Part shown: positions 1 to 64,000 of the stretch, piece after piece
Position numbering within the stretch: the stretch's first letter is position 1
How the letters are laid out: every line of letters starts with the position of its first letter
Assembly: GCF_028641065.1 (NCBI RefSeq)
Contig: NC_073405.1
Coordinates: forward strand, 14,508,001-14,572,000
From: Leucoraja erinacea
Lineage: Eukaryota
DNA: 64,000 nt
Direction of reading: 5' to 3'
Made by a program: the position numbers and the translations under genes
The notes under the pieces: generated by a model
What the model was told of the DNA's origin: nothing
What the model saw: the letters and a program-made list of their open reading frames with translations, nothing else
Database searches by the model: none

Positions 1-39
1 CAGTGCCCAAGATGAGATGTTCCATGCCAGGATATCTGA

Positions 40-520
40 GATGTTCTCATTCTTTAGGGAGTTCCCCTCTTCCATACATGAGGCCCTCACACATCTTTCC
101 TCGGTACCCCACAGCTCCGCTCTTGCTCCCCCTCCCCTAGTCTGAACAGAAATAGTCCCCCTAGTCCTTACCTTTCACCCCATCAGCTGTCGCATGCATA
201 ATCCTCTGACATTTAGGCCACCTCCAACGGGATCCCACTACTTGTCACATCTCCCCATCTCCACCCCGCAGAGACTGTTCCCTCCGCAACTCCCTGGTTA
301 ATTCATCCCTTCCCACTCAAACCATCCTCTCCCCAGGTACCTTCCCCCACAACCGCAGGACATGCATCACTTGTCCCTCCCTATACCTCCTCCCTCAAAT
401 TGGTCCAGGGACCCCCACAGTCCTTTCAGGTATCCGTTGTTCAAGGTGTGGACTCTTATACATCGGTGAGACCAATCGTAGACTAAGCTTTCGTTTCACC
501 GAACACCTTCGCTCAGTACA
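40..520 (+). mobile_element. Degraded Penelope-like element fragment (region upstream of and into GIY-YIG)
   Basis: Collinear with 35770-36130 (gggatcccacta..., ctccgcaactccctgg, tacatcggtgagaccaa = YIGET). Confidence 0.8.
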
Positions 521-636
521 GAGCAATCTTGGTCTCCAAGTCCACAGCTCCCTGAAAGTGGCAATACAAGTAGATATTGTGGTGAAGAAGTGATACGGTA
601 TGCTTGGTCAGGGCATTAAGTATAACAGTCAGGAAG

Positions 637-2242
637 TCTTCTTCTTCGAGTCCGTTGCAATCTCAGATGTCGTTCTGCCAGTATCTGGCGCAGGTCACAG
701 CTGGTCGGGTCGGTTCAGCCAGGTCCTGGGGGCTGCACTGGGGGGCGTCGTCACACTCCAGTAGGTGGGACATTGTCTGTACTGCTCCACAGCTGCATGT
801 GTCTTCTGCCTGGTATTTCCATGCTTTCATAAGTGCTTTGCACCTCCCCTGCTCCACTCGTAATCTGTTGAGGGTCTTCCAGGTTGGCCATGGGAGGTCG
901 TGCCCGCTGGCGAGGCATTCGGTCGGAGTGATTCCTCTCTCCATCCAGTCGTGGGCTCGTGTGTTGAGCTGGTTCCATTCATCTTTCCAGATGTTGGTCC
1001 TTGCTGTTTCTTTGGTTGTCTGGAGAGGTGGGACTGTCTGCAAGAAACTGGCTCTAGATTTCAGTCGGGGTGGAGGTGCTGTGTGTCCGTGCAGGGGGTG
1101 CCTGGTATCGATCTCCTGTGCTCTCCGCTCGTCTTGGGCGACGATGGATCGTCTGATATGGGGGGGGGGGGGGGCAATACCAGCTAGGGCGTAGAGGCAC
1201 GGGACTGGCGTTGTCTTTATGCATCCCGTGATAATGCGGCAGGTGTCGTTGAGGGCTGTGTCAACCAGTTTGGTGTGGTGGGAGCGGCTCCAGCTTGAGC
1301 ACGCGTATTCAGCTGTGGAGAAGCACAGGGCTAGGGCAGTTGCACGGATGGTTGGTGGATCAGCGCCCCACTTTGAGTTTACCAGTTTGCGCAGGATGTT
1401 GTTGCGAGTGTTGACCTTGGCTTTGGTGTTCTGAAGGTGGGTTTTGAAAGAGAGTGTCCTGTCGAGTGTGACTCCGAGGTACACGGGGTGGAGGTGGTTG
1501 GAGAGTTTGTGGCCATCCCATGAGATGCTCAGTTGTTTTCCTGCATCTCGATTTTTAAGATGGAAGCTGCATAGTTGGGTTTTTGATGGGTTGGGTTTCA
1601 GGTGGTTGTTATTGGAGTAAGTTGTCATCTCTTGGAGGGCGCTTTCCAGGACAGACTCGATCTTCTGGAAGTTCTCCTGTTGGGCGGTGATGCAGAGGTC
1701 ATCAGCATAGATGAAGCGGCGGCATTGTGGGGCAAGTGTTTGGTCGTTGGTGTAGATGTTGAAGAGGAGGGGGGCCAGTACGCTGCCTTGTGGTAGGCCA
1801 TTCTTTTGGGTTTTCCATTTGCTCTTCTTGTCGTTTAGTTGAACGAAGAAGTGCCTGTTGTTGAGAAGGCTTTTGATGACTTGACACAGGTCGAGGTCAC
1901 CAGTCATGTCAAAAAGTTTCCTGATCATGGTGCGGTGCTGGACAGTGTCATAGGCAGCGGTGAGATCTATGAAAGCTGCTCCGGTGATGAGTTTGCACTC
2001 AAAACCGTCCGCCATGCGTTGGGTGAGGTTCAGTAGCTGCCCGGCACAGGAGTGGCCAGGGCGGAAGCTAGCTTGATCTTTAGTAAGCATGGAGTCTATA
2101 AGTGGCATAAGGCGTTGGAGTAGTAGCCTCTCGTAGAGCTTGTAGGTGATGCAGAGGAGGGAAATGGGTCTGTAGCTCTTTGGGGATGATGGGTCCTTTC
2201 CAGGTTTGGGAATTGCGACAGTCTTGGCCTTTCTCCATACAG
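637..2242 (-). mobile_element. RTE-clade non-LTR retrotransposon, 5'-truncated, with (GAA)n tail
   Basis: RT ORF ends at 663, followed by a very short 3' UTR and a GAA-repeat tail (tcttcttcttc on + at ~637-648). Truncated at the hAT terminus at 2243. Confidence 0.85.
663..2240 (-). CDS. Reverse transcriptase ORF of the RTE-like LINE (open, N-terminally truncated)
   Basis: Frame is open upstream of the annotated Met (VWRKAKTVAIPKPGKDPSSPKSYRPISLL). Motifs FIDLTAAYD, GLPQGSVLAP, YADD, YLGV and C-terminal CSCGAVQTMSHLLEC. Confidence 0.9.
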   Translation of the reverse strand, partial: VWRKAKTVAIPKPGKDPSSPKSYRPISLLCITYKLYERLLLQRLMPLIDSMLTKDQASFRPGHSCAGQLLNLTQRMADGFECKLITGAAFIDLTAAYDTVQHRTMIRKLFDMTGDLDLCQVIKSLLNNRHFFVQLNDKKSKWKTQKNGLPQGSVLAPLLFNIYTNDQTLAPQCRRFIYADDLCITAQQENFQKIESVLESALQEMTTYSNNNHLKPNPSKTQLCSFHLKNRDAGKQLSISWDGHKLSNHLHPVYLGVTLDRTLSFKTHLQNTKAKVNTRNNILRKLVNSKWGADPPTIRATALALCFSTAEYACSSWSRSHHTKLVDTALNDTCRIITGCIKTTPVPCLYALAGIAPPPPHIRRSIVAQDERRAQEIDTRHPLHGHTAPPPRLKSRASFLQTVPPLQTTKETARTNIWKDEWNQLNTRAHDWMERGITPTECLASGHDLPWPTWKTLNRLRVEQGRCKALMKAWKYQAEDTCSCGAVQTMSHLLECDDAPQCSPQDLAEPTRPAVTCARYWQNDI

Positions 2243-3276
2243 TAGCAATGTTACAAAATTTTGAGATTTAAAAAATCAAGTCTGCAATTTATCCCATCAG
2301 AGAAAGCATAACAATAAGTTTAATTTGACACCTAATTCACTTTCATATCTCACGTAATAAAAAAGTTATGGCCATTACTCGTCATAATGCCATTAAGTCA
2401 TACTCGTCATACTCGGAAATTAGCATCTTGTTCCCTATTGATTTTCTATGGACATAACAAAAAAGCTGTGATCGTGGACAGTCAAAAGCCCATAACCTTC
2501 TTAAAAATTAAGAGAACTGAATGAAGTTTTCAGTTATCATAGATTGAAGCATTCTGAAACAAATATAAAATAATCTTACTTGGATGACCTGAAATTAAAG
2601 CATATAATTAGTTAGTTACCCAATTGTAGCTAATTTCAAACTTCAATTACTAGATCTAAACATCTATCCATTTCTTAATAAATGATTAACATTTTTAAAT
2701 AGCCCAAGTGTCCAAATAATATTCACAAATAATTCACAATAAAACATGATTTTTAAATCTCATTTACATCAATTTATGGGCCAAATGGAAGGAATTTAGT
2801 GTTCATTTGCTGTAAATTAAAGTCAATTTAAATCGGCTTTCTAGTGGGTTCCTGTGAACGCGCTGGTTTAGAACGTTCACATTGCGCTGGATTTGTGCCC
2901 TCAAGTGCCCAGAAAAATACTGCGGGATATAAAGAGCCCAAAATGAACTACTCGCTATAGAAAACTTTATACACAGGGTTATTTACAAGCCCCATTTAAT
3001 GTAAAAATAAGGTACATACCTTTAATTGTTTGCTTTATAAAACCCTGGGGCTGCGAGAGGTTGTGGAGTGAGAGAGTGATTTTTAAACTACTATAAATAT
3101 TATACAAGGCCATAAAAACTAATAATACCTTTTGCGACGGGGTCTTTCAGCGATTTTCCGTTAATGATTTACTAGGCTGAACATTTTCGATTGGAATAGC
3201 CTAGTAAAAATCGCGTTTTAAACCCGCCCCCTCTAAACAGCGCCAAAATCACACACGGGGTAGGGCAGATGCTCAG
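2243..3276 (-). mobile_element. Non-autonomous hAT-like DNA transposon, copy 1 (one end lost)
   Basis: Reverse complement of 60219-61256. Retains terminus TAGCAATGTTACAAAA at 2243; ~30 bp of the other end replaced by the CR1 junction. Confidence 0.85.
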
Positions 3277-4161
3277 ATAATAATCTGCTTTCCCGTTTTT
3301 GCCACCAAAATGGATAACCTCACATTTATCCACATTAAACTGCATCTGCCAAACATTTGCCCACTCACCCAGCCTATCCAAGTCACCTTGCAGTCTCCTA
3401 GCATCCTCCTCACAGGAAAGGGGGAGATGCAGCGAGACCTGGGTGTCATGGTACACCAGTCATTGAAGGTAGGCATGCAGGTGCAGCAGGCAGTAAAGAA
3501 AGCGAATGGTATGTTGGCTTTCATAGCAAGAGGATTTGAGTATAGGAGCAGGGAGGTTCTACTGCAGTTGTACAGGGTCTTGGTGAGACCACACCTGGAG
3601 TATTGTGTGCAGTTTTGGTCTCCAAATCTGAGGAAGGACATTATTGCCATAGAGGGAGTGCAGAGAAGGTTCACCAGACTGATTCCTGGGATGTCAGGAC
3701 TGTCTTATGAAGAAAGACTGGATAGACTTGGTTTATACTCTCTAGAATTTAGGAGATTGAGAGGGGATCTTATAGAAACTTTACAAAATTCTTAAGGGGT
3801 TGGACAGGCTAGATGCAGGAAGATTGTTCCCGATGTTGGGGAAGTCCAGGACAAGGGGTCACAGCTTAAGGATAAGGGGGAAATCCTTTAAAACCGAGAT
3901 GAGGAGAACTTTTTTCACACACAGAGAGTGGTGAATCTCTGGAACTCTCTGCCACAGAGGGTAGTTGAGGCCAGTTCATTGGCTATATTTAAGAGGGAGT
4001 TAGATGTGGCCCTTGTGGCCAAGGGGATCAGAGGGTATGGAGAGAAGGCAGGTACGGGATACTGAGTTGGATGATCAGCCATGATCATATTGAATGGCGG
4101 TGCAGGCTCGAAGGGCCGAATGGCCTACTCCTGCACTTAATTTCTATGTTTCTATGTTTCT
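3277..4161 (+). mobile_element. Young CR1 LINE 3' end with inverted 5' segment (3277-3414)
   Basis: Plus-strand ORF2 C-terminus (GKGEMQRDLGV...LVRPHLEYCVQFWSP), CR1 3' UTR and (TTCTATGT)n tail. 3277-3414 encodes the immediately upstream ORF2 segment on the minus strand. Confidence 0.92.
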
Positions 4162-4246
4162 AAATAGAGCTGCATTATGACTTCCTGACTCTTATACTTA
4201 ATGCATCCTAGCAATAAAGGCAATCACACCATACGCCTTGCTAGAG

Positions 4247-4462
4247 CAACTCAGTGGGTCTGGCAGCATTTCTGGAGAAAAGGAATAGGTGATGTTTCAG
4301 GTCCAGACCCTTCTTCAGACCCTTCAGGCTGAAAAAGTGTCTCGACCCGAAACATCACCTTTTCCTTTTCTTCAAAGATGCTACCTGACCCGCTAAGGTG
4401 CTCCAGCATTTTGTGTCTATCTTCAGTGTAAAACAACAGCATCTGTAGTTCCTTCCTACACA
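4247..4462. mobile_element. Penelope pseudo-LTR hairpin (two inverted hammerhead-like modules)
   Basis: Minus-strand gtctgaagaagggtctggacctgaaacatc (~4290-4320) abuts plus-strand ctgaaaaagtgtctcgacccgaaacatc (~4329-4357); arms are reverse-complementary. Confidence 0.75.
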
Positions 4463-4487
4463 ATGCATCTACATTTACACCTTGGTC

Positions 4488-4489
<2 letters not shown>

Positions 4490-4526
<37 letters not shown>
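4490..4526. repeat. (TA)n microsatellite, target of tandem Helitrons
   Basis: Pure TA run directly adjoining the Helitron CTAG terminus. Confidence 0.95.
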
Positions 4527-4527
<1 letters not shown>

Positions 4528-4976
4528 TAGACCAAGTGCAGACCCATTGGGTCTGCTCCTCCAACGCACCCGTTCCCTACCCATAGCCCCCACGGGTGAC
4601 GAGGTCCTCCAACTCAAGCCGTTCCCGAACATAAGATACCAGCACTCAGCAGTGCGGCTGTTTTTAAATGGCGTCTTTGAGGCGAGAGGCGGGCGCCAGC
4701 AGCCGTTATGGTCGCTGGCCAGCAGGAGGCGACAAAATGAGTGAATGGGGGCGGGGGGAGAAAGGTTTTATTAAAAATGTGTACATAAACACGACAAAAT
4801 TTAATCAGGAGCGGATACTTGGAATGAAAAGTGAAATCTCTACCAAAATGGAAAAAATCTAGGCGTTTCTGCGTCTGGTGTTGGCGTAGCAACGAATCAA
4901 AGGCTGGCACCCACAGGCTGGCAACCACAAGACAGGCAGAAACACACACACACACACACACGGTTTTAAATATAGA
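4527..4976 (-). mobile_element. Non-autonomous Helitron
   Basis: On minus strand: 5' A|TCTATATTTAAAA, 3' hairpin CAGACCC-AAT-GGGTCTG then CACTTGGT-CTAG|T. Inserted between A and T with no TSD. Confidence 0.8.
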
Positions 4977-4992
4977 TAGTTTTATATATATA

Positions 4993-5664
4993 CTAGACCA
5001 AGTGCAGACCCGTTGGGTCTGTTCCCCCAACGTGTGGTTGTGTGGGGGAGGCGGCTTGCAGCGTCACACACACTAACTACCCCCCCCCCCCCCCCCCCCC
5101 CCCCACTCACCCTATTTCCCCCCCTTGATATTATTTAAATATTTTGATTTTCCCCCTTTTCCCCCTAGGAGAGGAGGGGAGGAGGAAGAGATGGGAGGGG
5201 GGGAGAGAGAGGGATAGGGGGGGGGGGGGGAGAGAGAGAGAGTGTTTTTACTTCAATTCAAACCCAAACAACTATTTGCAGGCAGTGCTTTTTTACCTCT
5301 AACCATATTTTCATTTTCAAACCAAATTAAGGGTACTCACAGTGCTGAAGACATTTGTCAGTGTCATTCAAAGCTCTGATTGAGGCACACCACTTGCAGA
5401 GACTGATTGAGGCACACCACTTCCTGGTTTTATAGTCGCTCCCCCTCCTTCCAGCAGGGGCAGCAGAGAGAATGGGGAATGTTGTACAAACATTAATATC
5501 TCTGTCAATTTTCATCGACGGGAAAAATCCTCGGCACACACGCAGCGGAGGGGGGCTCTGAGCGAGGTGGCCAAAAATGGCGGCCGTAGGTGGCGGCGTA
5601 CTCTCGGAAATCGCAGCAAGGAAAGCCGGAACCGGTCAAGAACAGAGTTTTAGTAATATATAGA
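4993..5664 (-). mobile_element. Non-autonomous Helitron (second, tandem)
   Basis: On minus strand: 5' A|TCTATATATTACTAAAA, 3' hairpin CAGACCC-AAC-GGGTCTG, CACTTGGT-CTAG|T. Confidence 0.85.
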
Positions 5665-6421
5665 TGTATATATCACAAACAGGTCCCAAGAAAGTGCTGC
5701 TTTTTTGATCAAGAAAGGATAGTTTGAAGGGCATGTTTCTATGCTCTTTCTCTCTCTAATTTGTTCCCAAACGCAGCTACTGCCTATTTTAGATTTGTGG
5801 TTAAGAGACCTTGTGGTTAAGGCTCCTTTGGAGAGGTGTGATCAAAAAACTATTTAACCTTAGAGACAATGTGAGAACAAACACCTTGGATTTAAAATAT
5901 AAATATCTTCAACTTAAATAAGACCAATTACAAAGCTATAAAGTTGTCAGGGCTGGGCTGGGGAAATAGGGTTAATGAAAGACAAGTAGATAAGTAGAGA
6001 CAGGTCAAGGATATCTTGTAGTGGGTACAGTACATTCTGGAAGAGAAGGGTGAGCAGACAGAGGTCACAGTCCATATTGGCTCTTCCAACATAAGTATGA
6101 ATAGAGATGCGGTCCTACGAAGGAATTTAGGCAGTCAGCTGAAAAGTTGAAAATGAAGACCTTTAGGATTGTAATCTCAAAATTACTTGCGGTATCACAT
6201 AGCAATGAGTATCGAATTAGAATTATACTGCATTAAAACATGCCCTTTGGCCCAATTCATCCAAGCTGACTGAAAGGCCAAAGTATACTAATCCCATTTG
6301 AAAATGTTTAGCCCATAACCTTCTAAATCTTTCCTGTCCAAATAACTTTTTAAAGTTGAAATTATTTTTTAAAATGTTGTTGTCAGAAGTCAGAGGGGAG
6401 TGGCGGAAAGGTCTTATTCTG

Positions 6422-6562
6422 TCTTCTTCTTCTTGGGTATGACGTGCGCAGCCTACAGTTGTTGGACAACTTGTTCTATTTGATCTTATTTGATTGTGCA
6501 CGTTGGGTTGATTGCATTCGTCGAAACAGGGCGGACCACATGAAGGTTGCAATCTTCCACCC
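6422..6562 (-). mobile_element. Short retroposon 3' end with (GAA)n tail (RTE-like)
   Basis: tcttcttcttct tail on + followed by ~140 bp of CpG-retaining sequence; non-coding. Confidence 0.45.
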
Positions 6563-6614
6563 CGCTGGATGTGGGTGACCAGTGGATTGTCCACAGGGAT
6601 CAATTCTGGCATCT

Positions 6615-7226
6615 CTTTTGTTTGTGATATTATATACGCACTTTATTTTGGAGTTAGCCAATCTTCCCTTGCACGTCTCCAGTTGGTTCAGAATGCTGCT
6701 GCTCGCCTTTTAACTGGAACACGTAAGAGGGAGCACATAACGCCTATTCTGGCCTCCCTCCACTGGCTGCCTGTGTACTTTAGAGTTCATTTTAAGATTC
6801 TTTTGTTTGTTTTTAAATCTTTAAATGGTCTCGCCCTGCCTTACCTCTCTGAGCTGCTTCATCCCTACGCTCCTGCTTGGTGCCTCAGGTCAGCTGATCA
6901 GCTGCTCCTGGAGGTACCGAGGTCTAAGCGGAAGCTCAGAGGGGATAGAGCCTTCTCTGTTGCTGCTCCGACATTATGGAACACTCTACCTTTGCACATT
7001 AGACAGGCCCCTTCACTGTCCATTTTTAAAACCCTTTTCCATTCCTTGGCTTTCGCCCCTGCATGAGACTTTGCTCTTGTTTTAGTGTTTCTATTATTGT
7101 TTTTTATTGTTTTTACTGTCTTTTAATGTTTTTATTGTTTTATGTTTATGTCATGTACAGCACTTTGTTGCAACAGTAGTTGTTTTTAAAGTGCTCTATA
7201 AATAAAGTTCAGTTCCGTTCAGTTCA
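6615..7226 (+). mobile_element. L2 LINE 3' end
   Basis: LQLVQNAAARLLT...HITPILASLHWLPV...GDRAFSVAAPTLWNTLP, followed by a T-rich UTR, AATAAA and a short (GTTCA)n tail. Confidence 0.9.
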
Positions 7227-7227
7227 A

Positions 7228-8490
7228 TATAATGATTTGGATGAAAATGTAGATGGACGAGTGAGTAAGTTTGCAGCTGACAAAAAATAAATAAGATAAT
7301 CTAATCTCATCTACCAATAATTATACCCCATCTGTTATTTCTCTGATCCATATTCTCTCCATTCCCTGCCTATCCATGTGGCTATCTAAAAGCCTTGTAA
7401 ATGCTACTTTCTACCTCTACCACCACCTCTGGCAACGTTGTCCAGACACCAGCTATCCTCTGTGTAAAAAAGATTGACACTCACAACTCTAAACTTTCCC
7501 CCTCTTACCTTTAAAACGATGTCCTCCAGTCTTTAACATTTCCACTCTGGGAAAAGGGTTCTGGCTGTTTACCCAATCGCTGCCTCTCATAATTTGTATA
7601 TACTTCCTTCAGGTCTCCCCTCAACATCTGGCATTCTGGAGAACTCAATCCAAGTTTGTCCAACCTTTCCCTCTTACAAAAGTCAATTTGCTACAGTAAA
7701 TCACCTTGTGACCTAACCTTCTGGAACAACCTACCAAACCTTCATGAAAGATTTGGCTAAACTCCATGTAAACATCATCCACCAGCTTCTTGTTATTGAG
7801 AGAGGCAAGTGAGGAGGTTGCAGCGGCCTTGACGAATATCTTTGTCTTCTCTAGCCAGAGATGAGGTCCTGGACGACTGGAGAGTAGCCACTGTTGTTCG
7901 TTTGTTTAAGAAGGGAAGTAGAAATAATAGACCATGAGCCTCACATCTGTGGTAGGGAAACAATTGGAGCGAATTCTTTGAGATAGGATTTACTTCCACT
8001 TTGAAGGGAATGGGCTAATTAGGGACAGTCCCAGCAGGTCGTGTCTTATTGAGTTTTTGAGGAGGTGACGAAGGTGATTGATGAGGGTAGGGTGGTTAAT
8101 GTTATCCATTTGGGTTTCAGCAAGGCATTGGTAAAGTTCCCCATGGGTAGGCTGATCCAGAAGATTAAGATGCAAGGGATTCACAGTGACTTAATCATAT
8201 CGAATCAGTACTGGTTTACGCATAAAAGCAGAGGATTGTGGTGGAAGGATAATATTCAGGCTGTAGATCTGTGACCAGCAAGGTTCTGCATGGATCTGTG
8301 CTGAGACCTCTGCTATATATGTATATATAAATGACGTGGACATAAATGTAGACTGGTTGGTTAGTAAGTTTGCTAACGACACCAAGAGTTGCACACAGTG
8401 CGGAAGGCTGCCAACGTATACTGTGGGGTGTAGATCAGCTACGGAAATGGGTAGAATAAAGATCAGATGGAGTTTAATCCAAACAAATGT
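7228..8490. mobile_element. Mosaic of old CR1 fragments in both orientations
   Basis: RT remnants (KVIDEGRVVNVIHLGFSKA; SKFANDTK) on +, and 3' UTR-like sequence on - at ~7300-7680. Confidence 0.7.
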
Positions 8491-8519
8491 CAAGGTTGTG
8501 CAGTCACTTCCTTCATACC

Positions 8520-8920
8520 ATATCTACCATATCACATCACTGGATGATTCCCCCAAGAATCTTGCACCTCAGCACTAAAGTTATGTCTTCCCTTATCAAA
8601 AAGGCAACAACCCTAACTGCATCTCGATCATATACAGGGTCCATCATGGGTCTGACCTCCCCACCATCAAACAGGAGTCGCAGCCTCAAAAAGGCAGCCG
8701 GCATCATTAGAAACCCACACAACACACTAATTTCACTCCTGCGATTGGGAAGAAGATATAGGAGCCTAAAAACTGTAACATCCAGGTTCAGGAACAGCTT
8801 CTTCCCGAAAGCCATCAGGCTATTGAACACTACAACCTCCAAATAAGCACTGAACTACATAGACGTGGGGGCATCAGTTTTGTCTTTTTGCACTATTATT
8901 ATTTGTTTATTTGTTTTATG
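8520..8920 (+). mobile_element. Old Rex1/Babar-like LINE 3' fragment
   Basis: LKKAAGIIRNPH...GRRYRSLKTVTSRFRNSFFPKAIRLLN, homologous to the C-terminus of ORF 14675-15439. Confidence 0.7.
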
Positions 8921-9673
8921 TGTGTGTATGTATGTATGTATGCATGTATGTATGTACGTACATATATGTATGTATGCCCTGAGTTTGTCCGCCTTAAACC
9001 TCTCTTGTTTCTTTCCTCACTCTTCCCTACCTGTCGTGTTTGCTAACCTACCATTCTTTGACTACAATATTTGCCCACAAATTCTCATCTGCCTCCCTTC
9101 TACTCTGGGACCCTCCTCGCTGCCAATTTAGTTTAAAGCCTCCCAAGTGGCACCATCAAATCTCCTCGGGATATTGGTGCCATAACTCCAAGCACAGTAA
9201 TAGGCACTTCGCCCACAATGTCTGTGCTGAACATAACAAGACCAACTCATCTGCCTGCACATAATCCATATCCTGCATTGCCATGTATTTATTCTAAAGT
9301 TTCTTAAATGCCACAATCATATTTGCCTCCACCACCACCCCAACAGTGTGTTCCATGGACTCACCACCCTCTGTATAAAATAATTTGCCCGGCACAACTC
9401 CGTTAAACGTTGCTCCTCGCACCTTAAAGCTCTGCCCTCCAGTATTTGATATTTCCATCATAGGAAATAGATTCTGACTGCCTACCCTTTCTATGCCTCT
9501 CATAATTGTAAATACTATCAGTCTCCCCTCAAAAAGGCAGGAGAGGTTCGGGGGACGTTGTTACTTCAAATTGGAGAATTCAACGTTCATACCGTTGGGT
9601 TATAGGCTACCCAAGCGGAATCCTGTAAAGCTGCATTATGGCTTCTTGACTCTTATACTCGATGGCCAACTTA

Positions 9674-10004
9674 AAGCCCCGTCCCACGGTACAAGTTCAT
9701 TCCAAGAACTCTCCCGAGTTTGCCCAGATTCAAACTCGGAGATTTACGGTAATGGCCACTCGTCGGTACTCAGGGCTCTCGTGGGCATTTTTCAACATGT
9801 TGAAAAATCTTCACGAGTCTTCCCGTGCTTACCTGCCATCAGCGAGTCTTCCCGAGTACCTGCCGTTAGCGTTACAAGCCGCTAAGAGACGTCCCCGAGC
9901 TCCGAAGTACCCGCTACATTCATTCTCCGTGCTTACCACGAGTTTGATTTTTTTTTAAACTCGGGAGAGCTCTTGGAATGAACTCGTACCATGGGACAGG
10001 GCTT
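9674..10004. mobile_element. PIF/Harbinger-like MITE
   Basis: ~45 bp TIRs (AAGCCCCGTCCCACGGTAC...GTACCATGGGACAGGGCTT) flanked by TTA at 9671-9673 and 10005-10007. Confidence 0.85.
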
Positions 10005-10619
10005 TTAAAAAGGGAGGCATCACTCTATTTACTTGTGTTGCCTCTTCTTTTAGGGAGCTATGGACTTGGACCCCAAGATCTGCCTGATTAGAGGGATAAG
10101 GGCCCAATGTAAGCAAATGTGAGTGATGATGATATTTTATTGTCACTTGTACCTGGGAACAATGAAATTTTTTGTTTTTGGAAACAAATTACACAAACGA
10201 GTCAGCACAAAGGCACCGCAAAATTAGAAAAAGTACTCATCCCTTCTTCATTCCTCCCCCCGGGTCCCCATTAGTTCTCGGCGGTGCCCCCTGTGCCAAA
10301 TGATTTGTGCCAAACAACATGTTTCCAAGCTGTAGAACTCTATGATTCTCTATAAGTACCATAGCTATGAACTCTATGAGTACCACAGCACAGACTCTAA
10401 TTCACAATTGCTGCACCATCTGCTCCTAGGGGCTTTAGGGAATTTTCAGCAAAGCTCAGACATTCTCAAGGGAATCACAATTGGAAAAAGTCAAGAGCAT
10501 TTCCCAATGGGTGTGATTTCACCCAGAAATTATTGTTAGCGTGATGTAACGCGAGTTAAAGCATAGACGATTCACATGAGAAAGATGAGCAAATAGATCA
10601 CACACTGAGGCGGTTTCTA

Positions 10620-10935
10620 TTTGTGTAGGAAGGAACTGCAAATGCTGGTTTACACCAAAGTGAGACACAAAATGCTGGAGTAACTCAGCAGGTCAGGCAG
10701 TATCTCTGGAGAAAAAGAATAGGTGACATTTTGGGTCGAGACTCTTTTTCAGACTCAAACACATAGGTTGCTATTTGTTTGTCCAATAACGCCACCTGGT
10801 GGAGACACAGAGACTGCAGGTGCTGGCATCTTGAGCAAAGCCAAACTGCTTGAGGAACGCAGCAGGTCAGGCAGCATCTGCGGAGGAAAGGGATGGTCAA
10901 TGTTTTGGGTAGAGACCCCGCATTAGGACTGAGAG
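10620..10935 (-). mobile_element. Two degenerate Penelope pLTR/hammerhead-like modules
   Basis: Both contain gcagatgctg...actcagcaggtcaggcagcatct-type sequence and decayed cores (gtctgaaaaagagtctcgacccaaaatgtc). Confidence 0.65.
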
Positions 10936-11089
10936 TATAGAGGGAAGATAGGCAGCTTATGACAGTGAGAGAGAGGAGTGAGGAGAAGACTGGCAGATAG
11001 ATCATGGAATAGTACAGCACAAGAACAGGCCCTTCAACCTACAGTGTCTGTGTTGAACATGATGCCAAGATGATAGGTATAAACAGATA

Positions 11090-11200
11090 AGGAGGAGATG
11101 ATGGAGAGATGGAATCAGGTAGAGGAGGGGGAGGGAGATGAAAGGCGAAGGAGAGAGATGATGGAGAGATGGAATCAGGTAGAGGAGGGGGAGGAGATGG
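11090..11200. repeat. Purine-rich 60-bp tandem duplication
   Basis: gagatgatggagagatggaatcaggtagaggagggggag occurs at ~11095 and ~11155. Confidence 0.85.
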
Positions 11201-11394
11201 CAAAGGCGAACCAGGAGAGAAGAAACTCAGAAGGATATGTACATGGGTGATGGCAGGTTGAATACAGTAGGGGAGAGTAAAAAACTTAGAAGGCGAGGAG
11301 GGAGAAGTGGAAAAGGGGAACAAAGGGAGAGAAAGATTGCGTGCACAGGTGGGAGTGGGAAAGGAACATAGCAGGTGCAACTGGAAGCTGAAGA

Positions 11395-12599
11395 CTGCCA
11401 TTATGGACGGAGTGCAGGTTTTCTGTCACCTCGGCTACCCTTGGTCTTGCCACTTTAGAGGTGTTAACTTCATCTGTATCGTCTCCCACCCTGTCCCCTT
11501 GGACTCCAAGACTCCTTTGCACATCAAAGCTGTTAAAGGTCTTGGCATTAACTGTATACTTTCCCTTACATTCAACCTCACAAAGTGAAACATCTCACGC
11601 TTGGATTAAATTTAATCTGCCATTTCTCCACCCATTTCTGCGGCTGATCTATATTCCACTGTATCTTCTGACACCCTTTCTCATAGCCTGCAACGCCTCC
11701 AATATTGGAGTCATCAGCAAACATACTCACAAACACATCTAGGTCATTTATATATCTATATATATTATATGATAAACAGCAGAGTTTCCAGCTGAACTCT
11801 GGTCACAGACCTCCAGTCAGAATATCTTCCTTCCAATACAACCCACTATACTTTATGAATAAGTCAGTTCCGAATCCATTTGACCAAGTCACTGCGAATC
11901 CTATGCATCTTAATCTTCCTAATCAGCCGACCATGAAGGACATTATCGAAAGCCTTACGAAAATCCATGTATACGACATCCATCAAACTCCTTTGTCATC
12001 GCAAAAATCACGACACGGCCTGCAGCGTACAAATCCATGCTTGCTATCTCTAATTAGCCTATCCTCCAAATGGGAGTAAAACATATCTCGAAGAATTCTC
12101 TCCAATAGTTTTCCTGCCAGTGACTTGAGGCCCACTTGCCTATCGTTCCCTGGATTTGTTCTACTACCCTTCTTAAACAAAGGAACAATATTGGCTGCTC
12201 TCCAATTTCTCCAGGACCTTGCCTATGGCTAGAGAAGAAACTCTCTTGCCTCCCTCAATAACCTGGGATAGATCCCATCAGGCTCTGGGAACTTATACAC
12301 CTTAATGCACTCAAGAGCTCCTTCTCGATCTGCACCTGGATATTTGTATTCTCCACACTGACTTCACTGTCCGCCAAGTCCTTCTCCTCAGTGACTGCAG
12401 ATGTAAAGTATTCATTTAGCACCTCATCTACATCCTCCAACTCCAAACATAGATACCCTTCTTTACCCTTGAGCAGTCCTACATTTTCCCTGGCCATCCT
12501 CTTGTTTTTAACGTATTCATAAAAAGCCTTGGGAATATCCTTAATTAGACTCGCCAATGATATTCATGGCTCCTTTTTGCCCTTCAAATCGCCTTTATA
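11395..12599 (-). mobile_element. Old CR1 ORF2 remnant, interrupted by Rex1 and continuing at 13530-13980
   Basis: PKAFYEYVKNKR, EVLNEYFTSA, FKKGSRTNPGN..., KHGFV motifs. Confidence 0.8.
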
Positions 12600-13529
12600 T
12601 AATAATAATATAATAATAATAATATATTTTAATGTCATTGCACACAGGTGCAACGAGATTTGGTATGCAGCTTCCATCCGATAGTCATAACTTAAACAAC
12701 TAATAAAATTAATAAAATTTAGATACCCCGAGAAACATGATTTATAAAAAAAAGAACAGTAAAACATCTAAAGTGCAAACATGTCTGTGCCGGATCGATG
12801 TGCGTGAATAAAGTTCATGGGGGTGGGGGTGGGGGGAATTCAACAGGGCCGGTTCAGAGCAGCGATAGCTCTGGGAATGAAGCTGTTCCTGAATCTGGAG
12901 GTGCGGGCGTAGAAGGCCTTGTAACGTCTGCCAGAAGGTAGGAGTTCGAACAGACTATTACAAGGGTGTGAGGAGTCTGTGTGGATGTTGACGGCCTTCC
13001 TGAGGCAGAGTGTAGTAGATGCCCTCCAAGGCGGGCAGCTGTGTCCTAATAATCTTCTGTGCCCTGTGGATGACGCGCTGAAGAGCTCTCCTCTCCGCCT
13101 CCGTGCAGCTGAGATACCACAAATAGATGCCAGGTGTTAGTATGCTATCTGTGGTGCAGCGGTAGAAGGTTGTCAGCAGCTGTTGGGGCAGATCAGTCTT
13201 TTTCAATGTTCTCAGGAAGAACAGTCGTTGTTGTGCCTTCTTGACCAGCGCAGCGGTGTTGGTGGACCATGTGGGGTCCTCCGAAATATGTGTGCCCAGA
13301 AACCTAAAGCTGGACACTCTCTCCACACTGTCCCCGTTGATAGAGATTGGGGCCTGTTCCCCATTTTGTGTCCTCCTGAAGTCGATAATCAGCTCCTTGA
13401 TCTTGGAGGTGTTTAGGGACAAGTTGTTACTTGAGCACCAGTCCGCCAGGTTCTGCACCTCCGCTCTGTATTTTGTTTCATCACCGTTGGTGATCAGTCC
13501 GATCATCATTGTGTCATCTGCGAACTTAT
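12600..13529 (-). mobile_element. Rex1/Babar LINE, 5'-truncated, (TAT)n tail
   Basis: KFADDT...LNTSKIKELIIDFRR...FRFLGTHIS...KKAQQRLFFLRTLKK, with (aat)n at 12600-12622 on +. Confidence 0.88.
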
Positions 13530-13636
13530 ATTCTTCATAAGCCCCATCTGATGCCACCTTCTTAAACCTGATATGCTCTTCCATTTTCTTCCTGACCTAG
13601 TTAACAACCTCCTTGGTCATCCACAGTTCCCTTATA

Positions 13637-13870
13637 GGAACATAGAAACATAGAAATTAGGTGCAGGAGTAGGCCATTCAGCCCTTCGAGCCTGCACCAC
13701 CATTCAATATGATCATGGTTGATCATCCAACTCAGTATCCCGTACCTGCCTTCTCTCCATACCCTCTGATCCCCTTAGCCACAAGGGCCACATCTAACTC
13801 CCTCTTAAATATAGCCAATGAACTGGCCTCAACTACCCTCTGTGGCAGAGAGTTCCAGAGATTCACCACT
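13637..13870 (-). mobile_element. Young CR1 3' end inserted in older CR1
   Basis: Reverse complement of 3930-4160 including the (ACATAGAA)n tail. Confidence 0.9.
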
Positions 13871-13981
13871 ATCTTGCCTTCCTTATCCCTCCTCCTTACT
13901 AGAACATGTTGATCCTGCACTTTGATCAGATGGCCTTTAAACAACTCCCACATCTCGTCTGTGGACTTCCCTAATAACAAA

Positions 13982-14275
13982 GGTAGACAGAAATTCTGGA
14001 GAAACTCAGCGGGTGAGGCAGCATCTATGGAGAAAAGGAATAGGCGATGTTTCGGGTCGAGACCCTTCTTCAGACTGATGTCGGGGGTGGGGGAGGGGGA
14101 GTGGAAACAACAATAAACGCTCCCAATTTACACTCCCTAGCTCCTGCCTAATAACATTAGGCCCGGCCTGAAACGTGGCCTATTTCATTCGTTCCATAGA
14201 TGCTGCTGTACCCGCTGAGTTACTCCAGCATTTTTGTGTACCTTCGATTTTCCAGCATCTGCAGTTCCTTCTTAA
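13982..14275. mobile_element. Two separate Penelope-derived hammerhead-like module insertions (13982-14100 minus; 14160-14275 plus)
   Basis: Core CTGAAGAAGGGTCTCGACCCGAAACATC on minus at 14046-14073. The second module is flanked by aataacatt/aatgacatt. Confidence 0.7.
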
Positions 14276-14507
14276 AAATGACATTGAAATCTCCTTCCCC
14301 CCCCCCTAATTAGGTACCTTCCCTTAACATCCAGACTTATCCCTATTCAAAACCATCCTTCCTTTCCTCCATGGAAAATAGTCACACCCTACTCAGAATC
14401 GCCTCATAATTCAAGCCCCCTAGCTGTGAGAACATGCTTGTGCATCTTTTCTGCACTCTTTCTTGCTTAATCACCTTAGTGTGGTGATCAGAATTGTTAC
14501 CAATATT

Positions 14508-15450
14508 CAGATTCAGATTCAATTCAGATTCAATTTTAATTGTCATTGTCAGTGTACAGTACAGAGACAACGAAATGCATTTAGCATCTCCTTTGAAGAG
14601 CGACATAGCAAACGATGTTGAATTTAAACAAAATAACATAATAAGTGTCGGGGGGGGGGGGGGGTGATTGGCAGTCACCGAGGTACGTTGTTTTGTAGAG
14701 TGACAGCCGCCGGAAAGAAGCTGTTCCTCGACCTGCTGGTTCGGCAACGGAGAGACCTGTAGCGCCTCCCGGATGGTAGGAGGGTAAACAGTCCATGGTT
14801 GGGGTGAGAGCAGTCCTTGGCGATGCTGAGCGCCCTCCGCAGACAGCGCTTGCTTTGGACAGACTCAATGGAGGGGAGCGTGGAACCGGTGATGCGTTGG
14901 GCAATTTTCACCACCCTCTGCAATGCCTTCCGGACGGAGACAGAGCAGTTTCCATACCATACTGTGATGCAGTTGGTAAGGATGCTCTCGATGGTGCAGC
15001 GGTAGAAGTTCACCAGGATCTGAGGAGACAGATGGACCTTCTTCAGTCTTCTCAGGAAGAAGAGACGCTGATGAGCCTTCTTGATCAGAGTAGAGGTATT
15101 GTGGGTCCAAGAGAGGTCATCGGAGATGTTGACTCCCAGGAACCTGAAGCTAGAAACACGTTCCACCTCCGTCCCGTTAATGTGGATGGGGGTGTGCGTG
15201 CCGCCTCTGGACTTCCTGAAGTCTACAATGAGCTCCTTGGTCTTCTTGGAGTTAAGGGCCAGGTTGTTGTCAGCGCACCATGCTGCTAAGTGCTGGACTT
15301 CCTCCCTGTAGGCCAGCTCATCGTTGTTGCTGATGAGGTCAATCACCGTTGTATCATCTGCATACTTGATGATGGTGTTAGTACCATGTACAGGTGTGCA
15401 GTCATAGGTGAAGAGGGAGTAGAGGAGGGGGCTCAGCACACAGCCCTGAT
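14508..15450 (-). mobile_element. Young Rex1/Babar LINE, 5'-truncated, (GAATCT)n tail; open RT C-terminal ORF 14675-15439
   Basis: QGCVLSPLLYSLFTYDC, KYADDT, FRFLGVNISDDLSW, LLPSGRRYRS; tail attcagattcagattc on +. Confidence 0.92.
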
Positions 15451-15649
15451 TCCAGGAGCAGTGTCACCAATGCCCAGTGCAGCTGTAATATAACATCCCA
15501 ACTCTTGCACTGCGTACACGGCCAGATGAAGGCAAGCAGCCAAATGTCTTTATCAGCACTTAGTTTTTATTTGCAACTTTAATTAATAGGATTTGTTTAT
15601 TGATTTGTTGTTTATTGATTTGTTGTTGTCTGATGTACCGAGATACAGT

Positions 15650-15940
15650 GAGGGAATTGAGAAACAGAGGACATAGGTTCAAGGTGAGGGAGGAAAAAAA
15701 TCAATAGGAACCTGAGGGATAACTTTTTTACACACAGGGTGGTGGGTGTATGGAACGAGCTGCCGGTGGAGGTAGTTGAGGCAGGCATAATTGCAATGTT
15801 TATGAAGCAATTAGACAGGTATGTGGATAGGATAGGTTTAGAGGGATATGGGCCAAATGCAAGCAGGTGGGACCAGTGTAGATGGGACATGTTGGTTGGT
15901 GTGGGCAAGCTGGGCCTGTTTCTATGCTGTATGACTCTAT
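15650..15940 (+). mobile_element. CR1 3' end (older subfamily)
   Basis: FFTHRVVGVWNELPVEVVEA and a typical 3' UTR. Confidence 0.8.
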
Positions 15941-16439
15941 GGCGCCAACTACTGTAAGGTGGCTGTCACCCGTACAGTTGCTTAGTGCAACTTGTGTGGA
16001 CTACTTGATCTCACCCAGATTTCATTTTGGGGAACCACTTGGCTGATGATTATTGGAGCTGACCTTCCTCCATCAGACAGATCTAGGGTAGAGGGTGGAG
16101 GGCAGGTCTGCGCTGAAGCCACAAAGGATCTCAAGGGCAAGATCTCCATGGGATAGGTCCCCATTTCCTACCAGTCTGAAATCAGTGCACAAGAACAGGT
16201 TGATCGAGGGCCTAGATCACCCAGTTTGGGATCTGAGCTCTGAGGGTGAGGGAGAGATATTGCCCAAATCTATAACATCCCTAACTCCAATTTTTAATTA
16301 ATGATGCCTAATATTATAGAGCATTGCCTTAACAGGTCCCACTAAAGCAGAGGTTGAAAGTCAATGGCAAATGTTTGGAATAGTGCAGGGAATGAGAAAG
16401 TTTATCTAATTCCCCAAAAGAGGCAACAGGGCTCAGGAA

Positions 16440-17605
16440 AAAGATGCCACGGGGAAGGAGATGGAGTCAGATGGCTGAGGTATCAAGAACGGAAGATAGG
16501 ACAGATGAATGCATGGCTCAATTGGGACCAAAGGCGGGGTTTCATAATTTTGCACCATTAGGATGTCTTCTGTGGCAGAGGTGACCTGTACAAAAGGGAC
16601 AGGTTGCACCTGAACTGGAAGGAGACCAATATTCTTGCAGGGAAGTTCACTAGTGCTATGCGGGTATGGAGTAAGGGGACCAGAGTAGGTCAGCAAGAGG
16701 AAGGGCTGATGTGAAGGTAAAGGTTAGGACCAGTATGTCTCAAAGGAAGGACAGGCAAGTTATGAAATATGGTGAAACTGATGGGCTGAAGTGTGTTTAT
16801 TTCATTCAACACAAGGAGTATCATGAATAAAGCAGATGAATTTAGAGCCATTGATGATGTTGCCATTGCGAAGACTTGGTTGTGAAAGGGACATGATTGG
16901 CAGCTGAACGTTCTAAAGTTTTGATGTTTTAGATAGAGATGGAGATGGTGAATCTGTGGAATTCTTTGCCACAGAAGGCTGTGGAGGCTAAATCAGTGGA
17001 TACATTTAAGGCAGAGATGGATAGATTTCCTGATTAGTACAGGTGTCAGATGTTATGAGGAGAAAGCAGGAGAATGGGGTTAGGAGGGAGAGATGGATCA
17101 GTCATGATTGAATGGCAGAGTAGACTTGATGAGCAGAATGGCCTAATTCTACTCCTATCACATGATTTATAATCTTATGAGGTAGAAGATGTGTAGGAGT
17201 TGTTCCAACAAAGTCACAGCATCATTCAGAGAGGACGCACTAGAGAGGCAATATGGGTGGAGCTCAAAAATAAGAAAGGTGAAATGACTCTCGTGGGATT
17301 GTACCATAGGGCTCCCAATAGACAGCAGGAGATAGAGGAACAAATATGCATTCAGCTTATGGAAAAATGGAAAAGCTACAGAGTTGGCATAATGGGTGAC
17401 TGGCTTCCCTGATATTGACTGGGACTTGCTCAGTGTCAAAGACTTAGATGTGGCAGGGTTTGTTAGGTACATCCAAGAGGGCTTCCTAAAACGGTATGTG
17501 AACAGCCCAACTTGAGGAGGGAGTGTACTAGACATTGTTTTGGGAAACAAGGCAGGACTGATGAGTAGAGTTTCAGTGGAAGAGCATTTTGTGGGTAGCA
17601 ATCAA
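16440..17605 (+). mobile_element. Old CR1 with ORF1 esterase-like end and AP endonuclease remnant; CR1 3' end nested at ~16945-17165
   Basis: MNAWL...DLYKRDRLHLNWKETNILAG (SGNH-like) and EAIWVELKNKKG...GLYHRAPN, IMGD, VLDIVLGN. Confidence 0.7.
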
Positions 17606-17620
17606 ACTACATGTTTTAAG

Positions 17621-17744
17621 TGTTCAAGAAGGGACTGCAGATGCTGAAGGGTTGAAGAAGGGTTTCGGCCCGAAACGTTACCTATTTCTTCGCTCCATAG
17701 ATGCTGCTGCACCCGCTGAGTTTCTCCAGCATTTTTGTGTACCT
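17621..17744 (+). mobile_element. Solo hammerhead-like module with 13-bp TSD
   Basis: TACATGTTTTAAG at 17608-17620 and 17745-17757. Core TTGAAGAAGGGTTTCGGCCCGAAACGTT preceded by an inverted piece of the module tail. Confidence 0.8.
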
Positions 17745-18889
17745 TACATGTTTTAAGATTGTTTTTGAATAGGACCATGTGCAAAATATGCCATGTTTTG
17801 GCACCATTTTGTAAGTCAAAGCTGCACAAAGACCCATTCCAGCCATCATCCTCCATCTGGATCGCCAGTGTTCTGACATCCACTCTCGTCTGGCCTTCAG
17901 CCTTCGTGCCTCGGGTGCTTCTTAAGGTACAGTGTTTTGCATACTGTCTAGAGATCAGATATACCATACATAGATAAAAATGAGTTCAAACTCACACACA
18001 ATAGATAGAGCAAAGGGGAAGATGCAGAGTGCAGAATACAATTCTCTGCATTATTGTGTAATGTAGTGCACCAGTTCCTTAGACAAAGCCCAATGTCCTC
18101 ATTGGGGTAGAGGTGAATCAAACAGTACCCTTGTTTATGGAAGGCAGATATATTAGTGGTGTTTAAGATGCGCATGTTTAGAATGGCGCATGAATATTCA
18201 GGGAACATATGGATCATGTGCAGGCAGAAGGGATTATTTTAATTTGGCTCAGATATCATGGGCGATAGGGCCTGTTCCTGTATTGAATTTTTCGACATTC
18301 TGAGTTCTAAAAAATTATGAAATGCGGGAAACAGTCTGATCCTCATACATTTTTGCTCTTTGCACAGATGTTGGCTGGCTTGCTGGGCGTTTCAGCAATT
18401 TCTGATTCTGCTTTAGCACAATCGGCTGTTCCAATTGTTGGCACCAGGGGGTGGCATTGTGGTGTGTGAAGATGAGAACACGAGTTGGTTGGAAAGGGAA
18501 AAGTGAGGCAGGTGGGTGAGCCATTCAGTTTCTCCATCCTTTTCCAATTATGCTCATTGAGGTGGTGCTGATCGGTGAATAAAGCCCAAACCATGGAGAA
18601 AGTAATCTTGCCCTTTAGACTTGCTGTCCAAAAGAAATGTAATTTTCCTGTCTGCCTGCCAGTGGAATCACAGTAACTTAATTCAGACCCTGAATTTGAA
18701 TTGTAGAATCATACAAGCCTGTCAGTCCACTGAGTTGCTGCTGATACCATGTGTCCATCTGCACTCATTGTGCACTAACACCCCTCAACTCCCCCCCCAA
18801 ATCCTACCCCTCATCCACACAACTGGCATGATTTACAGTGATCAATTATCCCAGCAATCTGCACATCTTTGGGATGTGGGAGGAAACCA

Positions 18890-19110
18890 GAGCACAGTGA
18901 CACAGTTGGTAGAGCTGCTGCCTTACAGTGCCACAGACCCGGATTCGATCCTGACTCTGGGTGCTGTCTGTACGGAGTTTGCACGTTCTCCCTGTGACCA
19001 CGTGGGTTTTCTCCCACATCACAAAGACGTGTGGGTTTGCAGGTTAATTGATTCTGTAAATAGCCCCTAGTGTGTAGGATGAGGAAGTGGGATAACATAG
19101 AACTAGAACT
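18890..19110 (+). mobile_element. tRNA-derived V-SINE (HE1-like); inverted partial copy at ~18700-18890
   Basis: A-box-like cacagttggtagagc, B-box ggattcgatcc, V-domain ggagtttgcacgttctccctgtg...ctcccacatcacaaagac. Confidence 0.8.
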
Positions 19111-19559
19111 GAGTATCTAGTCCGGCATTTGACTTGTTATGGTATGGAGGGCTATGGGCCAAATGCTGGCGAGTAGGATTTATACAAAAAGGTACAATAG
19201 TTGGTTGGACATGATGGGATAAAGGCCTGGTTCCATGTGGTATTAATATTTGTCTCTACAACAAAAGGTGAAATGATGCAGGGATTTTAAAAACAAGGCA
19301 AGAAGTTAACAAACAAGGCGATCACAGGGTAATGGATCCAAGGTGTAAATTAAACTATGGACTACTCTGGATCTGCCCAGTGCCTCCATATAAACACACA
19401 TGACTATATCCATCTGAGACAAGGAGCCAGGAATCGCCAGCCAGATGAGCTGTATGAAACGTATGATAAAATCATAGGTTTGTAGAGTTGTCGATACAAC
19501 CAAGGCTGATATGCACCTTGTGGACAGTGATGTCCTAATGTTATCAACACTGAGCCAAA

Positions 19560-20100
19560 GAATCATACAACAAGGAAATGGGTCCTTCGGCCCAACTCGT
19601 CCATGGTACTTACCTGAGTTAGTCCCATTTGTCTCCGTTGCCTTTATATCTTTCCAAACTATTCCTACCCATGCCTTTTAAATAAAATTGTACCCAACTC
19701 AAACACTTTCTATACCAGCTTGTCCCACATAACTACCCCACACTGTGTGAAAAATGTGTCCCTCAGGTCCTCTTTAAATCTTTGCCCTCTCACCTTAATG
19801 CTATACCCTCTGGATTTTTTCTCTCCTACTGTGGGGAAAAAACTGTAGCTTTGCCTCTCATGATTTTTAAAACTTCTAGAAAGTTACCCCTCAACCACCT
19901 TTGCTCCAGGGAAAGCAATTCCACCCAACCCAATCTCTCCGTATAACTTGTGCCCTCCAATCCTTGTGATTTTTTGCTGCACCCCACATCCTTCCTATAG
20001 CATGATGACTAGAAATGCACACATTATTTCGTGCAGTCTCACCATCTTGTACTGCCGCAATAATGATGCCCCAGCTCTGGTGCTGAAACTTGGCCGACAA
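19560..20100 (-). mobile_element. Old CR1 3' fragment
   Basis: CR1 3' UTR and ORF2 C-terminal remnants on minus strand. Confidence 0.65.
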
Positions 20101-20770
20101 AGGCAAGTGTGCCACATACTTTCTTTACCACCCTGTCTCACCGCGTCACCACTTTTTGGTGGTTGAGATACTTTATGGGAAAACATCTGCTGATGTACAA
20201 CATCTCCAAAGAGTGGAATGCCAAGACCCTTTCCATGGATCCTGCCTCTATTGGGATTGGCAACCTTGCCCCCCATCATGAACCTTCGTTGGTGCCACAG
20301 CCGACATAGTACAAGCCCAGAACTCTGGCAATCTCCAGGCCAAGTATTGGACCTATATTTCTATCACTGTGGCCAGAACAGTGTTTTTTTTTTTTGTGTC
20401 TCTGGAAAGTAAGTTGATGATCAGTTTCTTTCAGATACTGTACATGTCCTCAACTGAAGGGGTTAACAGGAACCGTCTGACAATGCCTATCCTGGAACTG
20501 TGATTCATCTTCTATTTTTAATAATCCCCATGGTGACAGATTTGAAAGGAAGACTAACACAAAAATGTCAAATAAACAGTTCATAATGATTTCCAGCAAT
20601 ATTTGAGGACATTCCTAAAGCAGGAAACTACACTTGAGGAAGGATATTCCTGTCCGATGAAGCATCCTAATTTGAAAGTTTGGATTATTTAACATCAGAA
20701 AAGAAAGTCTCTGCTGTTAGAGAAACAATAAAAACAGAAGGAAGGCAAATGGCAAAAAGATTATGCCTTA

Positions 20771-21104
20771 TGGGCCAGTCCCACTTAGGCGATTTTTTAG
20801 GCAACTACAGGCGACTAGTTTGTCGCCACATGTTCGCTGGTGGTCGCCGAGAGTAGTCTCCTCAGTCACGCAAAAAGTCGTAGCGTCTTTCTGGTCGGTG
20901 CTAAATTTTCAACATGCTGGGAATTTTTTGGCGACAGTGGGTTTGATGCCAATGAGCGTAGCTTGACATCTCCTGACGCAGGTGCAGTCGTGGGTTGTTG
21001 CCAGGATGACATGGGTTGTCGCAGGTTTTTTGGCGACCTGCTACGACTATGACAGTCACTGGTAGTTGCCTAAAAAAAAAATATTGCCAAGTGGGGCAGG
21101 CCCA
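20771..21104. mobile_element. PIF/Harbinger-like MITE
   Basis: TIRs TGGGCCAGTCCCACTTAGGCG... / ...CAAGTGGGGCAGGCCCA with TTA at 20768-20770 and 21105-21107. Confidence 0.8.
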
Positions 21105-21324
21105 TTAGAAAAAGACAGGTACTGTTACAATTGTAAAGAGTACTGGCGAGGTGATACCTGGAGTAAGGTGCACCATTTTATATCCTTTATTTACAAAAAG
21201 ATATCTTGGCTTCAGAGGCAATTCACAGGGGATTCACCAGGCTAATTCCTGGATGAGAGGAATGTCCTAGCCTCCTGTATTCCAGAAAGAATTTTACAGG
21301 AATTCAAAGCTCAGCATGAAATAA

Positions 21325-21610
21325 GGGCAGCGCAGTTGGTGGAGCTGCCCGAGACCTGACCTCAAGTGCTGTCTGTGCAGAGTTTGCACTCATGGGTTTC
21401 CTCTGGGTGCTGCAGTTTCATCCCACATCACAAAGGTGTGCGGGTTTGAAGGTTAATTGCCCCTGGTATCTTAGGAGTGGATAAGAAAGCGGGATAACAA
21501 AGGACCAGTATGAACTATGGATGGCATGGAGTTGAGTCTGATCGATGGTCAGCATGGACTCAGTGGGCTGAAGGGCCTGCTGCCATGCTGTGTCTTTAAA
21601 ACTAAGAACT
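21325..21610 (+). mobile_element. V-SINE (HE1-like)
   Basis: Homologous to 18890-19110, with the gggctgaagggcctg 3' end. Confidence 0.7.
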
Positions 21611-22964
21611 AAATCTCTTGTCCAATTTCTTTATGCAAAACATAACTTTGCCCACTACAGTGGTGTATACCCCAATGGCACTCTTGATGAAGACTGAGAA
21701 TATGTTTTTGCCTTGTTTAACAGCAATTGTCCTTGTTGAACTGAAACAGAGGAGTTACAGAATCATTATATTGTTGATCAGTAAGAAACTCACAGCCACC
21801 TAGCCAACTGACACACTCAGGTCAGGTAGCATCCGCGGAAGCAAAGTTGTTGCCTGTTCATGTTCTTGACCCTTCATCAGAACTTTTGATTTTAATTAAT
21901 TGCTATTTAAACATGTGGCACACACGACACAATCCTCGCCCAAAGTGAAGACATGCCGTTAATGATCCATTAATCTTCACCCTCATCAGCTCCATGCTTC
22001 ATTTAGGGAAAGATACGTGTCATGGATCAAGAATCAAGTGTGTTTCATTGTCATATGTGCAGCCAACTAAACAATGAAATTCTTATATGCTGCAGCAGAA
22101 CAGACCTGTAAACAAAATACACATAGATGTTATATAATAAACAAAAATTCAACACATTAATATTTGTTTGGCCAGCTGTATTCTATCTATAGAAATCCAT
22201 TCCTTTTTCTTCTTCAGAGGTTGATGAGTTGACTCTGCATGAGCTGGGCAGCGAGATTGAACTCGCAACTTATATCAACTCTTCATGATCCCAGATCCAA
22301 TTGACTTGCTGAAGATGTATGAGTCTCAACAGGTCTTTCCTGCCACATCCTCTGCACCGATCAATTTGGAGACAGGATGAGTCTGTTTGAATGAAGCAAC
22401 ACACCATTCCTCTATCAGGATGTCTACCTGAACCCCGTGGAGCCGGTAAATGGGTGGGAGCCAAAGGCAGAAGTCACAAGCGTACATTGCTGGATAGAAC
22501 TGTTCTGAACACACAAAGTACACACAGCTCATTGCTCACTCTGCTTACAGTTCTCACGTGCAGATGCCAACTCTATGAATCACTGCACAGACTTCTCATT
22601 CTCAGTAGAACGCTACTTGCTCTGCACACAATCCCCGTACAGCTCAGCCTGCACACGATGCACACTCACACTCTGTTCATCTAGTTTCCTCACACTGCAC
22701 TACCAGTGCAAGCTGTGCACACACAGCTCACTCATATGTAGAGTGCCACACATTCCGCACACTGTTCTTAACCATGCTGCTCACATAAGTGTCACTCTGC
22801 ACCCATTGCTCACTTATATTCTACATACATTGCCCTTTGCCTCGAAGGTTCACTATCTGCATATACAGTTCATTCACACAATGCAAGTACAGGTCACTCT
22901 GCACACAACACACCCACACATGGTTTACTTTGCTGCCACATCTCCTGCGTGCACTGCTTTGTCA

Positions 22965-24226
22965 GCAGTAAAAGGATCGGTCTGAGTCAGCATGGATTTA
23001 CCAACAGGAAATCATCCTTGACTAATCTGGAATTTTTTGAGGATGTAACTAGGAAAATGGACAAGGGAGAGCCAGTGGATGTAGTGTACCTGGACTTTCA
23101 GAAAGCATTTGATAAGGTCCCAAATAGGAGATTAGTGGGCAAAATTATAGCACATGGTATTGGGGTTAGGGTACTGGCATGGATAGAAAATTAGTTGGCA
23201 GACAGGAAACAAAGCGTAGGGATTAACGGGTCCCCTTCAGAATGGCAGTGACTAGTGGAGTACCGCAAGGCTATTATATATTATTATATACATTAATGAT
23301 TTAGATGAAGGGATTAAAAGTAACATTAACAAATTTGCAGATAACACAAAGCTGGGTGGCAGTGTGAACTGTGAGGAGGATGCTATGAGGATGCAGGGCA
23401 ACTTGGACAGGTTGGGCGAGTGGGCAGATGCATGGCAGATGCAGTTTCATGTGGATAAATGTGAGGTTATCGACTTTGGTGGCAAAAACAGGAAGGTAGA
23501 TTATCTGAATGGTGTCAAGTTAGGAAAATGGGAAGTTTTGGGGGAGATCTGGGGGTCCTTGTTCATCAGTCACTGAAAGTAAGCATGCAGGTACAGCAGG
23601 CAGTGAAGAAAGCTAATGGCATGTTCGCCTTCATAACAAGAGGAGTTGAGTAGAGGAGCAAAGAGGTCCTTCTGCAGTTGTACAGGGCACCTAGTGAGAC
23701 CACGCCTGGAATATTGTGTGCAGTTTTTGTCTCCAAATTTGAGGAAGGACATTCTTGCTATTGAGGGAGTGCAGTGTAGGTTCACAAGGTTAATTCCCGA
23801 GATGGCGGGACTGTCATATGTTGATACAATGGAGCGAGTGGACTTGTATACTCTGGAATTTAGAAGGATGAGAGGATATCTTATTGAAACATATTATTAA
23901 GGGATTGGACAGGCTAGAGGCAGGAAACATGTTTCCGATGTTAGGGGCCACAGTTTAAGAATAAGGGGTAGGCCATTTAGAACGGAGGTGAGGAAAAACC
24001 TTTCCACCCAGAGAGTTGTGAATCTGTGGAATTCTCTGCCTCAGAAGGCAGTGGAGGCCAAATCTCTGGACGCTTTCAAGAGTTAGATGGAGCTCTTAAA
24101 GATAGCAGAGGATATGGCAAGAAGGCAGGAAAGGGGTACTGATTGTGGATGATCAGCCATGATCATAGTGAATGGCAGTGCTGGCTCAAATGGCCTACCC
24201 CTGCACCTATTGTCTGGTGTCTATTG
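22965..24226 (+). mobile_element. CR1 LINE, 5'-truncated, frameshifted
   Basis: SQHGFT..., VVYLDFQKAFDKVP, GVPQG, KFADNTKLGG, LEYCVQFLSP and 3' UTR. Interrupts a CA-rich low-complexity tract (22500-22960, 24230-24590). Confidence 0.92.
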
Positions 24227-24740
24227 CACTATTCCCAGACAACCTGCTTCATTCACACATACTTTGCACGCTACACAAATTGTCATTAACGCACAGTGCT
24301 CTTTCACACTACTGCTGCCACACACACACACACACACACACTCACTCATGCAATGTGCACACTGCTCACTCTGCACACTTCATTCATCGCTTTATTATAC
24401 AGAGCTGACTCAGGTTTTTCACATGCAACATTTATTAATTCACACTACACAGCCTACATTGCTCACTCTCACACTGCATACTCTTCGCTATTGCCACTCA
24501 TTTGCACTTTTCACAGTCCTCACTCGCAAACACTGCTCAAATGCACTTACACATAACATGTCCTGCTTTCATCACTCCACTCTCACTAGCAATGTTTGCA
24601 GCAGGAACTTAGACAGTATTCATATTTTGTTCCAAATGCTAATTTATTTATATATATATTTTTAAATAATGGCACACAAGCATTCATTTGTTTTCTTTCA
24701 AATGGTTGATTGATATCTATAGAAACAAAAAGCAAACATT

Positions 24741-24746
24741 TTTATT
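24741..24746 (-). promoter_or_regulatory. Candidate polyadenylation signal of the MISP-like gene
   Basis: AATAAA on minus ~580 nt after the stop codon, followed by U/GU-rich aatgtttgctttttgtttct. An alternative AATAAA lies at 24643-24648. Confidence 0.5.
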
Positions 24747-25323
24747 TATAGTTCTCTTCATGAAACTGAGCATTTCATGTAAATTTACCAATCTAAAGAA
24801 ACGCTGCTAAGAGGTCTGTGATGTAGAGGGAATCGGGGGGAAATCTGGCTGTGAATACTATAACCCATTGCCTTCATGGCAAACAAGTGGCAACTGTCTG
24901 ATAAGGCACTGTGGTTATTAAAGAAAGACACAATCATGGGTCTCAACATCGAGGTCGGAGACTGGATACTGGAAAAGGGTTTCTGTGACTCAGTTTGTGT
25001 TTAATGGAGAACATTGCATAATAGTATTATTTAGGTTGTGGCTGAGATAGTACATGTGTGAGATTGATGTAGCATTGAACTCACATAGAACGAAGTGAGG
25101 AGTTGGATGGGATTGCAAACTTGGGGCAAGAAGATTGGACCTCAAATTTGTGTCTTTGTTCTTGAAGTTTACTGGTCACTGTTTGAAAACAGGAGAGTCA
25201 CTCAGAGATGGAAATTTGTCCAGAGTGCTATAAAGAACTTAATTTCTGATCAATAGGCAGTGCTTTCCATAATTTCACTATCAATATGTATACAATTATA
25301 TATTGCTGGCAGCTGGGCTGGCT

Positions 25324-25413
25324 TCATTCGTCCAGATGATTGTTGAATATCCCCGCTTCCCAGCGCTGGGCCATTGTGCTTTTACGGCGAGTGACTCTGG
25401 TAGATTCAAGTAC
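25324..25413 (-). CDS. MISP: MISP-like gene, last coding exon (VLESTRVTRRKSTMAQRWEAGIFNNHLDE*)
   Basis: Acceptor ttatcttgcctgtag, phase 0, ends in TGA. Matches the conserved MISP/AKAP2 C-terminal VLExTRV.R.K...WEAG motif. Too short for the ORF track. Confidence 0.92.
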   Translation of the reverse strand, partial: VLESTRVTRRKSTMAQRWEAGIFNNHLDE

Positions 25414-25911
25414 CTACAGGCAAGATAACAAGGGTCAGGAAGATAGGATAGTAGAGCTGTAAATGATACGTCCACCATGATGCAGAATCGGCAATCTGCA
25501 AACCATGAAGCACCAATTGAGGTTAACAAACTTCCAATGCCATGAAAAGAAAAACAAAATAAAAATTGGCACACACTCTCTGGAAGGAAAAAACGATTAA
25601 CAGATTAAAATGGTTATGATTGAGAGGGGAGCAGGATGGGCATATCTAGGAATAGGAAAGTGATTGAAGGAAAGGTTGGTGCGTTGAAGATTGCATTTGT
25701 AATGGGAGAGTGTGTTTGGAAGTAACATTCTTGGATATTCCCAAACGTGTGCTAGACCAGCCCAACAATCAATGCTTCCAACTTTTCCCAAACTTTCATG
25801 CTCAGAACTTGACGGAATTTGAGAATTCTCTTGCAAAGATATTGACTGCTCAAATACGTGTAATCAGTAGATGTTGCTGCCTTCCACTGCAATCCACTGC
25901 AAAACATTTGG

Positions 25912-26187
25912 GACGGTACAGTCGTGCAGCGGTAGTTACTGCCTTAGAAAGCAAGAGATCCAGGTTTGATATAACTACGGGTGCTGTCTGTTTGGAGTTT
26001 ATAGGTTCGCCCTGTGAACACACCTCCCCCACACTTCAAAGACAAACAGGTTTGTAGATTTATTGACTTTGTAAATTGTCCTTGGTGTGTAAGGTAGTGC
26101 TAGTGGATGAGGTGATCATTGGTTGGTGTGGACTTAGTGAGCCAAAGGGCCTATTTCCACGTTGTATCTCTAAAGTCTAAAGTAAAG
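25912..26187 (+). mobile_element. V-SINE (HE1-like), intronic
   Basis: tgctgtctgtttggagttt V-domain and (ctaaagt)n tail. Confidence 0.7.
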
Positions 26188-27845
26188 TCAATATTACCCC
26201 AGGTTCTGGGGAACCTGACACTCCCCTGGATTTGAGGAAGTATCCTGAGGTAAACGTTAACATCAGGCCTTGGTGAGATCTCACCTACCCAATTGGCAAT
26301 GCTGGTTTAGGAGAGGAGGGAAGCATGTATCCATGAAGTAACCACATATGTCAGCAACCCAGTCACACCTGAGGACTGAGAGGATCAATACTGAGAGAGA
26401 TTTGAAGGTAAGATATCAGGCAGATAATGGGGAGTCATAGATACTTTGATGGCATTGGGGAGGTGGGAGAATGGCTGGTCATGGAGAGCCAAGGTTTAGT
26501 TGAGGTGGAGAATGATCAAAATCAGAGGTCAACATTCGGAAGGGACTACTGGGGATAATGGAAAAATTATTCCTGGAGCCGAATTGAACCATTGAAGGGG
26601 GTTCTATCATGCTCCTGACGTGCCTCACGGAGAGTAGGAAAACTTTTAGAGGGTCAGGACGGATCTCATTTGCTGTAGGATACTCAGCTGCTGCCATGCT
26701 TTACTAACGACTGTATAGTTCCTGATCAGTGGTGAGACCCAGTGTATTTGTGATGTCAGATTTAGGTGATTAGACTCCCTCAGGTTGGAGATAGTCTTTG
26801 TTTAGCACTTCCGTAGCACACGAGCTCCTTGCCACTGATTGGCTCCTGCCTGAATGTTGTCCAAGTCTTGCTGGCTGCAGGCATGAGCCGATTCATTTGT
26901 AAAGAGATGAAAATGGGCCTGAACATGGTGCAATAATCAGAGAATCCCTTCTTCTGACCCTGTGGTGGAAGGAAGGTTGCGCCCAACACCGTGCTCCGAG
27001 AACCTCCTGCAGTAATACACTGCAGCTGAAGTGACTGACCACCGACAACACATCACTCCAGTTCTCCCCAAGCTCAGTTTTACCAGGATTCCTTGCTAGT
27101 CATACCTGCTCGAATAAAACCTTGACACCATCATTACACCTCGAGAATTCAGTTCATCCATCCAAACCGAGCCCTGGCCTTTGCTGGTTGGGAGTCGACC
27201 AACTGGCCGGTAAGTAACTGGATTGGATTTGTCCAGTGAATTTTCCACATTGTTGGGTGGATGCCAGGATTGGAATTGCTCTCGAACAGTTAGAAACACA
27301 GCAACTCAAGGAGCTCACGTCTTCATATTATCCTGTTCTATTGTCTGTGTTCTGTCCAGTCACTCACCATTTCTTGATATCACACACATGGTGTGAATTG
27401 GACAGGTTGCTGAGATGGTGGGGATCTCAGGAGGAAGCTGAATATGGAAGATTGCAAATGCTTTCAGCTAGGTTTTGACACTACATGTAATCAAAGTTTC
27501 ATGTCACTGGGCCCTCTGCAATGTGGGAGTGCTTCTACCCACAAACAGCATTAATTCAAGAAAGTGCCTTGCTATCACCTTCTTAGAGGTCCTAGGGATA
27601 GGCAACATTCTTCCAGAGATGTTCCTCTGACATGGAGTAATAAAAGAGCCAGGAGTGGTTTTAATGATCAGATTATCATTAGGGCACAGCACAATTAAAT
27701 AAGCCAGAGGAGTTTAGTCTCTCAAACCCATTGCTGAGCAGCAGTCAAGCAGTTAGTAACACTGAATGGCGTTTTGAGTATATGTTGTGGCATGCAACAC
27801 TGATAGACAGCAAGCTGAAGTCTGGCACAATGAAAACGTGACTAC

Positions 27846-27884
27846 CTCAGTGTTGATGTCATCAGAAGGCTCGATACCAGCATA
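27846..27884 (-). CDS. MISP: MISP-like gene, 39-nt coding exon (YAGIEPSDDINTE)
   Basis: Acceptor ttttttttaaacttcag, donor GAG|gtagtc, phase 0-0. Matches the MISP YAGI.PSD.IN.E motif. Confidence 0.9.
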
Positions 27885-28650
27885 CTGAAGTTTAAAAAAA
27901 AACGCATAATAATTTAAGTAAACATCATGAAATAAACCACTTTAGAAGCAACAACGAATGATCCTGACACTGGACATTTTGTCCCTTCACTGTCTCTTGG
28001 ACTTGCCGACTGACACTGTGTGCTGAGATGCCTTAGTATTCTCATGGTACTGTCATTCACCGGCCCATCCAACCTGTCTGTCCAACACAATTACGCAGAA
28101 GCTTAATGAGGGGCTTGTGGGGCACAACCGAGCACTCTACCATGGCTTTACATACTAAAACATCAGCACATTATATACCAGGCTCATTGTGTGCCTGGGA
28201 GAGTTCAGGAAAGAGGAAAATAGTAGAGAAAGATGTAAAAGAGAGGAAGCAAATTAACAAAGGAGGAAGCAGAATATGTTTTTCTCCATTAATTCTTTCA
28301 TTATTAAACCAATAGTATTGCACCATCCAAACAATCTTCCCTCTGGCTCCATTCTTAACAAAAAAAGGTGCCATTAAATCTGATCCTTTTATATCCAATT
28401 CACCTCCCTACCCTATCTGTTTATTCAGTTGTACCCCTAATCTTTCCCCCAACCACACTTCACTTCCAATTGAAGTCAGATGACCTTGTGACTTCTCATT
28501 GATCTAGAAATCCAATCACTTTCACATAACACAAGATTTATTGTCCACTGACAGAGGCAAAACAGATTGCTCAACATCCTTCACAAAGCATGCCAGAATA
28601 TCCACACAGTTTACTGCCAAAAAGGAAGAGAATCGCAAACTTCAACATAC

Positions 28651-28808
28651 CGAAGAGTCATCCTTTTTTCCAGAAGGTTTCGCTCTCCTCTCTTCCTGGC
28701 AGTGCGTCGCTGGGAGATCGTCTGTTCGATCACCGTTCAAAGCTCCATCTCTGGACGTCAACTGAGGATACACTGGGGGACTTTGGGACTCCAATGTGGA
28801 GACTGTTG
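28651..28808 (-). CDS. MISP: MISP-like gene, 158-nt coding exon ((A)TVSTLESQSPPVYPQL...KPSGKKDDSS)
   Basis: Acceptor ttctaacttccttgcag, donor TCG|gtatgt, phase 1 to 0. Open frame joining the large exon to the 39-nt exon. Confidence 0.85.
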
Positions 28809-28937
28809 CTGCAAGGAAGTTAGAATAATCTTAAATCTTTCCATACTGATGAAGAACACTGTTGGTGGTGCAGTACAGACGGAATGCGGCACTATTTGAA
28901 GGGCAGCAGAGAGGGAAGTTTGCACTGTTAGAGGGCA

Positions 28938-29490
28938 GATAATAATAATAATAATAAATTTCATTTATGGGCGCCTTTCAAGAGTCTCAAGGACACCTTA
29001 CAAAAATTTAGCAGGTAGAGGAAAAACATGTAAGGGGAATGAAATAAATAGTAGAGACATGACTAGTAAACAAAGTAAAGACAGAATTCAATACAAAACA
29101 TTATACGAGGCAATTAATGCACAGATGAAAAGGGAGGGGGACGTGGGGCTAAGAGGTGAAGAGATGGGTCTTGAGGCGGGACTGGAAGATGGTGAGGGAC
29201 AAACAGAATTGCGGATCAGTTGGGGGAGGGAGTTCCAGAGTCTGGGAGCAGCCCTGGAGAAGCCTCTGTCCCCAAAACTGCGGAGGTTGGACTTGTGGAT
29301 GGAGAGGAGACTGGCTGATGTGGATCTGAGGGACCGTGAGGGTTGGTAGGGTGAGAGGAGGTCAGCGAGATATGGGGGGGGCCAGATGGTGGAGGGCTTT
29401 GTAGGTGAGGATCAGGATTTTGTAGTTGATCCGGTGGGAGATGGGAAGCCAGTGAAGTTGTTTGAGGACTGGAGTGATTTGATGCCAAGA
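28938..29490 (-). mobile_element. L2 LINE 3' end with (TAT)n tail, inserted in a ~30-bp minisatellite
   Basis: HITPVLKQLHWLPISHRINYKIL-type coding on minus; (aat)n at 28940-28957. Flanks are cactgttagagggcag repeats (28890-28938, 29490-29610). Confidence 0.85.
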
Positions 29491-29699
29491 TAAGAGGGAA
29501 GGTTGCACTGTTAGAGGGCAGAGAAAAGGGAAGGCTACACTGTGAGAGGGGCAGTATAGAGGGAATGCAGCACTACTTGAAGGGCAGTAGAGAGGAAGGG
29601 CGAGGTTGTACTGTGTGTGTGTGGAGGGGGGAGGGGGGAGGGGGGTGGTACAGGAGAAATTCTATACAGTTAGATAGGCCATCACCATCTATTCTGATA

Positions 29700-29960
29700 A
29701 AGGGCAGGGAACTGTTAGTGGTTTGGTGAGAAATTTTTGTTCAAACAGCCTCACTGTTGGTGCAGTCATAATCGTAGAACCACTTGTATGAGCCTTCTGT
29801 ATACAAACTGACTAATGTAATTTCTACAATGAATGGACCAAAACAGCTGTGATTTCTTAATGGTGTGTGAAAGATGTGATCTAAAAATTCTTTAAGTTCT
29901 TCAAATGCTTGATCAGTGGGTTTCCCAAAGTTTGGAAATTGTCTCTCTGCACCTGTACCC
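29700..29960 (-). mobile_element. Possible degraded LTR-retrotransposon gag fragment
   Basis: KPTDQAFEELKEFLDHIF followed in another frame by HCRN/ISQFV resembles the Gypsy gag N-terminal pattern. No LTR seen. Confidence 0.3.
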
Positions 29961-30831
29961 CAGAAACATGAGCGTGAAGGCCACACTGACAAGAGCTATA
30001 ACTTTAGAACAGCTTTGGTCAGAGTTGGCTGGTCGGCACCATGTCCATGCCGACAACAGCTATTTAGATTGTAACGGCTCCACAACACTCGGTGCATAGT
30101 ACCGTGGGCCGTGGCTCATCAAACGATCGTCCAAACACACTTACATACGATGACGGCTCCCGTCTCCAACACTCTGCCAGGCCCAGTTCCAGCTGCCACT
30201 ACTCTTTGGTGAAAAATAATTCTTATTCTCCTTTAATCGTTCTCCTAATTAATTTTGACTTGTGTTAGGTTTAGGACAGCAGAGTGTTATCAGTGATAGA
30301 GCTGCTATCTCATGGCACCGATGATTTAAGCTTAGTCCTTTGGTGACCTGTGTGGGATGAAAAGCTACTTCCAGTGAGCACATAGGTTGCCCACCGGTGC
30401 TCTGCTTTATTCCTATATCTAAAGGTCAGGTTGATAAGTTGATTGGGGTCTGCAAGTTATTTCTCCCATGTATGTGAGTAGTAGAAAGTAGACAAACAAA
30501 TGCTGGAGAAACTCAGCGGGTGAAGCAGCATCTATGGAGAGAGGGAATAGGCGACATTTTGGGTCAAGACCCTTCTTCAGATGATAGAAATGCAAGAAAA
30601 TAAATAGAATTGTGTAAACAGATGGTGTGGGTGAAGTGCAGGGCCTGTTCCTGTGCTGTATGACTGTATGGGGCCCCCAAGCTATCAATTAATCATGGTT
30701 AAGATAACGAGAAGCATACACAGATCTGGTCTGAGGTCTTGTGTGCAGTTTCAGCATGACCTGCCTGCATTCATATTTTATTCCTCAGCCAATAAAGTCA
30801 TATTCTGCCATCTGATTAGCTTGAGGGATGT

Positions 30832-30958
30832 TTAAGAAGGAACAGCAGATGCTGGAAAATCGAAGGTAGACAAAAATGCTGGAGAATCTCAGCAGGTGAG
30901 GCAGCATCTATGGAGCGAAGGAAATAGGCAATGTTTCAGGTTGAGACCCTTCTATAGA
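30832..30958 (-). mobile_element. Solo hammerhead-like module with 12-bp TSD (another solo copy at ~30490-30582)
   Basis: CTTGAGGGATGT at 30820-30831 and 30959-30970. Insert starts at the decayed core gtctatagaagggtctcaacctgaaacatt. Confidence 0.8.
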
Positions 30959-31223
30959 CTTGAGGGATGTGTGGTTATGTACACCAAGGGCTCTATTTCT
31001 TCACACTTCCATGTCCTAGAGTCTATATCCATGATGTTGTTCAGTAACTTGTCCTTGTTCCCTTTTATACCAGGATCTTGGTTCTAAAGTTTAAATGATC
31101 TGAATCGTTTAGTCTGTATCATACCTTAACATTGCACAGAGACATTGACCAGAGACATTGAAGTCTAATGCATTCTGCATTGAGGAACATTGTCAATAGT
31201 TAAACTATGTCACATCAACATGG

Positions 31224-31442
31224 TGTGGAATTCTCTGCCACGGAAGGTAGTTGAGGCCAGTTCATTGGCTATATTTAAGAGGGAGTTAGATGTGGCCCTT
31301 GTGGCTAAGGGGATCAGGGGGTATGGAGAGAAAGCAGGTACGGGATACTGAGTTGGATGATCAGCCATGATCATATTGAATGGCGGTGCAGGCTCGAAGG
31401 GCCGAATGGTCTACTCCTGCACCTATTTTCTATGTTTCTATG
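31224..31442 (+). mobile_element. Young CR1 3' end
   Basis: Near-identical to 3940-4160. Confidence 0.9.
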
Positions 31443-32149
31443 TGTGAAGGTAGAAACATTTGTGGAGGGCTATTTAAGAGAAAAAACAAATTCTAGGTGA
31501 GATACCCCAGACATTATGGTAAGATAGTGGCAATCTAGTGGAAATGAGATTATATCCCACTCATTTAGTAACAAATAAAATTCAATTAAATTTGTAAGGT
31601 GGTTTATCATGTAAAAACAAACAGAACGCAGTTGGATTGTGAAATCTCATATGGTTCAATGGTACCATTTCAGAAGGGGATGCTACCATGCGTTTAGCTG
31701 ATGCTGGACATCTAATGTTCCCAGGGATAGAAACCAAGTGCAGGCTTCCATCAAGAGGCAACGTTTAATATGCAAGGGATCATGTTTTGCGCTTTTGATC
31801 AAGTGGTGACTCTTTGCCACATTTAATGGATGGCCAAATTAAGGACTAGACACCATTCATTAAGGTAAGAAGTAAGCAAGGTTACAAATCAATGAAACCG
31901 GGAAGTAATGGTGCAGTTGTACAACAAACGTGAACTTTATCTCCTCCAGTTGTAGATCCAACATGTTAAGTGACCCAGTAACCATAGCCGCAACATCACA
32001 CAATAATCTGTGCAAGAGGGGAGGGCAGCAACAGAAGGCTAATGGACTGGGCATCTGTTGCTCCCTTACAGGTTTCTCAAGTCACAAACAGGCCGGTCAG
32101 TTCCTGGGATTTTCTGCCACACATTGGGCAAACTAGTGGATGTACCTAC

Positions 32150-34265
32150 CTGAAGGAAGACTCCCTCCAGGCTGCTGCCTCAGTCTCTGCGCCCGCAGCT
32201 CCGCCTCCCGACGTTGCTCGTCCTCAATTTCCTGCTCAATCAGGAAGTTGGTCTGAGGCTTCCAAGGTCGCAGGGTGTAGGGCTGGGACTCCGATCTCTT
32301 TTCTGCCAAGTCCTGACATTCAGTTGAGTCAGAATGTACCGAGTTGCTTTCCTCTAGAACATCAAGCACATCTAGAGATTCCCGTGAAGCCGAGCGGACT
32401 AACCTGGTCTGCCAACCCGGCTGTGGTGCAACTGGCACATCATCTGTTTGCTGCTCAAATACCTTTTTCCGTTCTTCCACTTCTTGAGGCACTCCTTTAT
32501 CATACAGGCCTTTGACTTTGCCTTCTTCCTTCAATTTCTCCTCCCTCTTGGTGTCCATTTCAATTTCTCTCTGTACAAAAAAGCCCATCCGATTCTTGTC
32601 TTTATTTTTTAAGAAAGGAGATCCAGGGGATAGTTGGGATAAGAGTGGTTTTGTCTTGATTTCCACCATTTCCTCAGAGCTCACTGCCTTGCTAATTCCT
32701 CGTTCCTTGCGAAGAATTTCTTCCCTTTCCAAGGCTAATCGGATTTCTTTCTCAATGGGAGTTTCAAGGATTGGCTTCTGCTCGGGACACTCATAGTTAT
32801 CAGTTCCTATGTTCTGCATTTCAATTGATGCCCCACCATCACTAGTGTACCCATAACCATAGTCATTGGTCATCTCACCTAATCCAGAATCAAGGTCATC
32901 TGTTGAGCAGGCAGCCAGATTTCGCCGAGTGGAACCAAATTTTTCGCCATCATTATCTTCCAGAGTTGCAATCTTCTCAGCAATGAACACACTATTGCTC
33001 ACAGGACTTTTAGGCCCATTATCCTTCTCATCCGCGTCGGTGTAATCAACTCTAACAGCTTTTACCATGATTGTTGGACTAGTGTCCAAGGCAATCCCAC
33101 CCTTGTCGTGAAGTAGCCAAGCAGATTCAGAGGGCGCGGAAGAATGTCCCAAACCCCCGTGGGACCGAGCAGAGGGCCGAGGACTGGTTGGTTCTTCTAG
33201 CCTTGGCTTCTCCATCAGGAGAAACTGTTGTCTAGCAGCGACAAAGTTTTTTTGTGGACTGTTGATGTCTTCGGGATGAGAAATGGAGGACTCGTCATGG
33301 AAAGAAAATGAATCGGAATGTTCAGCGGACTTCTGCATCTGGGATTCATCTGGCTTCTGGGTGAAATCTTCAACCGATGGAGTCCCTTCCAAATTGAATG
33401 ACTTTGTTGAAACCTGTGCCTCCGCAAAGGTGGTGCTCTTCTTCACGGCTTGGTTTCGAATTAAGGCCCTTCGCTCTTTATCAAGGTTGTCACCATCTGT
33501 TGTTTCTTTAATGATTACTGTTTGATACTTTCTTTCCTCATCGTCTGAGAAGAGTTTAACTGGGTTTTTTCCTTTATCATATTTTCGAAGATCAAAGTTG
33601 GCTTCTTTTTTTATGGTAGTTAACTTTCCATCCCTGGCTGTGCTCACTGCAGAAGGCACACCGCCAAGTCCATCATTACTCAGAGTGTCCTGGTCACTCA
33701 TGTCTTGGATGACAGTAACCTTCACTGCATGAATGATGGAATCATCACCACAGTCTATCTTCAATGGAATGGCTGAAAAAGAAGGCTCTGAACTATTCTG
33801 TGTGATTGGGGTCAGATTAGGAGAAACGTTGGTTTGGTGTTGAAGACTCACATTAGAACCATCCTTATTGACTAAAACCCCATTCTCCACGCTGAAATGA
33901 TTACTCTCAGCGTTCTGCATTGGGACAGGAGCCTCGTCTTCAAGATAGTCCTCAGTTTCTCTAGGTGTCTTTAGATCTCTGGAGAGGACAATGTTATTGC
34001 CTTCACCTTCCTTTAGTTGGAGCTCATCAATTGCCTCCACATGCACTTGATCCTCAGTGCCTGTTGGTATCTGCTGTGTAATTTCAGTGGGAGATTTATC
34101 TCTCTCTGAACCTTTGTTCCACTCGGGTCCACCCTCTGAAATTCCTACCGGAAGGGTTCCAGAGACTGGCGGCTCCGTGTGCAGCAGATCCTTGGAGGCA
34201 GTAGCGGCCCGGTCAGATTCAACTTCATTCACCACGGTTATTGGAGACGCATAAGTCTGTTGTTT
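32150..34265 (-). CDS. MISP: MISP-like gene (mitotic interactor and substrate of PLK1; AKAP2_C family), large 2116-nt coding exon
   Basis: 700-aa ORF with ERRALIRNQAVKKST, FVAARQQFL, ETPIEKEIRLALEREEILRKERG, EMVEIKTKPLL, FFVQREI and LIEQEIEDEQRREAELR. Acceptor tgtttcctctatcag at 34266 (phase 0), donor TCAG|gtaggt at 32149 (phase 1). Orthology (MISP vs MISP3) judged from remembered motifs only. Confidence 0.88.
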
Positions 34266-34799
34266 CTGATAGAGGAAACATAAAAACTTCAGTCAGAGGA
34301 TGTACACAGTGCCCGTTGTAACCCGGAGCACGCAATCTTCACTATTACAATCAGTTATTCTCAGATGCAGAATAGAGCTCCCACCAATGATATTTGTTAA
34401 AGAGTGATATTATTTACTGTCAAGAGTAGACACAACTGAAAACTTGAAACTTAACCTCAGAAGAACAGAGTGCAGTATTTTAAAGACATTTGGACGGGGG
34501 CAAAGATAGAAACAGTTTGGAGGGATATGGGTCAAACGTGGGCCAGTGGTACAAGCTTAGATAGGCATTTTTGAGTTGGGCCAAATGGCTGGTAGTGCTG
34601 TATGACTCCATGATTTCTGTACAAGTACCTTCAGCCGGCTGTACATCAGTGGAGAGAATGTTTTGTCACAGCACAGAACAGTGCAGGCAAGTTCTCAGCT
34701 TGCACATCAGATTTGATCATGGGGCTCTGCTAAGAGACAGGTTGAGTGGGCCCTACAATATCCAGAGATGGTGCGATCATGTTGCATTTGTGTGCTTAC

Positions 34800-35120
34800 T
34801 AGTTTAGTTTAGTTTAGTTTAGGGATACAGCACGGAAACAGGCCCTTCAGCTCACCGAGTCCTCAACGACCAGCGATCCTCGCACACTTACACTATCCTA
34901 CACACTCACACACGTCGAACTTACAGTTATACCAAGCCAATTAGCTTACAAACCTGTATGTATTTGGAGTGTGAAAGGAAACTGGAGATCCCAGAGAAAA
35001 CCAACACGGGTCACGTGGAGAACATATAAACTCCGTATCTACAGCACCCGTAAGTTAGGATCGAACTCGGATCACTGGCGCTGTAAGGCAACAACTCTAT
35101 CGCTGCACCACCCTGCTGCC
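34800..35120 (-). mobile_element. Full-length V-SINE (HE1-like)
   Basis: gggcagcagggtggtgcagcgatagag 5' end, B-box gagttcgatcc, (CTAAA)n tail. Confidence 0.85.
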
Positions 35121-35435
35121 CTTATTTATGTATCTATCTGCTCATGATAGATCTATCTGCTCATTTCCCACTGAGATTCATTGCTAATGATGGCACAACA
35201 GCCACCAATAAGAACATTGTCCACATTCAGGATTTCCCAACTGAACTTATTCCATAGAAATCTTGGAAGCCAATTATCTGTGGCCGGCCACCTGCCCTGT
35301 CTTGTTGACAGGAACTCTTGCAGTCCAACAGAGTCAAACCAGCATCATTACCCCACTGTTTCCTTTACATTTCAGCCATCGCCTGTCCAATGTCGTTTCC
35401 TAATCTGCCCCAGCCAACTTGCACTTCTTATTGGT

Positions 35436-36553
35436 GGTAGACACAAAATGCTGCAGTAACTCAGCGGGTGAGGCAGCATCTATGGAGAGAAGGAATGGGT
35501 GATGTTTCAGGTCGAGACCCTTCTTCAGACTGATGTTAAGGGAGATGCAGGACAAAGATAGAATGTAAGCAGGAAATGAGTTCCCCTCTTCCATTATAGA
35601 TGAGGCTTTCACTAGAATGTAGAGACAGTAAGACTAGTGGGAGAACTGGGAAGGGGAAGGAGAGAGAAAACAAGGGCTATCTGAAGTTTTTAGAAGTCAA
35701 TGTTCATACTGCTGGGGTGTAAATTACCCAAGCAAAATATCCCTTTGGAGGTGGCGGAAATGTTGGAGGACCAACATTTTTGCCACCTCCAATGTGATCC
35801 CACTACTAGCCACATCTTCCCATCTCCACCCCTTTCTGCTTTCCGCAGAGACCGTTCCCTCCGTAACTCCCTGGTCGACTCGTCCCTTCCCACCCAAAAC
35901 ACCCCTTCCCTAGGTACTTTCCCCTGCAACCGCAGGAGATGCAACACCTGTCCCTTTACCTCCCACCTCGACTCCATCCAAGGACCTAAACAGTCTTTCC
36001 AGGTAAAGCAGCGGTTCACTTACACCTCCTCCAACCTCATCTACTGTTTCCGCTGTTCCAGGTGTCAACCTCTCTACATCGGCGTGACCAAGCGCAGGCT
36101 CGGCGATCATTTCGCTGAACACCTCCGCTCAGTCCGTCTTAACCTATCTGATCTCACAGTGGCCCAGCACTTCAACTCCCCCTCCCATTCCCAATCTGAC
36201 CTTTCTGTCCTGGGCCTCCTCGATTGTCAGAGTGAGGCCCAACGCAATTTGGAGGAACAGTACCTCATATTTCGCTTGGGTAGTTTACACCCCAGTGGTA
36301 TGAACATTGACCTCTCTAATATCAGATAGCCCTTGCTTTCTCTCTCCTTCCCCTTCCCAGTTCTCCCACTAGTCTTAATGTCTCCACCTATATTCTATCT
36401 TTGTCCCGCCCCCTCCCCTGACATCAGTCTGAAGGGTCTCGACCCGAAACGTCGCCCATTCCTTCTCTCCATAGATGCTGCCTCATCCGCTGAGTTACTC
36501 CAGCATTTTGTGTTTACCTTCGATTCTACCAGCATCTGCAATTTTTTCTTACA
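35436..36553 (+). mobile_element. Penelope-like element 3' part with inverted pLTR arm (35436-35735) and GIY-YIG ORF remnant
   Basis: ORF 35700-36329 has CNRRRCNTC, NLIYCFRCSRCQPLYIGVTKRRLGDHFAEH and LHPSGMN. The left arm is the reverse complement of the 3' end; both arms carry the hammerhead-like module. Confidence 0.9.
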
Positions 36554-36815
36554 CTTCTTCGACTTATTTCCTTCATTTAGATTGAAAACCAAGGTTTCAG
36601 ATTAAACGGGTTCATTTCTGATCTTCATGTAAAATTCTGTAATATACATGGTCTCTTTACCCTGTGGCCCTACTGTAACAAGATCACCTTGTACAGAACC
36701 AGCTCTAATGTAGACACACAAGAAACTGCAGATGCTAGAATTGTGAGCACAACACAGTGCTTAAAAAACTCAGCAGGTCAGGCAGATTTGTGGATCTGTC
36801 ACCTTCATTAGATCA

Positions 36816-36911
36816 GTGTGAAGAAGGGTCTCGACCCGAAACGTCGCCCATTTCCTTCGCTCCATAGATGCTGCCTCACCCGCTGAATTTCACCAGCATT
36901 TTTGTCTACCG
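36816..36911 (+). mobile_element. Solo 96-bp hammerhead-like module with 11-bp TSD
   Basis: TCATTAGATCA at 36805-36815 and 36912-36922. Insert begins GTGTGAAGAAGGGTCTCGACCCGAAACGTC. Confidence 0.85.
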
Positions 36912-37659
36912 TCATTAGATCATATCAACCTACAACTATTTGTACCATCATTTCATCAAAATTGATAAAATACTTGGACTAATCAAAATATATCACAAGC
37001 TGTTAGACAAACATGGGAAGAAATAACAATGGTTCTGATTATGATATTCTGGCTACACACTGATGCCAAGGGGGTGAAAGACTGTTATTATGGTGTCATG
37101 GTTTAAGAAAGGGAGAGAGGATAGAGCATGTAATTACAGTTCATGTTACTATTGATGGTGGGTACATTATGTTCAGAAACCACGGAGGGCAGTGTAAAGC
37201 ATTGTGTAGAAAAGCAAAATGAATCCGCATGGTTTGTTTAGGGCAAAGATTCTAGAGGAGCAAGATAAACCACTCGACGAAAAAGCTGTAGGACGGTCAT
37301 GGGCTCATGGGAAATTTGTTTTGCGCCATTTTGTGAATCACTTATATGAGGGGGGTTTTTTGAATGGGCCTCTGTCATGGCGTCTCCTCTAGAATCTTTG
37401 GTTTAGGGAATGTTCTGTCTAGCAGTGTTGAATGGATTTTAATGAGGTGGTGGTTGACAAGGGGAGCTGTTAAGGACAACACATTTTCTATCATCCACTT
37501 AGATGTTAATAAGCAGTTCGATCTAATGCAGGATTTTGGCAAAATCCCATATGATCTGAAGAAAATAGCAAGTTTATTTAAGAACCGAGTGTCCTGGTTG
37601 TGTGACTTGATACATTATGCCAGGCATTGATCCTGGTTGAGGATTAACATCGTTCTTGC

Positions 37660-38480
37660 CCCACGTTCCCAACTGATCCATATCCTGTTATAATCTCGGA
37701 TATCTTTTTAACTGTCCACTGTATCATCAGTTTTTATGTCATCTGCAAATTTCTTAATAATCTTGTCATCTAAATCAAAAATGTCCATATCAAACAGCAG
37801 TTGAACCAGTACCAACCCCAGCAACACTCTACTGTTCACAAGCCTCCAATCAGAAAAAACCTCCACAACTATCCTTTCATTCCTTTCTCCAACTTGTATC
37901 CTCTTCATTATGTATCTTGTATCCTCTTCATTAGCTTGCCCTGGAAACCATGCAATCCAACCTTCCAGACTATCCTACCACGTGGGTCCTTGTCAAATTC
38001 AATATGGACAATGTCCAATGCCCTGCCCTCATCATCCAGTTTTCTGGCACCTCGTTTGTGACTGATAAACATGAAAAATAATCTCTTATCAGGGACCCAG
38101 TAATCACTTCTTTGGTTTCCCATTTCTGGGAAAGATCTCATTCAGCTCAGCTCACCCTTATCTGACACATGGCATCCTCCACTTTCTCCTTCTTTTTACT
38201 GAGTAGCTACAGATTATCTACGTACCTCTCCCTGAACTCACAATCTTCCAAGTCATTCTCCTTGGTGAATACAGATGAGAAGTATTCATTTAGGACCTCA
38301 CTGACATTGCCCAGCTCCACACGTAGATCACCACCTTGATCCCAAGGGGGCCCCTTTCTTTCCTACATTACCCTCTTACTCCAGATATAAAGGAGAATAC
38401 AAAGGCATTCTTTAAGTATCTTACATGTCAAGGATATTTCGTGACCCCTTTTTCTCTCCTAATTTCATTCTTAAGTTCTC
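37660..38480 (-). mobile_element. Old CR1 ORF2 remnants
   Basis: LDDEGRALDIVHIEFDKDP; KKFADDIK. Confidence 0.7.
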
Positions 38481-39194
38481 TCGTGTTCACTGTATTCTTC
38501 AAAAGCCTCTCTCGACTCGACTCCCTCCCCTCCCCCTTGCCTGTATCTGCCACGTGATTTCTTTAAAGTATTTCAAGGATACAAGGATACAAAGGACATT
38601 TATTATCACATACACCAATGGTGTAGTGAAATATGACTCCTCTTTCCGTCCGGGAAGATGGAACATCCCCCCGACAATGCTTCCCACTGGGTGAACACGC
38701 CTCAGCGGCTTGGAATGTCTGGAGCAGCCGCTTCCTCCCAAAATCAGCGCTTTGATTTTGTTTAGGATATTATCCGTTATTGGCAAGAGACAGAATACAA
38801 GATCAGGCGTGTTAAAGGCGTCAAAGGTTACGGATGAAGGTAGGAGAATGGAGCTGAGAGGGAAAAATAGATCAGCCGTGATAAGATGGCGGAACAGACT
38901 CAATGGGCTGAATGGCCTAATTCTGCTCCTATGTCTTATACTGTAGTTATGTAATGCTCAAGCTATTGAACAAACTACTGCACAGTGCACATTTCTGGTC
39001 ACCACACGATAAGAAGTATGTGATAGCTGTGGTGGGGGGTGCAGAGAATTTTGACGAGGATGTTGGCAAGGCAGCAGAAGTTTAGTTAGATGGGGAGATT
39101 GACTAAGATAGCAGTTTTTACTTGGGAAAGGAGCAGAGTCAGCGAAAAACTAACCTGTGCACCTAGAACTTTGATAGTTACTAATAATTTTATA

Positions 39195-39553
39195 AAATTT
39201 TAAAAATTGATCATAAATCAGATCTGATCAGGTCATGATGGAAATATCATGTGGAAACACTTTGCTTTGAAATGTTTTTAAAACACATCATGTCACACTG
39301 TATCATACAGCATGGAAACAGGCCCTTCGACCCCAATGAACGAGATTAATATTTATTATCCTACAGTATAGAAGCACTGAGGTTAGATACCAGGCTGAAT
39401 GAAGATCACCATCACCAACAAAAAGAGCATTGTGCTGAGAACATAGTAGCTCAAAATAATTTTTAAAAATAATCATAAATCAGTTCTGATCAGGTCATGA
39501 TGGAAATATCGTGTGGGAACACTTTGCTTTGAAATGTTTTTAAAACATCTGTC
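39195..39553. repeat. ~95-bp direct repeat pair (39195-39297 and 39457-39553)
   Basis: atcataaatcag(a/t)tctgatcaggtcatgatggaaatatc(a/g)tgtgg(a/g)aacactttgctttgaaatgtttttaaaaca occurs twice. Confidence 0.9.
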
Positions 39554-39902
39554 ATAATTATATATGACCTTCCATGCCCTGAAACTTATCTAGCGATATC
39601 CATTGCTCAATTAAACTACTTAAGAAACTACTGTAATCAAAATTAATTCTATCTGTACATCATGATACATGTGTGTTTGACAATAAACTCTACTTGTTTT
39701 GCAAAATTTAACTTGCAGGCACAGAGTTCAAAGATTATTTTCATGTTTTCATTTTCACTGAAGACTTGTTTGTTAGTTAGGACAATCTTGGAGATGGAGT
39801 GGGCCAATTGAAGCAGGGTATTGTGATAGATCCTCCCTAATATTCCTACTGGAAATTCAGTGGTAAATTGAATAAATGGACACTGCTGTGCACCAGCTAC
39901 AT

Positions 39903-40335
39903 CAGTGGCTCCCAACCTTTTTTTGGCCATGCCCCACCTAATCACCTCTAAAATCCTGATGCCCCCCCCCCCCCCCCTTGCTTTCCCTTGAAAGAAAACG
40001 GAGGAAACTTAGCAAAAGCTCTTTGAATCGCATTTCTAAATCCAATTCAATAAATAAGGTTCTCCCATGACCTCGCGCGCTTCGTGCGACGTGCATGAAG
40101 AGCGATGGCGTGTTGATTATGTACTAACTACACAATAAAGACCTTTTTTACCCCAAAAAAATTATTTACTCAAAATAACATCTGAAACATAAACTACATA
40201 TGTTTACCTGATGGAAAATCCAAAAAAATAAAAATCAAAAATTTGGACCCAGACCTCCTCAGGCGCGCTCAATTGCCCCCCTTAAAAATCAAATTGCCCC
40301 CCTGTGGGGCGTACGCCCCACGTTGGGAACCACTG
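39903..40335. mobile_element. hAT (Charlie-like) MITE
   Basis: TIR CAGTGGCTCCCAAC...GTTGGGAACCACTG with perfect 8-bp TSD AGCTACAT (39895-39902, 40336-40343). Confidence 0.93.
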
Positions 40336-42177
40336 AGCTACATTGACTAACAGGACAGCACATTAATGTATAAAGTCAAAGAGACATCAAGCAGCTTGAA
40401 GAGAGTTTAACTTGTCCATGTTATCTGCAGGGAGAGAGTGTCTATCGTTGGACTATGGACATCCCTGATAAGCTGAATTCTTGGAATCTTGTCAGCCAGA
40501 GTGTCATTGGCCAGCACTTTGCACCTCACCAACCTCCTGCACACTGCACACAGAGGCAGCTGGCAAAGCTAAACGACCAAAAGGCTAAGCAAGACTATTC
40601 CATTTGCTAATTCCCCTCATTAGCTTACTTTGTGCAACCGCTGATTACTAACTGCTCTCGTCTTTATTTTCAGTATAAATTATCTTGAAAGGAAAAAAAT
40701 GGGCTAATTTCATATTTGTAAACTAAATTGACAAAATGGGCAGATGGGTTTAGCCCCTTGGTATCAATCTGTCAACTGTGTGAATATCAGGCAATTCATT
40801 GTCCCACCACTTCACAGTCTAATTGTGAGGAGACCAGTAATTGGGAAAGACTAGGGAGGTTGGCATCACAGGGCCTGAGATCGGAGCAGTCAGAAATATA
40901 GAAACAGGAACTGCAGATGCTAGATTATTAAAAAAATATTGCTGGAGTAATTCAGCACGTTAGGCAGTATCCCCATGGGACATGGATAGGTAATATTTTG
41001 GGTTGCGACCCTTCCTGAGACTAATTGTGTGTGGAGGGTGGGGAGAAAGCTAGAAGAGAGGAGAGGAAGGACAAAGCCTGGCAGCAATATTTGGAGAGCA
41101 GAGCAGTACAGGAATCCAAGTGTTAAGGGCAGGTGAGGTGGGGGTGGAAATTACAGGACTCGAATAAGTTCAAGGTCATAGAATCATAGTTATACAGCGC
41201 AGAACCAGGCCCTTCAGCCCAACACATGCTGATCTAGGGTGATGGAGGAACTGAAGGAAATACACATTAGTCAGGAAATGGTGCTGGTTAGACTGATTGG
41301 ATTGAAGGCTGATATCTGCTCCAGGTCGGGAATTCTGCACCACCTACGGAAAAATTTGACATACAGAACTTTTGCCACGACTGTAAAAAATTTAATCACT
41401 TCATGAAATGTTTCCATTCTTGTGCGACTCATTCCTCACCAAGACAAAAATATGCACCTGTTAATACAAGAACCTACTGATAACGAGTTTCAAGAGATGG
41501 ACGCGGCATTCCCTGCTCTCCTCCCTGTGAGCCAGGATAGCAGTTCAGCCATTCACTCTCTCGCGCCCAGTTGCTGCAGAACAACCACTGACCGTGCCCC
41601 CTGCAGCTCTCCACAGCGTTCGGCACCCTACTCGCCAGCTTCGCAGCCTCAACTCTACGGGTCCCCAGTGCCGTCCCTGGTGAAAGGAGGAGACGCGGAT
41701 TTATACCGCCCGCACGCACACCGGATGGGTCTGTAGGCCACCTTTTAGATATGGAGATTGTGTAACCATCCATATGTCACTGTATGCGTTATTATCGTTT
41801 CGGGTACCGTACTATTTAGCCATCACTTAGTGTTTCTGCTTATTGGCACTTGAGTTGTGCTTTATTTCATTTCTACAAGGAAAGATGTAGATTGGTTACT
41901 TCATACTAACCAATTGTAGTGCTCTATTAGTAGAAGCTCTGCCTACTACGCGATTTATATCATCAGAATCCAGTTCATACAGTCAGTTGGAGTAGCTGTT
42001 ACGCTTGCCTTAACATTATGCTGAAGTGTACTGCGAGTAGACTTTAATAAATATGTTGCACCATGTTGTGCAAGTGACTGACCTTATTACAGTTGTCAAG
42101 TAAAAGATTGGTTAATTAAGAACATCCTCTTGGAGATATGTGTCATTGTTTTAACAAAACTTATGCTTTATGAAGAA

Positions 42178-43085
42178 CTAGACCAAAGGGTATTCGTTGG
42201 ATCCCGTCCCCTCAACGCGCAGTTGCGGGGGAAGGCGATCTTCGGCATTACACACACTCTAACCCCCCCCCCTTGTTATTATATTAATATTATTCATTCA
42301 CTCCTTTTACCCCATCCCCCGCCCTATCCACTCATCAGATTCAATTTCAATTTTAATTGTCATTGTCAGTGTACAGTACAGAGACAACAAAATGCATTAT
42401 CCTGCATAATCCCCAACTGCGCAGGTGCGGCTAGAGAGCGGGAGGGGGTAGAGAGAGGGAGGTGGGTAGAGATTGAGGGGTGGGGGGGGGCACAGCATCA
42501 CAGGGGAGGGCTGATTCCTGAACGCAATACTCCAACACTCACCCATAGGTCCCAATATTCACCACTCCCCTAGACAGGGGGGGGGGGGGGGGCAGAGAGG
42601 GGGGGGGCCGAGAGGAATGGAGGGGCAGAGAGGAAGGAGGGGGGGGAAGGGCAGAGAGAAAGCCCCCCCCCTCTCTTCCTCCTCCCCCCCCTCTCCCTCC
42701 ACCCCCTCTCTCTTTCTCTGCCCCGGGGAGGGGGTAGAGAGGGAGGGGTAGAGGCAGCACCTACCCAGGTCTTAGAGCTCTTTGTGGCGTCATCACTCGG
42801 GTGCGCCTCGGGGTATCTCGGGTTCCGTCGGGAAACCCGAGCTGAGGTGCGAGCGTACTTCGTGTTCAGCAGCTGGAAAGTCTCGGAAGCCGTCGGAGCC
42901 CACTTGCTCGTCTTTTGAAGATTGGGGGGGGGGGGGGAGGGGGGAATATGTAAAAATTTCGCAGTTTCCGCGTCGGGGTTTCGAGGAGATGTGAATCACA
43001 TAATCACAGCTGACCGGTGAATTTCATTGGCTCATCCCCACCCCATCTCCCCCTTCGCCCCCCCCCCCCACTTTTTAAAGGACTT
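42178..43085 (-). mobile_element. Non-autonomous Helitron (diverged), with a Rex1 tail fragment at ~42335-42398
   Basis: Minus-strand end ...ccaacg...tttggtCTAG|T. Internal blocks shared with 57890-58040 and 5030-5150. 5' end not defined. Confidence 0.6.
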
Positions 43086-43227
43086 AAGTGACCCTTCCCG
43101 TACACTGTGGTTTCACCGCCTCAATTACAGCGCCAACCTTCCTGTTCATCGTGATGTGTGCCTGTATCACATTAGCTTTGCATCGTGTGAATTTCACTCA
43201 GATTTGTCCTGTCCCTCGCCTGCATAT

Positions 43228-43371
43228 NNNNNNNNNNNNNNNNNNNNNNNNNNNNNNNNNNNNNNNNNNNNNNNNNNNNNNNNNNNNNNNNNNNNNNNNN
43301 NNNNNNNNNNNNNNNNNNNNNNNNNNNNNNNNNNNNNNNNNNNNNNNNNNNNNNNNNNNNNNNNNNNNNNN
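43228..43371. other. Assembly gap (144 N)
   Basis: N run. Confidence 1.
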
Positions 43372-43449
43372 CCGTCCAGTCGCCGGTTTTTCAGCGACCT
43401 GCTACGACTTGACAGTCGCCTGAAAAATCGGCTAAGTGGGACAGACCCA
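43372..43449. mobile_element. Right end of a Harbinger-like MITE (same family as 20771-21104)
   Basis: gcgacctgctacgact...aagtgggacagaccca followed by TTA. Confidence 0.75.
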
Positions 43450-44954
43450 TTAGGTACTTGATGGTCAGCATAGGCATGGAGGGCTGAAGTGCCTGTTTCT
43501 GCTGTCCGCGTGATTCCATGACACAATGACATATTGCCTGCCCTGCTGCATATCTCAGTTTTTGTTTTTTACTGCAGTTCAATAACCTGACCGCTATTGA
43601 CATTAGAAAATGGGAAATGTCTAACTGAACATTTGATAAGGTCATATGAAGGCCTGTATTGTGTATAGCATGATGCCAAAATACACGTGTGCATTAGTGC
43701 GACTCGTCACAGAAATGCATGGTAACTTTGCATTGAGGATTAGGTCTTAAACAGATATATCTCTAAAGTGATCACTTAAATGCAGTGGAATGGATTTGGC
43801 TAATTCAGACAGACGGCACAGGAAGCCAAGAGCACTCAGTCATCACAAACTTAGTGAAAAACAGGAAAGTTAAGGTTAATAAAGGTGCTATTGTCTTATT
43901 GCCTTTAATGCGCTTGTTAAAAGTTGCATAAACTAATGGCACAAAGATAAACAAGATAAAAAAGATAAGTTTGATCAAAGTGGCTGAAAACTGGCCAAAG
44001 TTAGGAACTAAATATTCAACACATTTGATATTTCATTTCTATGGAGAAGCTGGAGTGTTTCTGATAACAAGAATGAAATGGAAGGAAGCATAATAAAGGA
44101 TGTTCCCTCGAAAATCAAAATCATGACTACCTCTCTATCAACAACAGCACTGATTTCTGTATCACATGTGACTTACTAATCATAGACAGGATAGACTACA
44201 GGAAGATATTCCCCCAAATCAGTACTAGATAACATTAAATGCCGTGGATTTAGGCTGCCGGGTGGGAGATTTGGAGGGGATCTAAGATGTACCTTTTTGT
44301 CCCAGCTAAAAGGCCACACAGCTAGAGTTAAACTTGTGTAATCAAGTCAGATAAAAACTGACATTGCTGCCAGCGATGTTGATTTTAGTGGGCACTGTGC
44401 TTGGGCAGGTTGAAGTAGCTTGGGTTTAGCAGATATATTCCCGCCTTGTGATCTGGGAGGTTTCTGCTGCCCTGTCAGACTCCATGGGGAGCCTGGCACA
44501 CATGCTTGGTGGCAGTGCTCCAGCACCACAGCCTCCACTGGGTGTAGCCCAGTTACAGGTATAGGTGCTAGTAGATCAGAGCTGACCTCCGACCTAGAGT
44601 TAGAGGTTTATCTGGTTGTTCAAAACTATAATCAAACAAAGCCATTATAAAATACATGAGTCAATTTAGACAGTCCTAAAGCACAGAAAAAAAGCTGTTT
44701 GACCCATTGTGTCAATGCCAACATTGGCTGAGGTAGATTGGGATCAAAAGATTTTGTGGCAAACAAACAACAATGGTTTAAAGAAACAATTTGTCATTTG
44801 AAACCAATATACACCCCTTTGAAAGAATGCAAACACTATTAGATCAACATTGCACCCAAAATTAAGTTGAGGAATTAAAGAATTAAGCACAGGAATTTCA
44901 CTGGAAAAGTTGAGATTGTGCTCCTGGGACCAAAGGAAATTTAGAAGAGATTTA

Positions 44955-45237
44955 ATTTAGTTTAGAGATACACTGCGGAACAGGCCCTTTAGTCCACACC
45001 AACCAATGATCACTACACTAGTTCTATCCTACACACTAGGGACAATTTTCGGAAGCCAATTAACCTACAAACCAGCTGATCATTGGAATGTGGGACAAAA
45101 CTGGAGCACTGGGAGAAATCCCACATGGTCACAGGGAGAACCTACAAACTCCATTCAGACAGCACCCATAGTCAGGATCGAACCCGGGTCTCAGGCGCCG
45201 TCTCAACTAGCAATTCTACTGCTCCACCAGTTTGCGC
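44955..45237 (-). mobile_element. V-SINE (HE1-like)
   Basis: B-box gggttcgatcc on minus; homologous to 34800-35120. Confidence 0.8.
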
Positions 45238-45979
45238 CCCTTTTTTTGATAGAGATATGCAAGACATGGGGGTTTAGGCTGGGTTAACGGAGGAGAACTG
45301 TTCCTATTTACTGCTGTTTCTCGGACAGCAACACATGTGAAGGGTAAAAGGTCCAGGGCAATGTAAGGAAATATCTGCCTGTTGGTGAACTTGGGAGGAA
45401 TTTTAAAGCTTACTCAAGGAAGAGTAGGAGAGTCTTGTGATGGACCCAACTTAACCAAAATCATTACTGTTTGTCTCTCCATGCACAGTTCACTGTAGGA
45501 TATCAGCTGCATTTTGAAAGGAATTCTTTGGCTCTGAAACACGTAAAAGTTTCCTGAGAACCCTGATCAAGTTCTAGAGAAACACAAAGCTTTCAGAAGC
45601 ACAGTGGTGATTGAAGAGCCGTCAAAAATCTCGGTCAACAGCATTTGCCCAAAGGTATTTACTCAGACTGAGGTTTGCTGTTCTTTACTTCCCTGTACTT
45701 TATGCAATTAGTCCAGGTAACAATGTCACTCAGAGCTACAGATGAACATTAAATTCTGGTTCGCAGTGGAGCTGTCTCCACATCCAATTCATCTGCCAGC
45801 TCTAATAAGATTCCACCAACAATCACATTTAGCTCTTGCCACCCCTTTCTGCACCTGATTCTGTTCACTGATCCGCTAATGACTAACACAGTACAGACAG
45901 AGAAGGATAATCTGACCCTGTTATCCCACTGCAACATTAACTCATAGGATCTCAGCTGACAAGAGATGTTCTCTTTTTT

Positions 45980-46172
45980 CTAAAGATACACATGAAATGC
46001 CGGAGTAACTCAGCAGCTCAGGCAGCATTTCTAGAGAAAAGCATTAGGTGATGTTTTGGGTCGAGACCCTTCTTCAGACCTCAGCCTAAAGAAGGGTCTC
46101 AACTCAAAATGTCACTTAATGCTTTTCTCCAGAGATGCTGCCTGATCCCTTGAGTCACTCCACATTTTTGTT
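45980..46172. mobile_element. Penelope pLTR hairpin (two inverted hammerhead-like modules)
   Basis: Arms ~46005-46080 and ~46085-46160 are reverse-complementary. Confidence 0.75.
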
Positions 46173-46626
46173 TTAAAGCATCCATGTTTTGGGCATTTTT
46201 AATTCACACCTCATCCTTGGTGCCTATATAATTTTTCAGTTAATTACATCATAACAATGTCCTGGGGCAGGGTTTTAATCATTTTGCAAAATGTATTCAG
46301 ACTACTTTGATCTGGTGGTGTTGCCTTTGTCAAGAATTCAATGTCACTTCTGCGCCTTCATGGGGGTCAAGGAAAGAGCGTTCACGTTGCGGCCCTGTTT
46401 TCACCAATCTTTTCACCACCACACACCAGAAGCGACAAGACAGACACCATTGTAATGCAGATGCCGGGAAGTGTGTTCAGCTCTGGCTGAACACCTTCTA
46501 ATCTTGTATGTGGACTCAATAAGAAGCACCTTCATACCCACTCAGGTTTCCCATTGCTTACAAACTGAATACGCAGAAGTTTTTTTCCTATTAATAACAT
46601 CTTTTAAGATTGAGGCAAAGGGAATC

Positions 46627-46721
46627 GGAAGAAGGGTCTCGACCCAAACTGTCACCCATTCCATCCCTCCGGAGATGCTGCCTGTCCCACTGAGTTACTC
46701 CAGCTTTTCGTGTCTATCTTC
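46627..46721 (+). mobile_element. Solo 95-bp hammerhead-like module with 6-bp direct repeat
   Basis: GGAATC at 46621-46626 and 46722-46727. Insert begins at the core (ggaagaagggtctcgaccc). Confidence 0.65.
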
Positions 46722-47799
46722 GGAATCTATCTTTCCCTGCCTTTCTCCACTCAGTTGAAGTGTTAACATTCCCATTTACCTGCTGTCTAATCTACTTCCT
46801 GAGGAAAAGAAAGGTGCCAAAATCTAATGTATGTATTTCACCAGCCAATACTTGCAGATCTATTGTTCAGACAGGAGGAGCTAACTGCCCTGTTGTGCCT
46901 TGCTATCATCAGGTTGTAGGATATGGTCAGCAGCTTCTTTAATGCCCCTAGGAAGGAATTATGGAGTCATATAGCATGGAAACAGGCCCTTGTCCCAACT
47001 TACCCATGCCGATAAAGATGCCCCATCTAAGCTAGTCCCATTTGCCCTGCATTTGGTCCTTATAGCTCTCTAAACCTTTCCTATCCAGGTACCTACCCAA
47101 ATGTAATGGAGTAATTGAGGGCTACAGCACGGAAACAGGTGCTTCAACCCACCATGTCTGTGACAATTGTCAACCACCATTTTTGCTGCACAATATCAGT
47201 AGCAGAGTGTGCATTACCCTAGGAGCAAGAAAGAGCACCGTCCCTCCTCACAAACGGCTGAGGGATGAATTAACCTGATCACTCTGACTGGAGACAAACA
47301 ATGAATCAACGTAGAAGGGCTGTAATAGGAGCCGTGGGAAAACCAGTCTTGGGCAGGCTAGTTGAACAGCAACAGAACAACTTTAGTACAGTAAAATGCC
47401 TCACAGAAGCTTTAATGAACGATTTAAAAATGGACTAATTAGATCGTAAAACATAATGTAAAATAATGCTGCAGATGATGGAAATCTGAGCCAAAACAAA
47501 GACTCTGCAAATCAGACAAGAACCATGGAAAGAGAAACAGTTTGTTTGTCCGAACAAAAGAAAGCAAAGTAAGTTTTAAGTTGCAGGGTAAGTGGGTAAG
47601 GGGTGGATGGGATAAAGGGGAAATCTGTGATAAGTTGGGACCACACTTGTTGTGGGGATGGAATAGTAATGGGGCAGTTGGGGAACTGAGCCAAGATCAC
47701 AGGTGAGTGGGTAACTTTGCCACACAGCAGTTTTAATCCAGACAGAAAAAGTGGGTTAGCAGAGGTTGGAGAATCCAATAGTATTTGGAAGGCTGTAGG

Positions 47800-48300
47800 G
47801 TAGATAGAAAATGCGATGCTGGGAATCACTGTATTGGGCCTAATTACAGCAATGAAGGCTGCTAGAGACAGATAGATCAGAGTGGAGTGGTCAGCTGAAT
47901 TAAAGTGTAAGGCAAAAGGAAGGTCAAGGTTACTCTGTGAACTAACACAAACCGAGAAGCCCAATTTGCAGATGGTTTCTCCAAAGCAGAGACCACATGG
48001 TGAATATTGAATGCAGCTGATCGCTTCTTCACCTGGAAAGACTGTTTGGATCCCAGGATGATGGGGAGGGAAGAGGTGAAAGGACAGGTGTTGCTTCGCC
48101 TGACTTGCATTGAAAAGGGTAACATGATGGGGGAGTAGTTGGTGGAGATGGAAGAGTGGACCTGGGAATCACCAGGGGAGGGATCCACGAAACGCTGAGA
48201 GAGCAGCACGTGTCTGATGGCAATCCTTTTGGAACGGTGGAAATTGTAAAGGATGATTCCCTGAAAACAGAAGTTAGTGGATTAGAAGACCAGGGGAATT
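47800..48300 (-). mobile_element. Old Penelope GIY-YIG region remnant
   Basis: NTCPFTSSLPIILGSKQSFQVK, HFNSADHS. Confidence 0.7.
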
Positions 48301-48570
48301 CTGGCTTCAACATAGCTGATGTTGTTTATATGGATTTTAGTAGGCTATTTGCTAAATTCTTTCATGGGTGTTACGAGTGTTATTTTGGAAGTGTTTTTTT
48401 GGCTGGACATCTATGACCAGCACAGTTCTGAGGGTAGATAGTGTAGGCAGGAACTGCAGATTTGAAATTAAATTGAATCTGAATCAGATGCTGGTTTACA
48501 CCAAAGATAGACCACAAAATGCTGGAGTAACCCAACGGGACAGGCAGCATCTCTGGAGAGAAGGAATGGG

Positions 48571-48600
48571 TGACGTTTCGGGTCGAGACCCATCTTCAGA
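48571..48600 (-). ncRNA. Minimal type I hammerhead ribozyme-like motif (intact core)
   Basis: CUGAAGA-U-GGGU(CUCG)ACCC-GAAAC-GUC. Helix III is reduced to palindromic ACGU; helix I is weak. Confidence 0.6.
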
Positions 48601-49819
48601 TATGTGCGTGTGTATATACACACACACACACACATACTAAGTTTGCTGTAAATTTGTAAAATTGGTGGAGTTTGAGACAGTGAAGAAGGATACAGTCAAA
48701 GGCTGTCAAAGTACACAGTGAGAAATAAATACGTTACAGATATGGGCAGAAAAATGGTGGGTGGAGTTTAATCCAAGCAAATGAGAGGTGTTGCACTTTG
48801 AGAGGTGCAATTTAATGGGAAGTATATAGGTTTGTCAATAGGTTTAACAACATTAGTGCACAAAGGGCTCTAGGGGTCCAAGTACTTAGTTCCATGAACA
48901 CAGGTATATAGAACAATAAAGAAGCTGTATGGTATGCTTGCCTTCATCGGTCAGGGCATTGAGTACAAGTCAGGTAGCAATATTGCAGTTTTACAAAACA
49001 TTGGTTAGACCACATTTGGAGTATTGTGTGTAGTTCTGGTCACCCCATTACAGGAAGGATGTGAAGGTTTGAAGAGGGTTCAGAAGAGGTTTACAAGAAT
49101 GTTTCCTAGATTAGAGGGTATTAGTTATCAGGAGAGATTGGACAAACTTGGATTGTTTTCTCTGGAGCATCAGAGGTCGATGGGAGAATTGATAGAAGTA
49201 CATAAACTTATGAAACTTTAACCAATTCATTTTGAAAATCCAAACATATCGTATCCACTGGCATTCCTTTATCCACTCTACCAGTTACATCCTCAAGAAA
49301 CTCCAGCAAGTTTAATAAACGCGATTCTCCTGTTATAAACACATGATGAATCTCTCCAGTTGGTTGAACGTTTCGAAGTGCCATACAATAACATCCTGTA
49401 TTACAAGTTCTAACAGTTCGCTCCTACGGATGTTGGGGTTCATCATCAGAGCGAAGAGAATTATCACCAACGTCTAAAATTGACACACGACGCGCTGAAA
49501 TTCTGCCCGAAAAACAGCATATACTGTACTTGCAACATCTGCCGAGAGAAGGGGCTGATGTTTGTCTTTAGTTGAGGATATCGTTATCGCAGTGGGGTGT
49601 AGAAGAGAAACTACTTCATCTTTGCTGTAAATGCCCCGTCTCACACATGCAGTTCAACAAGTGTGACAAGTGTTTTACTGACTATCGCCCTGAACTGAGC
49701 AAAGTAGAGCGAGGAAGGAGCCCTGCCAGCCAGCCAGCCGACGGGAGCCACTCCTGTCCCTGGACGGTACCGCCACCGCCACCCTCCCCCGGTTAAAGAG
49801 CCTACCCTGCGCCACTTAC

Positions 49820-50130
49820 CTGCGGCTGTTCGGTGCCTCGGGACTGGTGACCGGCCTCGCTTGCTGTCTAATACCGCTCTCAAGTCCAGAGTCCATCAGC
49901 TCGACTGGGACCACACCCAGCGGCAGAGGGGGGGAGAGGCAGGGCGGGCTCTGCTCCGCTTCCAGTCAGGCAGGATACTGGGCGGACGGAGAAGGAGCAG
50001 CGCCTTGTGAAGCGGCACTGACCCCGGGCGGAGAGAGTTCACTTGACCCTCCCGCAGTATGGACCTCACAACCCGTGCACCTTCCCGACCGCGGATCTCA
50101 TAGTAAAGCGGAGACACCGCCCCCTCCGGG
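49820..50130 (-). promoter_or_regulatory. CpG-rich candidate promoter / first exon of the MISP-like gene
   Basis: CpG-dense, non-repetitive segment with GC boxes (gggcgg) and a consensus donor CAG|GTAAGT at 49820/49819 on the gene's strand. Confidence 0.6.
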
Positions 50131-50144
50131 AGGAGAGCCACACG

Positions 50145-50400
50145 CCCCCCCCCCCCCCCTCCCCCCTCCCCCTCCCTCCCCTCCCCTCCCCCCCCCCCCC
50201 CCGCCTCCTCCCCCCCCCCCCCCTCCCCTCCTCCTCCCCCCCCCCCTCCTCCTCCTCCCCCCCCTCCTCCTCCCCCCCCTCCTCCACCCCCCCCTCCTCC
50301 TCCTCCCCCCCCCCTTCCCCCTCCCTCCCCTCCTCCTCCTCCTCCCCCACCCCCGTCACTCTTCACCCCATTCCACCTCCCCCCATCGCTCTCCCTCCCC
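50145..50400. repeat. Poly-pyrimidine (C/CCT) low-complexity tract
   Basis: Runs of C and CCT; G-quadruplex/triplex-prone on the minus strand. Confidence 0.9.
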
Positions 50401-50454
50401 ATCGCACTCCCTATCCCATGCTAAAGAAATTCCACCTCATCTCCAATCGTATGT

Positions 50455-52045
50455 CAATAGACAATAGAAAATACAGGAGTAGGCCATTTGGCCCTTCGAG
50501 CTAGCACCACCATTCACTGTGATCATGGCTGATCATCCACAATCAGTACCCCGTTCCTGCCTTCTCCCCATAATCCCCTGACTCACTATTTTTAAGAGCC
50601 CTATCTAGTTCTCTCTTGAAAGCATCCAGAGAACCTGCCTCCACCGCCCTCTGAGAATTCCACAGACTCACCACTCTGTGAGAAAAAAGTGTTTCTTCGT
50701 GTCCATTTTAAATGGCTTACTCCTTATTCTTAAACTGTGGCCCCTGTTTCTGGACTCCCCCAACATCGGGAACATGTTTCCTGCCTCCAGCATGTCCAAG
50801 CCCTGAACAATCTTATACGTTTCAATGAGATACCCTCTCATTCTTCTAAACTCCAGAGTGTACACGCCCAGCTGCTCCATTCTCTCAGCATATGACAGTC
50901 CCACCATCCCAGGAATTAACCTTGTAAACCTACGCTGCACTCCCTCAATAGCAAGAATGTCTTTCCTCAAATTAGGGGACCAAAACTGCACACAATACTC
51001 CAGGTGTGGTCTCACCGGGGCTCTGTACAACTGCAGAAGGACCTCTTTGCTCCTATATTCAATTCCTCTTGTTATAAAGGCCAACATGCCATTCGCTTTC
51101 TTCACTGCCTGCTGTACCTGCATGCATACTTTCATAGACTGATGTACAAGGACCCCTAGATCCCGTTGTTCTTCCCCTTTTCCCAACTTGATGCCATTTA
51201 GATAGTAATCTGCCTTCCTGTTTTTGCTACCAAAGTGGATAACCTCACATTTATCCGCATTAAACTGCCATGCATCTGCCCACTCCCCCAACCTGTCTAT
51301 GTCACCCTGTATTCCTGGGAGTCAACATCTCCGATGACCTCTCTTGGACCCACAATACCTCTACTCTGATCAAGAAGGCTCATCAGCGTCTCTTCTTCCT
51401 GAGGAGACTGAAGAAGGTCCATCTGTCTCCTCAGATCCTGGTGAACTTCTACCGCTGCACCATCGAGAGCATCCTTACCAACTGCATCACAGTATGGTAT
51501 GGCAACTGCTCTGTCTCCGACCGGAAGAGTAAAGAAGTTGCAGAGGGTGGTGAAAATTGCCCAACGCATCACCGGTTCCTCGCTCCCCTCCATTGAGTCT
51601 GTCCAAAGCAAGCGTTGTCTGCGGAGGGCGCTCAGCATCGCCAAGGACTGCTCTCACCCCAACCATGGACTGTTTACCCCTGTTACCATCCGGGGCAACA
51701 GGTTTGCTTGCCGCTTTTTAGGTTGCCAAATGACAGGTCGAGGAACAGCTTCTTTCCGGCGGCGGTTACTTGCATGAACAACGTACCTCGGTAACTTGTT
51801 CACACCCCCCCCCCCCCCCCCCCCCCCCCCGTCGGAATTTTTTTCAATTAAGCTCAATCGTTTGGATAACTCTCACATTAAATGCATTTCGTTGCCATGC
51901 ATCTGTACACTGACAATGACAATCTATGAATCTGACCCTGAATTCACATAGCATCCTCCTCACAGTTCACACTGCCACCCAGCTTTGTGTCATCTGCAAA
52001 TTTGCTAATGTTACTTTGAATCCCTTCATTGAAATCATTGATGTA
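50455..52045 (-). mobile_element. CR1 LINE 3' part, interrupted by Rex1
   Basis: ORF 50668-51291 (KCEVIHFG...RPHLEYCVQFWSP). Resumes after ~51935 (KFADDTKLGGSVNCEED). Confidence 0.92.
51311..51934 (+). mobile_element. Rex1/Babar 3' fragment, same subfamily as 14508-15450
   Basis: Near-identical sequence, flanked by accctgtattc / accctgaattc (candidate TSD). Confidence 0.9.
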
Positions 52046-53264
52046 TATTGTCCTTTTATTCTGAGGCTGTCTCTCTGGTTTTGGACTTGCCCACTACCGC
52101 AAACATTCTGGACTCGCCCACTACTGCAAACATTTTCTCCACATCCACTCTATCTAGGTCTTTCATTCACATAAGGGACGGAGAGGAGATTCAGTCACAG
52201 AGGGGAGATGAAACTCCACACAGACAGCGGGATTGGACCTGGATCTCATTGAACCAATGAGGCAGCAGCTCTATTGTGCCACCCCTATTAGCAACTATTT
52301 CAAAATACCATAATAGATGAAGTTATACAGAGTTAGGAAGTTGTGAAAACAATAAGCTTGATTCACCATCATTTCCCTGGGTAGGTGCTGGCAAGTTCAA
52401 AACTCTCATGCGATTGTTTGTAGGCTGGAACCTACTGGCAGCTATTTGCTTGTGATTCTTGGGCTACAACAGAATTCAGTGGAGAAGCAGGAGGGTACTT
52501 ACGTTAAGCATAAGTACATTGGAATCGATTTGGACAATCTCATAGTATTCCTCACCACTGATATTATTGGGAGAGAACAGGTACAGAAAAAATCAACATG
52601 TTTTTGTGCAGGAGAGTTCATGTGTCTCAAATTTGAGTGAACTTATTGAGCAGACGAGCAAGAAAATTGATGAAGACTGTGCAGTAGACATTGTTTACAT
52701 GGGTTTTAACATAGTCCCCCATGACAGGCCAGTCGAGAAAGTTCAGACACAAGGAACCTGAGGTGTTTAGAGATACAGCGTTGAAACAGGTCCTTTGGCC
52801 CACCAGGTCCATGCCGACCAGCGATCATCCTGTGCACTAGTTCTATCCTACATACTAGGGACAATTTACAGAAGCCAATTAACCCATAAACCTGCATGTC
52901 TTTGGGACGAAACCCTGCTTCCGCTACCCTACACCCATCCCTAGCACTTCCTGCCCCAGCAGAGAATCTTGTCGCCACCACACCCAGCCATCTACTCTCT
53001 ATCTTCCACTGTTCCTACTCCTGGCTTCTAGCCCAGACCCACCCTGGTCTCTGGATGTCCTTGCTTCCTGTCTGAGTGCTGTGCTGGTGCTGGTGCTGTC
53101 ACTGGATAAAGGGTCTATTGTTCTGAAAGTCTGACAGCCACACCCTGATCCTCTGGTGCACCTGAACCTCCTGCAGCTCTGTGAAGTTGTGTGATATCAT
53201 GTAGCTGACTCGTTCAGGCAATGCCAAAGACGTTCTCGGCTGCCATCTGGTCATTATCAGCTGT

Positions 53265-53760
53265 AAGTCATAAGGGATAGGAGTAGGTTTAGGTCATTCG
53301 GCCCATCAAGTCTACTCTGCCATTTAATTATGGCTGATCTATCTCCCTCCTAACCCCATTCTCCTGCCTTCTCCCCATAACCTCCGACACCTGTACTAAT
53401 CAAGAATGTATCTATCTCTGCCTTAAAAAATATCTACTGACTTGGCCTCCACAGCCTTCTGTGGCAAAGAATTCCATAGATTCACCACCCTCTGACTAAA
53501 TTCATTTCTCCTCATCTCCTTCATAAAAGAACGTTCTTTAATTCTGAGGCTATGACCTGTAGTCCTAGACTAGTGGAAACATCCTCTCCACATCCACTCT
53601 ATCCAAGCCTTTCACTATTCAGAGGTTCAATGGTCATTTATTGTCACGCGTACCAATTAAGGTACAGTGATATTCAATTTGCTATCTGTATGTTTCAATG
53701 AGGTCCCCCCTCATTCTTCTAAACTCCAGCAAGTACAGGCCCAGTGCCGACAAGCACTCA
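53265..53760 (-). mobile_element. CR1 3' end with small nested retroposon tail (~53622-53685)
   Basis: Typical CR1 3' UTR and LYLLEFRRMRGDLIETYR. Confidence 0.8.
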
Positions 53761-56700
53761 TAATAGTCTGTATGATGACAACCTGTAGTCTGTGATAAGC
53801 AGGGTTCTCATTGCACACTATCCACACATCGAAAAGCCACTGTGTCCAAACCTCTTTCTGATCTCCTGAGTTTATGAGAAAAGAAAATTTTTCCTACAAG
53901 GTGAAGCATGCCATAACTTTAGTAGCTGAGAATTCAAGTATTCCCACCATTACGGTGCTGCCGGATGGTGTGGATTGACTGTGGGGTTGAAAGAGTGCGG
54001 GTGACAGCTATTCACCAGGAAACAGGGAATAAGGAGGGAAGAGAGGAATCCAGCTTCACCTGAGTAAACTGCCACAGGTGCCTCACCCCTTCCAGTCACC
54101 CAACCAGGGTGGGACAGCGTCTCGCAAGGCAAAGACAAAAGGCTTATTCCAAAGCCAGATGAAAGACTCCACAGAAAGCAGTCAATGCCCTATATCCTAT
54201 TCTGACAGGACTGGTTACAATAATACAAGGGATTGAATTAATTCCTTTCTGTAAACACAGCATGGACAAACAATGATATACCATTACAGCATACACACAG
54301 TTTAAAGCTGATCCAGGTCCCATACTGTCACATTCATGTACAATGTTTTTGAAAGGAGAGTCATGCTGACAATCCAACTCACTTTGTGTGGGTTACTCAC
54401 AGTTTCAAAAGAATGGCAATAAATCTCTGAGTTAATGTTTCAGGCTAATGACTCCATTAGATCATGTTGCACTACGTCTGCAGCTAATCGCTCGTTGGAA
54501 GTCCTGAACTTTCTGAGAGGCTCCTGTCGCTGTTATCCTGAGTGTTCTGTACAATGTTCCTCATGGAGTTCCCTACTATGGGCTGAAGGGCCTGTTTCCA
54601 TGCTGCATTATTCTATATTCCGCATTACATTTATAGCTCAGTATCAAGTTGCTGCAGATTCTGAGCAATCATTCAGGGAAAGCTGGGCACTGAACCTGCG
54701 AGACTATCTTCACCACATGTATTGCAGCCTTTCATAAGCTGGCTCACTGCTCTCTTTGTCGAATACCCTCCAAATCCCAAAATGATTAAATGATAAACAG
54801 ACCTTTCAAATTATTAAAAAAAATACAAATAGGCAAGAGCACCAGGCAGTAATCTTTCTGTTCAGTATTACATCAAGAAGCGGTCACTTCCAGCAATTGA
54901 AGTACACTTAACACACACAAGGGAACAGCAGACCAAGCAATTGGGTTATTCCCAGCAGCCTAGGACATGTGTGTTTATAAAGTAATATAAAAATGGAGAA
55001 ATACAAGGAGATAAGAATGGACCAATGGACCAGTGGAACTGATCAGGTACCCACACAGTGGGGCAACATTGGAGGAGCAGTCAGCCTAGTCAGTCCAACT
55101 CAAAAAAAGCGTAAGCAACTCAGACTGCCTCACTGGGCATGTAGGTGGACAAGTTCAGGTGAATTAAAGTAGAAAAGGTTGAGAAATTTGTAAAGTGGTG
55201 TGGGTATTGGCAGTGTTGTAGAAGATGTAACGCACACCGTGGAGAAAGTTAGTTGGCTGTGGGATTATCGTTGTCGTAAATGATGAATTTGCACGCACCG
55301 CATTGGAAAGATTTAGCTCCTTCATCTTTTGTGGGGAAGCTAACAAATGGCACAGTGGTCATCCAGTTGATAACAGGCAACAATTAGGTATGCCTCGTGC
55401 TCTGGTTGCCATGGGGAAACCTATTAAAGGCCAAGATCCACAACGCATGTGGCATGGGTGCGGCAGCAACGGTTTTTCTGGGATACAACCCAATTTGGGG
55501 GGATGCTTATTTTGGTGTTAAATGTAGCCCAAGGCGTTGGTTTGGGATGTGCTTTCTGAATAGCCTGTGTGAGTGACTGCAGTACATTTTGTAAATTGCA
55601 CACACTGTAGCCACTGGACTAGTAGTCCATTGGGATACCATCAAGCTGGCTGCTTTGCCATGGACTTTGTTTTGCCTCCAGAGAGTTGTAGGTGCTGCAC
55701 TCATTCATGCAGGTGGAAAGGAATCCATCATGCCAATGGTGGAAAGGCCTCAGGGTGTTAGGAGGTGAGATACACTTGGCAGCATAGAGCAGTACAATGA
55801 TCAGTCTAGTAGAGCTGTTGCCTCACAGCTCTAGTGATCACTTCAATACTGACATCCAGTACCCACGTGGGTTTCCCCCCGACGTTCTAGTTTCTTCCTA
55901 CATCCAAAAGATATGTGGGTTGGTTGATTATTCGACTGCTCAGTTACCCTTAACAAGTAGATGACAATATCAGCCATTTTCCTTTGTGTGAGGGATGACT
56001 TCAGTCTTTGGAGTGTTTTCTCCTTGATGTACAGTGACCAGTTTTACCTAGGCTTCTTAATGCAACACTTGATCAAACACTTCTTTGATATCAAAGACAT
56101 GACTTTCTGACCTCACATTTGGAATTCAAAACTGTGATGATGTCTGCAGCAAATGATGGGGAGACCAAATGGAATACTAGCTTTTTTTGACAGGAATATA
56201 TGAATGAAGGAGGAAGGATATCCTATTGCATTTGTACAAGGCAACAGTAATCTTGTGTCAAAGATTATGGGGAGAAAGCAGAAGAATCGGGTTGAGATGG
56301 GGAAAATAAATCAGTCACAATTGGTGCAGTAGATCCGATGGGCCGAATGACCTAATTCCACTCTTATGCTTTACGGTCTTGTGCACAGTTTCATGCAATA
56401 GCAGATAGCTGCGAGGATTCACTGGACCGTATCAAGGGATGGAAGATTTATTATTTGAGGAGACATTGAGTAGATTGGGGCTGTAGTTTCTGGAGTTTTG
56501 GACGAAGGTCTTGGCTGTTTGGAACTGGGATGGGGAGAATTTCCTCATTCAGAAGGGAGGAGAGTTGTGGAGATTCTGAGTTAATACAAAACAGAGACCA
56601 TGGATTTCTGAACATTAAGAGGATCAAGAGACCATCGAGGGCAATGGGACCAAGTTCGAGGGTCAACCAAGACTAAGGATTAGATGGATCACTTCCCATC

Positions 56701-56875
56701 TTATTTCATATGTTGGTCTGAACCTGACACCCGAGTTCCATATTCTACCATTTCTCAACATCTTTGCTATCTTCAGCTCACAAAACATTTGGTGGGGGAG
56801 GACTGGTTAGATTATCAATGTTTCTCTGCCCCCAGTTCTCAGGACTGTTTGCAGTTCATATATCATATCATATCT

Positions 56876-57040
56876 NNNNNNNNNNNNNNNNNNNNNNNNN
56901 NNNNNNNNNNNNNNNNNNNNNNNNNNNNNNNNNNNNNNNNNNNNNNNNNNNNNNNNNNNNNNNNNNNNNNNNNNNNNNNNNNNNNNNNNNNNNNNNNNNN
57001 NNNNNNNNNNNNNNNNNNNNNNNNNNNNNNNNNNNNNNNN
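56876..57040. other. Assembly gap (165 N)
   Basis: N run. Confidence 1.
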
Positions 57041-58076
57041 AACGTATTTCCTCGAAAACCAGACGCAAAAACGCGGAGATTTTTACATATTTCCGTAGGG
57101 ATTTAATTTATGATTTCAGAAATCCAATCCTCTCTAGATTTGGTCAATTATTTCCCCAGATTTTGAATAAAATTGTTCACAAAACATCAAAAAAAATTAA
57201 AATCTGCTGCATGAGTCACAGTACCACCTCACAGATGTCCAATCACAATGGATCTCATTTACTTATATGACATCACAATGGGACAGGTGTGGGAGATTGC
57301 TACCTTCACGTGGTCCCACTAAAATCAAACTGCTGCATGAGTCACCGTGCCATCTCACAGATGTACAATCACAATGGATCTCATTTACATATGATATCAC
57401 AATGGGACAGGGGTGGGAGATCTCTCCCCCTCCCTTCCACCCCCATGCCTTTCCCCCACTGCCCCCTTCTCTCCCCTCCCCCTCTGCCTTACCCTCCTCC
57501 TCTCCCCTCCCCCTCTCCTCCTCAACCCCTCTTCTCCCCCCTCTCCCCTCTCCTCTCACATCTCCCCTTCCCCCTCCCCTCTCTATCCCCCTCCCCCCTT
57601 CCCCTCCCCCCCACCACCCCCTCCCCCCATCTCCCCTTTCACCCCCAACACTCTCTCCCCTCCCCTCATCCCCTCCCCCTCTCTCCCCCCTCCTCCCCCC
57701 CCCCTCTCTCCCCTCTCTCCCTCCCCCTCCTCCCCCACCCACCCTCTCCTCCTCCTCCCCTCCATCCCCTCTCCCTCTGTCTCTTGCCCTTCTGTCTCTG
57801 CCCCTCTCTCTCTGTCTCTCTCCATTCTCTCTTGCCCTCACTCTCTACACCCCCCCCCCCTTTCTAGACGCGCCTGCGAGTTGGGGGCTATGCGTCAGTG
57901 GATAGGGTGGTAATGGGGTAAAAGGAGCAAATTAATAATATTAATATAATATCAAGGGGGGTAGTTAGCGTGTGTGCAGGGTGGTAGTTAGTGTGCGTTA
58001 CGCCACATGCCGCCCCCACCCTCCCCCGCAACCGCACTTTGGGGGAACAGACCCAACGGGTCTGCACTTGGTCTAG
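57041..58076 (+). mobile_element. Non-autonomous Helitron (5' end in or before the gap) with internal ~125-bp tandem duplication and pyrimidine tract
   Basis: 3' hairpin CAGACCC-AAC-GGGTCTG (58048-58064), CACTTGGT-CTAG|T at 58076. Duplication at ~57200-57300 and ~57325-57422. Confidence 0.85.
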
Positions 58077-58789
58077 TAAAGTATTAAAATGATCATGTTT
58101 GTTGATCCCAATTATATTATTCAGCTTTATCCTGTATTGTTTCGAGTTGGGAGTGGTTGTTGTAAGCAAGAGTTCAAACGTTTTGGAGTCAAAAGTTCAG
58201 TTTCATTAACGTGACTGTGTAAACGTGAGGGATAAATACTCATCAGCCTTGGTGCACTGATGCTTTTGTTTGCGAGGAGCTGGCTGCCAAGATCCGGCTC
58301 CCACTTTTCATCAAGTGATGCGGGGACACACCCAGTCGGCACAGTCATACAGCACGAAAATAGACCCTTTGGCCCAACTTGTCATGTCGACCAAGATGCC
58401 CCATCTAAGCTAGTGCCATTTGCCGATTTTGGCCCATATCCCTCGGAGCCCTTCCTATCCATGTACCTGTACAAATGTATTTTAAATGTTGTAAATGTAC
58501 CTGCATTAACTGCTTCCTACGGTAGCTTATTCCATACACCACCCTCTGTGTAAAATAATTGCCCCTCAGGCTCCTATTAAAATGTTTCCCTCTCACCTTA
58601 AACATTTGCTCTCTAGTTCTTGATTTCATTACCCTGGTTAGATGCTCATTGTGTCTCAACTCCCAGTTCTCAGGTCAGGTTGCAGTTTATCCATGAGATA
58701 TTAACATTATATAGTTTGTTGATCCAGATTATAATTCCAGGGAAAAACTTGATGCATTCATTCACCTTATTTCCCTCAGTATTTTATTC

Positions 58790-59030
58790 AGGGTGGCATT
58801 GTAGAGCTGCTCCCTCATAGTGCCAGAGATCCGGTTTCAATCCTGACCTCATCTACTGTCTATGTGGAATTTGCACATTGTCCGGTGTAGGTTAGTAATT
58901 TAATTGGCCTCTGTAATTCCCCCTAGTGCATAGTTGCATGGTTGCAAAAGTAGGATAACATAGCACTAGTGTGAACAGGTTGGCATGAATTCTGTCGGCT
59001 GAAGGGCCTGTTTCTCCATGCTGTATATTT
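58790..59030 (+). mobile_element. V-SINE (HE1-like), internally deleted
   Basis: gggtggc...gtagagctgc, tcctgacctc, tgtggaatttgcac, gctgaagggcctg. Confidence 0.7.
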
Positions 59031-59969
59031 GACCTAATCAAAACCTCTACAAGATCAACTCTCAGCCTCCTACGCTCCAAGGAGTAAAGTCCACTCCAAA
59101 CCCTCCCAACAGCTCAGGCTCTCAAGTCTCGGCAACATCCTCATAAATCTTCTCTGCTCTTTCCAGCTTAATGGCATATTTCCCAATACAACCACCAAAG
59201 CTGAACACAATCATCTGTGTGGTCTCACCAGTGTCTTGTACAATTGCAAGTACAGTTCCATGACTGATGAAGGCCACATACTAAAAGTCTTCACCACCTG
59301 ATCTATCTGATACGCCACATTCAGGGAACTATGTTCTTGTACTCATAGATCCCTCTGCTTTCTCTCATTCCCAGGTATCTACATTATGAAGATCATGCCC
59401 TGGTTTAACTTCCCAAATTGCAATGCCTCATACTTAGAGGAAGAAGATTGGACTTTATTACCTTCCATCACAGTGAGGAATGTGGGGAATCCGCTGAGTT
59501 GATGTTTATGTTAACTTTTATGTAGTTGTGTGTTGTGTTGCTTTTTTTTTAGTATGGCTGTATGGTAATTTGAATTTCACTGTACCTTAATTGGTACACG
59601 TGACAATAAACTGACCTTGAAACCTTGAAACCTCACCTGAATTAAATTCCATTAGCCATTCCTTAGCCACTGAGTAACCTGGATGGTGCTCAAGAAGCAG
59701 AAGTTGCTACCAACCTCTATGGTGATGAAGTGATTAAGAGGTGTGTTATGGTCCATATCCACTCCTACCTTAACACAAACCTGCACCTACTACAATCTGC
59801 CTGCTGTCACAAAAGATCAATGGGAGATGTGATCTCGCTGGCTCTCCACTCTGCGCTGGACCTCTTGGACAATTAGAACACATACATCAGGCTGTGTTCA
59901 TTGACGGGACACAAAAAAGCTGGAGAAACTCAGCGGGTGCAGCAGCATTTATGGAGCGAAGGAAATAGG

Positions 59970-60000
59970 TAACGTTTCGGGCCGAAACCCTTCTTCAGAC
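59970..60000 (-). ncRNA. Minimal type I hammerhead ribozyme-like motif (intact core) in a 96-bp solo insertion (59906-60001)
   Basis: CUGAAGA-A-GGGU(UUCG)GCCC-GAAAC-GUU. Insert flanked by ATTGAC at 59900-59905 and 60002-60007. Confidence 0.65.
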
Positions 60001-60218
60001 TATTGACTACAGTTAGGCATTCAACAGCATCATCCCCTCCAAACTTGTCACCAAGTCCAGGGAACTGTCTGCGCATCCCTTTGCAACTGGATCCTTGACT
60101 TCCTCACCAGCAGGCCACGATAGGTACAACCTGGATAACAACACCTCCACCTTGTTAACCATCAGCAAAGGGAAACCTCAAGGCTGTGCGACCTGTCCCC
60201 TGCTCTATTCACTCTATA

Positions 60219-61256
60219 TAGGTATGTTACAAAACCTACCTGAATCGTGGCTGAGCATCTGCCCCACCCCTTGTGTGTGATTTTGGCGCTGTTTAGAGGG
60301 GGCGGGTTTAAAACGCAATTTTTACTAGGCTGTTCCAATCGAAAATGTTCAGCCTAGTAAATCATTAACGGAAAATCGCTGAAAGACCCCGTCGCAAAAG
60401 GTATTATTAGTTTTTATGGCCTTGTATAATATTTATAGTAGTTTAAAAATCACTCTCTCACTCCGCAACCTCTCGCAGCCCCAGGGTTTTATAAAGCAAA
60501 CAATTAAAGGTATGTACCTTATTTTTACATAAAATGGGGCTTCTTAAGAACCCTGTATATAAAGTTTTCTATAGCGAGTAGCTCATTTTGGGCTCTTTAT
60601 ATCCCGCAGTATTTTTCTGGGCACTTGAGGGCACAAATCCAGCGCAATGTGAACGTTCTAAACCAGCGCGTTCACAGGAACACACTAGAAAGCCGATTTA
60701 AATTGACTTTAATTTAGAGCAAATGAACACTAAATTCCTTCCATTTGGCCTATAAATTGATGTAGATGAGATTTAAAAATCATGTTTTATTGTGAATTAT
60801 TTGTGAATATTATTTGGACACTTGGGCTATTTAAAAATGTTAATCATTTATTAAGAAATGGATAGATGTTTAGTTCGGTAATTGAAGTTTGAAATTAGCT
60901 ACAATTGGGTAACTAACTAATTATATGCTTTAATTTCAGGTCATCCAAGTAAGATTATTTTATATTTGTTTCAGAATGCTTCAATCTATGATAACTGAAA
61001 ATTTCATTCAGTTCTCTTAATTTTTAAGAAGGTTATGGGCTTTTGACTGTCCACGATCACAGCTTTTTTGTTATGTCCATAGAAAATCAATAGGGAACAA
61101 GATGCTAATTTCCGAGTATGAAAATGGCCATAACCTTTTTATTACTTGAGCTATGAAAGTGAATTAGGTGTCAAATTAAACTTATTGTTATGCTTTATCT
61201 GATGGGATAAATTGCAGACTTGATTTTTTTAATCTCAAAATTTTGTAACATTGCTA
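60219..61256 (+). mobile_element. Complete non-autonomous hAT-like DNA transposon (1038 bp), copy 2
   Basis: Imperfect 16-bp TIRs TAGGTATGTTACAAAA / TTTTGTAACATTGCTA with a 7-8 bp duplication ((A)CTCTATA) of the Rex1 target. No ORF. Confidence 0.9.
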
Positions 61257-61395
61257 CTCTATACTCATGACTGTGCAGCCAGACCCAGCTCCAACTTTAA
61301 ATTCACCTTTAAATTCACTGACAACAGCATCATTGTTGGACGGATTATGGATAATGATGAGTCAGAGTATAGGAGAGAGATCAATCAGATGAGAT

Positions 61396-61782
61396 TGAAA
61401 CTTACAAAATTCTTAAGGGGTTGGACAGGCTAGATGCAGGAAGATTGTTCCCGATGTTAGGGAAGTCCAGGACAAGGGGTCACAGCTTAAGGATAAGGGG
61501 GAAATCCTTTAAAACTGAGATGAGAAGAACTTTTTTCACACAGAGAGTGGTGAATCTCTGGAACTCTCTGCCACAGAGGGTAGTCGAGTCTAGTTCATTG
61601 GCTATATTTAAGAGGGAGTTATATGTGGCCTTTGTGGCTAAGGGGATCAGAGGGTATGGAGAGAAGGAAGGTACGGGATACTGAGTTGGATGATCAGCCA
61701 TGATCATATTGAATGGCGGTGCAGGCTCGAAGGGCCGAATGGCCTACTTCTGCACCTAATTTCTATGTTTCTATGTTTCTAT
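61396..61782 (+). mobile_element. Young CR1 3' end
   Basis: Near-identical to 3775-4160 with (TTCTATGT)n tail. Confidence 0.92.
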
Positions 61783-62489
61783 GAATGTTGTGAGAACAAC
61801 AACCTTGCTGTCAATGTCAGTAAGACCAAGGAGCTGATGCTGACTTTAGAAGAGGAAGGCCGAGATACACAAAGCTGTCGTCATCGATGGGTAAGGGATG
61901 GAGGGAGTCAATATCTTCAAGTTCCAGGCCGTACATATCTCTGAAGATCTTTCCTGGACACAGCAACATTGATATAATCATAAATAAAACCCATCAAGGC
62001 CTCTACTTCCTGAGAAGGATTGAGGAGATTTGGCATGTCGATGAATACTCTCTGGAACATTTACAGGTGTACGCTAGAGATTATATTGACCAATTACATC
62101 AGAGCCTAACTCGGCAACATGAACTTCCAGGAGCGAAGGATAAAAGTGATGGAAGCTGCCTGGACCATCATGTTGACAGTCCTCCCCCCAATCAAATGGA
62201 TCTATAGGAGGCGCTGCCTGAAAAAGGCAGCCAGCATCATCAAAGACCCACAGCACACTACCCACCCTCTCATTTCACTCCTGCCAGGGGCGCCACTGAC
62301 TTTGCCAGAACTGTGCAGGCAGGTCTACAGTTCCTTCGTGTGGTGGTGCTTGTTTCAGCTCCAGGCAAAGAGCAGCCAACATTCCTAACAATCTTGAAGC
62401 CGCATGTTTACTTTCCTGATCTAATTGTCCCTCTGCCAATTAGCTTGTGACTCGGGTTAAGCTCCTTAGAGATCAGGCTTTTCAGCTTT

Positions 62490-62830
62490 GTCTAGGAAGG
62501 AACTGCAGATGCTGGTTTACACTGAAGATAGACATAAAAAGCTGGAATGACTCAGCAGGTCAGGCAGCATCTCTGGAGAAAAGGAATACGTGACGTTTCT
62601 GGTCAAGACCCTTCTTCAGACTGAGAGTCAGGGGAGAGGGGTCTGGTAACCAGGAGATCGCTTTGATCAAGGTAGATTGAAGGAAGGTGTTCAGCAAAAC
62701 GATTGCCCAGTCTGCGCTTGGTCTCACCTGGAACAACGGATACAGTTGATGAGGTTGGAGGAGGTGCAAGTGAATCTCTGCCTCACCTGAAAGGACCCTG
62801 TTGGGGTCCCTGGACAGAGTCAAACTCCTC
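62490..62830 (-). mobile_element. Penelope 3' fragment with hammerhead-like module
   Basis: GIY-YIG-adjacent remnant (~62650-62830) and core CTGAAGAAGGGTCTTGACCAGAAACGTC at 62592-62619. Confidence 0.75.
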
Positions 62831-63555
62831 ATCCTCACTCAGCACTTGCCTCTCCCTCCACTCTTTTGAGTCATTGCTTCCAGCACAGATCTCAACGGGC
62901 TCTTTCCTCGCCTTTTGCAGACACTTTGAGACGTCCTGTACTTTATCACCAGTCAAACAATGCGCCTCTTGAAATGTCAAACGTGCTGTTGGGCCACCTT
63001 TTGATCAGCCCCCTGAGATCTGGAACTTTTCTAAAATTCACCACCAGCCATCACACTCCCTGGTGCTGGGACTGAGCATTCCCCCATCATCTGCTCCACG
63101 GGTATTATATTGTCAGACAGCACCAGAGTCTGTGCTGCCTCCTCCTAGGCCGAGCTGTTAATCACACCCTCCTCTTCCTATACTCTCTACATGAGTAACT
63201 GAATGATCCAGATGTTTTTGTATTTTTATCTCACCTCCTGTCTTAAAAATGCAAGCTGCTGAGACAATTCCACAGAGAGGTGGATAGTAGTGATGACCTT
63301 TACAAAACATCCCTTGCCAGTGTGTGTTCCCACGAACCCCACCATGTCTGTAAGAGTATCGATGGAAAAAAATAGCATGTACATTCTTAAGATGGCGACA
63401 TTGATATGATGTACAAAGACCAATCTTAGCCCCTCCTGAACAAGACTCTCAAATTATGCTGTATAATGTTAAGAATGTGGCTACATCATGTTGAACCGAT
63501 AAGGTGTGTGAGTTTGACTTCATTCCATTCTGAAAGGATGAGTCAGAGACAATTG

Positions 63556-63668
63556 GTGTGTGTGCGTGTGCGTCTGTGTGTGCGTGTGCGTCTGTGTGCA
63601 GTTTGCATGTTTGCATGTGTGTGTGCGTGTGCGTCTGTGTGCAGTTTGCATGTTTGCATGTGTGTGTG
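63556..63668. repeat. Compound (TG)n-derived repeat with ~44-bp duplication
   Basis: gtgtgcgtgtgcgtctgtgtgcagtttgcatgtttgcatgtgtgtgt occurs twice. Confidence 0.9.
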
Positions 63669-64000
63669 CCACAATATAAGTGGACTCCAAAGAGACCACT
63701 AAAATGGCAGCTTTTGGACCAGGCCTTCAGTAAAGCAGAATCTACCCTCTCAGCTAAATGGAAAGAACTGAGAAGAGGAAGAATAGAAATTCTACAGTAA
63801 AAGAGCCAGGGTAAAATGGTACCGACACCGTCAGCATCCACAGTTCCCACCCCGTCCTGCCTTGTCCTCAATATTCTACCATGTATGGCCTCAGCATCAA
63901 CAGAATAGAAGTGGTCGCTGCAGTAAAGCACAGGAGGATTCTTCCCCCAATCCCCACTTCTGCAGTAAGCTACAGATGACCAGGATGTGGATTGACAGAG

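Follow-up and report, generated by a model that had tools for sequence, protein, structure and literature searches.

A dispersed pseudo-LTR repeat with a minimal hammerhead motif, probably of Penelope-like origin, in the skate Leucoraja erinacea

A short repeat dispersed through a 64-kb stretch of Leucoraja erinacea DNA (the window, with positions counted from its first letter) is very probably the end-piece of a Penelope-type retrotransposon, carrying a minimal hammerhead already known from such elements. With similar assurance, the repeat can be assigned to the pseudo-LTR of a Neptune-type skate Penelope-like element (PLE), its first ~32 nt constituting a minimal type I hammerhead ribozyme (HHR) motif and its copies stemming from uncleaved RNA. 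The parts of this explanation that were observed are the identity of the sequence, its place in the PLE, the copy boundaries, the target duplications and the decay.

BLASTN and nhmmer searches locate 20 copies in the window (Table 1), about one per 3 kb; 19 have a placeable core, of which 18 were aligned for core scoring, and the twentieth is the remnant at 36720-36811. Searches of the reversed window, used as a control, gave a best match of E 3.7, and weak profile matches at 21818, 43531 and 47469 (E 0.3-0.6) were left out of the count. Profiles of the downstream part only and of the tail only (nhmmer) returned nothing new at E<0.01 except one inverted tail, 17621-17646. A prior sequence-only reading had proposed about 15 copies; the module is present at all 16 positions it quoted, and its list lacked 10926(-), 14160(+), 41019(-) and the remnant. 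Alignment of the copies bears out the consensus given there, including the reduction of helix III to an ACGU tetramer and the single extra nucleotide after A9, an A in the consensus and present in 18/18 aligned copies. The description of a "very high-copy elasmobranch version" holds for the elasmobranch host, the best named match of the host gene being a skate; "very high copy" is drawn from a single 64-kb window. The repeat may already bear a Dfam or Repbase name, and a shark or skate motif has possibly been published.

Table 1. Repeat copies and associated features in the window. C3 is the position of that core base; site 1 is the nearer of the two 3' ends.
Feature	Positions	Strand	C3	Details
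Head-to-head pair, left arm	4239..4320	-	4318	Core intact, tetramer decayed, 3' end shortened
Head-to-head pair, right arm	4324..4463	+	4329	Tail present
Solo unit with tail	10620..10755	-	10752	13-nt flanking duplication, one mismatch, 10 nt filler
Old divergent copy, 3' UTR and tail	10800..11019	-	10926	Helix I letters differ yet pair (3 bp); N7=U; three core changes
Copy with ~24 nt upstream UTR	13980..14097	-	14073	Core intact, tetramer decayed, no tail
Copy starting inside helix II, with tail	14160..14279	+
Inverted tail plus unit from HHR edge to site 1	17621..17745	+	17652	C3 position mutated
Inverted tail within the preceding	17621-17646	-
13-nt target duplication of the 17621..17745 insertion	17608-17620 and 17745-17757
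Solo unit, no tail	30484..30584	-	30580	G12A
Solo unit with tail	30831..30958	-	30957	12-nt target duplication ends 1 nt before C3
PLE insertion, inverted arm	35436..35768	-	35528	ORF end, 3' UTR, HHR; ends at site 1, no tail; core intact, tetramer decayed; internal deletion; hairpin junction near 35768
5'-truncated PLE ORF remnant	35769..36329	+		C-X4-C-X2-C linker and GIY-YIG, Neptune/Nematis-type layout
3' UTR/pseudo-LTR, HHR module and tail	36330..36554	+	36429	Three core bases missing
Old remnant with tail	36720..36811	-		Most of HHR missing
Solo unit, no tail	36816..36910	+	36818	C3G; 11-nt target duplication ending 2 nt before C3
Old divergent copy, 3' UTR and tail	40897..41118	-	41019	N7=G
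Second head-to-head pair, left arm	45981..46079	-	46077
Second head-to-head pair, right arm	46081..46175	+	46086
Solo unit, no tail	46625..46722	+	46626	Three core changes
Solo unit with tail	48441..48600	-	48599	~29-nt insertion interrupts tail; helix I is a single base pair; core, helix II and ACGU retained
Short solo unit with intact motif	59905..60001	-	59998	Runs from 3 nt before C3 to site 1; flanked by a 6-nt duplication, at that length not significant by itself
Sole fully intact minimal HHR motif	59969..60000	-	59998	Core, extra A, helix II 4 bp with U.G, ACGU; helix I 2 bp; H17=U; cleavage predicted between 59971 and 59970
Copy with tail	62487..62821	-	62619	Core intact, helix II closing pair broken
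Deleted piece of PLE endonuclease ORF before copy C3 62619	62685-62821	-

The proposed Penelope pseudo-LTR origin is upheld by the position of the module in a 3' pseudo-LTR, 100 nt after a GIY-YIG ORF on the same strand. This ORF shares 57-65% identity with five named proteins of sharks and rays, in which a domain scan finds RT and GIY-YIG in two and GIY-YIG only in three. The ORF remnant gives a weak Pfam GIY-YIG match (E 0.04-0.05) and is 64% identical to P0001, which carries RVT_1 and GIY-YIG; RT is absent from the window. Its GIY-YIG domain is preceded by a C-X4-C-X2-C linker, conforming to the CX2-5CxxC criterion for Neptune taken from PMC8557442, a linker that Nematis also has. On this linker the parent would be a Neptune-type PLE. 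The module was said to terminate the element at 35436-36553; the element does carry it at its own 3' end (36429), in a copy without three core bases, but the repeat continues for a further 92 nt in the left arm and ~125 nt in the right. A candidate 8-nt target duplication, picked out by eye, lies close to both outer ends of 35436-36554, with an offset of 6 nt at the left. No full-length tandem PLE with two direct pseudo-LTRs occurs within the 64-kb window.

Identity of the motif as a minimal HHR is borne out by three exact matches to the core pattern, versus none in 100 dinucleotide shuffles, and by the equality of the repeat head with the metazoan consensus built from 56 motifs, as given in the text of Fig. 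S3 of PMC4209133. All 11 core bases of CUGANGA ... GAAANNUH, in type I order, are present in the skate consensus and in 6/18 copies. The extra base after A9, a palindromic helix III, a short helix I and dispersed single motifs are published traits of PLE minimal HHRs (PMC4209133), and the extra base and ACGU palindrome are family traits rather than oddities. Decay is extensive: as had been cautioned, most copies (12/18) carry a core change, and core, helix II, palindrome and helix I are intact together only in 59998(-). The G10.1-C11.1 pair is retained as G-C or G.U in 17/18 copies, and the 4-bp helix II, inside the 3-7 bp range of PLE minimal HHRs, is paired in 95.8% of cells, with one-sided changes only. 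The UUCG/GCCC subfamily is indeed seen, in 17652 and 59998; pairing is kept there through a one-sided change from U-A to U.G. The 15.1-16.1 tetramer remains palindromic in 6/18 copies, most others being CpG decay products, and CpG decay also strikes the core freely.

Helix I, earlier put at 2-3 bp, is natively 2 bp, a U-A or U.G pair plus a G-C pair; longer stems are confined to 4318, at an inversion junction, and to the old copy 10926, where two pairs have changed in letters with pairing kept. The published descriptor, with helix I of at least 3 bp, does not match the native stem and finds one match, from junction letters; relaxed to a 2-bp stem I, it passes four copies. Because PMC4209133 accepts 2-bp variants among its listed minimal HHRs (6/56, all with G-C pairs), the skate stem fails the descriptor and not the family as its authors drew it, although it is weaker than those six examples. 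No Rfam hammerhead model matches at E<=10 in the whole window and two local searches. Mismatches are fewer in the core than in the flank (7.8% vs 14.1%), a difference that is not significant (p=0.07-0.09), and covariation lies within shuffles (167/500).

When the best copies are folded in silico, the core is sequestered by an alternative, non-ribozyme hairpin (-12.2 vs -0.3 and -9.4 vs -4.2 kcal/mol), and with downstream sequence included the helix II probability is near 0 (copies 48599, 59998 and 36818). Thermodynamic co-folding of two copies yields no active dimer, in a model that is unable to represent one. The stability of the alternative hairpin (z +1.2 to -2.0) is not above that of shuffles in most copies and its covariation is within shuffles (31/500); selection on it is unsupported by either measure.

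The repeat has two alternative 3' ends ~35 nt apart: among 19 copies, nine end at +85 to +96, nine carry the tail and one is cut short. An optional 30-40-bp tail and two RT start sites have been described in PLEs (PMC8557442, PMC11167929). Target duplications of 13, 12 and 11 nt were found (null P(>=11)=0.003), and each of the three inverted pairs has a tail on one arm at most; tail, inverted 5' arm and short target duplications are all PLE hallmarks. The sequence-only reading missed the 5' boundary: homology is lost 0-9 nt upstream of C3 in 12/19 copies, and most copies are therefore SINE-sized units (95-135 nt) that probably arose as run-off cDNAs, with priming inside the 5' pseudo-LTR. Peptide read-throughs in other records (62 peptide matches) suggest a 5' boundary zone broader than one start site; a peptide search with the read-through of copy 14073 gave no match among 13 candidates. 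None of 19 copies starts or ends at the scissile bond, which rules out self-cleavage as the setter of copy boundaries. The 64-kb window contains no intact head-to-tail pair, same-strand neighbours being separate mutated insertions.

For the mechanism, we infer the priming sites, the RNA 5' end and any cleavage. The ancestral motif would have cut after C/U17 only when two motifs paired via their ACGU palindromes and, judging from related motifs, probably only with protein help. Genomic copies would be insertions that were dead on arrival, for which the PLE endonuclease and RT used uncleaved RNA as the template. RT may start at either of two internal sites, ~92-96 and 122-134 nt downstream of C3, the choice giving copies without or with a tail. 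Priming in the 3' pseudo-LTR would yield long copies with UTR and ORF, and priming near the RNA 5' end the common 95-135-nt units, whose 5' edge lies immediately upstream of the HHR and most likely coincides with the transcript 5' end. Head-to-head pairs could come from priming on both target strands or from fold-back. A doubtful extension is that the two fixed 3' ends and shared 5' end preserve, across the genome, the history of internal priming and of priming on two strands by an RT of the Neptune clade, and that the ribozyme stays trapped in the alternative hairpin until RT binds.

The strongest challenge contests activity only and not origin: a motif of PLE hammerhead descent could be catalytically dead in the recently active skate subfamilies and kept as promoter, RT-binding or hairpin sequence. 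We consider this a real possibility, though we lean against it. The weak 2-bp helix I of three young subfamilies, versus 3 bp in old copy 10926, speaks for it, as does the dominance of the competing hairpin among predicted folds; Naiad PLEs proliferate well without an HHR (PMC8557442), and 8/9 Xenopus dimer elements showed no cleavage (bioRxiv 2026.07.22.740005). The shuffle comparisons of that hairpin argue the other way, and subfamily-diagnostic changes fall in 0/10 non-CpG core columns vs ~9/49 flank columns (not significant), those at H17, 1.1 and helix II all being cleavage-compatible. Rather unlikely, in our judgment, is a self-propagating SINE-like, non-autonomous family in which HHR plus downstream pseudo-LTR serve as masters, with an internal promoter and PLE protein in trans. 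The nearly uniform 5' edge in 12/19 copies and the presence of short units in all three young subfamilies of the tree fit such a family, and precedents exist in the internal promoter of Penelope (PMC2377424) and in DNA mobilised in trans by solo pLTRs (PMC3846280). However, no subfamily is limited to short units, diagnostic letters are common to long and short copies, and run-off of an autonomous transcript is expected to give the same shape.

Instead of marking a transcription start, the shared 5' edge might reflect a feature immediately upstream of the HHR: a micro-hairpin at which RT stops or cDNA folds back, or a 3' splice site. We are similarly skeptical about this suggestion. A pyrimidine tract (73-80%) ending in YAG beside helix I occurs in 6/6 copies retaining upstream sequence, the D. 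virilis Penelope intron ends at helix I, two window pairs have head-to-head junctions at the edge, an inverted arm precedes the motif in 11/36 placed peptides, and palindromic junctions were interpreted as self-priming in PMC3846280. In three solo copies, however, the target duplication adjoins the unit 1-3 nt before C3, which leaves no room for an upstream exon or inverted arm and rules out a spliced exon for these copies. The same letters, moreover, also fit an Initiator pattern in 6/6. Highly improbable is an opposite-strand, tRNA-derived SINE with an accidental hammerhead likeness. Antisense words resembling the A-box and B-box, picked after looking, occur in 5/19 copies vs 13/5000 shuffles, and relaxed ARAGORN makes one pseudo-tRNA call. 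Default ARAGORN makes none, though, and relaxed settings give 1/19, 2/19 and 3/19 against nulls of 2.2%, 7.6% and 19%; no Rfam tRNA matches, copies reach 15-55 nt upstream of the would-be Pol III start, and ORF-bearing copies fix the polarity. With no tRNA-like head at a fixed 5' end (ARAGORN, Rfam), this origin is largely refuted.

Under the PLE pseudo-LTR reading, the ribozyme motif itself is expected, as PLE pseudo-LTRs carry it across animals. Relative to the species of PMC4209133, cartilaginous fishes are added as hosts of a dispersed minimal HHR family, in a form lying outside the published descriptor. More useful is the anatomy of the insertions, which bears on how PLE tails, inverted arms and solo pseudo-LTRs are made and on the purpose of the hammerhead. 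Given a dense family with sharp ends and target duplications, the models are testable by junction counts in one skate assembly.

Non-LTR retrozymes (PMC7229834; bioRxiv 10.64898/2026.07.22.740005) resemble the skate repeat in being non-coding and HHR-bearing, in a proposed PLE pseudo-LTR derivation and in dispersed monomers, and are reported in one chondrichthyan genome. They are, however, head-to-tail tandem repeats cut to circular monomers, whereas the skate window has no such array and the cleavage site bears no relation to where skate copies end. Poseidon of Anolis (PAc; PMC11167929) likewise has two internal RT start sites, lying downstream of the HHR and defining the tail, as well as insertions from uncleaved RNA; its HHR works with protein assistance and is not needed for insertion in vitro, and its copies are not bounded at the scissile bond. 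It belongs to another PLE clade, its ORF starts in helix II, and a shared 5' edge at the HHR, as in skate, is not known to be described for it. PLE minimal HHRs (PMC4209133) have in common with the skate family the type I order, the CUGANGA core with its extra base, the G10.1-C11.1 pair, a palindromic 4-nt helix III, a pyrimidine-rich 5' flank, a pseudo-LTR location and mostly single dispersed copies with a second copy nearby on the opposite strand. Differences are the absence of cartilaginous fish among the 40 listed species and the 2-bp skate helix I with one U-A/U.G pair, below the 3-bp descriptor. Those genomes hold 4,000-9,000 motifs each; the skate density, 20 per 64 kb by homology or 4 by the 2-bp descriptor, would far exceed theirs if the window is typical, in counts that are not like-for-like. 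For Neptune-clade PLEs (for example Acropora digitifera Neptune, PMC4209133; PMC8557442), the skate clade is placed by a linker that Nematis shares, and the common features are the C-X4-C-X2-C linker before a C-terminal GIY-YIG, the tail, an inverted 5'-truncated arm, a 4-bp helix II with a 4-nt loop, and ACGU.

The skate repeat is a real, expected hammerhead of a Penelope-like element (PLE) in a new host, and its copies are mostly decayed short insertions. The module, a minimal hammerhead-ribozyme-like motif (min-HHR) spanning the first ~32 nt of the repeat, lies 100 nt downstream of the stop codon of a GIY-YIG ORF remnant on the same strand, in keeping with the PLE pseudo-LTR origin proposed in the sequence-only reading. 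Its 10 protein matches include five named ones from sharks and rays, to which it is 57-65% identical, and a domain scan of the five recovers RVT_1 together with GIY-YIG in two and GIY-YIG alone in three. The remnant also contains a C-X4-C-X2-C linker, of the type that the available text of PMC8557442 describes as a mark of Neptune and Nematis PLEs. In the left arm of the parent element the ORF end and UTR recur in inverted orientation, with a hairpin junction near 35768. The last 20 residues of a named, predicted shark protein (P0003, Stegostoma tigrinum) are an in-frame read-through of the motif, its A6-N7-G8 codon (N7=U) giving Met, which shows that a shark PLE ORF too is followed by a related motif. 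The best named match of the MISP/PALM2-AKAP2-like exon in the window is from Rhinoraja longicauda (86%), followed by other rays (54-69%) and sharks (46-55%), which places the window in a skate.

In the available text of PMC4209133 (Cervera and de la Pena, 2014), PLE min-HHRs are defined by a CUGANGA core, one additional conserved base placed between 9 and 10.1, pairing of G10.1 with C11.1, a helix III reduced to a palindrome and a short helix I. The window consensus has every one of these traits, and the extra base after A9 and palindromic helix III noticed earlier are among them. The descriptor in that text, with helix I of at least 3 bp, matches only one window copy (4318, numbered like all copies by its reference core base, C3), owing to junction letters; four match if a 2-bp helix I is permitted. 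Such helices, all of G-C pairs, occur in six of the 56 min-HHRs listed in PMC4209133, a list from which cartilaginous fish are absent. The suggested comparison with Rfam hammerhead models yielded no match in the window. Exact core-pattern matches to the published consensus number three copies in the window versus none in 100 dinucleotide shuffles. A literature search, with most subscription papers outside its reach, returned nothing on the skate family or on copies that share their 5' edge at the HHR; Chondrichthyes appear in the available text of PMC7936874 only as a sample source.

All 16 module positions listed in the sequence-only reading contain the module. BLASTN with the element (35400-36620) as query, together with iterated nhmmer, gives 20 repeat copies in the window; C3 can be placed in 19 of them, and the other is an old remnant. 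The reversed-window control gave no match better than E 3.7. Profiles of the downstream part, tail or upstream UTR alone added a single piece, an inverted tail, with zero matches in their reversed control. With extents set by hand, the family occupies ~3.5 kb, or 5.5% of the window. Extrapolated from this one window, a density of 20 copies in 64 kb would amount to several hundred thousand in a genome of a few gigabases.

Among the 19 copies, nine stop 85-96 nt past C3, nine carry a tail to ~122-134 nt and one is cut at 79 nt. Three of the insertions are bounded by exact target duplications, 13, 12 and 11 nt long (null P(>=11 nt)=0.003), and a fourth has a 13-nt duplication with one mismatch; flanks of the remaining copies share just 5-10-nt words. 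One insertion combines an inverted tail with a sense unit, the shape expected were the two target strands to prime at both RT start sites of a single RNA, and three junctions with short re-copies of HHR 5' letters suggest a template jump at the RNA end.

Homology is lost 0-9 nt upstream of C3 in 12 of the 19 copies, continues into the UTR or ORF in six and starts inside helix II in one. The favoured reading of this shared edge, which we infer, is run-off at the RNA 5' end. Under independent uniform truncation the cluster has a P of 1e-6 or less, for a 7-nt zone chosen post hoc. Independence would fail for copies made from short masters, and it is possible, if rather unlikely, that the short units are such self-propagating masters. 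Three solo copies have target duplications that stop 1, 2 and 3 nt short of C3 (in the 3-nt case the duplication is just 6 nt), leaving no upstream exon or inverted arm. A pyrimidine tract with a YAG splice-acceptor-like word is present in 6/6 copies that retain upstream sequence, and the same word in all six also fits an Initiator pattern. The available texts describe D. virilis Penelope as having an internal promoter (PMC2377424) and an intron that runs up to helix I (PMC4209133). A profile of seven read-through peptides from the window finds 62 unnamed proteins at E<=0.001, of which 36 allowed placement of the motif (25 were dropped for want of a placement word and one as spurious); 11 of the 36 have an inverted arm directly upstream. 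Counting back from the core, the first residue agrees with the native letters in 27 proteins of the 36, the second in 21 and the third in 11. The boundary in these proteins thus appears to be some 10 nt wide and more diffuse than that of the window copies, a breadth that counts against one exact start site. That the repeat is instead a tRNA-derived SINE read on the opposite strand is highly improbable: A- and B-box-like words occur in 5/19 copies versus 13 of 5000 shuffles, but ARAGORN makes zero calls by default and calls at the null rate when relaxed, and the copies reach past the would-be start.

That the motif has lost its activity is given somewhat less than an even chance. In the aligned set of 18 copies, which leaves out the truncated copy 14150 and the old remnant, all 11 core bases are intact in six, as the earlier caveat about core mutations anticipated; two of the six retain helix II and the palindrome too, and one of these (59998) helix I as well. 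G12 is altered in 7/18, nearly always by CpG decay, as are the middle bases of the ACGU palindrome in 5/18 and 8/18, again nearly all by CpG decay (window CpG o/e = 0.37). Non-CpG mismatch rates are 7.8% in the core versus 14.1% in the flank, a difference short of significance (p=0.068, rank test; 0.089, permutation). Pairing holds in 90.7% of HHR helix cells versus 5-49% in slid controls; the proposed covariation test gave covariation within shuffles (167 of 500), and the helix II change of the UUCG/GCCC subfamily is one-sided. Old copy 10926 has other letters at two helix I pairs with pairing kept over 3 bp, the best structural hint, from a single copy. There is no sign of selection on the genomic copies. 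Folded with downstream sequence, copies 48599, 59998 and 36818 are predicted to form a long hairpin, pairing the 5' core and first helix II strand with bases after the cleavage site, with helix II probability near 0, while 14073 and old copies retain predicted helix II in several contexts. The hairpin's stability is unremarkable (z +1.2 to -2.0, six copies) and it has no clear covariation (31 of 500).

The window also holds a compact HDV-like ribozyme candidate, whose CPEB3_ribozyme score does not reach the gathering cutoff of 35 (E 0.012 over the whole window, 5e-5 locally). Its P1 has 6 bp ending in G.U, P2 pairs at 7/7 in a sequence that departs from the CPEB3 consensus, P3 is 3/3 paired, L3 is CPEB3-like, P4 is nearly absent and the junction reads C-N-A-A. 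It occurs once in the window, outside any surrounding repeat, and the literature search found no report of an HDV/CPEB3-like motif in sharks or skates. An RT fragment and its adjoining 1-kb repeat probably represent a young LINE-type family; other dispersed repeats are SINE- and CR1-like by appearance (D9/D14, with 10 copies, D19 and D6/D10/D16).

Features of the window, in window coordinates
Feature	Position	Strand	Remarks
Parent PLE insertion	35436-36554		left arm inverted
PLE ORF remnant	35769-36329	+
Further decayed PLE endonuclease fragment	59-517	+
Further decayed PLE endonuclease fragment	9570-9621	-
Further decayed PLE endonuclease fragment	47512-48281	-
Old repeat remnant	36720-36811	-
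Inverted tail plus non-overlapping sense unit, one insertion	17608-17757		inside 13-nt target duplication; tail at 17621-17646
Short HHR 5'-letter re-copies right before C3	4320-4328, 17647-17651, 46078-46085		by eye
Young unit at edge of old same-family copy	36805-36922		opposite orientation; 11-nt duplication
Large exon, MISP/PALM2-AKAP2-like gene	32133-34292	-
HDV/CPEB3-like ribozyme candidate	46363-46414	+	Rfam CPEB3_ribozyme 26 bits
533-aa RT fragment	663-2267	-	Pfam RVT_1 E 9e-36
1-kb repeat adjoining RT fragment	2237-3256, 60273-61262		inverted orientation; 96-100% identity

Retrozymes form tandem arrays according to the available texts of PMC7229834 and bioRxiv 10.64898/2026.07.22.740005, the latter reporting them from one chondrichthyan and deriving them from PLE pseudo-LTRs; the window copies form no such arrays. 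No intact head-to-tail HHR pair exists in the window. Single motifs are the rule among the thousands of min-HHRs per genome described in PMC4209133, and their dimer cleavage is described as low in its available text; the review PMC6765202 also summarises that cleavage. The inverted left arm and hairpin junction of the parent give the usual PLE insertion shape (available texts of PMC8557442 and PMC3846280). The two 3' end classes match the PLE tail of 30-40 bp, which is optional; in the Anolis element this tail is delimited by two internal sites at which RT starts (available text of PMC11167929). The scissile bond is the start or end of none of the 19 copies. In the Anolis element, by the same text, uncleaved RNA is the substrate and the HHR cuts only with protein present; the skate copies, whose ends lie apart from the scissile bond, resemble it.

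Follow-up and report, generated by a model that had tools for sequence, protein, structure and literature searches.

Short hammerhead-bearing inserts in the Leucoraja erinacea genome share a sharp 5' wall with their parent Penelope-like element

A 64-kb window of the Leucoraja erinacea genome (the whole stretch of DNA analysed) carries short inserts of a module that is the hammerhead-bearing 5' untranslated region (UTR), or pseudo-LTR, of a Neptune-type Penelope-like element (PLE). The copy number of the module is estimated at ~0.9 million. Its copies share a 5' wall that lies 2–3 nt before the ribozyme core and not at the cleavage site. This wall is likely the predicted start of the PLE RNA and not the sign of a new self-copying ribozyme element, and, as elements, the stubs belong to a known class, of which they are old and dead by-products. 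On balance, we consider it probable that the PLE reverse transcriptase (RT) primes inside the 5' UTR and runs off the RNA 5' end, at a predicted transcription start 2–3 nt before the core.

The module is present before the open reading frame (ORF), with the start codon ~37 nt downstream of its tail, and again after the stop codon as a pseudo-LTR (partial tandem). Walking upstream from the endonuclease led to five ORF-bearing copies headed by the module, three of which begin at the wall without upstream UTR. Among 30 loci chosen by tail and ORF start, seven begin at the wall, ten are tandem with endonuclease and UTR upstream, and the remaining 13 are cut inside or rearranged. The protein ends in a GIY-YIG endonuclease, in which YIGET..R...R..EH and a pattern of two Cys and two His are visible; Pfam PF01541 (GIY-YIG) was the sole match in 3/6 proteins (E 3.6e-4 to 6e-3, 17–21 bits, cut-off 22.6). 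In frame upstream of it lie QGVAMG..MGP and YLRYIDD, which we take to be RT motifs; the Pfam RT domain had no match in the PLE proteins, and the RT piece matched 0 PDB sequences. The linker between RT and endonuclease reads C-x4-C-x2-C (L133) and fits the CX2-5CxxC pattern described as defining the Neptune/Nematis clade in the accessible text of PMC8557442. Within this clade, the label Neptune-type, as against Nematis, is provisional. The boxes of a minimal type I hammerhead, with helix II, a palindromic helix III and an NUH site, gave 80 motif matches, and helix II is kept in module copies as GGGTC/GACCC or GGGTT/GGCCC. Rfam returned 0 matches in the 64-kb window. Predicted folds bury the putative core in an alternative hairpin in 5/5 copies (z −1.35 to +0.37), with a helix I of 2 bp.

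Positions below refer to a module consensus (positions 1–137) in which the C of CTGAAGA is position 7. The features of the window are:

17608..17620 and 17745-17757: 13-bp target-site duplication, exact match
17621..17646, minus strand: inverted 26-nt PLE tail piece, distal 3' end, matching consensus 99-136 on the minus strand
17647..17652, plus strand: 6-nt filler, repeating module positions 13-18 in sequence
17653..17744, plus strand: module from position 8 to the proximal 3' end, subfamily B
30832..30958, minus strand: 127-bp solo, position 6 to the distal (tail) end
30820-30831 and 30959-30970: 12-bp duplication of the preceding solo
36816..36911, plus strand: 96-bp solo, position 5 to the proximal end
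36805-36815 and 36912-36922: 11-bp duplication of the preceding solo
46627..46721, plus strand: 95-bp solo, position 8 to the proximal end
46621-46626 and 46722-46727: 6-bp repeat of the preceding solo, weak
59906..60001, minus strand: 96-bp solo, position 4 to the proximal end, with an intact minimal hammerhead core
59900-59905 and 60002-60007: 6-bp duplication of the preceding solo, inside a Rex1-like RT coding stretch
35771..36553, plus strand: 5'-truncated parent PLE with linker, GIY-YIG endonuclease end, stop, pyrimidine-rich UTR and module (start approximate)
36424-36553, plus strand: tailed module of the parent PLE
35436..35770, minus strand: inverted arm of the 35771..36553 insertion, UTR and module to the proximal site (inner end approximate)
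4239..4462: head-to-head module pair, both at the 5' wall
45980..46171: head-to-head module pair, both at the 5' wall
10622..10756, minus strand: further solo, position 4 to the tail end, with a 13-bp duplication and a 10-nt filler ending in G

The five inserts described in the first-pass annotation, with exact direct repeats of 13, 12, 11, 6 and 6 bp, were all recovered where it had placed them. Four are simple solos and begin, as proposed, 0–3 nt from the core, at position 6 (30958), 5 (36816), 8 (46627) and 4 (60001); the fifth, 17621-17744, had also been called a solo but is a two-armed insert (26 nt of inverted tail, 6 nt of filler and the module), in which the filler likely reflects RT slippage at the template end. 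The letters CTGAAGA, reported at the insert start, are intact only in 59906-60001, the others reading CTATAGA, GTGAAGA or CGGAAGA. The 30832..30958 solo has AG microhomology at its 5' junction, and the one at 36816 inserted against an older inverted fragment (36720-36793). The 59906 insert is confirmed independently, because its site is empty in 10/11 Rex1-like paralogues, with the LFIDYS frame uninterrupted and the hexamer present once (the 11th is deleted there). The 46627 insert is weakly supported, since at 2.8% of 3000 random window positions chance alone gives fixed ends with a 6-bp repeat no more than 3 nt to either side.

Repeats of at least 8 bp flank 21/109 solos, versus 1, 0 and 1 in three shifted controls, and the other 88 have no detectable repeat; target duplications are mostly 12–15 bp. 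One duplication flanks 39/101 head-to-head pairs, versus three in the control, and 53 of the 67 classifiable pairs combine a tailed with an untailed arm (p=5e-7). At cDNA end junctions we found microhomology or short filler copied from the target, with 0–5 nt trimmed. The view that the inserts are separate retrotransposition events by a Penelope-type RT was upheld. Copies end 3' at two sites ~34 nt apart (positions ~95–103 and ~130–137), and these two ends of the PLE tail account for insert lengths of 95 versus 127–135 bp. Both this origin of the constant lengths and the module's place as the 5' UTR of an ORF had been passed over. The optional 30–40-bp PLE tail is seen as the two 3' end clusters and on one arm of inverted pairs.

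The 5' edge had been called far from random, and the data from beyond the window agree. In 361 copies with a normal 3' end, from 1.064 Mb of evenly spaced DNA, 5' ends are piled at the wall and not smoothly spread (166 at the wall, 128 shorter, 67 longer); among the 233 copies reaching position 12, 166 stop within positions 1–12, where 4% are expected. Loss per nt is 0.059 at positions 1–12 versus 0.003 at positions 31–80 and 0.0034 upstream, an ~18-fold jump, and is already raised at positions 13–30 (0.010–0.018), in part through alignment erosion. The letter match in 102 UTR-less copies runs from 80% at position 8 through 75% (7), 71% (6), 62% (5) and 53% (4) to 34% (3) and 36% (2), with letters upstream of position 3 at background; in 64 UTR-bearing copies it is 85–92%. 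Nearly all of the duplication-bounded solos that were not picked by their first letters start at positions 4–9 (30/31, with 1/31 upstream), and alignment-independent edges defined by duplications in a 270-nt search window fall within ±10 nt of the wall in 21/39 cases. By exact whole-genome counts, the match stops after position 4 in 11,908 copies and after position 5 in 15,990, with 2,268 in the stricter position-7 class. The wall leaks, as 4/7 wall-starting ORF copies and ~5–9 of ~90 solos retain positions 1–3 plus a few more letters. The earlier observation that the edge lies off the predicted cleavage site also stands: 9/309 copies end in that region (positions 31–40), with no cleavage-defined ends at position 35. 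Short, inverted and tailed PLE inserts are already published; among the papers listed in searches of openly accessible literature, no title or abstract opening describes a base-sharp wall.

We propose that these ends are run-off products. In an anole PLE, the accessible text of PMC11167929 describes extension of both strands, internal initiation at two sites bounding the tail, and uncleaved RNA; by analogy, the two 3' sites would be two internal RT initiation sites. The analogy carries such sites over from a Poseidon element to a Neptune family. The endonuclease would make a staggered cut, after which either or both DNA ends may prime, one primer giving a 95- or 130-bp solo and two primers a head-to-head pair in which a single arm carries the tail. 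Priming near the mRNA front would bring the cDNA to the RNA end at positions 4–5 after ~95 or ~130 nt, as an analogue of retroviral strong-stop DNA, and priming at the downstream pseudo-LTR would yield ordinary long copies, randomly truncated. The cDNA end would be joined by microhomology or short target-templated filler, and ribozyme cleavage plays no visible part. An RT stop at the ribozyme had been suggested; the place is right, but the ribozyme folds would already have been copied by then, and the end of the RNA is the more likely cause.

Positions 2–7 read TCAGTC, in which position 4 is the A of TCAGT, a motif that we take to be initiator-like. In L1, an extra G is described as a sign of a copied cap (accessible text of PMC11702581). 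Here, G precedes position 4 in 36.1% of copies (4,295/11,908) versus 29–36% by context, and position 5 in 45/100 versus 34% (position-7 control, 19/100 versus 34%); the excess is small and gone against N-AG context (35.6%). Fillers end in G in 7/11 starts at positions 4–5. Four RNA runs had no pile of molecule starts or ends at the module, and 75–95% of placed reads run into unlike sequence, which is passive transcription of embedded copies; in another organism, loose read ends pile at positions 4 (713 reads), 99–101 and 135–136. The matching position in Drosophila virilis is the 3' end of an intron (PMC4209133), and transcription there starts ~120 nt further upstream, before a 46-nt exon and a 75-nt intron, according to the accessible text of PMC2377424. 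In the copies studied here, too, a pyrimidine tract and CAG stand before the core. The lack of a start pile in the four runs, the small G excess that is lost against N-AG context and the D. virilis arrangement count against a transcription start at the wall, as do the leak of the wall, the raised loss at positions 13–30 and the 88 solos with no repeat. The initiator-like letters, the fillers ending in G and the read ends of the other organism speak for it.

The main rival is a roadblock, which we regard as possible though doubtful: all priming would occur at the downstream pseudo-LTR, and RT would fall off ~70% of the time at the border between module and C/U-rich tract, through proteins on the splice-acceptor-like pyrimidine tract and CAG or through stalling by the growing G-rich cDNA. 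One RNA class would suffice, the pyrimidine tract closes with CAG at positions 3–5 in all subfamilies, where the D. virilis intron also ends (PMC4209133), and the ends of some copies fall a few nt into the tract. However, most ends lie at positions 4–9, where copying of the tract has yet to begin, and their upper limit is sharp (30/31); the tract varies widely between subfamilies while the wall is fixed; and a G excess, if real, would be unpredicted. RNA structure as a stop was rejected, the folds being no better than shuffles, as was a 5' hairpin stop, expected at the 3' foot near position 47, where a small pile lies (8/436). An uncapped template cut at the UC/A step (positions 2–4) by a nuclease or a second hammerhead, leaving an RNA end at position 4, seems unlikely to us. 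The letters that immediately precede the wall (positions 1–3) are AUC or CUC and form a cleavable triplet, and by inspection 5/6 helix III pairs could form in subfamily A, but those pairs cannot form in subfamily B or the CTCAG groups, helix I would have 1 bp, and the wall is identical in all subfamilies. Random 5' truncation with ascertainment at the start of a conserved motif is scarcely credible and is refuted here: the upstream UTR is low-complexity and variable, and great shortness is on record for PLE insertions, with a median of 128 bp in Chlamydomonas (accessible text of PMC9977147), but neither the clustering of alignment-independent edges (21/39) nor the ~18-fold jump in loss fits it.

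One of two readings offered by the first-pass annotation was a separate non-autonomous SINE or retrozyme, whose short masters would be transcribed, perhaps as circles or multimers, and moved by the PLE enzyme. Stubs do outnumber long copies (166 at the wall plus 128 shorter versus 67), animal retrozymes derive from pseudo-LTRs (10.64898/2026.07.22.740005), and a stub keeps both priming sites and a putative internal promoter, which could allow some re-mobilisation. In a tree of 206 copies, the labels cluster slightly above chance (44 label changes versus 49.6±2.5 shuffled, 9/200 shuffles as low), which falls short of an independent family: stubs are scattered among the PLE groups, and solo, head-to-head and long forms occur together in all five sequence groups. 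Nor was a tRNA-, 7SL- or 5S-derived Pol III head seen among Rfam matches in the window, the head being the PLE's own 5' UTR. Tandem ribozyme multimers fared no better, with none bearing a full core beyond ~2 partial units in a repeat scan, just 66-bp arrays without a core in 191 sequences, and a direct neighbour for 15/436 module matches. A back-spliced circle was not supported either (0/30 candidate junction loci), and no module back-joint was among the best-supported joints listed from poly(A) and single-cell runs, which are poor for small circles. Since ORF copies share the wall and stubs occur in every subfamily, a separate SINE or retrozyme is not supported; with no ends at the cleavage site, this reading is largely refuted and retains a small probability. 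A spliced or back-spliced template, with the wall as an exon boundary where a donor-like AAG/GTATG or host exons join an acceptor at position 5/6, is refuted as the main route and very improbable otherwise. Most ORF copies do have a donor-like site overlapping the start codon, and the letters at positions 3–5 resemble an exon end, but 0/30 loci with TCAAG before position 6 go on with the donor-side exon, upstream letters are background, fillers copy the target, and no such joint was among the best-supported RNA joints listed. Back-splice or ORF-skipping junctions (0/30 loci, none beyond chance in those examined) and a shared short first exon (background upstream letters) were likewise rejected.

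Returning to run-off from the RNA 5' end, we tentatively suggest a more specific form, strong-stop cDNA, in which a dimeric PLE enzyme would prime both strands at two fixed 5' UTR sites and copy to a capped start, an initiator overlapping the hammerhead core, producing several hundred thousand insertions in skates. If true, a jump of that run-off end onto the 3' portion of an RNA would account for pseudo-LTR tandems and head-to-head inversions with no need for ribozyme cleavage, circles or an antisense template, and stubs would be self-contained promoter and priming units able to seed retrozymes. PLEs are the closest relatives of telomerase RT, and one of their enzymes has been reconstituted. 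The genomic record left by the ~0.9 million copies agrees, for a second clade, with the use of two sites and two strands seen in vitro, and it contributes a base-precise 5' limit, a 12–15-bp stagger and a tailed-with-untailed pairing rule. If the wall is a transcription start, the origin of pseudo-LTRs and inversions becomes open to bench test, and the hammerhead would not set the unit ends.

Retroviral minus-strand strong-stop DNA is likewise a short cDNA that starts at an internal primer and stops where the RNA template ends 5', but it is tRNA-primed and not inserted. In L1 twin priming, both target strands prime and an inversion results, using the poly(A) end and variable internal sites, whereas two fixed sites would be used here. 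Endonuclease-bearing (EN+) PLEs of the Neptune clade, as described in the accessible texts of PMC8557442 and PMC3846280, share a putative RT followed by GIY-YIG, the CX2-5CxxC linker, pseudo-LTRs from partial tandems, an adjacent inverted 5'-truncated copy, a one-sided 30–40-bp tail, heavy 5' truncation and head-to-head junctions; here, in contrast, nearly half of copies stop at a base-sharp wall, giving 95/130-bp stubs with 12–15-bp duplications. In the same texts, recombination is given as the source of Adineta solo pseudo-LTRs, which lack duplications, and self-priming on an antisense RNA as that of head-to-head forms. Anolis Poseidon PAc, in the accessible text of PMC11167929, is alike in its two RT start sites around the tail, extension of both strands, independence of ribozyme cleavage and lack of reads ending at the cleavage site, but its ribozyme overlaps the start codon and its RT sites lie in the ORF, whereas the whole module here is non-coding UTR; that text describes no genomic 5' wall or run-off product. 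The minimal type I hammerheads of D. virilis (PMC4209133) have the same CUGANGA, one extra base, helix II, GAAA, palindromic ACGU and 2-bp helix I. That paper notes most PLE pseudo-LTR hammerhead motifs as single, probably truncated PLEs, and attributes unit ends to cleavage and circles, whereas the cleavage site here is ~30 nt downstream of the stub ends. Animal non-LTR retrozymes (10.64898/2026.07.22.740005) also derive from pseudo-LTRs, are short and non-coding, carry a type I hammerhead and occur as dispersed monomers, but they are defined as tandem repeats with two or more ribozymes, whereas the stubs described here are single or head-to-head and track autonomous subfamilies.

The first-pass annotation had described five solo inserts in the window, each with its own direct repeats. 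All five repeats are present and exact, and four of the inserts are simple, beginning at positions 4–8 of a 137-nt module consensus, whereas the remaining one is two-armed:

17621-17744: 13-bp repeat; inverted 26-nt tail, 6-nt filler, then module
30832: 12-bp repeat; simple insert
36816: 11-bp repeat; simple insert
46627: 6-bp repeat (chance rate 2.8%); simple insert
59906: 6-bp repeat; simple insert splitting a Rex1 coding motif, as annotated

The insert at 59906 is confirmed because 10 of 11 paralogous Rex1-like copies are empty sites. The window holds 20 module copies. At 4318-4330, 17647-17652 and 46077-46090 the module's own first bases are repeated at the 5' junction, a pattern compatible with reverse transcriptase (RT) reaching the template end and then priming anew at an internal GTCT. 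Two repeat pairs, a ~1-kb one in inverted copies (2237-3256 and 60273-61262; 96–100% identical) and a second at 14782-15142/51312-51679 (99%), probably indicate other, much younger mobile families.

Within the module lies a hammerhead motif of the minimal kind, whose helix I has 2 bp (compared with PMC4209133); the core C is position 7, and cleavage is predicted after position 34. In the window, a GIY-YIG-coding stretch is followed by a stop codon, a pyrimidine-rich UTR and the module; stepwise upstream extension through the genome's own copies led back to the module, then ~37 nt, then a start codon. The module therefore serves twice, as 5' UTR of the ORF unit and as the pseudo-LTR behind the ORF. 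GIY-YIG was the sole Pfam match (3/6 proteins, below cut-off). The protein's C-x4-C-x2-C linker, of a type tied to Neptune/Nematis in PMC8557442, points to a Penelope-like element (PLE) putatively of that group. A profile search covering the window and 100 segments of 10 kb at even spacing, 1.064 Mb in all, gave 436 matches, an estimated ~0.9 million copies per genome.

The copies share a 5' wall. Of the 361 that have sufficient flank and end normally on the 3' side, 128 stop inside the module, 166 within positions 1–12, and 67 continue into ORF or UTR sequence. The per-nt loss amounts to 0.003 at positions 31–80, 0.010–0.018 at 13–30, 0.059 at 1–12 and 0.0034 upstream; of the 233 copies that reach positions 1–12, 71% stop there against 4% expected. 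Letter match in 102 UTR-less copies falls from 80% at position 8 to 53% at position 4 and near background at positions 3–1, compared with 85–92% in 64 UTR-bearing copies. Duplication-defined edges agree: 21/39 lie within ±10 nt of the wall (270-nt window), and 508 copies hold 41 duplication-bounded solos; among the 31 of these selected without regard to first letters, 30 begin at positions 4–9. Exact matching across the whole genome counts 11,908 copies (match stopping after position 4), 15,990 (after position 5) and 2,268 (a stricter position-7 class). The annotation's proposed check on copy ends, applied to these copies, found 5' ends walled, not smoothly spread, and random truncation, which it had rejected, can be dismissed as the source of the edge. 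It had also placed the edge upstream of the core, away from the cleavage site, where no pile occurs (9/309 ends at positions 31–40). ORF-bearing copies show the wall in 3/5 of one set; of 30 loci in another set, 7 start at the wall (4/7 keeping positions 1–3), 10 are tandem (of which some, on small contigs, are probably duplicates) and 13 are cut inside or rearranged. A minor second pile at position 47 (8/436), the 3' foot of a predicted 5' hairpin, could be alignment noise. One ORF-bearing unit (L189) starts exactly at position 4, and the sequence before it is internal RT-coding DNA from a different PLE copy, possibly through self-insertion or a template jump.

At the other side, 3' ends fall at positions ~95–103 or ~130–137 in long and short copies alike, and reads of another organism pile up at 99–101 and 135–136. 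The interval is the known 30–40-bp PLE tail. In the anole element, RT initiates internally at two sites that bound this tail (PMC11167929), and the tail's two ends account for insert lengths of 95–96 versus 127 bp. Duplications of at least 8 bp flank 21/109 solos (controls 1, 0, 1), mostly 12–15 bp long. Among 564 matches, a set that takes in 20 loci selected for their long copies, 102 head-to-head pairs occur; one duplication flanks 39/101 (control 3), and 53/67 classifiable pairs join a tailed to an untailed arm (p=5e-7). Such numbers are compatible with priming by both cut strands at the two sites. At 5' junctions there is either microhomology or a filler templated by the target or by the beginning of the module itself. 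TCAG-T-CTGA (positions 2–10) is nearly palindromic. Several of the head-to-head joints (e.g. L015, L071) read CTTCAG(A/T)CTGAAG, as though a pair of cDNA ends had annealed across it.

How does the wall arise? RT would prime near the mRNA front, ~95 or ~130 nt from the RNA 5' end, and the cDNA would run off that end, giving a strong-stop-like product for insertion. We rate this run-off at somewhat better than even. The annotation's alternative, RT stopping or switching template at the ribozyme, correctly places the wall beside the core, but run-off is favoured over it. Positions 2–7 (TCAGTC, with its A at position 4) resemble the initiator consensus. An excess of preceding G, no more than suggestive, would fit a copied cap: 36.1% of 11,908 before position 4 (29–36% by context), 45/100 before position 5 (34%), 19/100 at the position-7 control (34%), and 7/11 fillers at positions 4–5 ending in G. 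A copied cap leaves an extra G in L1, according to PMC11702581. Against run-off, four RNA runs, dominated by embedded copies, showed no RNA start pile, and in D. virilis the matching position is an intron end with the start ~120 nt upstream (PMC4209133; PMC2377424). The same position favours a real if less probable rival, RT blocked at the pyrimidine tract and CAG directly upstream of the core. RNA cut at position 3/4 to make the template end is improbable, and splicing as the maker of the wall scarcely credible: spliced or circular junctions are missing in 30/30 candidate loci. In most copies the start codon lies within splice-donor-like AAG/GTATG (L174-L220); a pyrimidine tract plus CAG lies before the core, and no spliced retrocopy was found.

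The annotation's tiny retrozyme/SINE-like element is not supported by the copies, and neither is a circular or multimeric RNA template. Each of the five sequence groups contains solo, head-to-head and UTR-bearing forms, and a tree of 206 copies has 44 label changes versus 49.6±2.5 when shuffled (9/200 shuffles as low). A separate family is improbable; a repeat scan of 191 sequences found no ribozyme-bearing tandem array, and the junction result above applies to circles too. A 66-bp tandem repeat shares one unit at four loci (L004:863-1194, L016:1-475, L053:5580-5778 and 9780-9971), and corresponds to positions ~27–92 of an older subfamily; the repeat itself lacks the CTGA half of the core, yet has apparently spread in array form. 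In L088 and L089 the ORF breaks off after its first ~30 nt, and CTCTC microhomology links it straight to positions 2–4 of a second module, the whole ORF missing between the two modules.

Retrozymes arise from pseudo-LTRs, according to 10.64898/2026.07.22.740005. Neither PLE inserts that are short, tailed and inverted nor minimal hammerheads occurring singly are new: very short de novo inserts (PMC9977147) and an inverted copy with a one-sided tail (PMC8557442, PMC3846280) have been described. Among the papers that the literature searches listed, none describes a strong-stop product or a 5' wall at a constant position. The inserts are genuine; they are by-products of an already known class, and the mechanism has left an unusually clear footprint in them.
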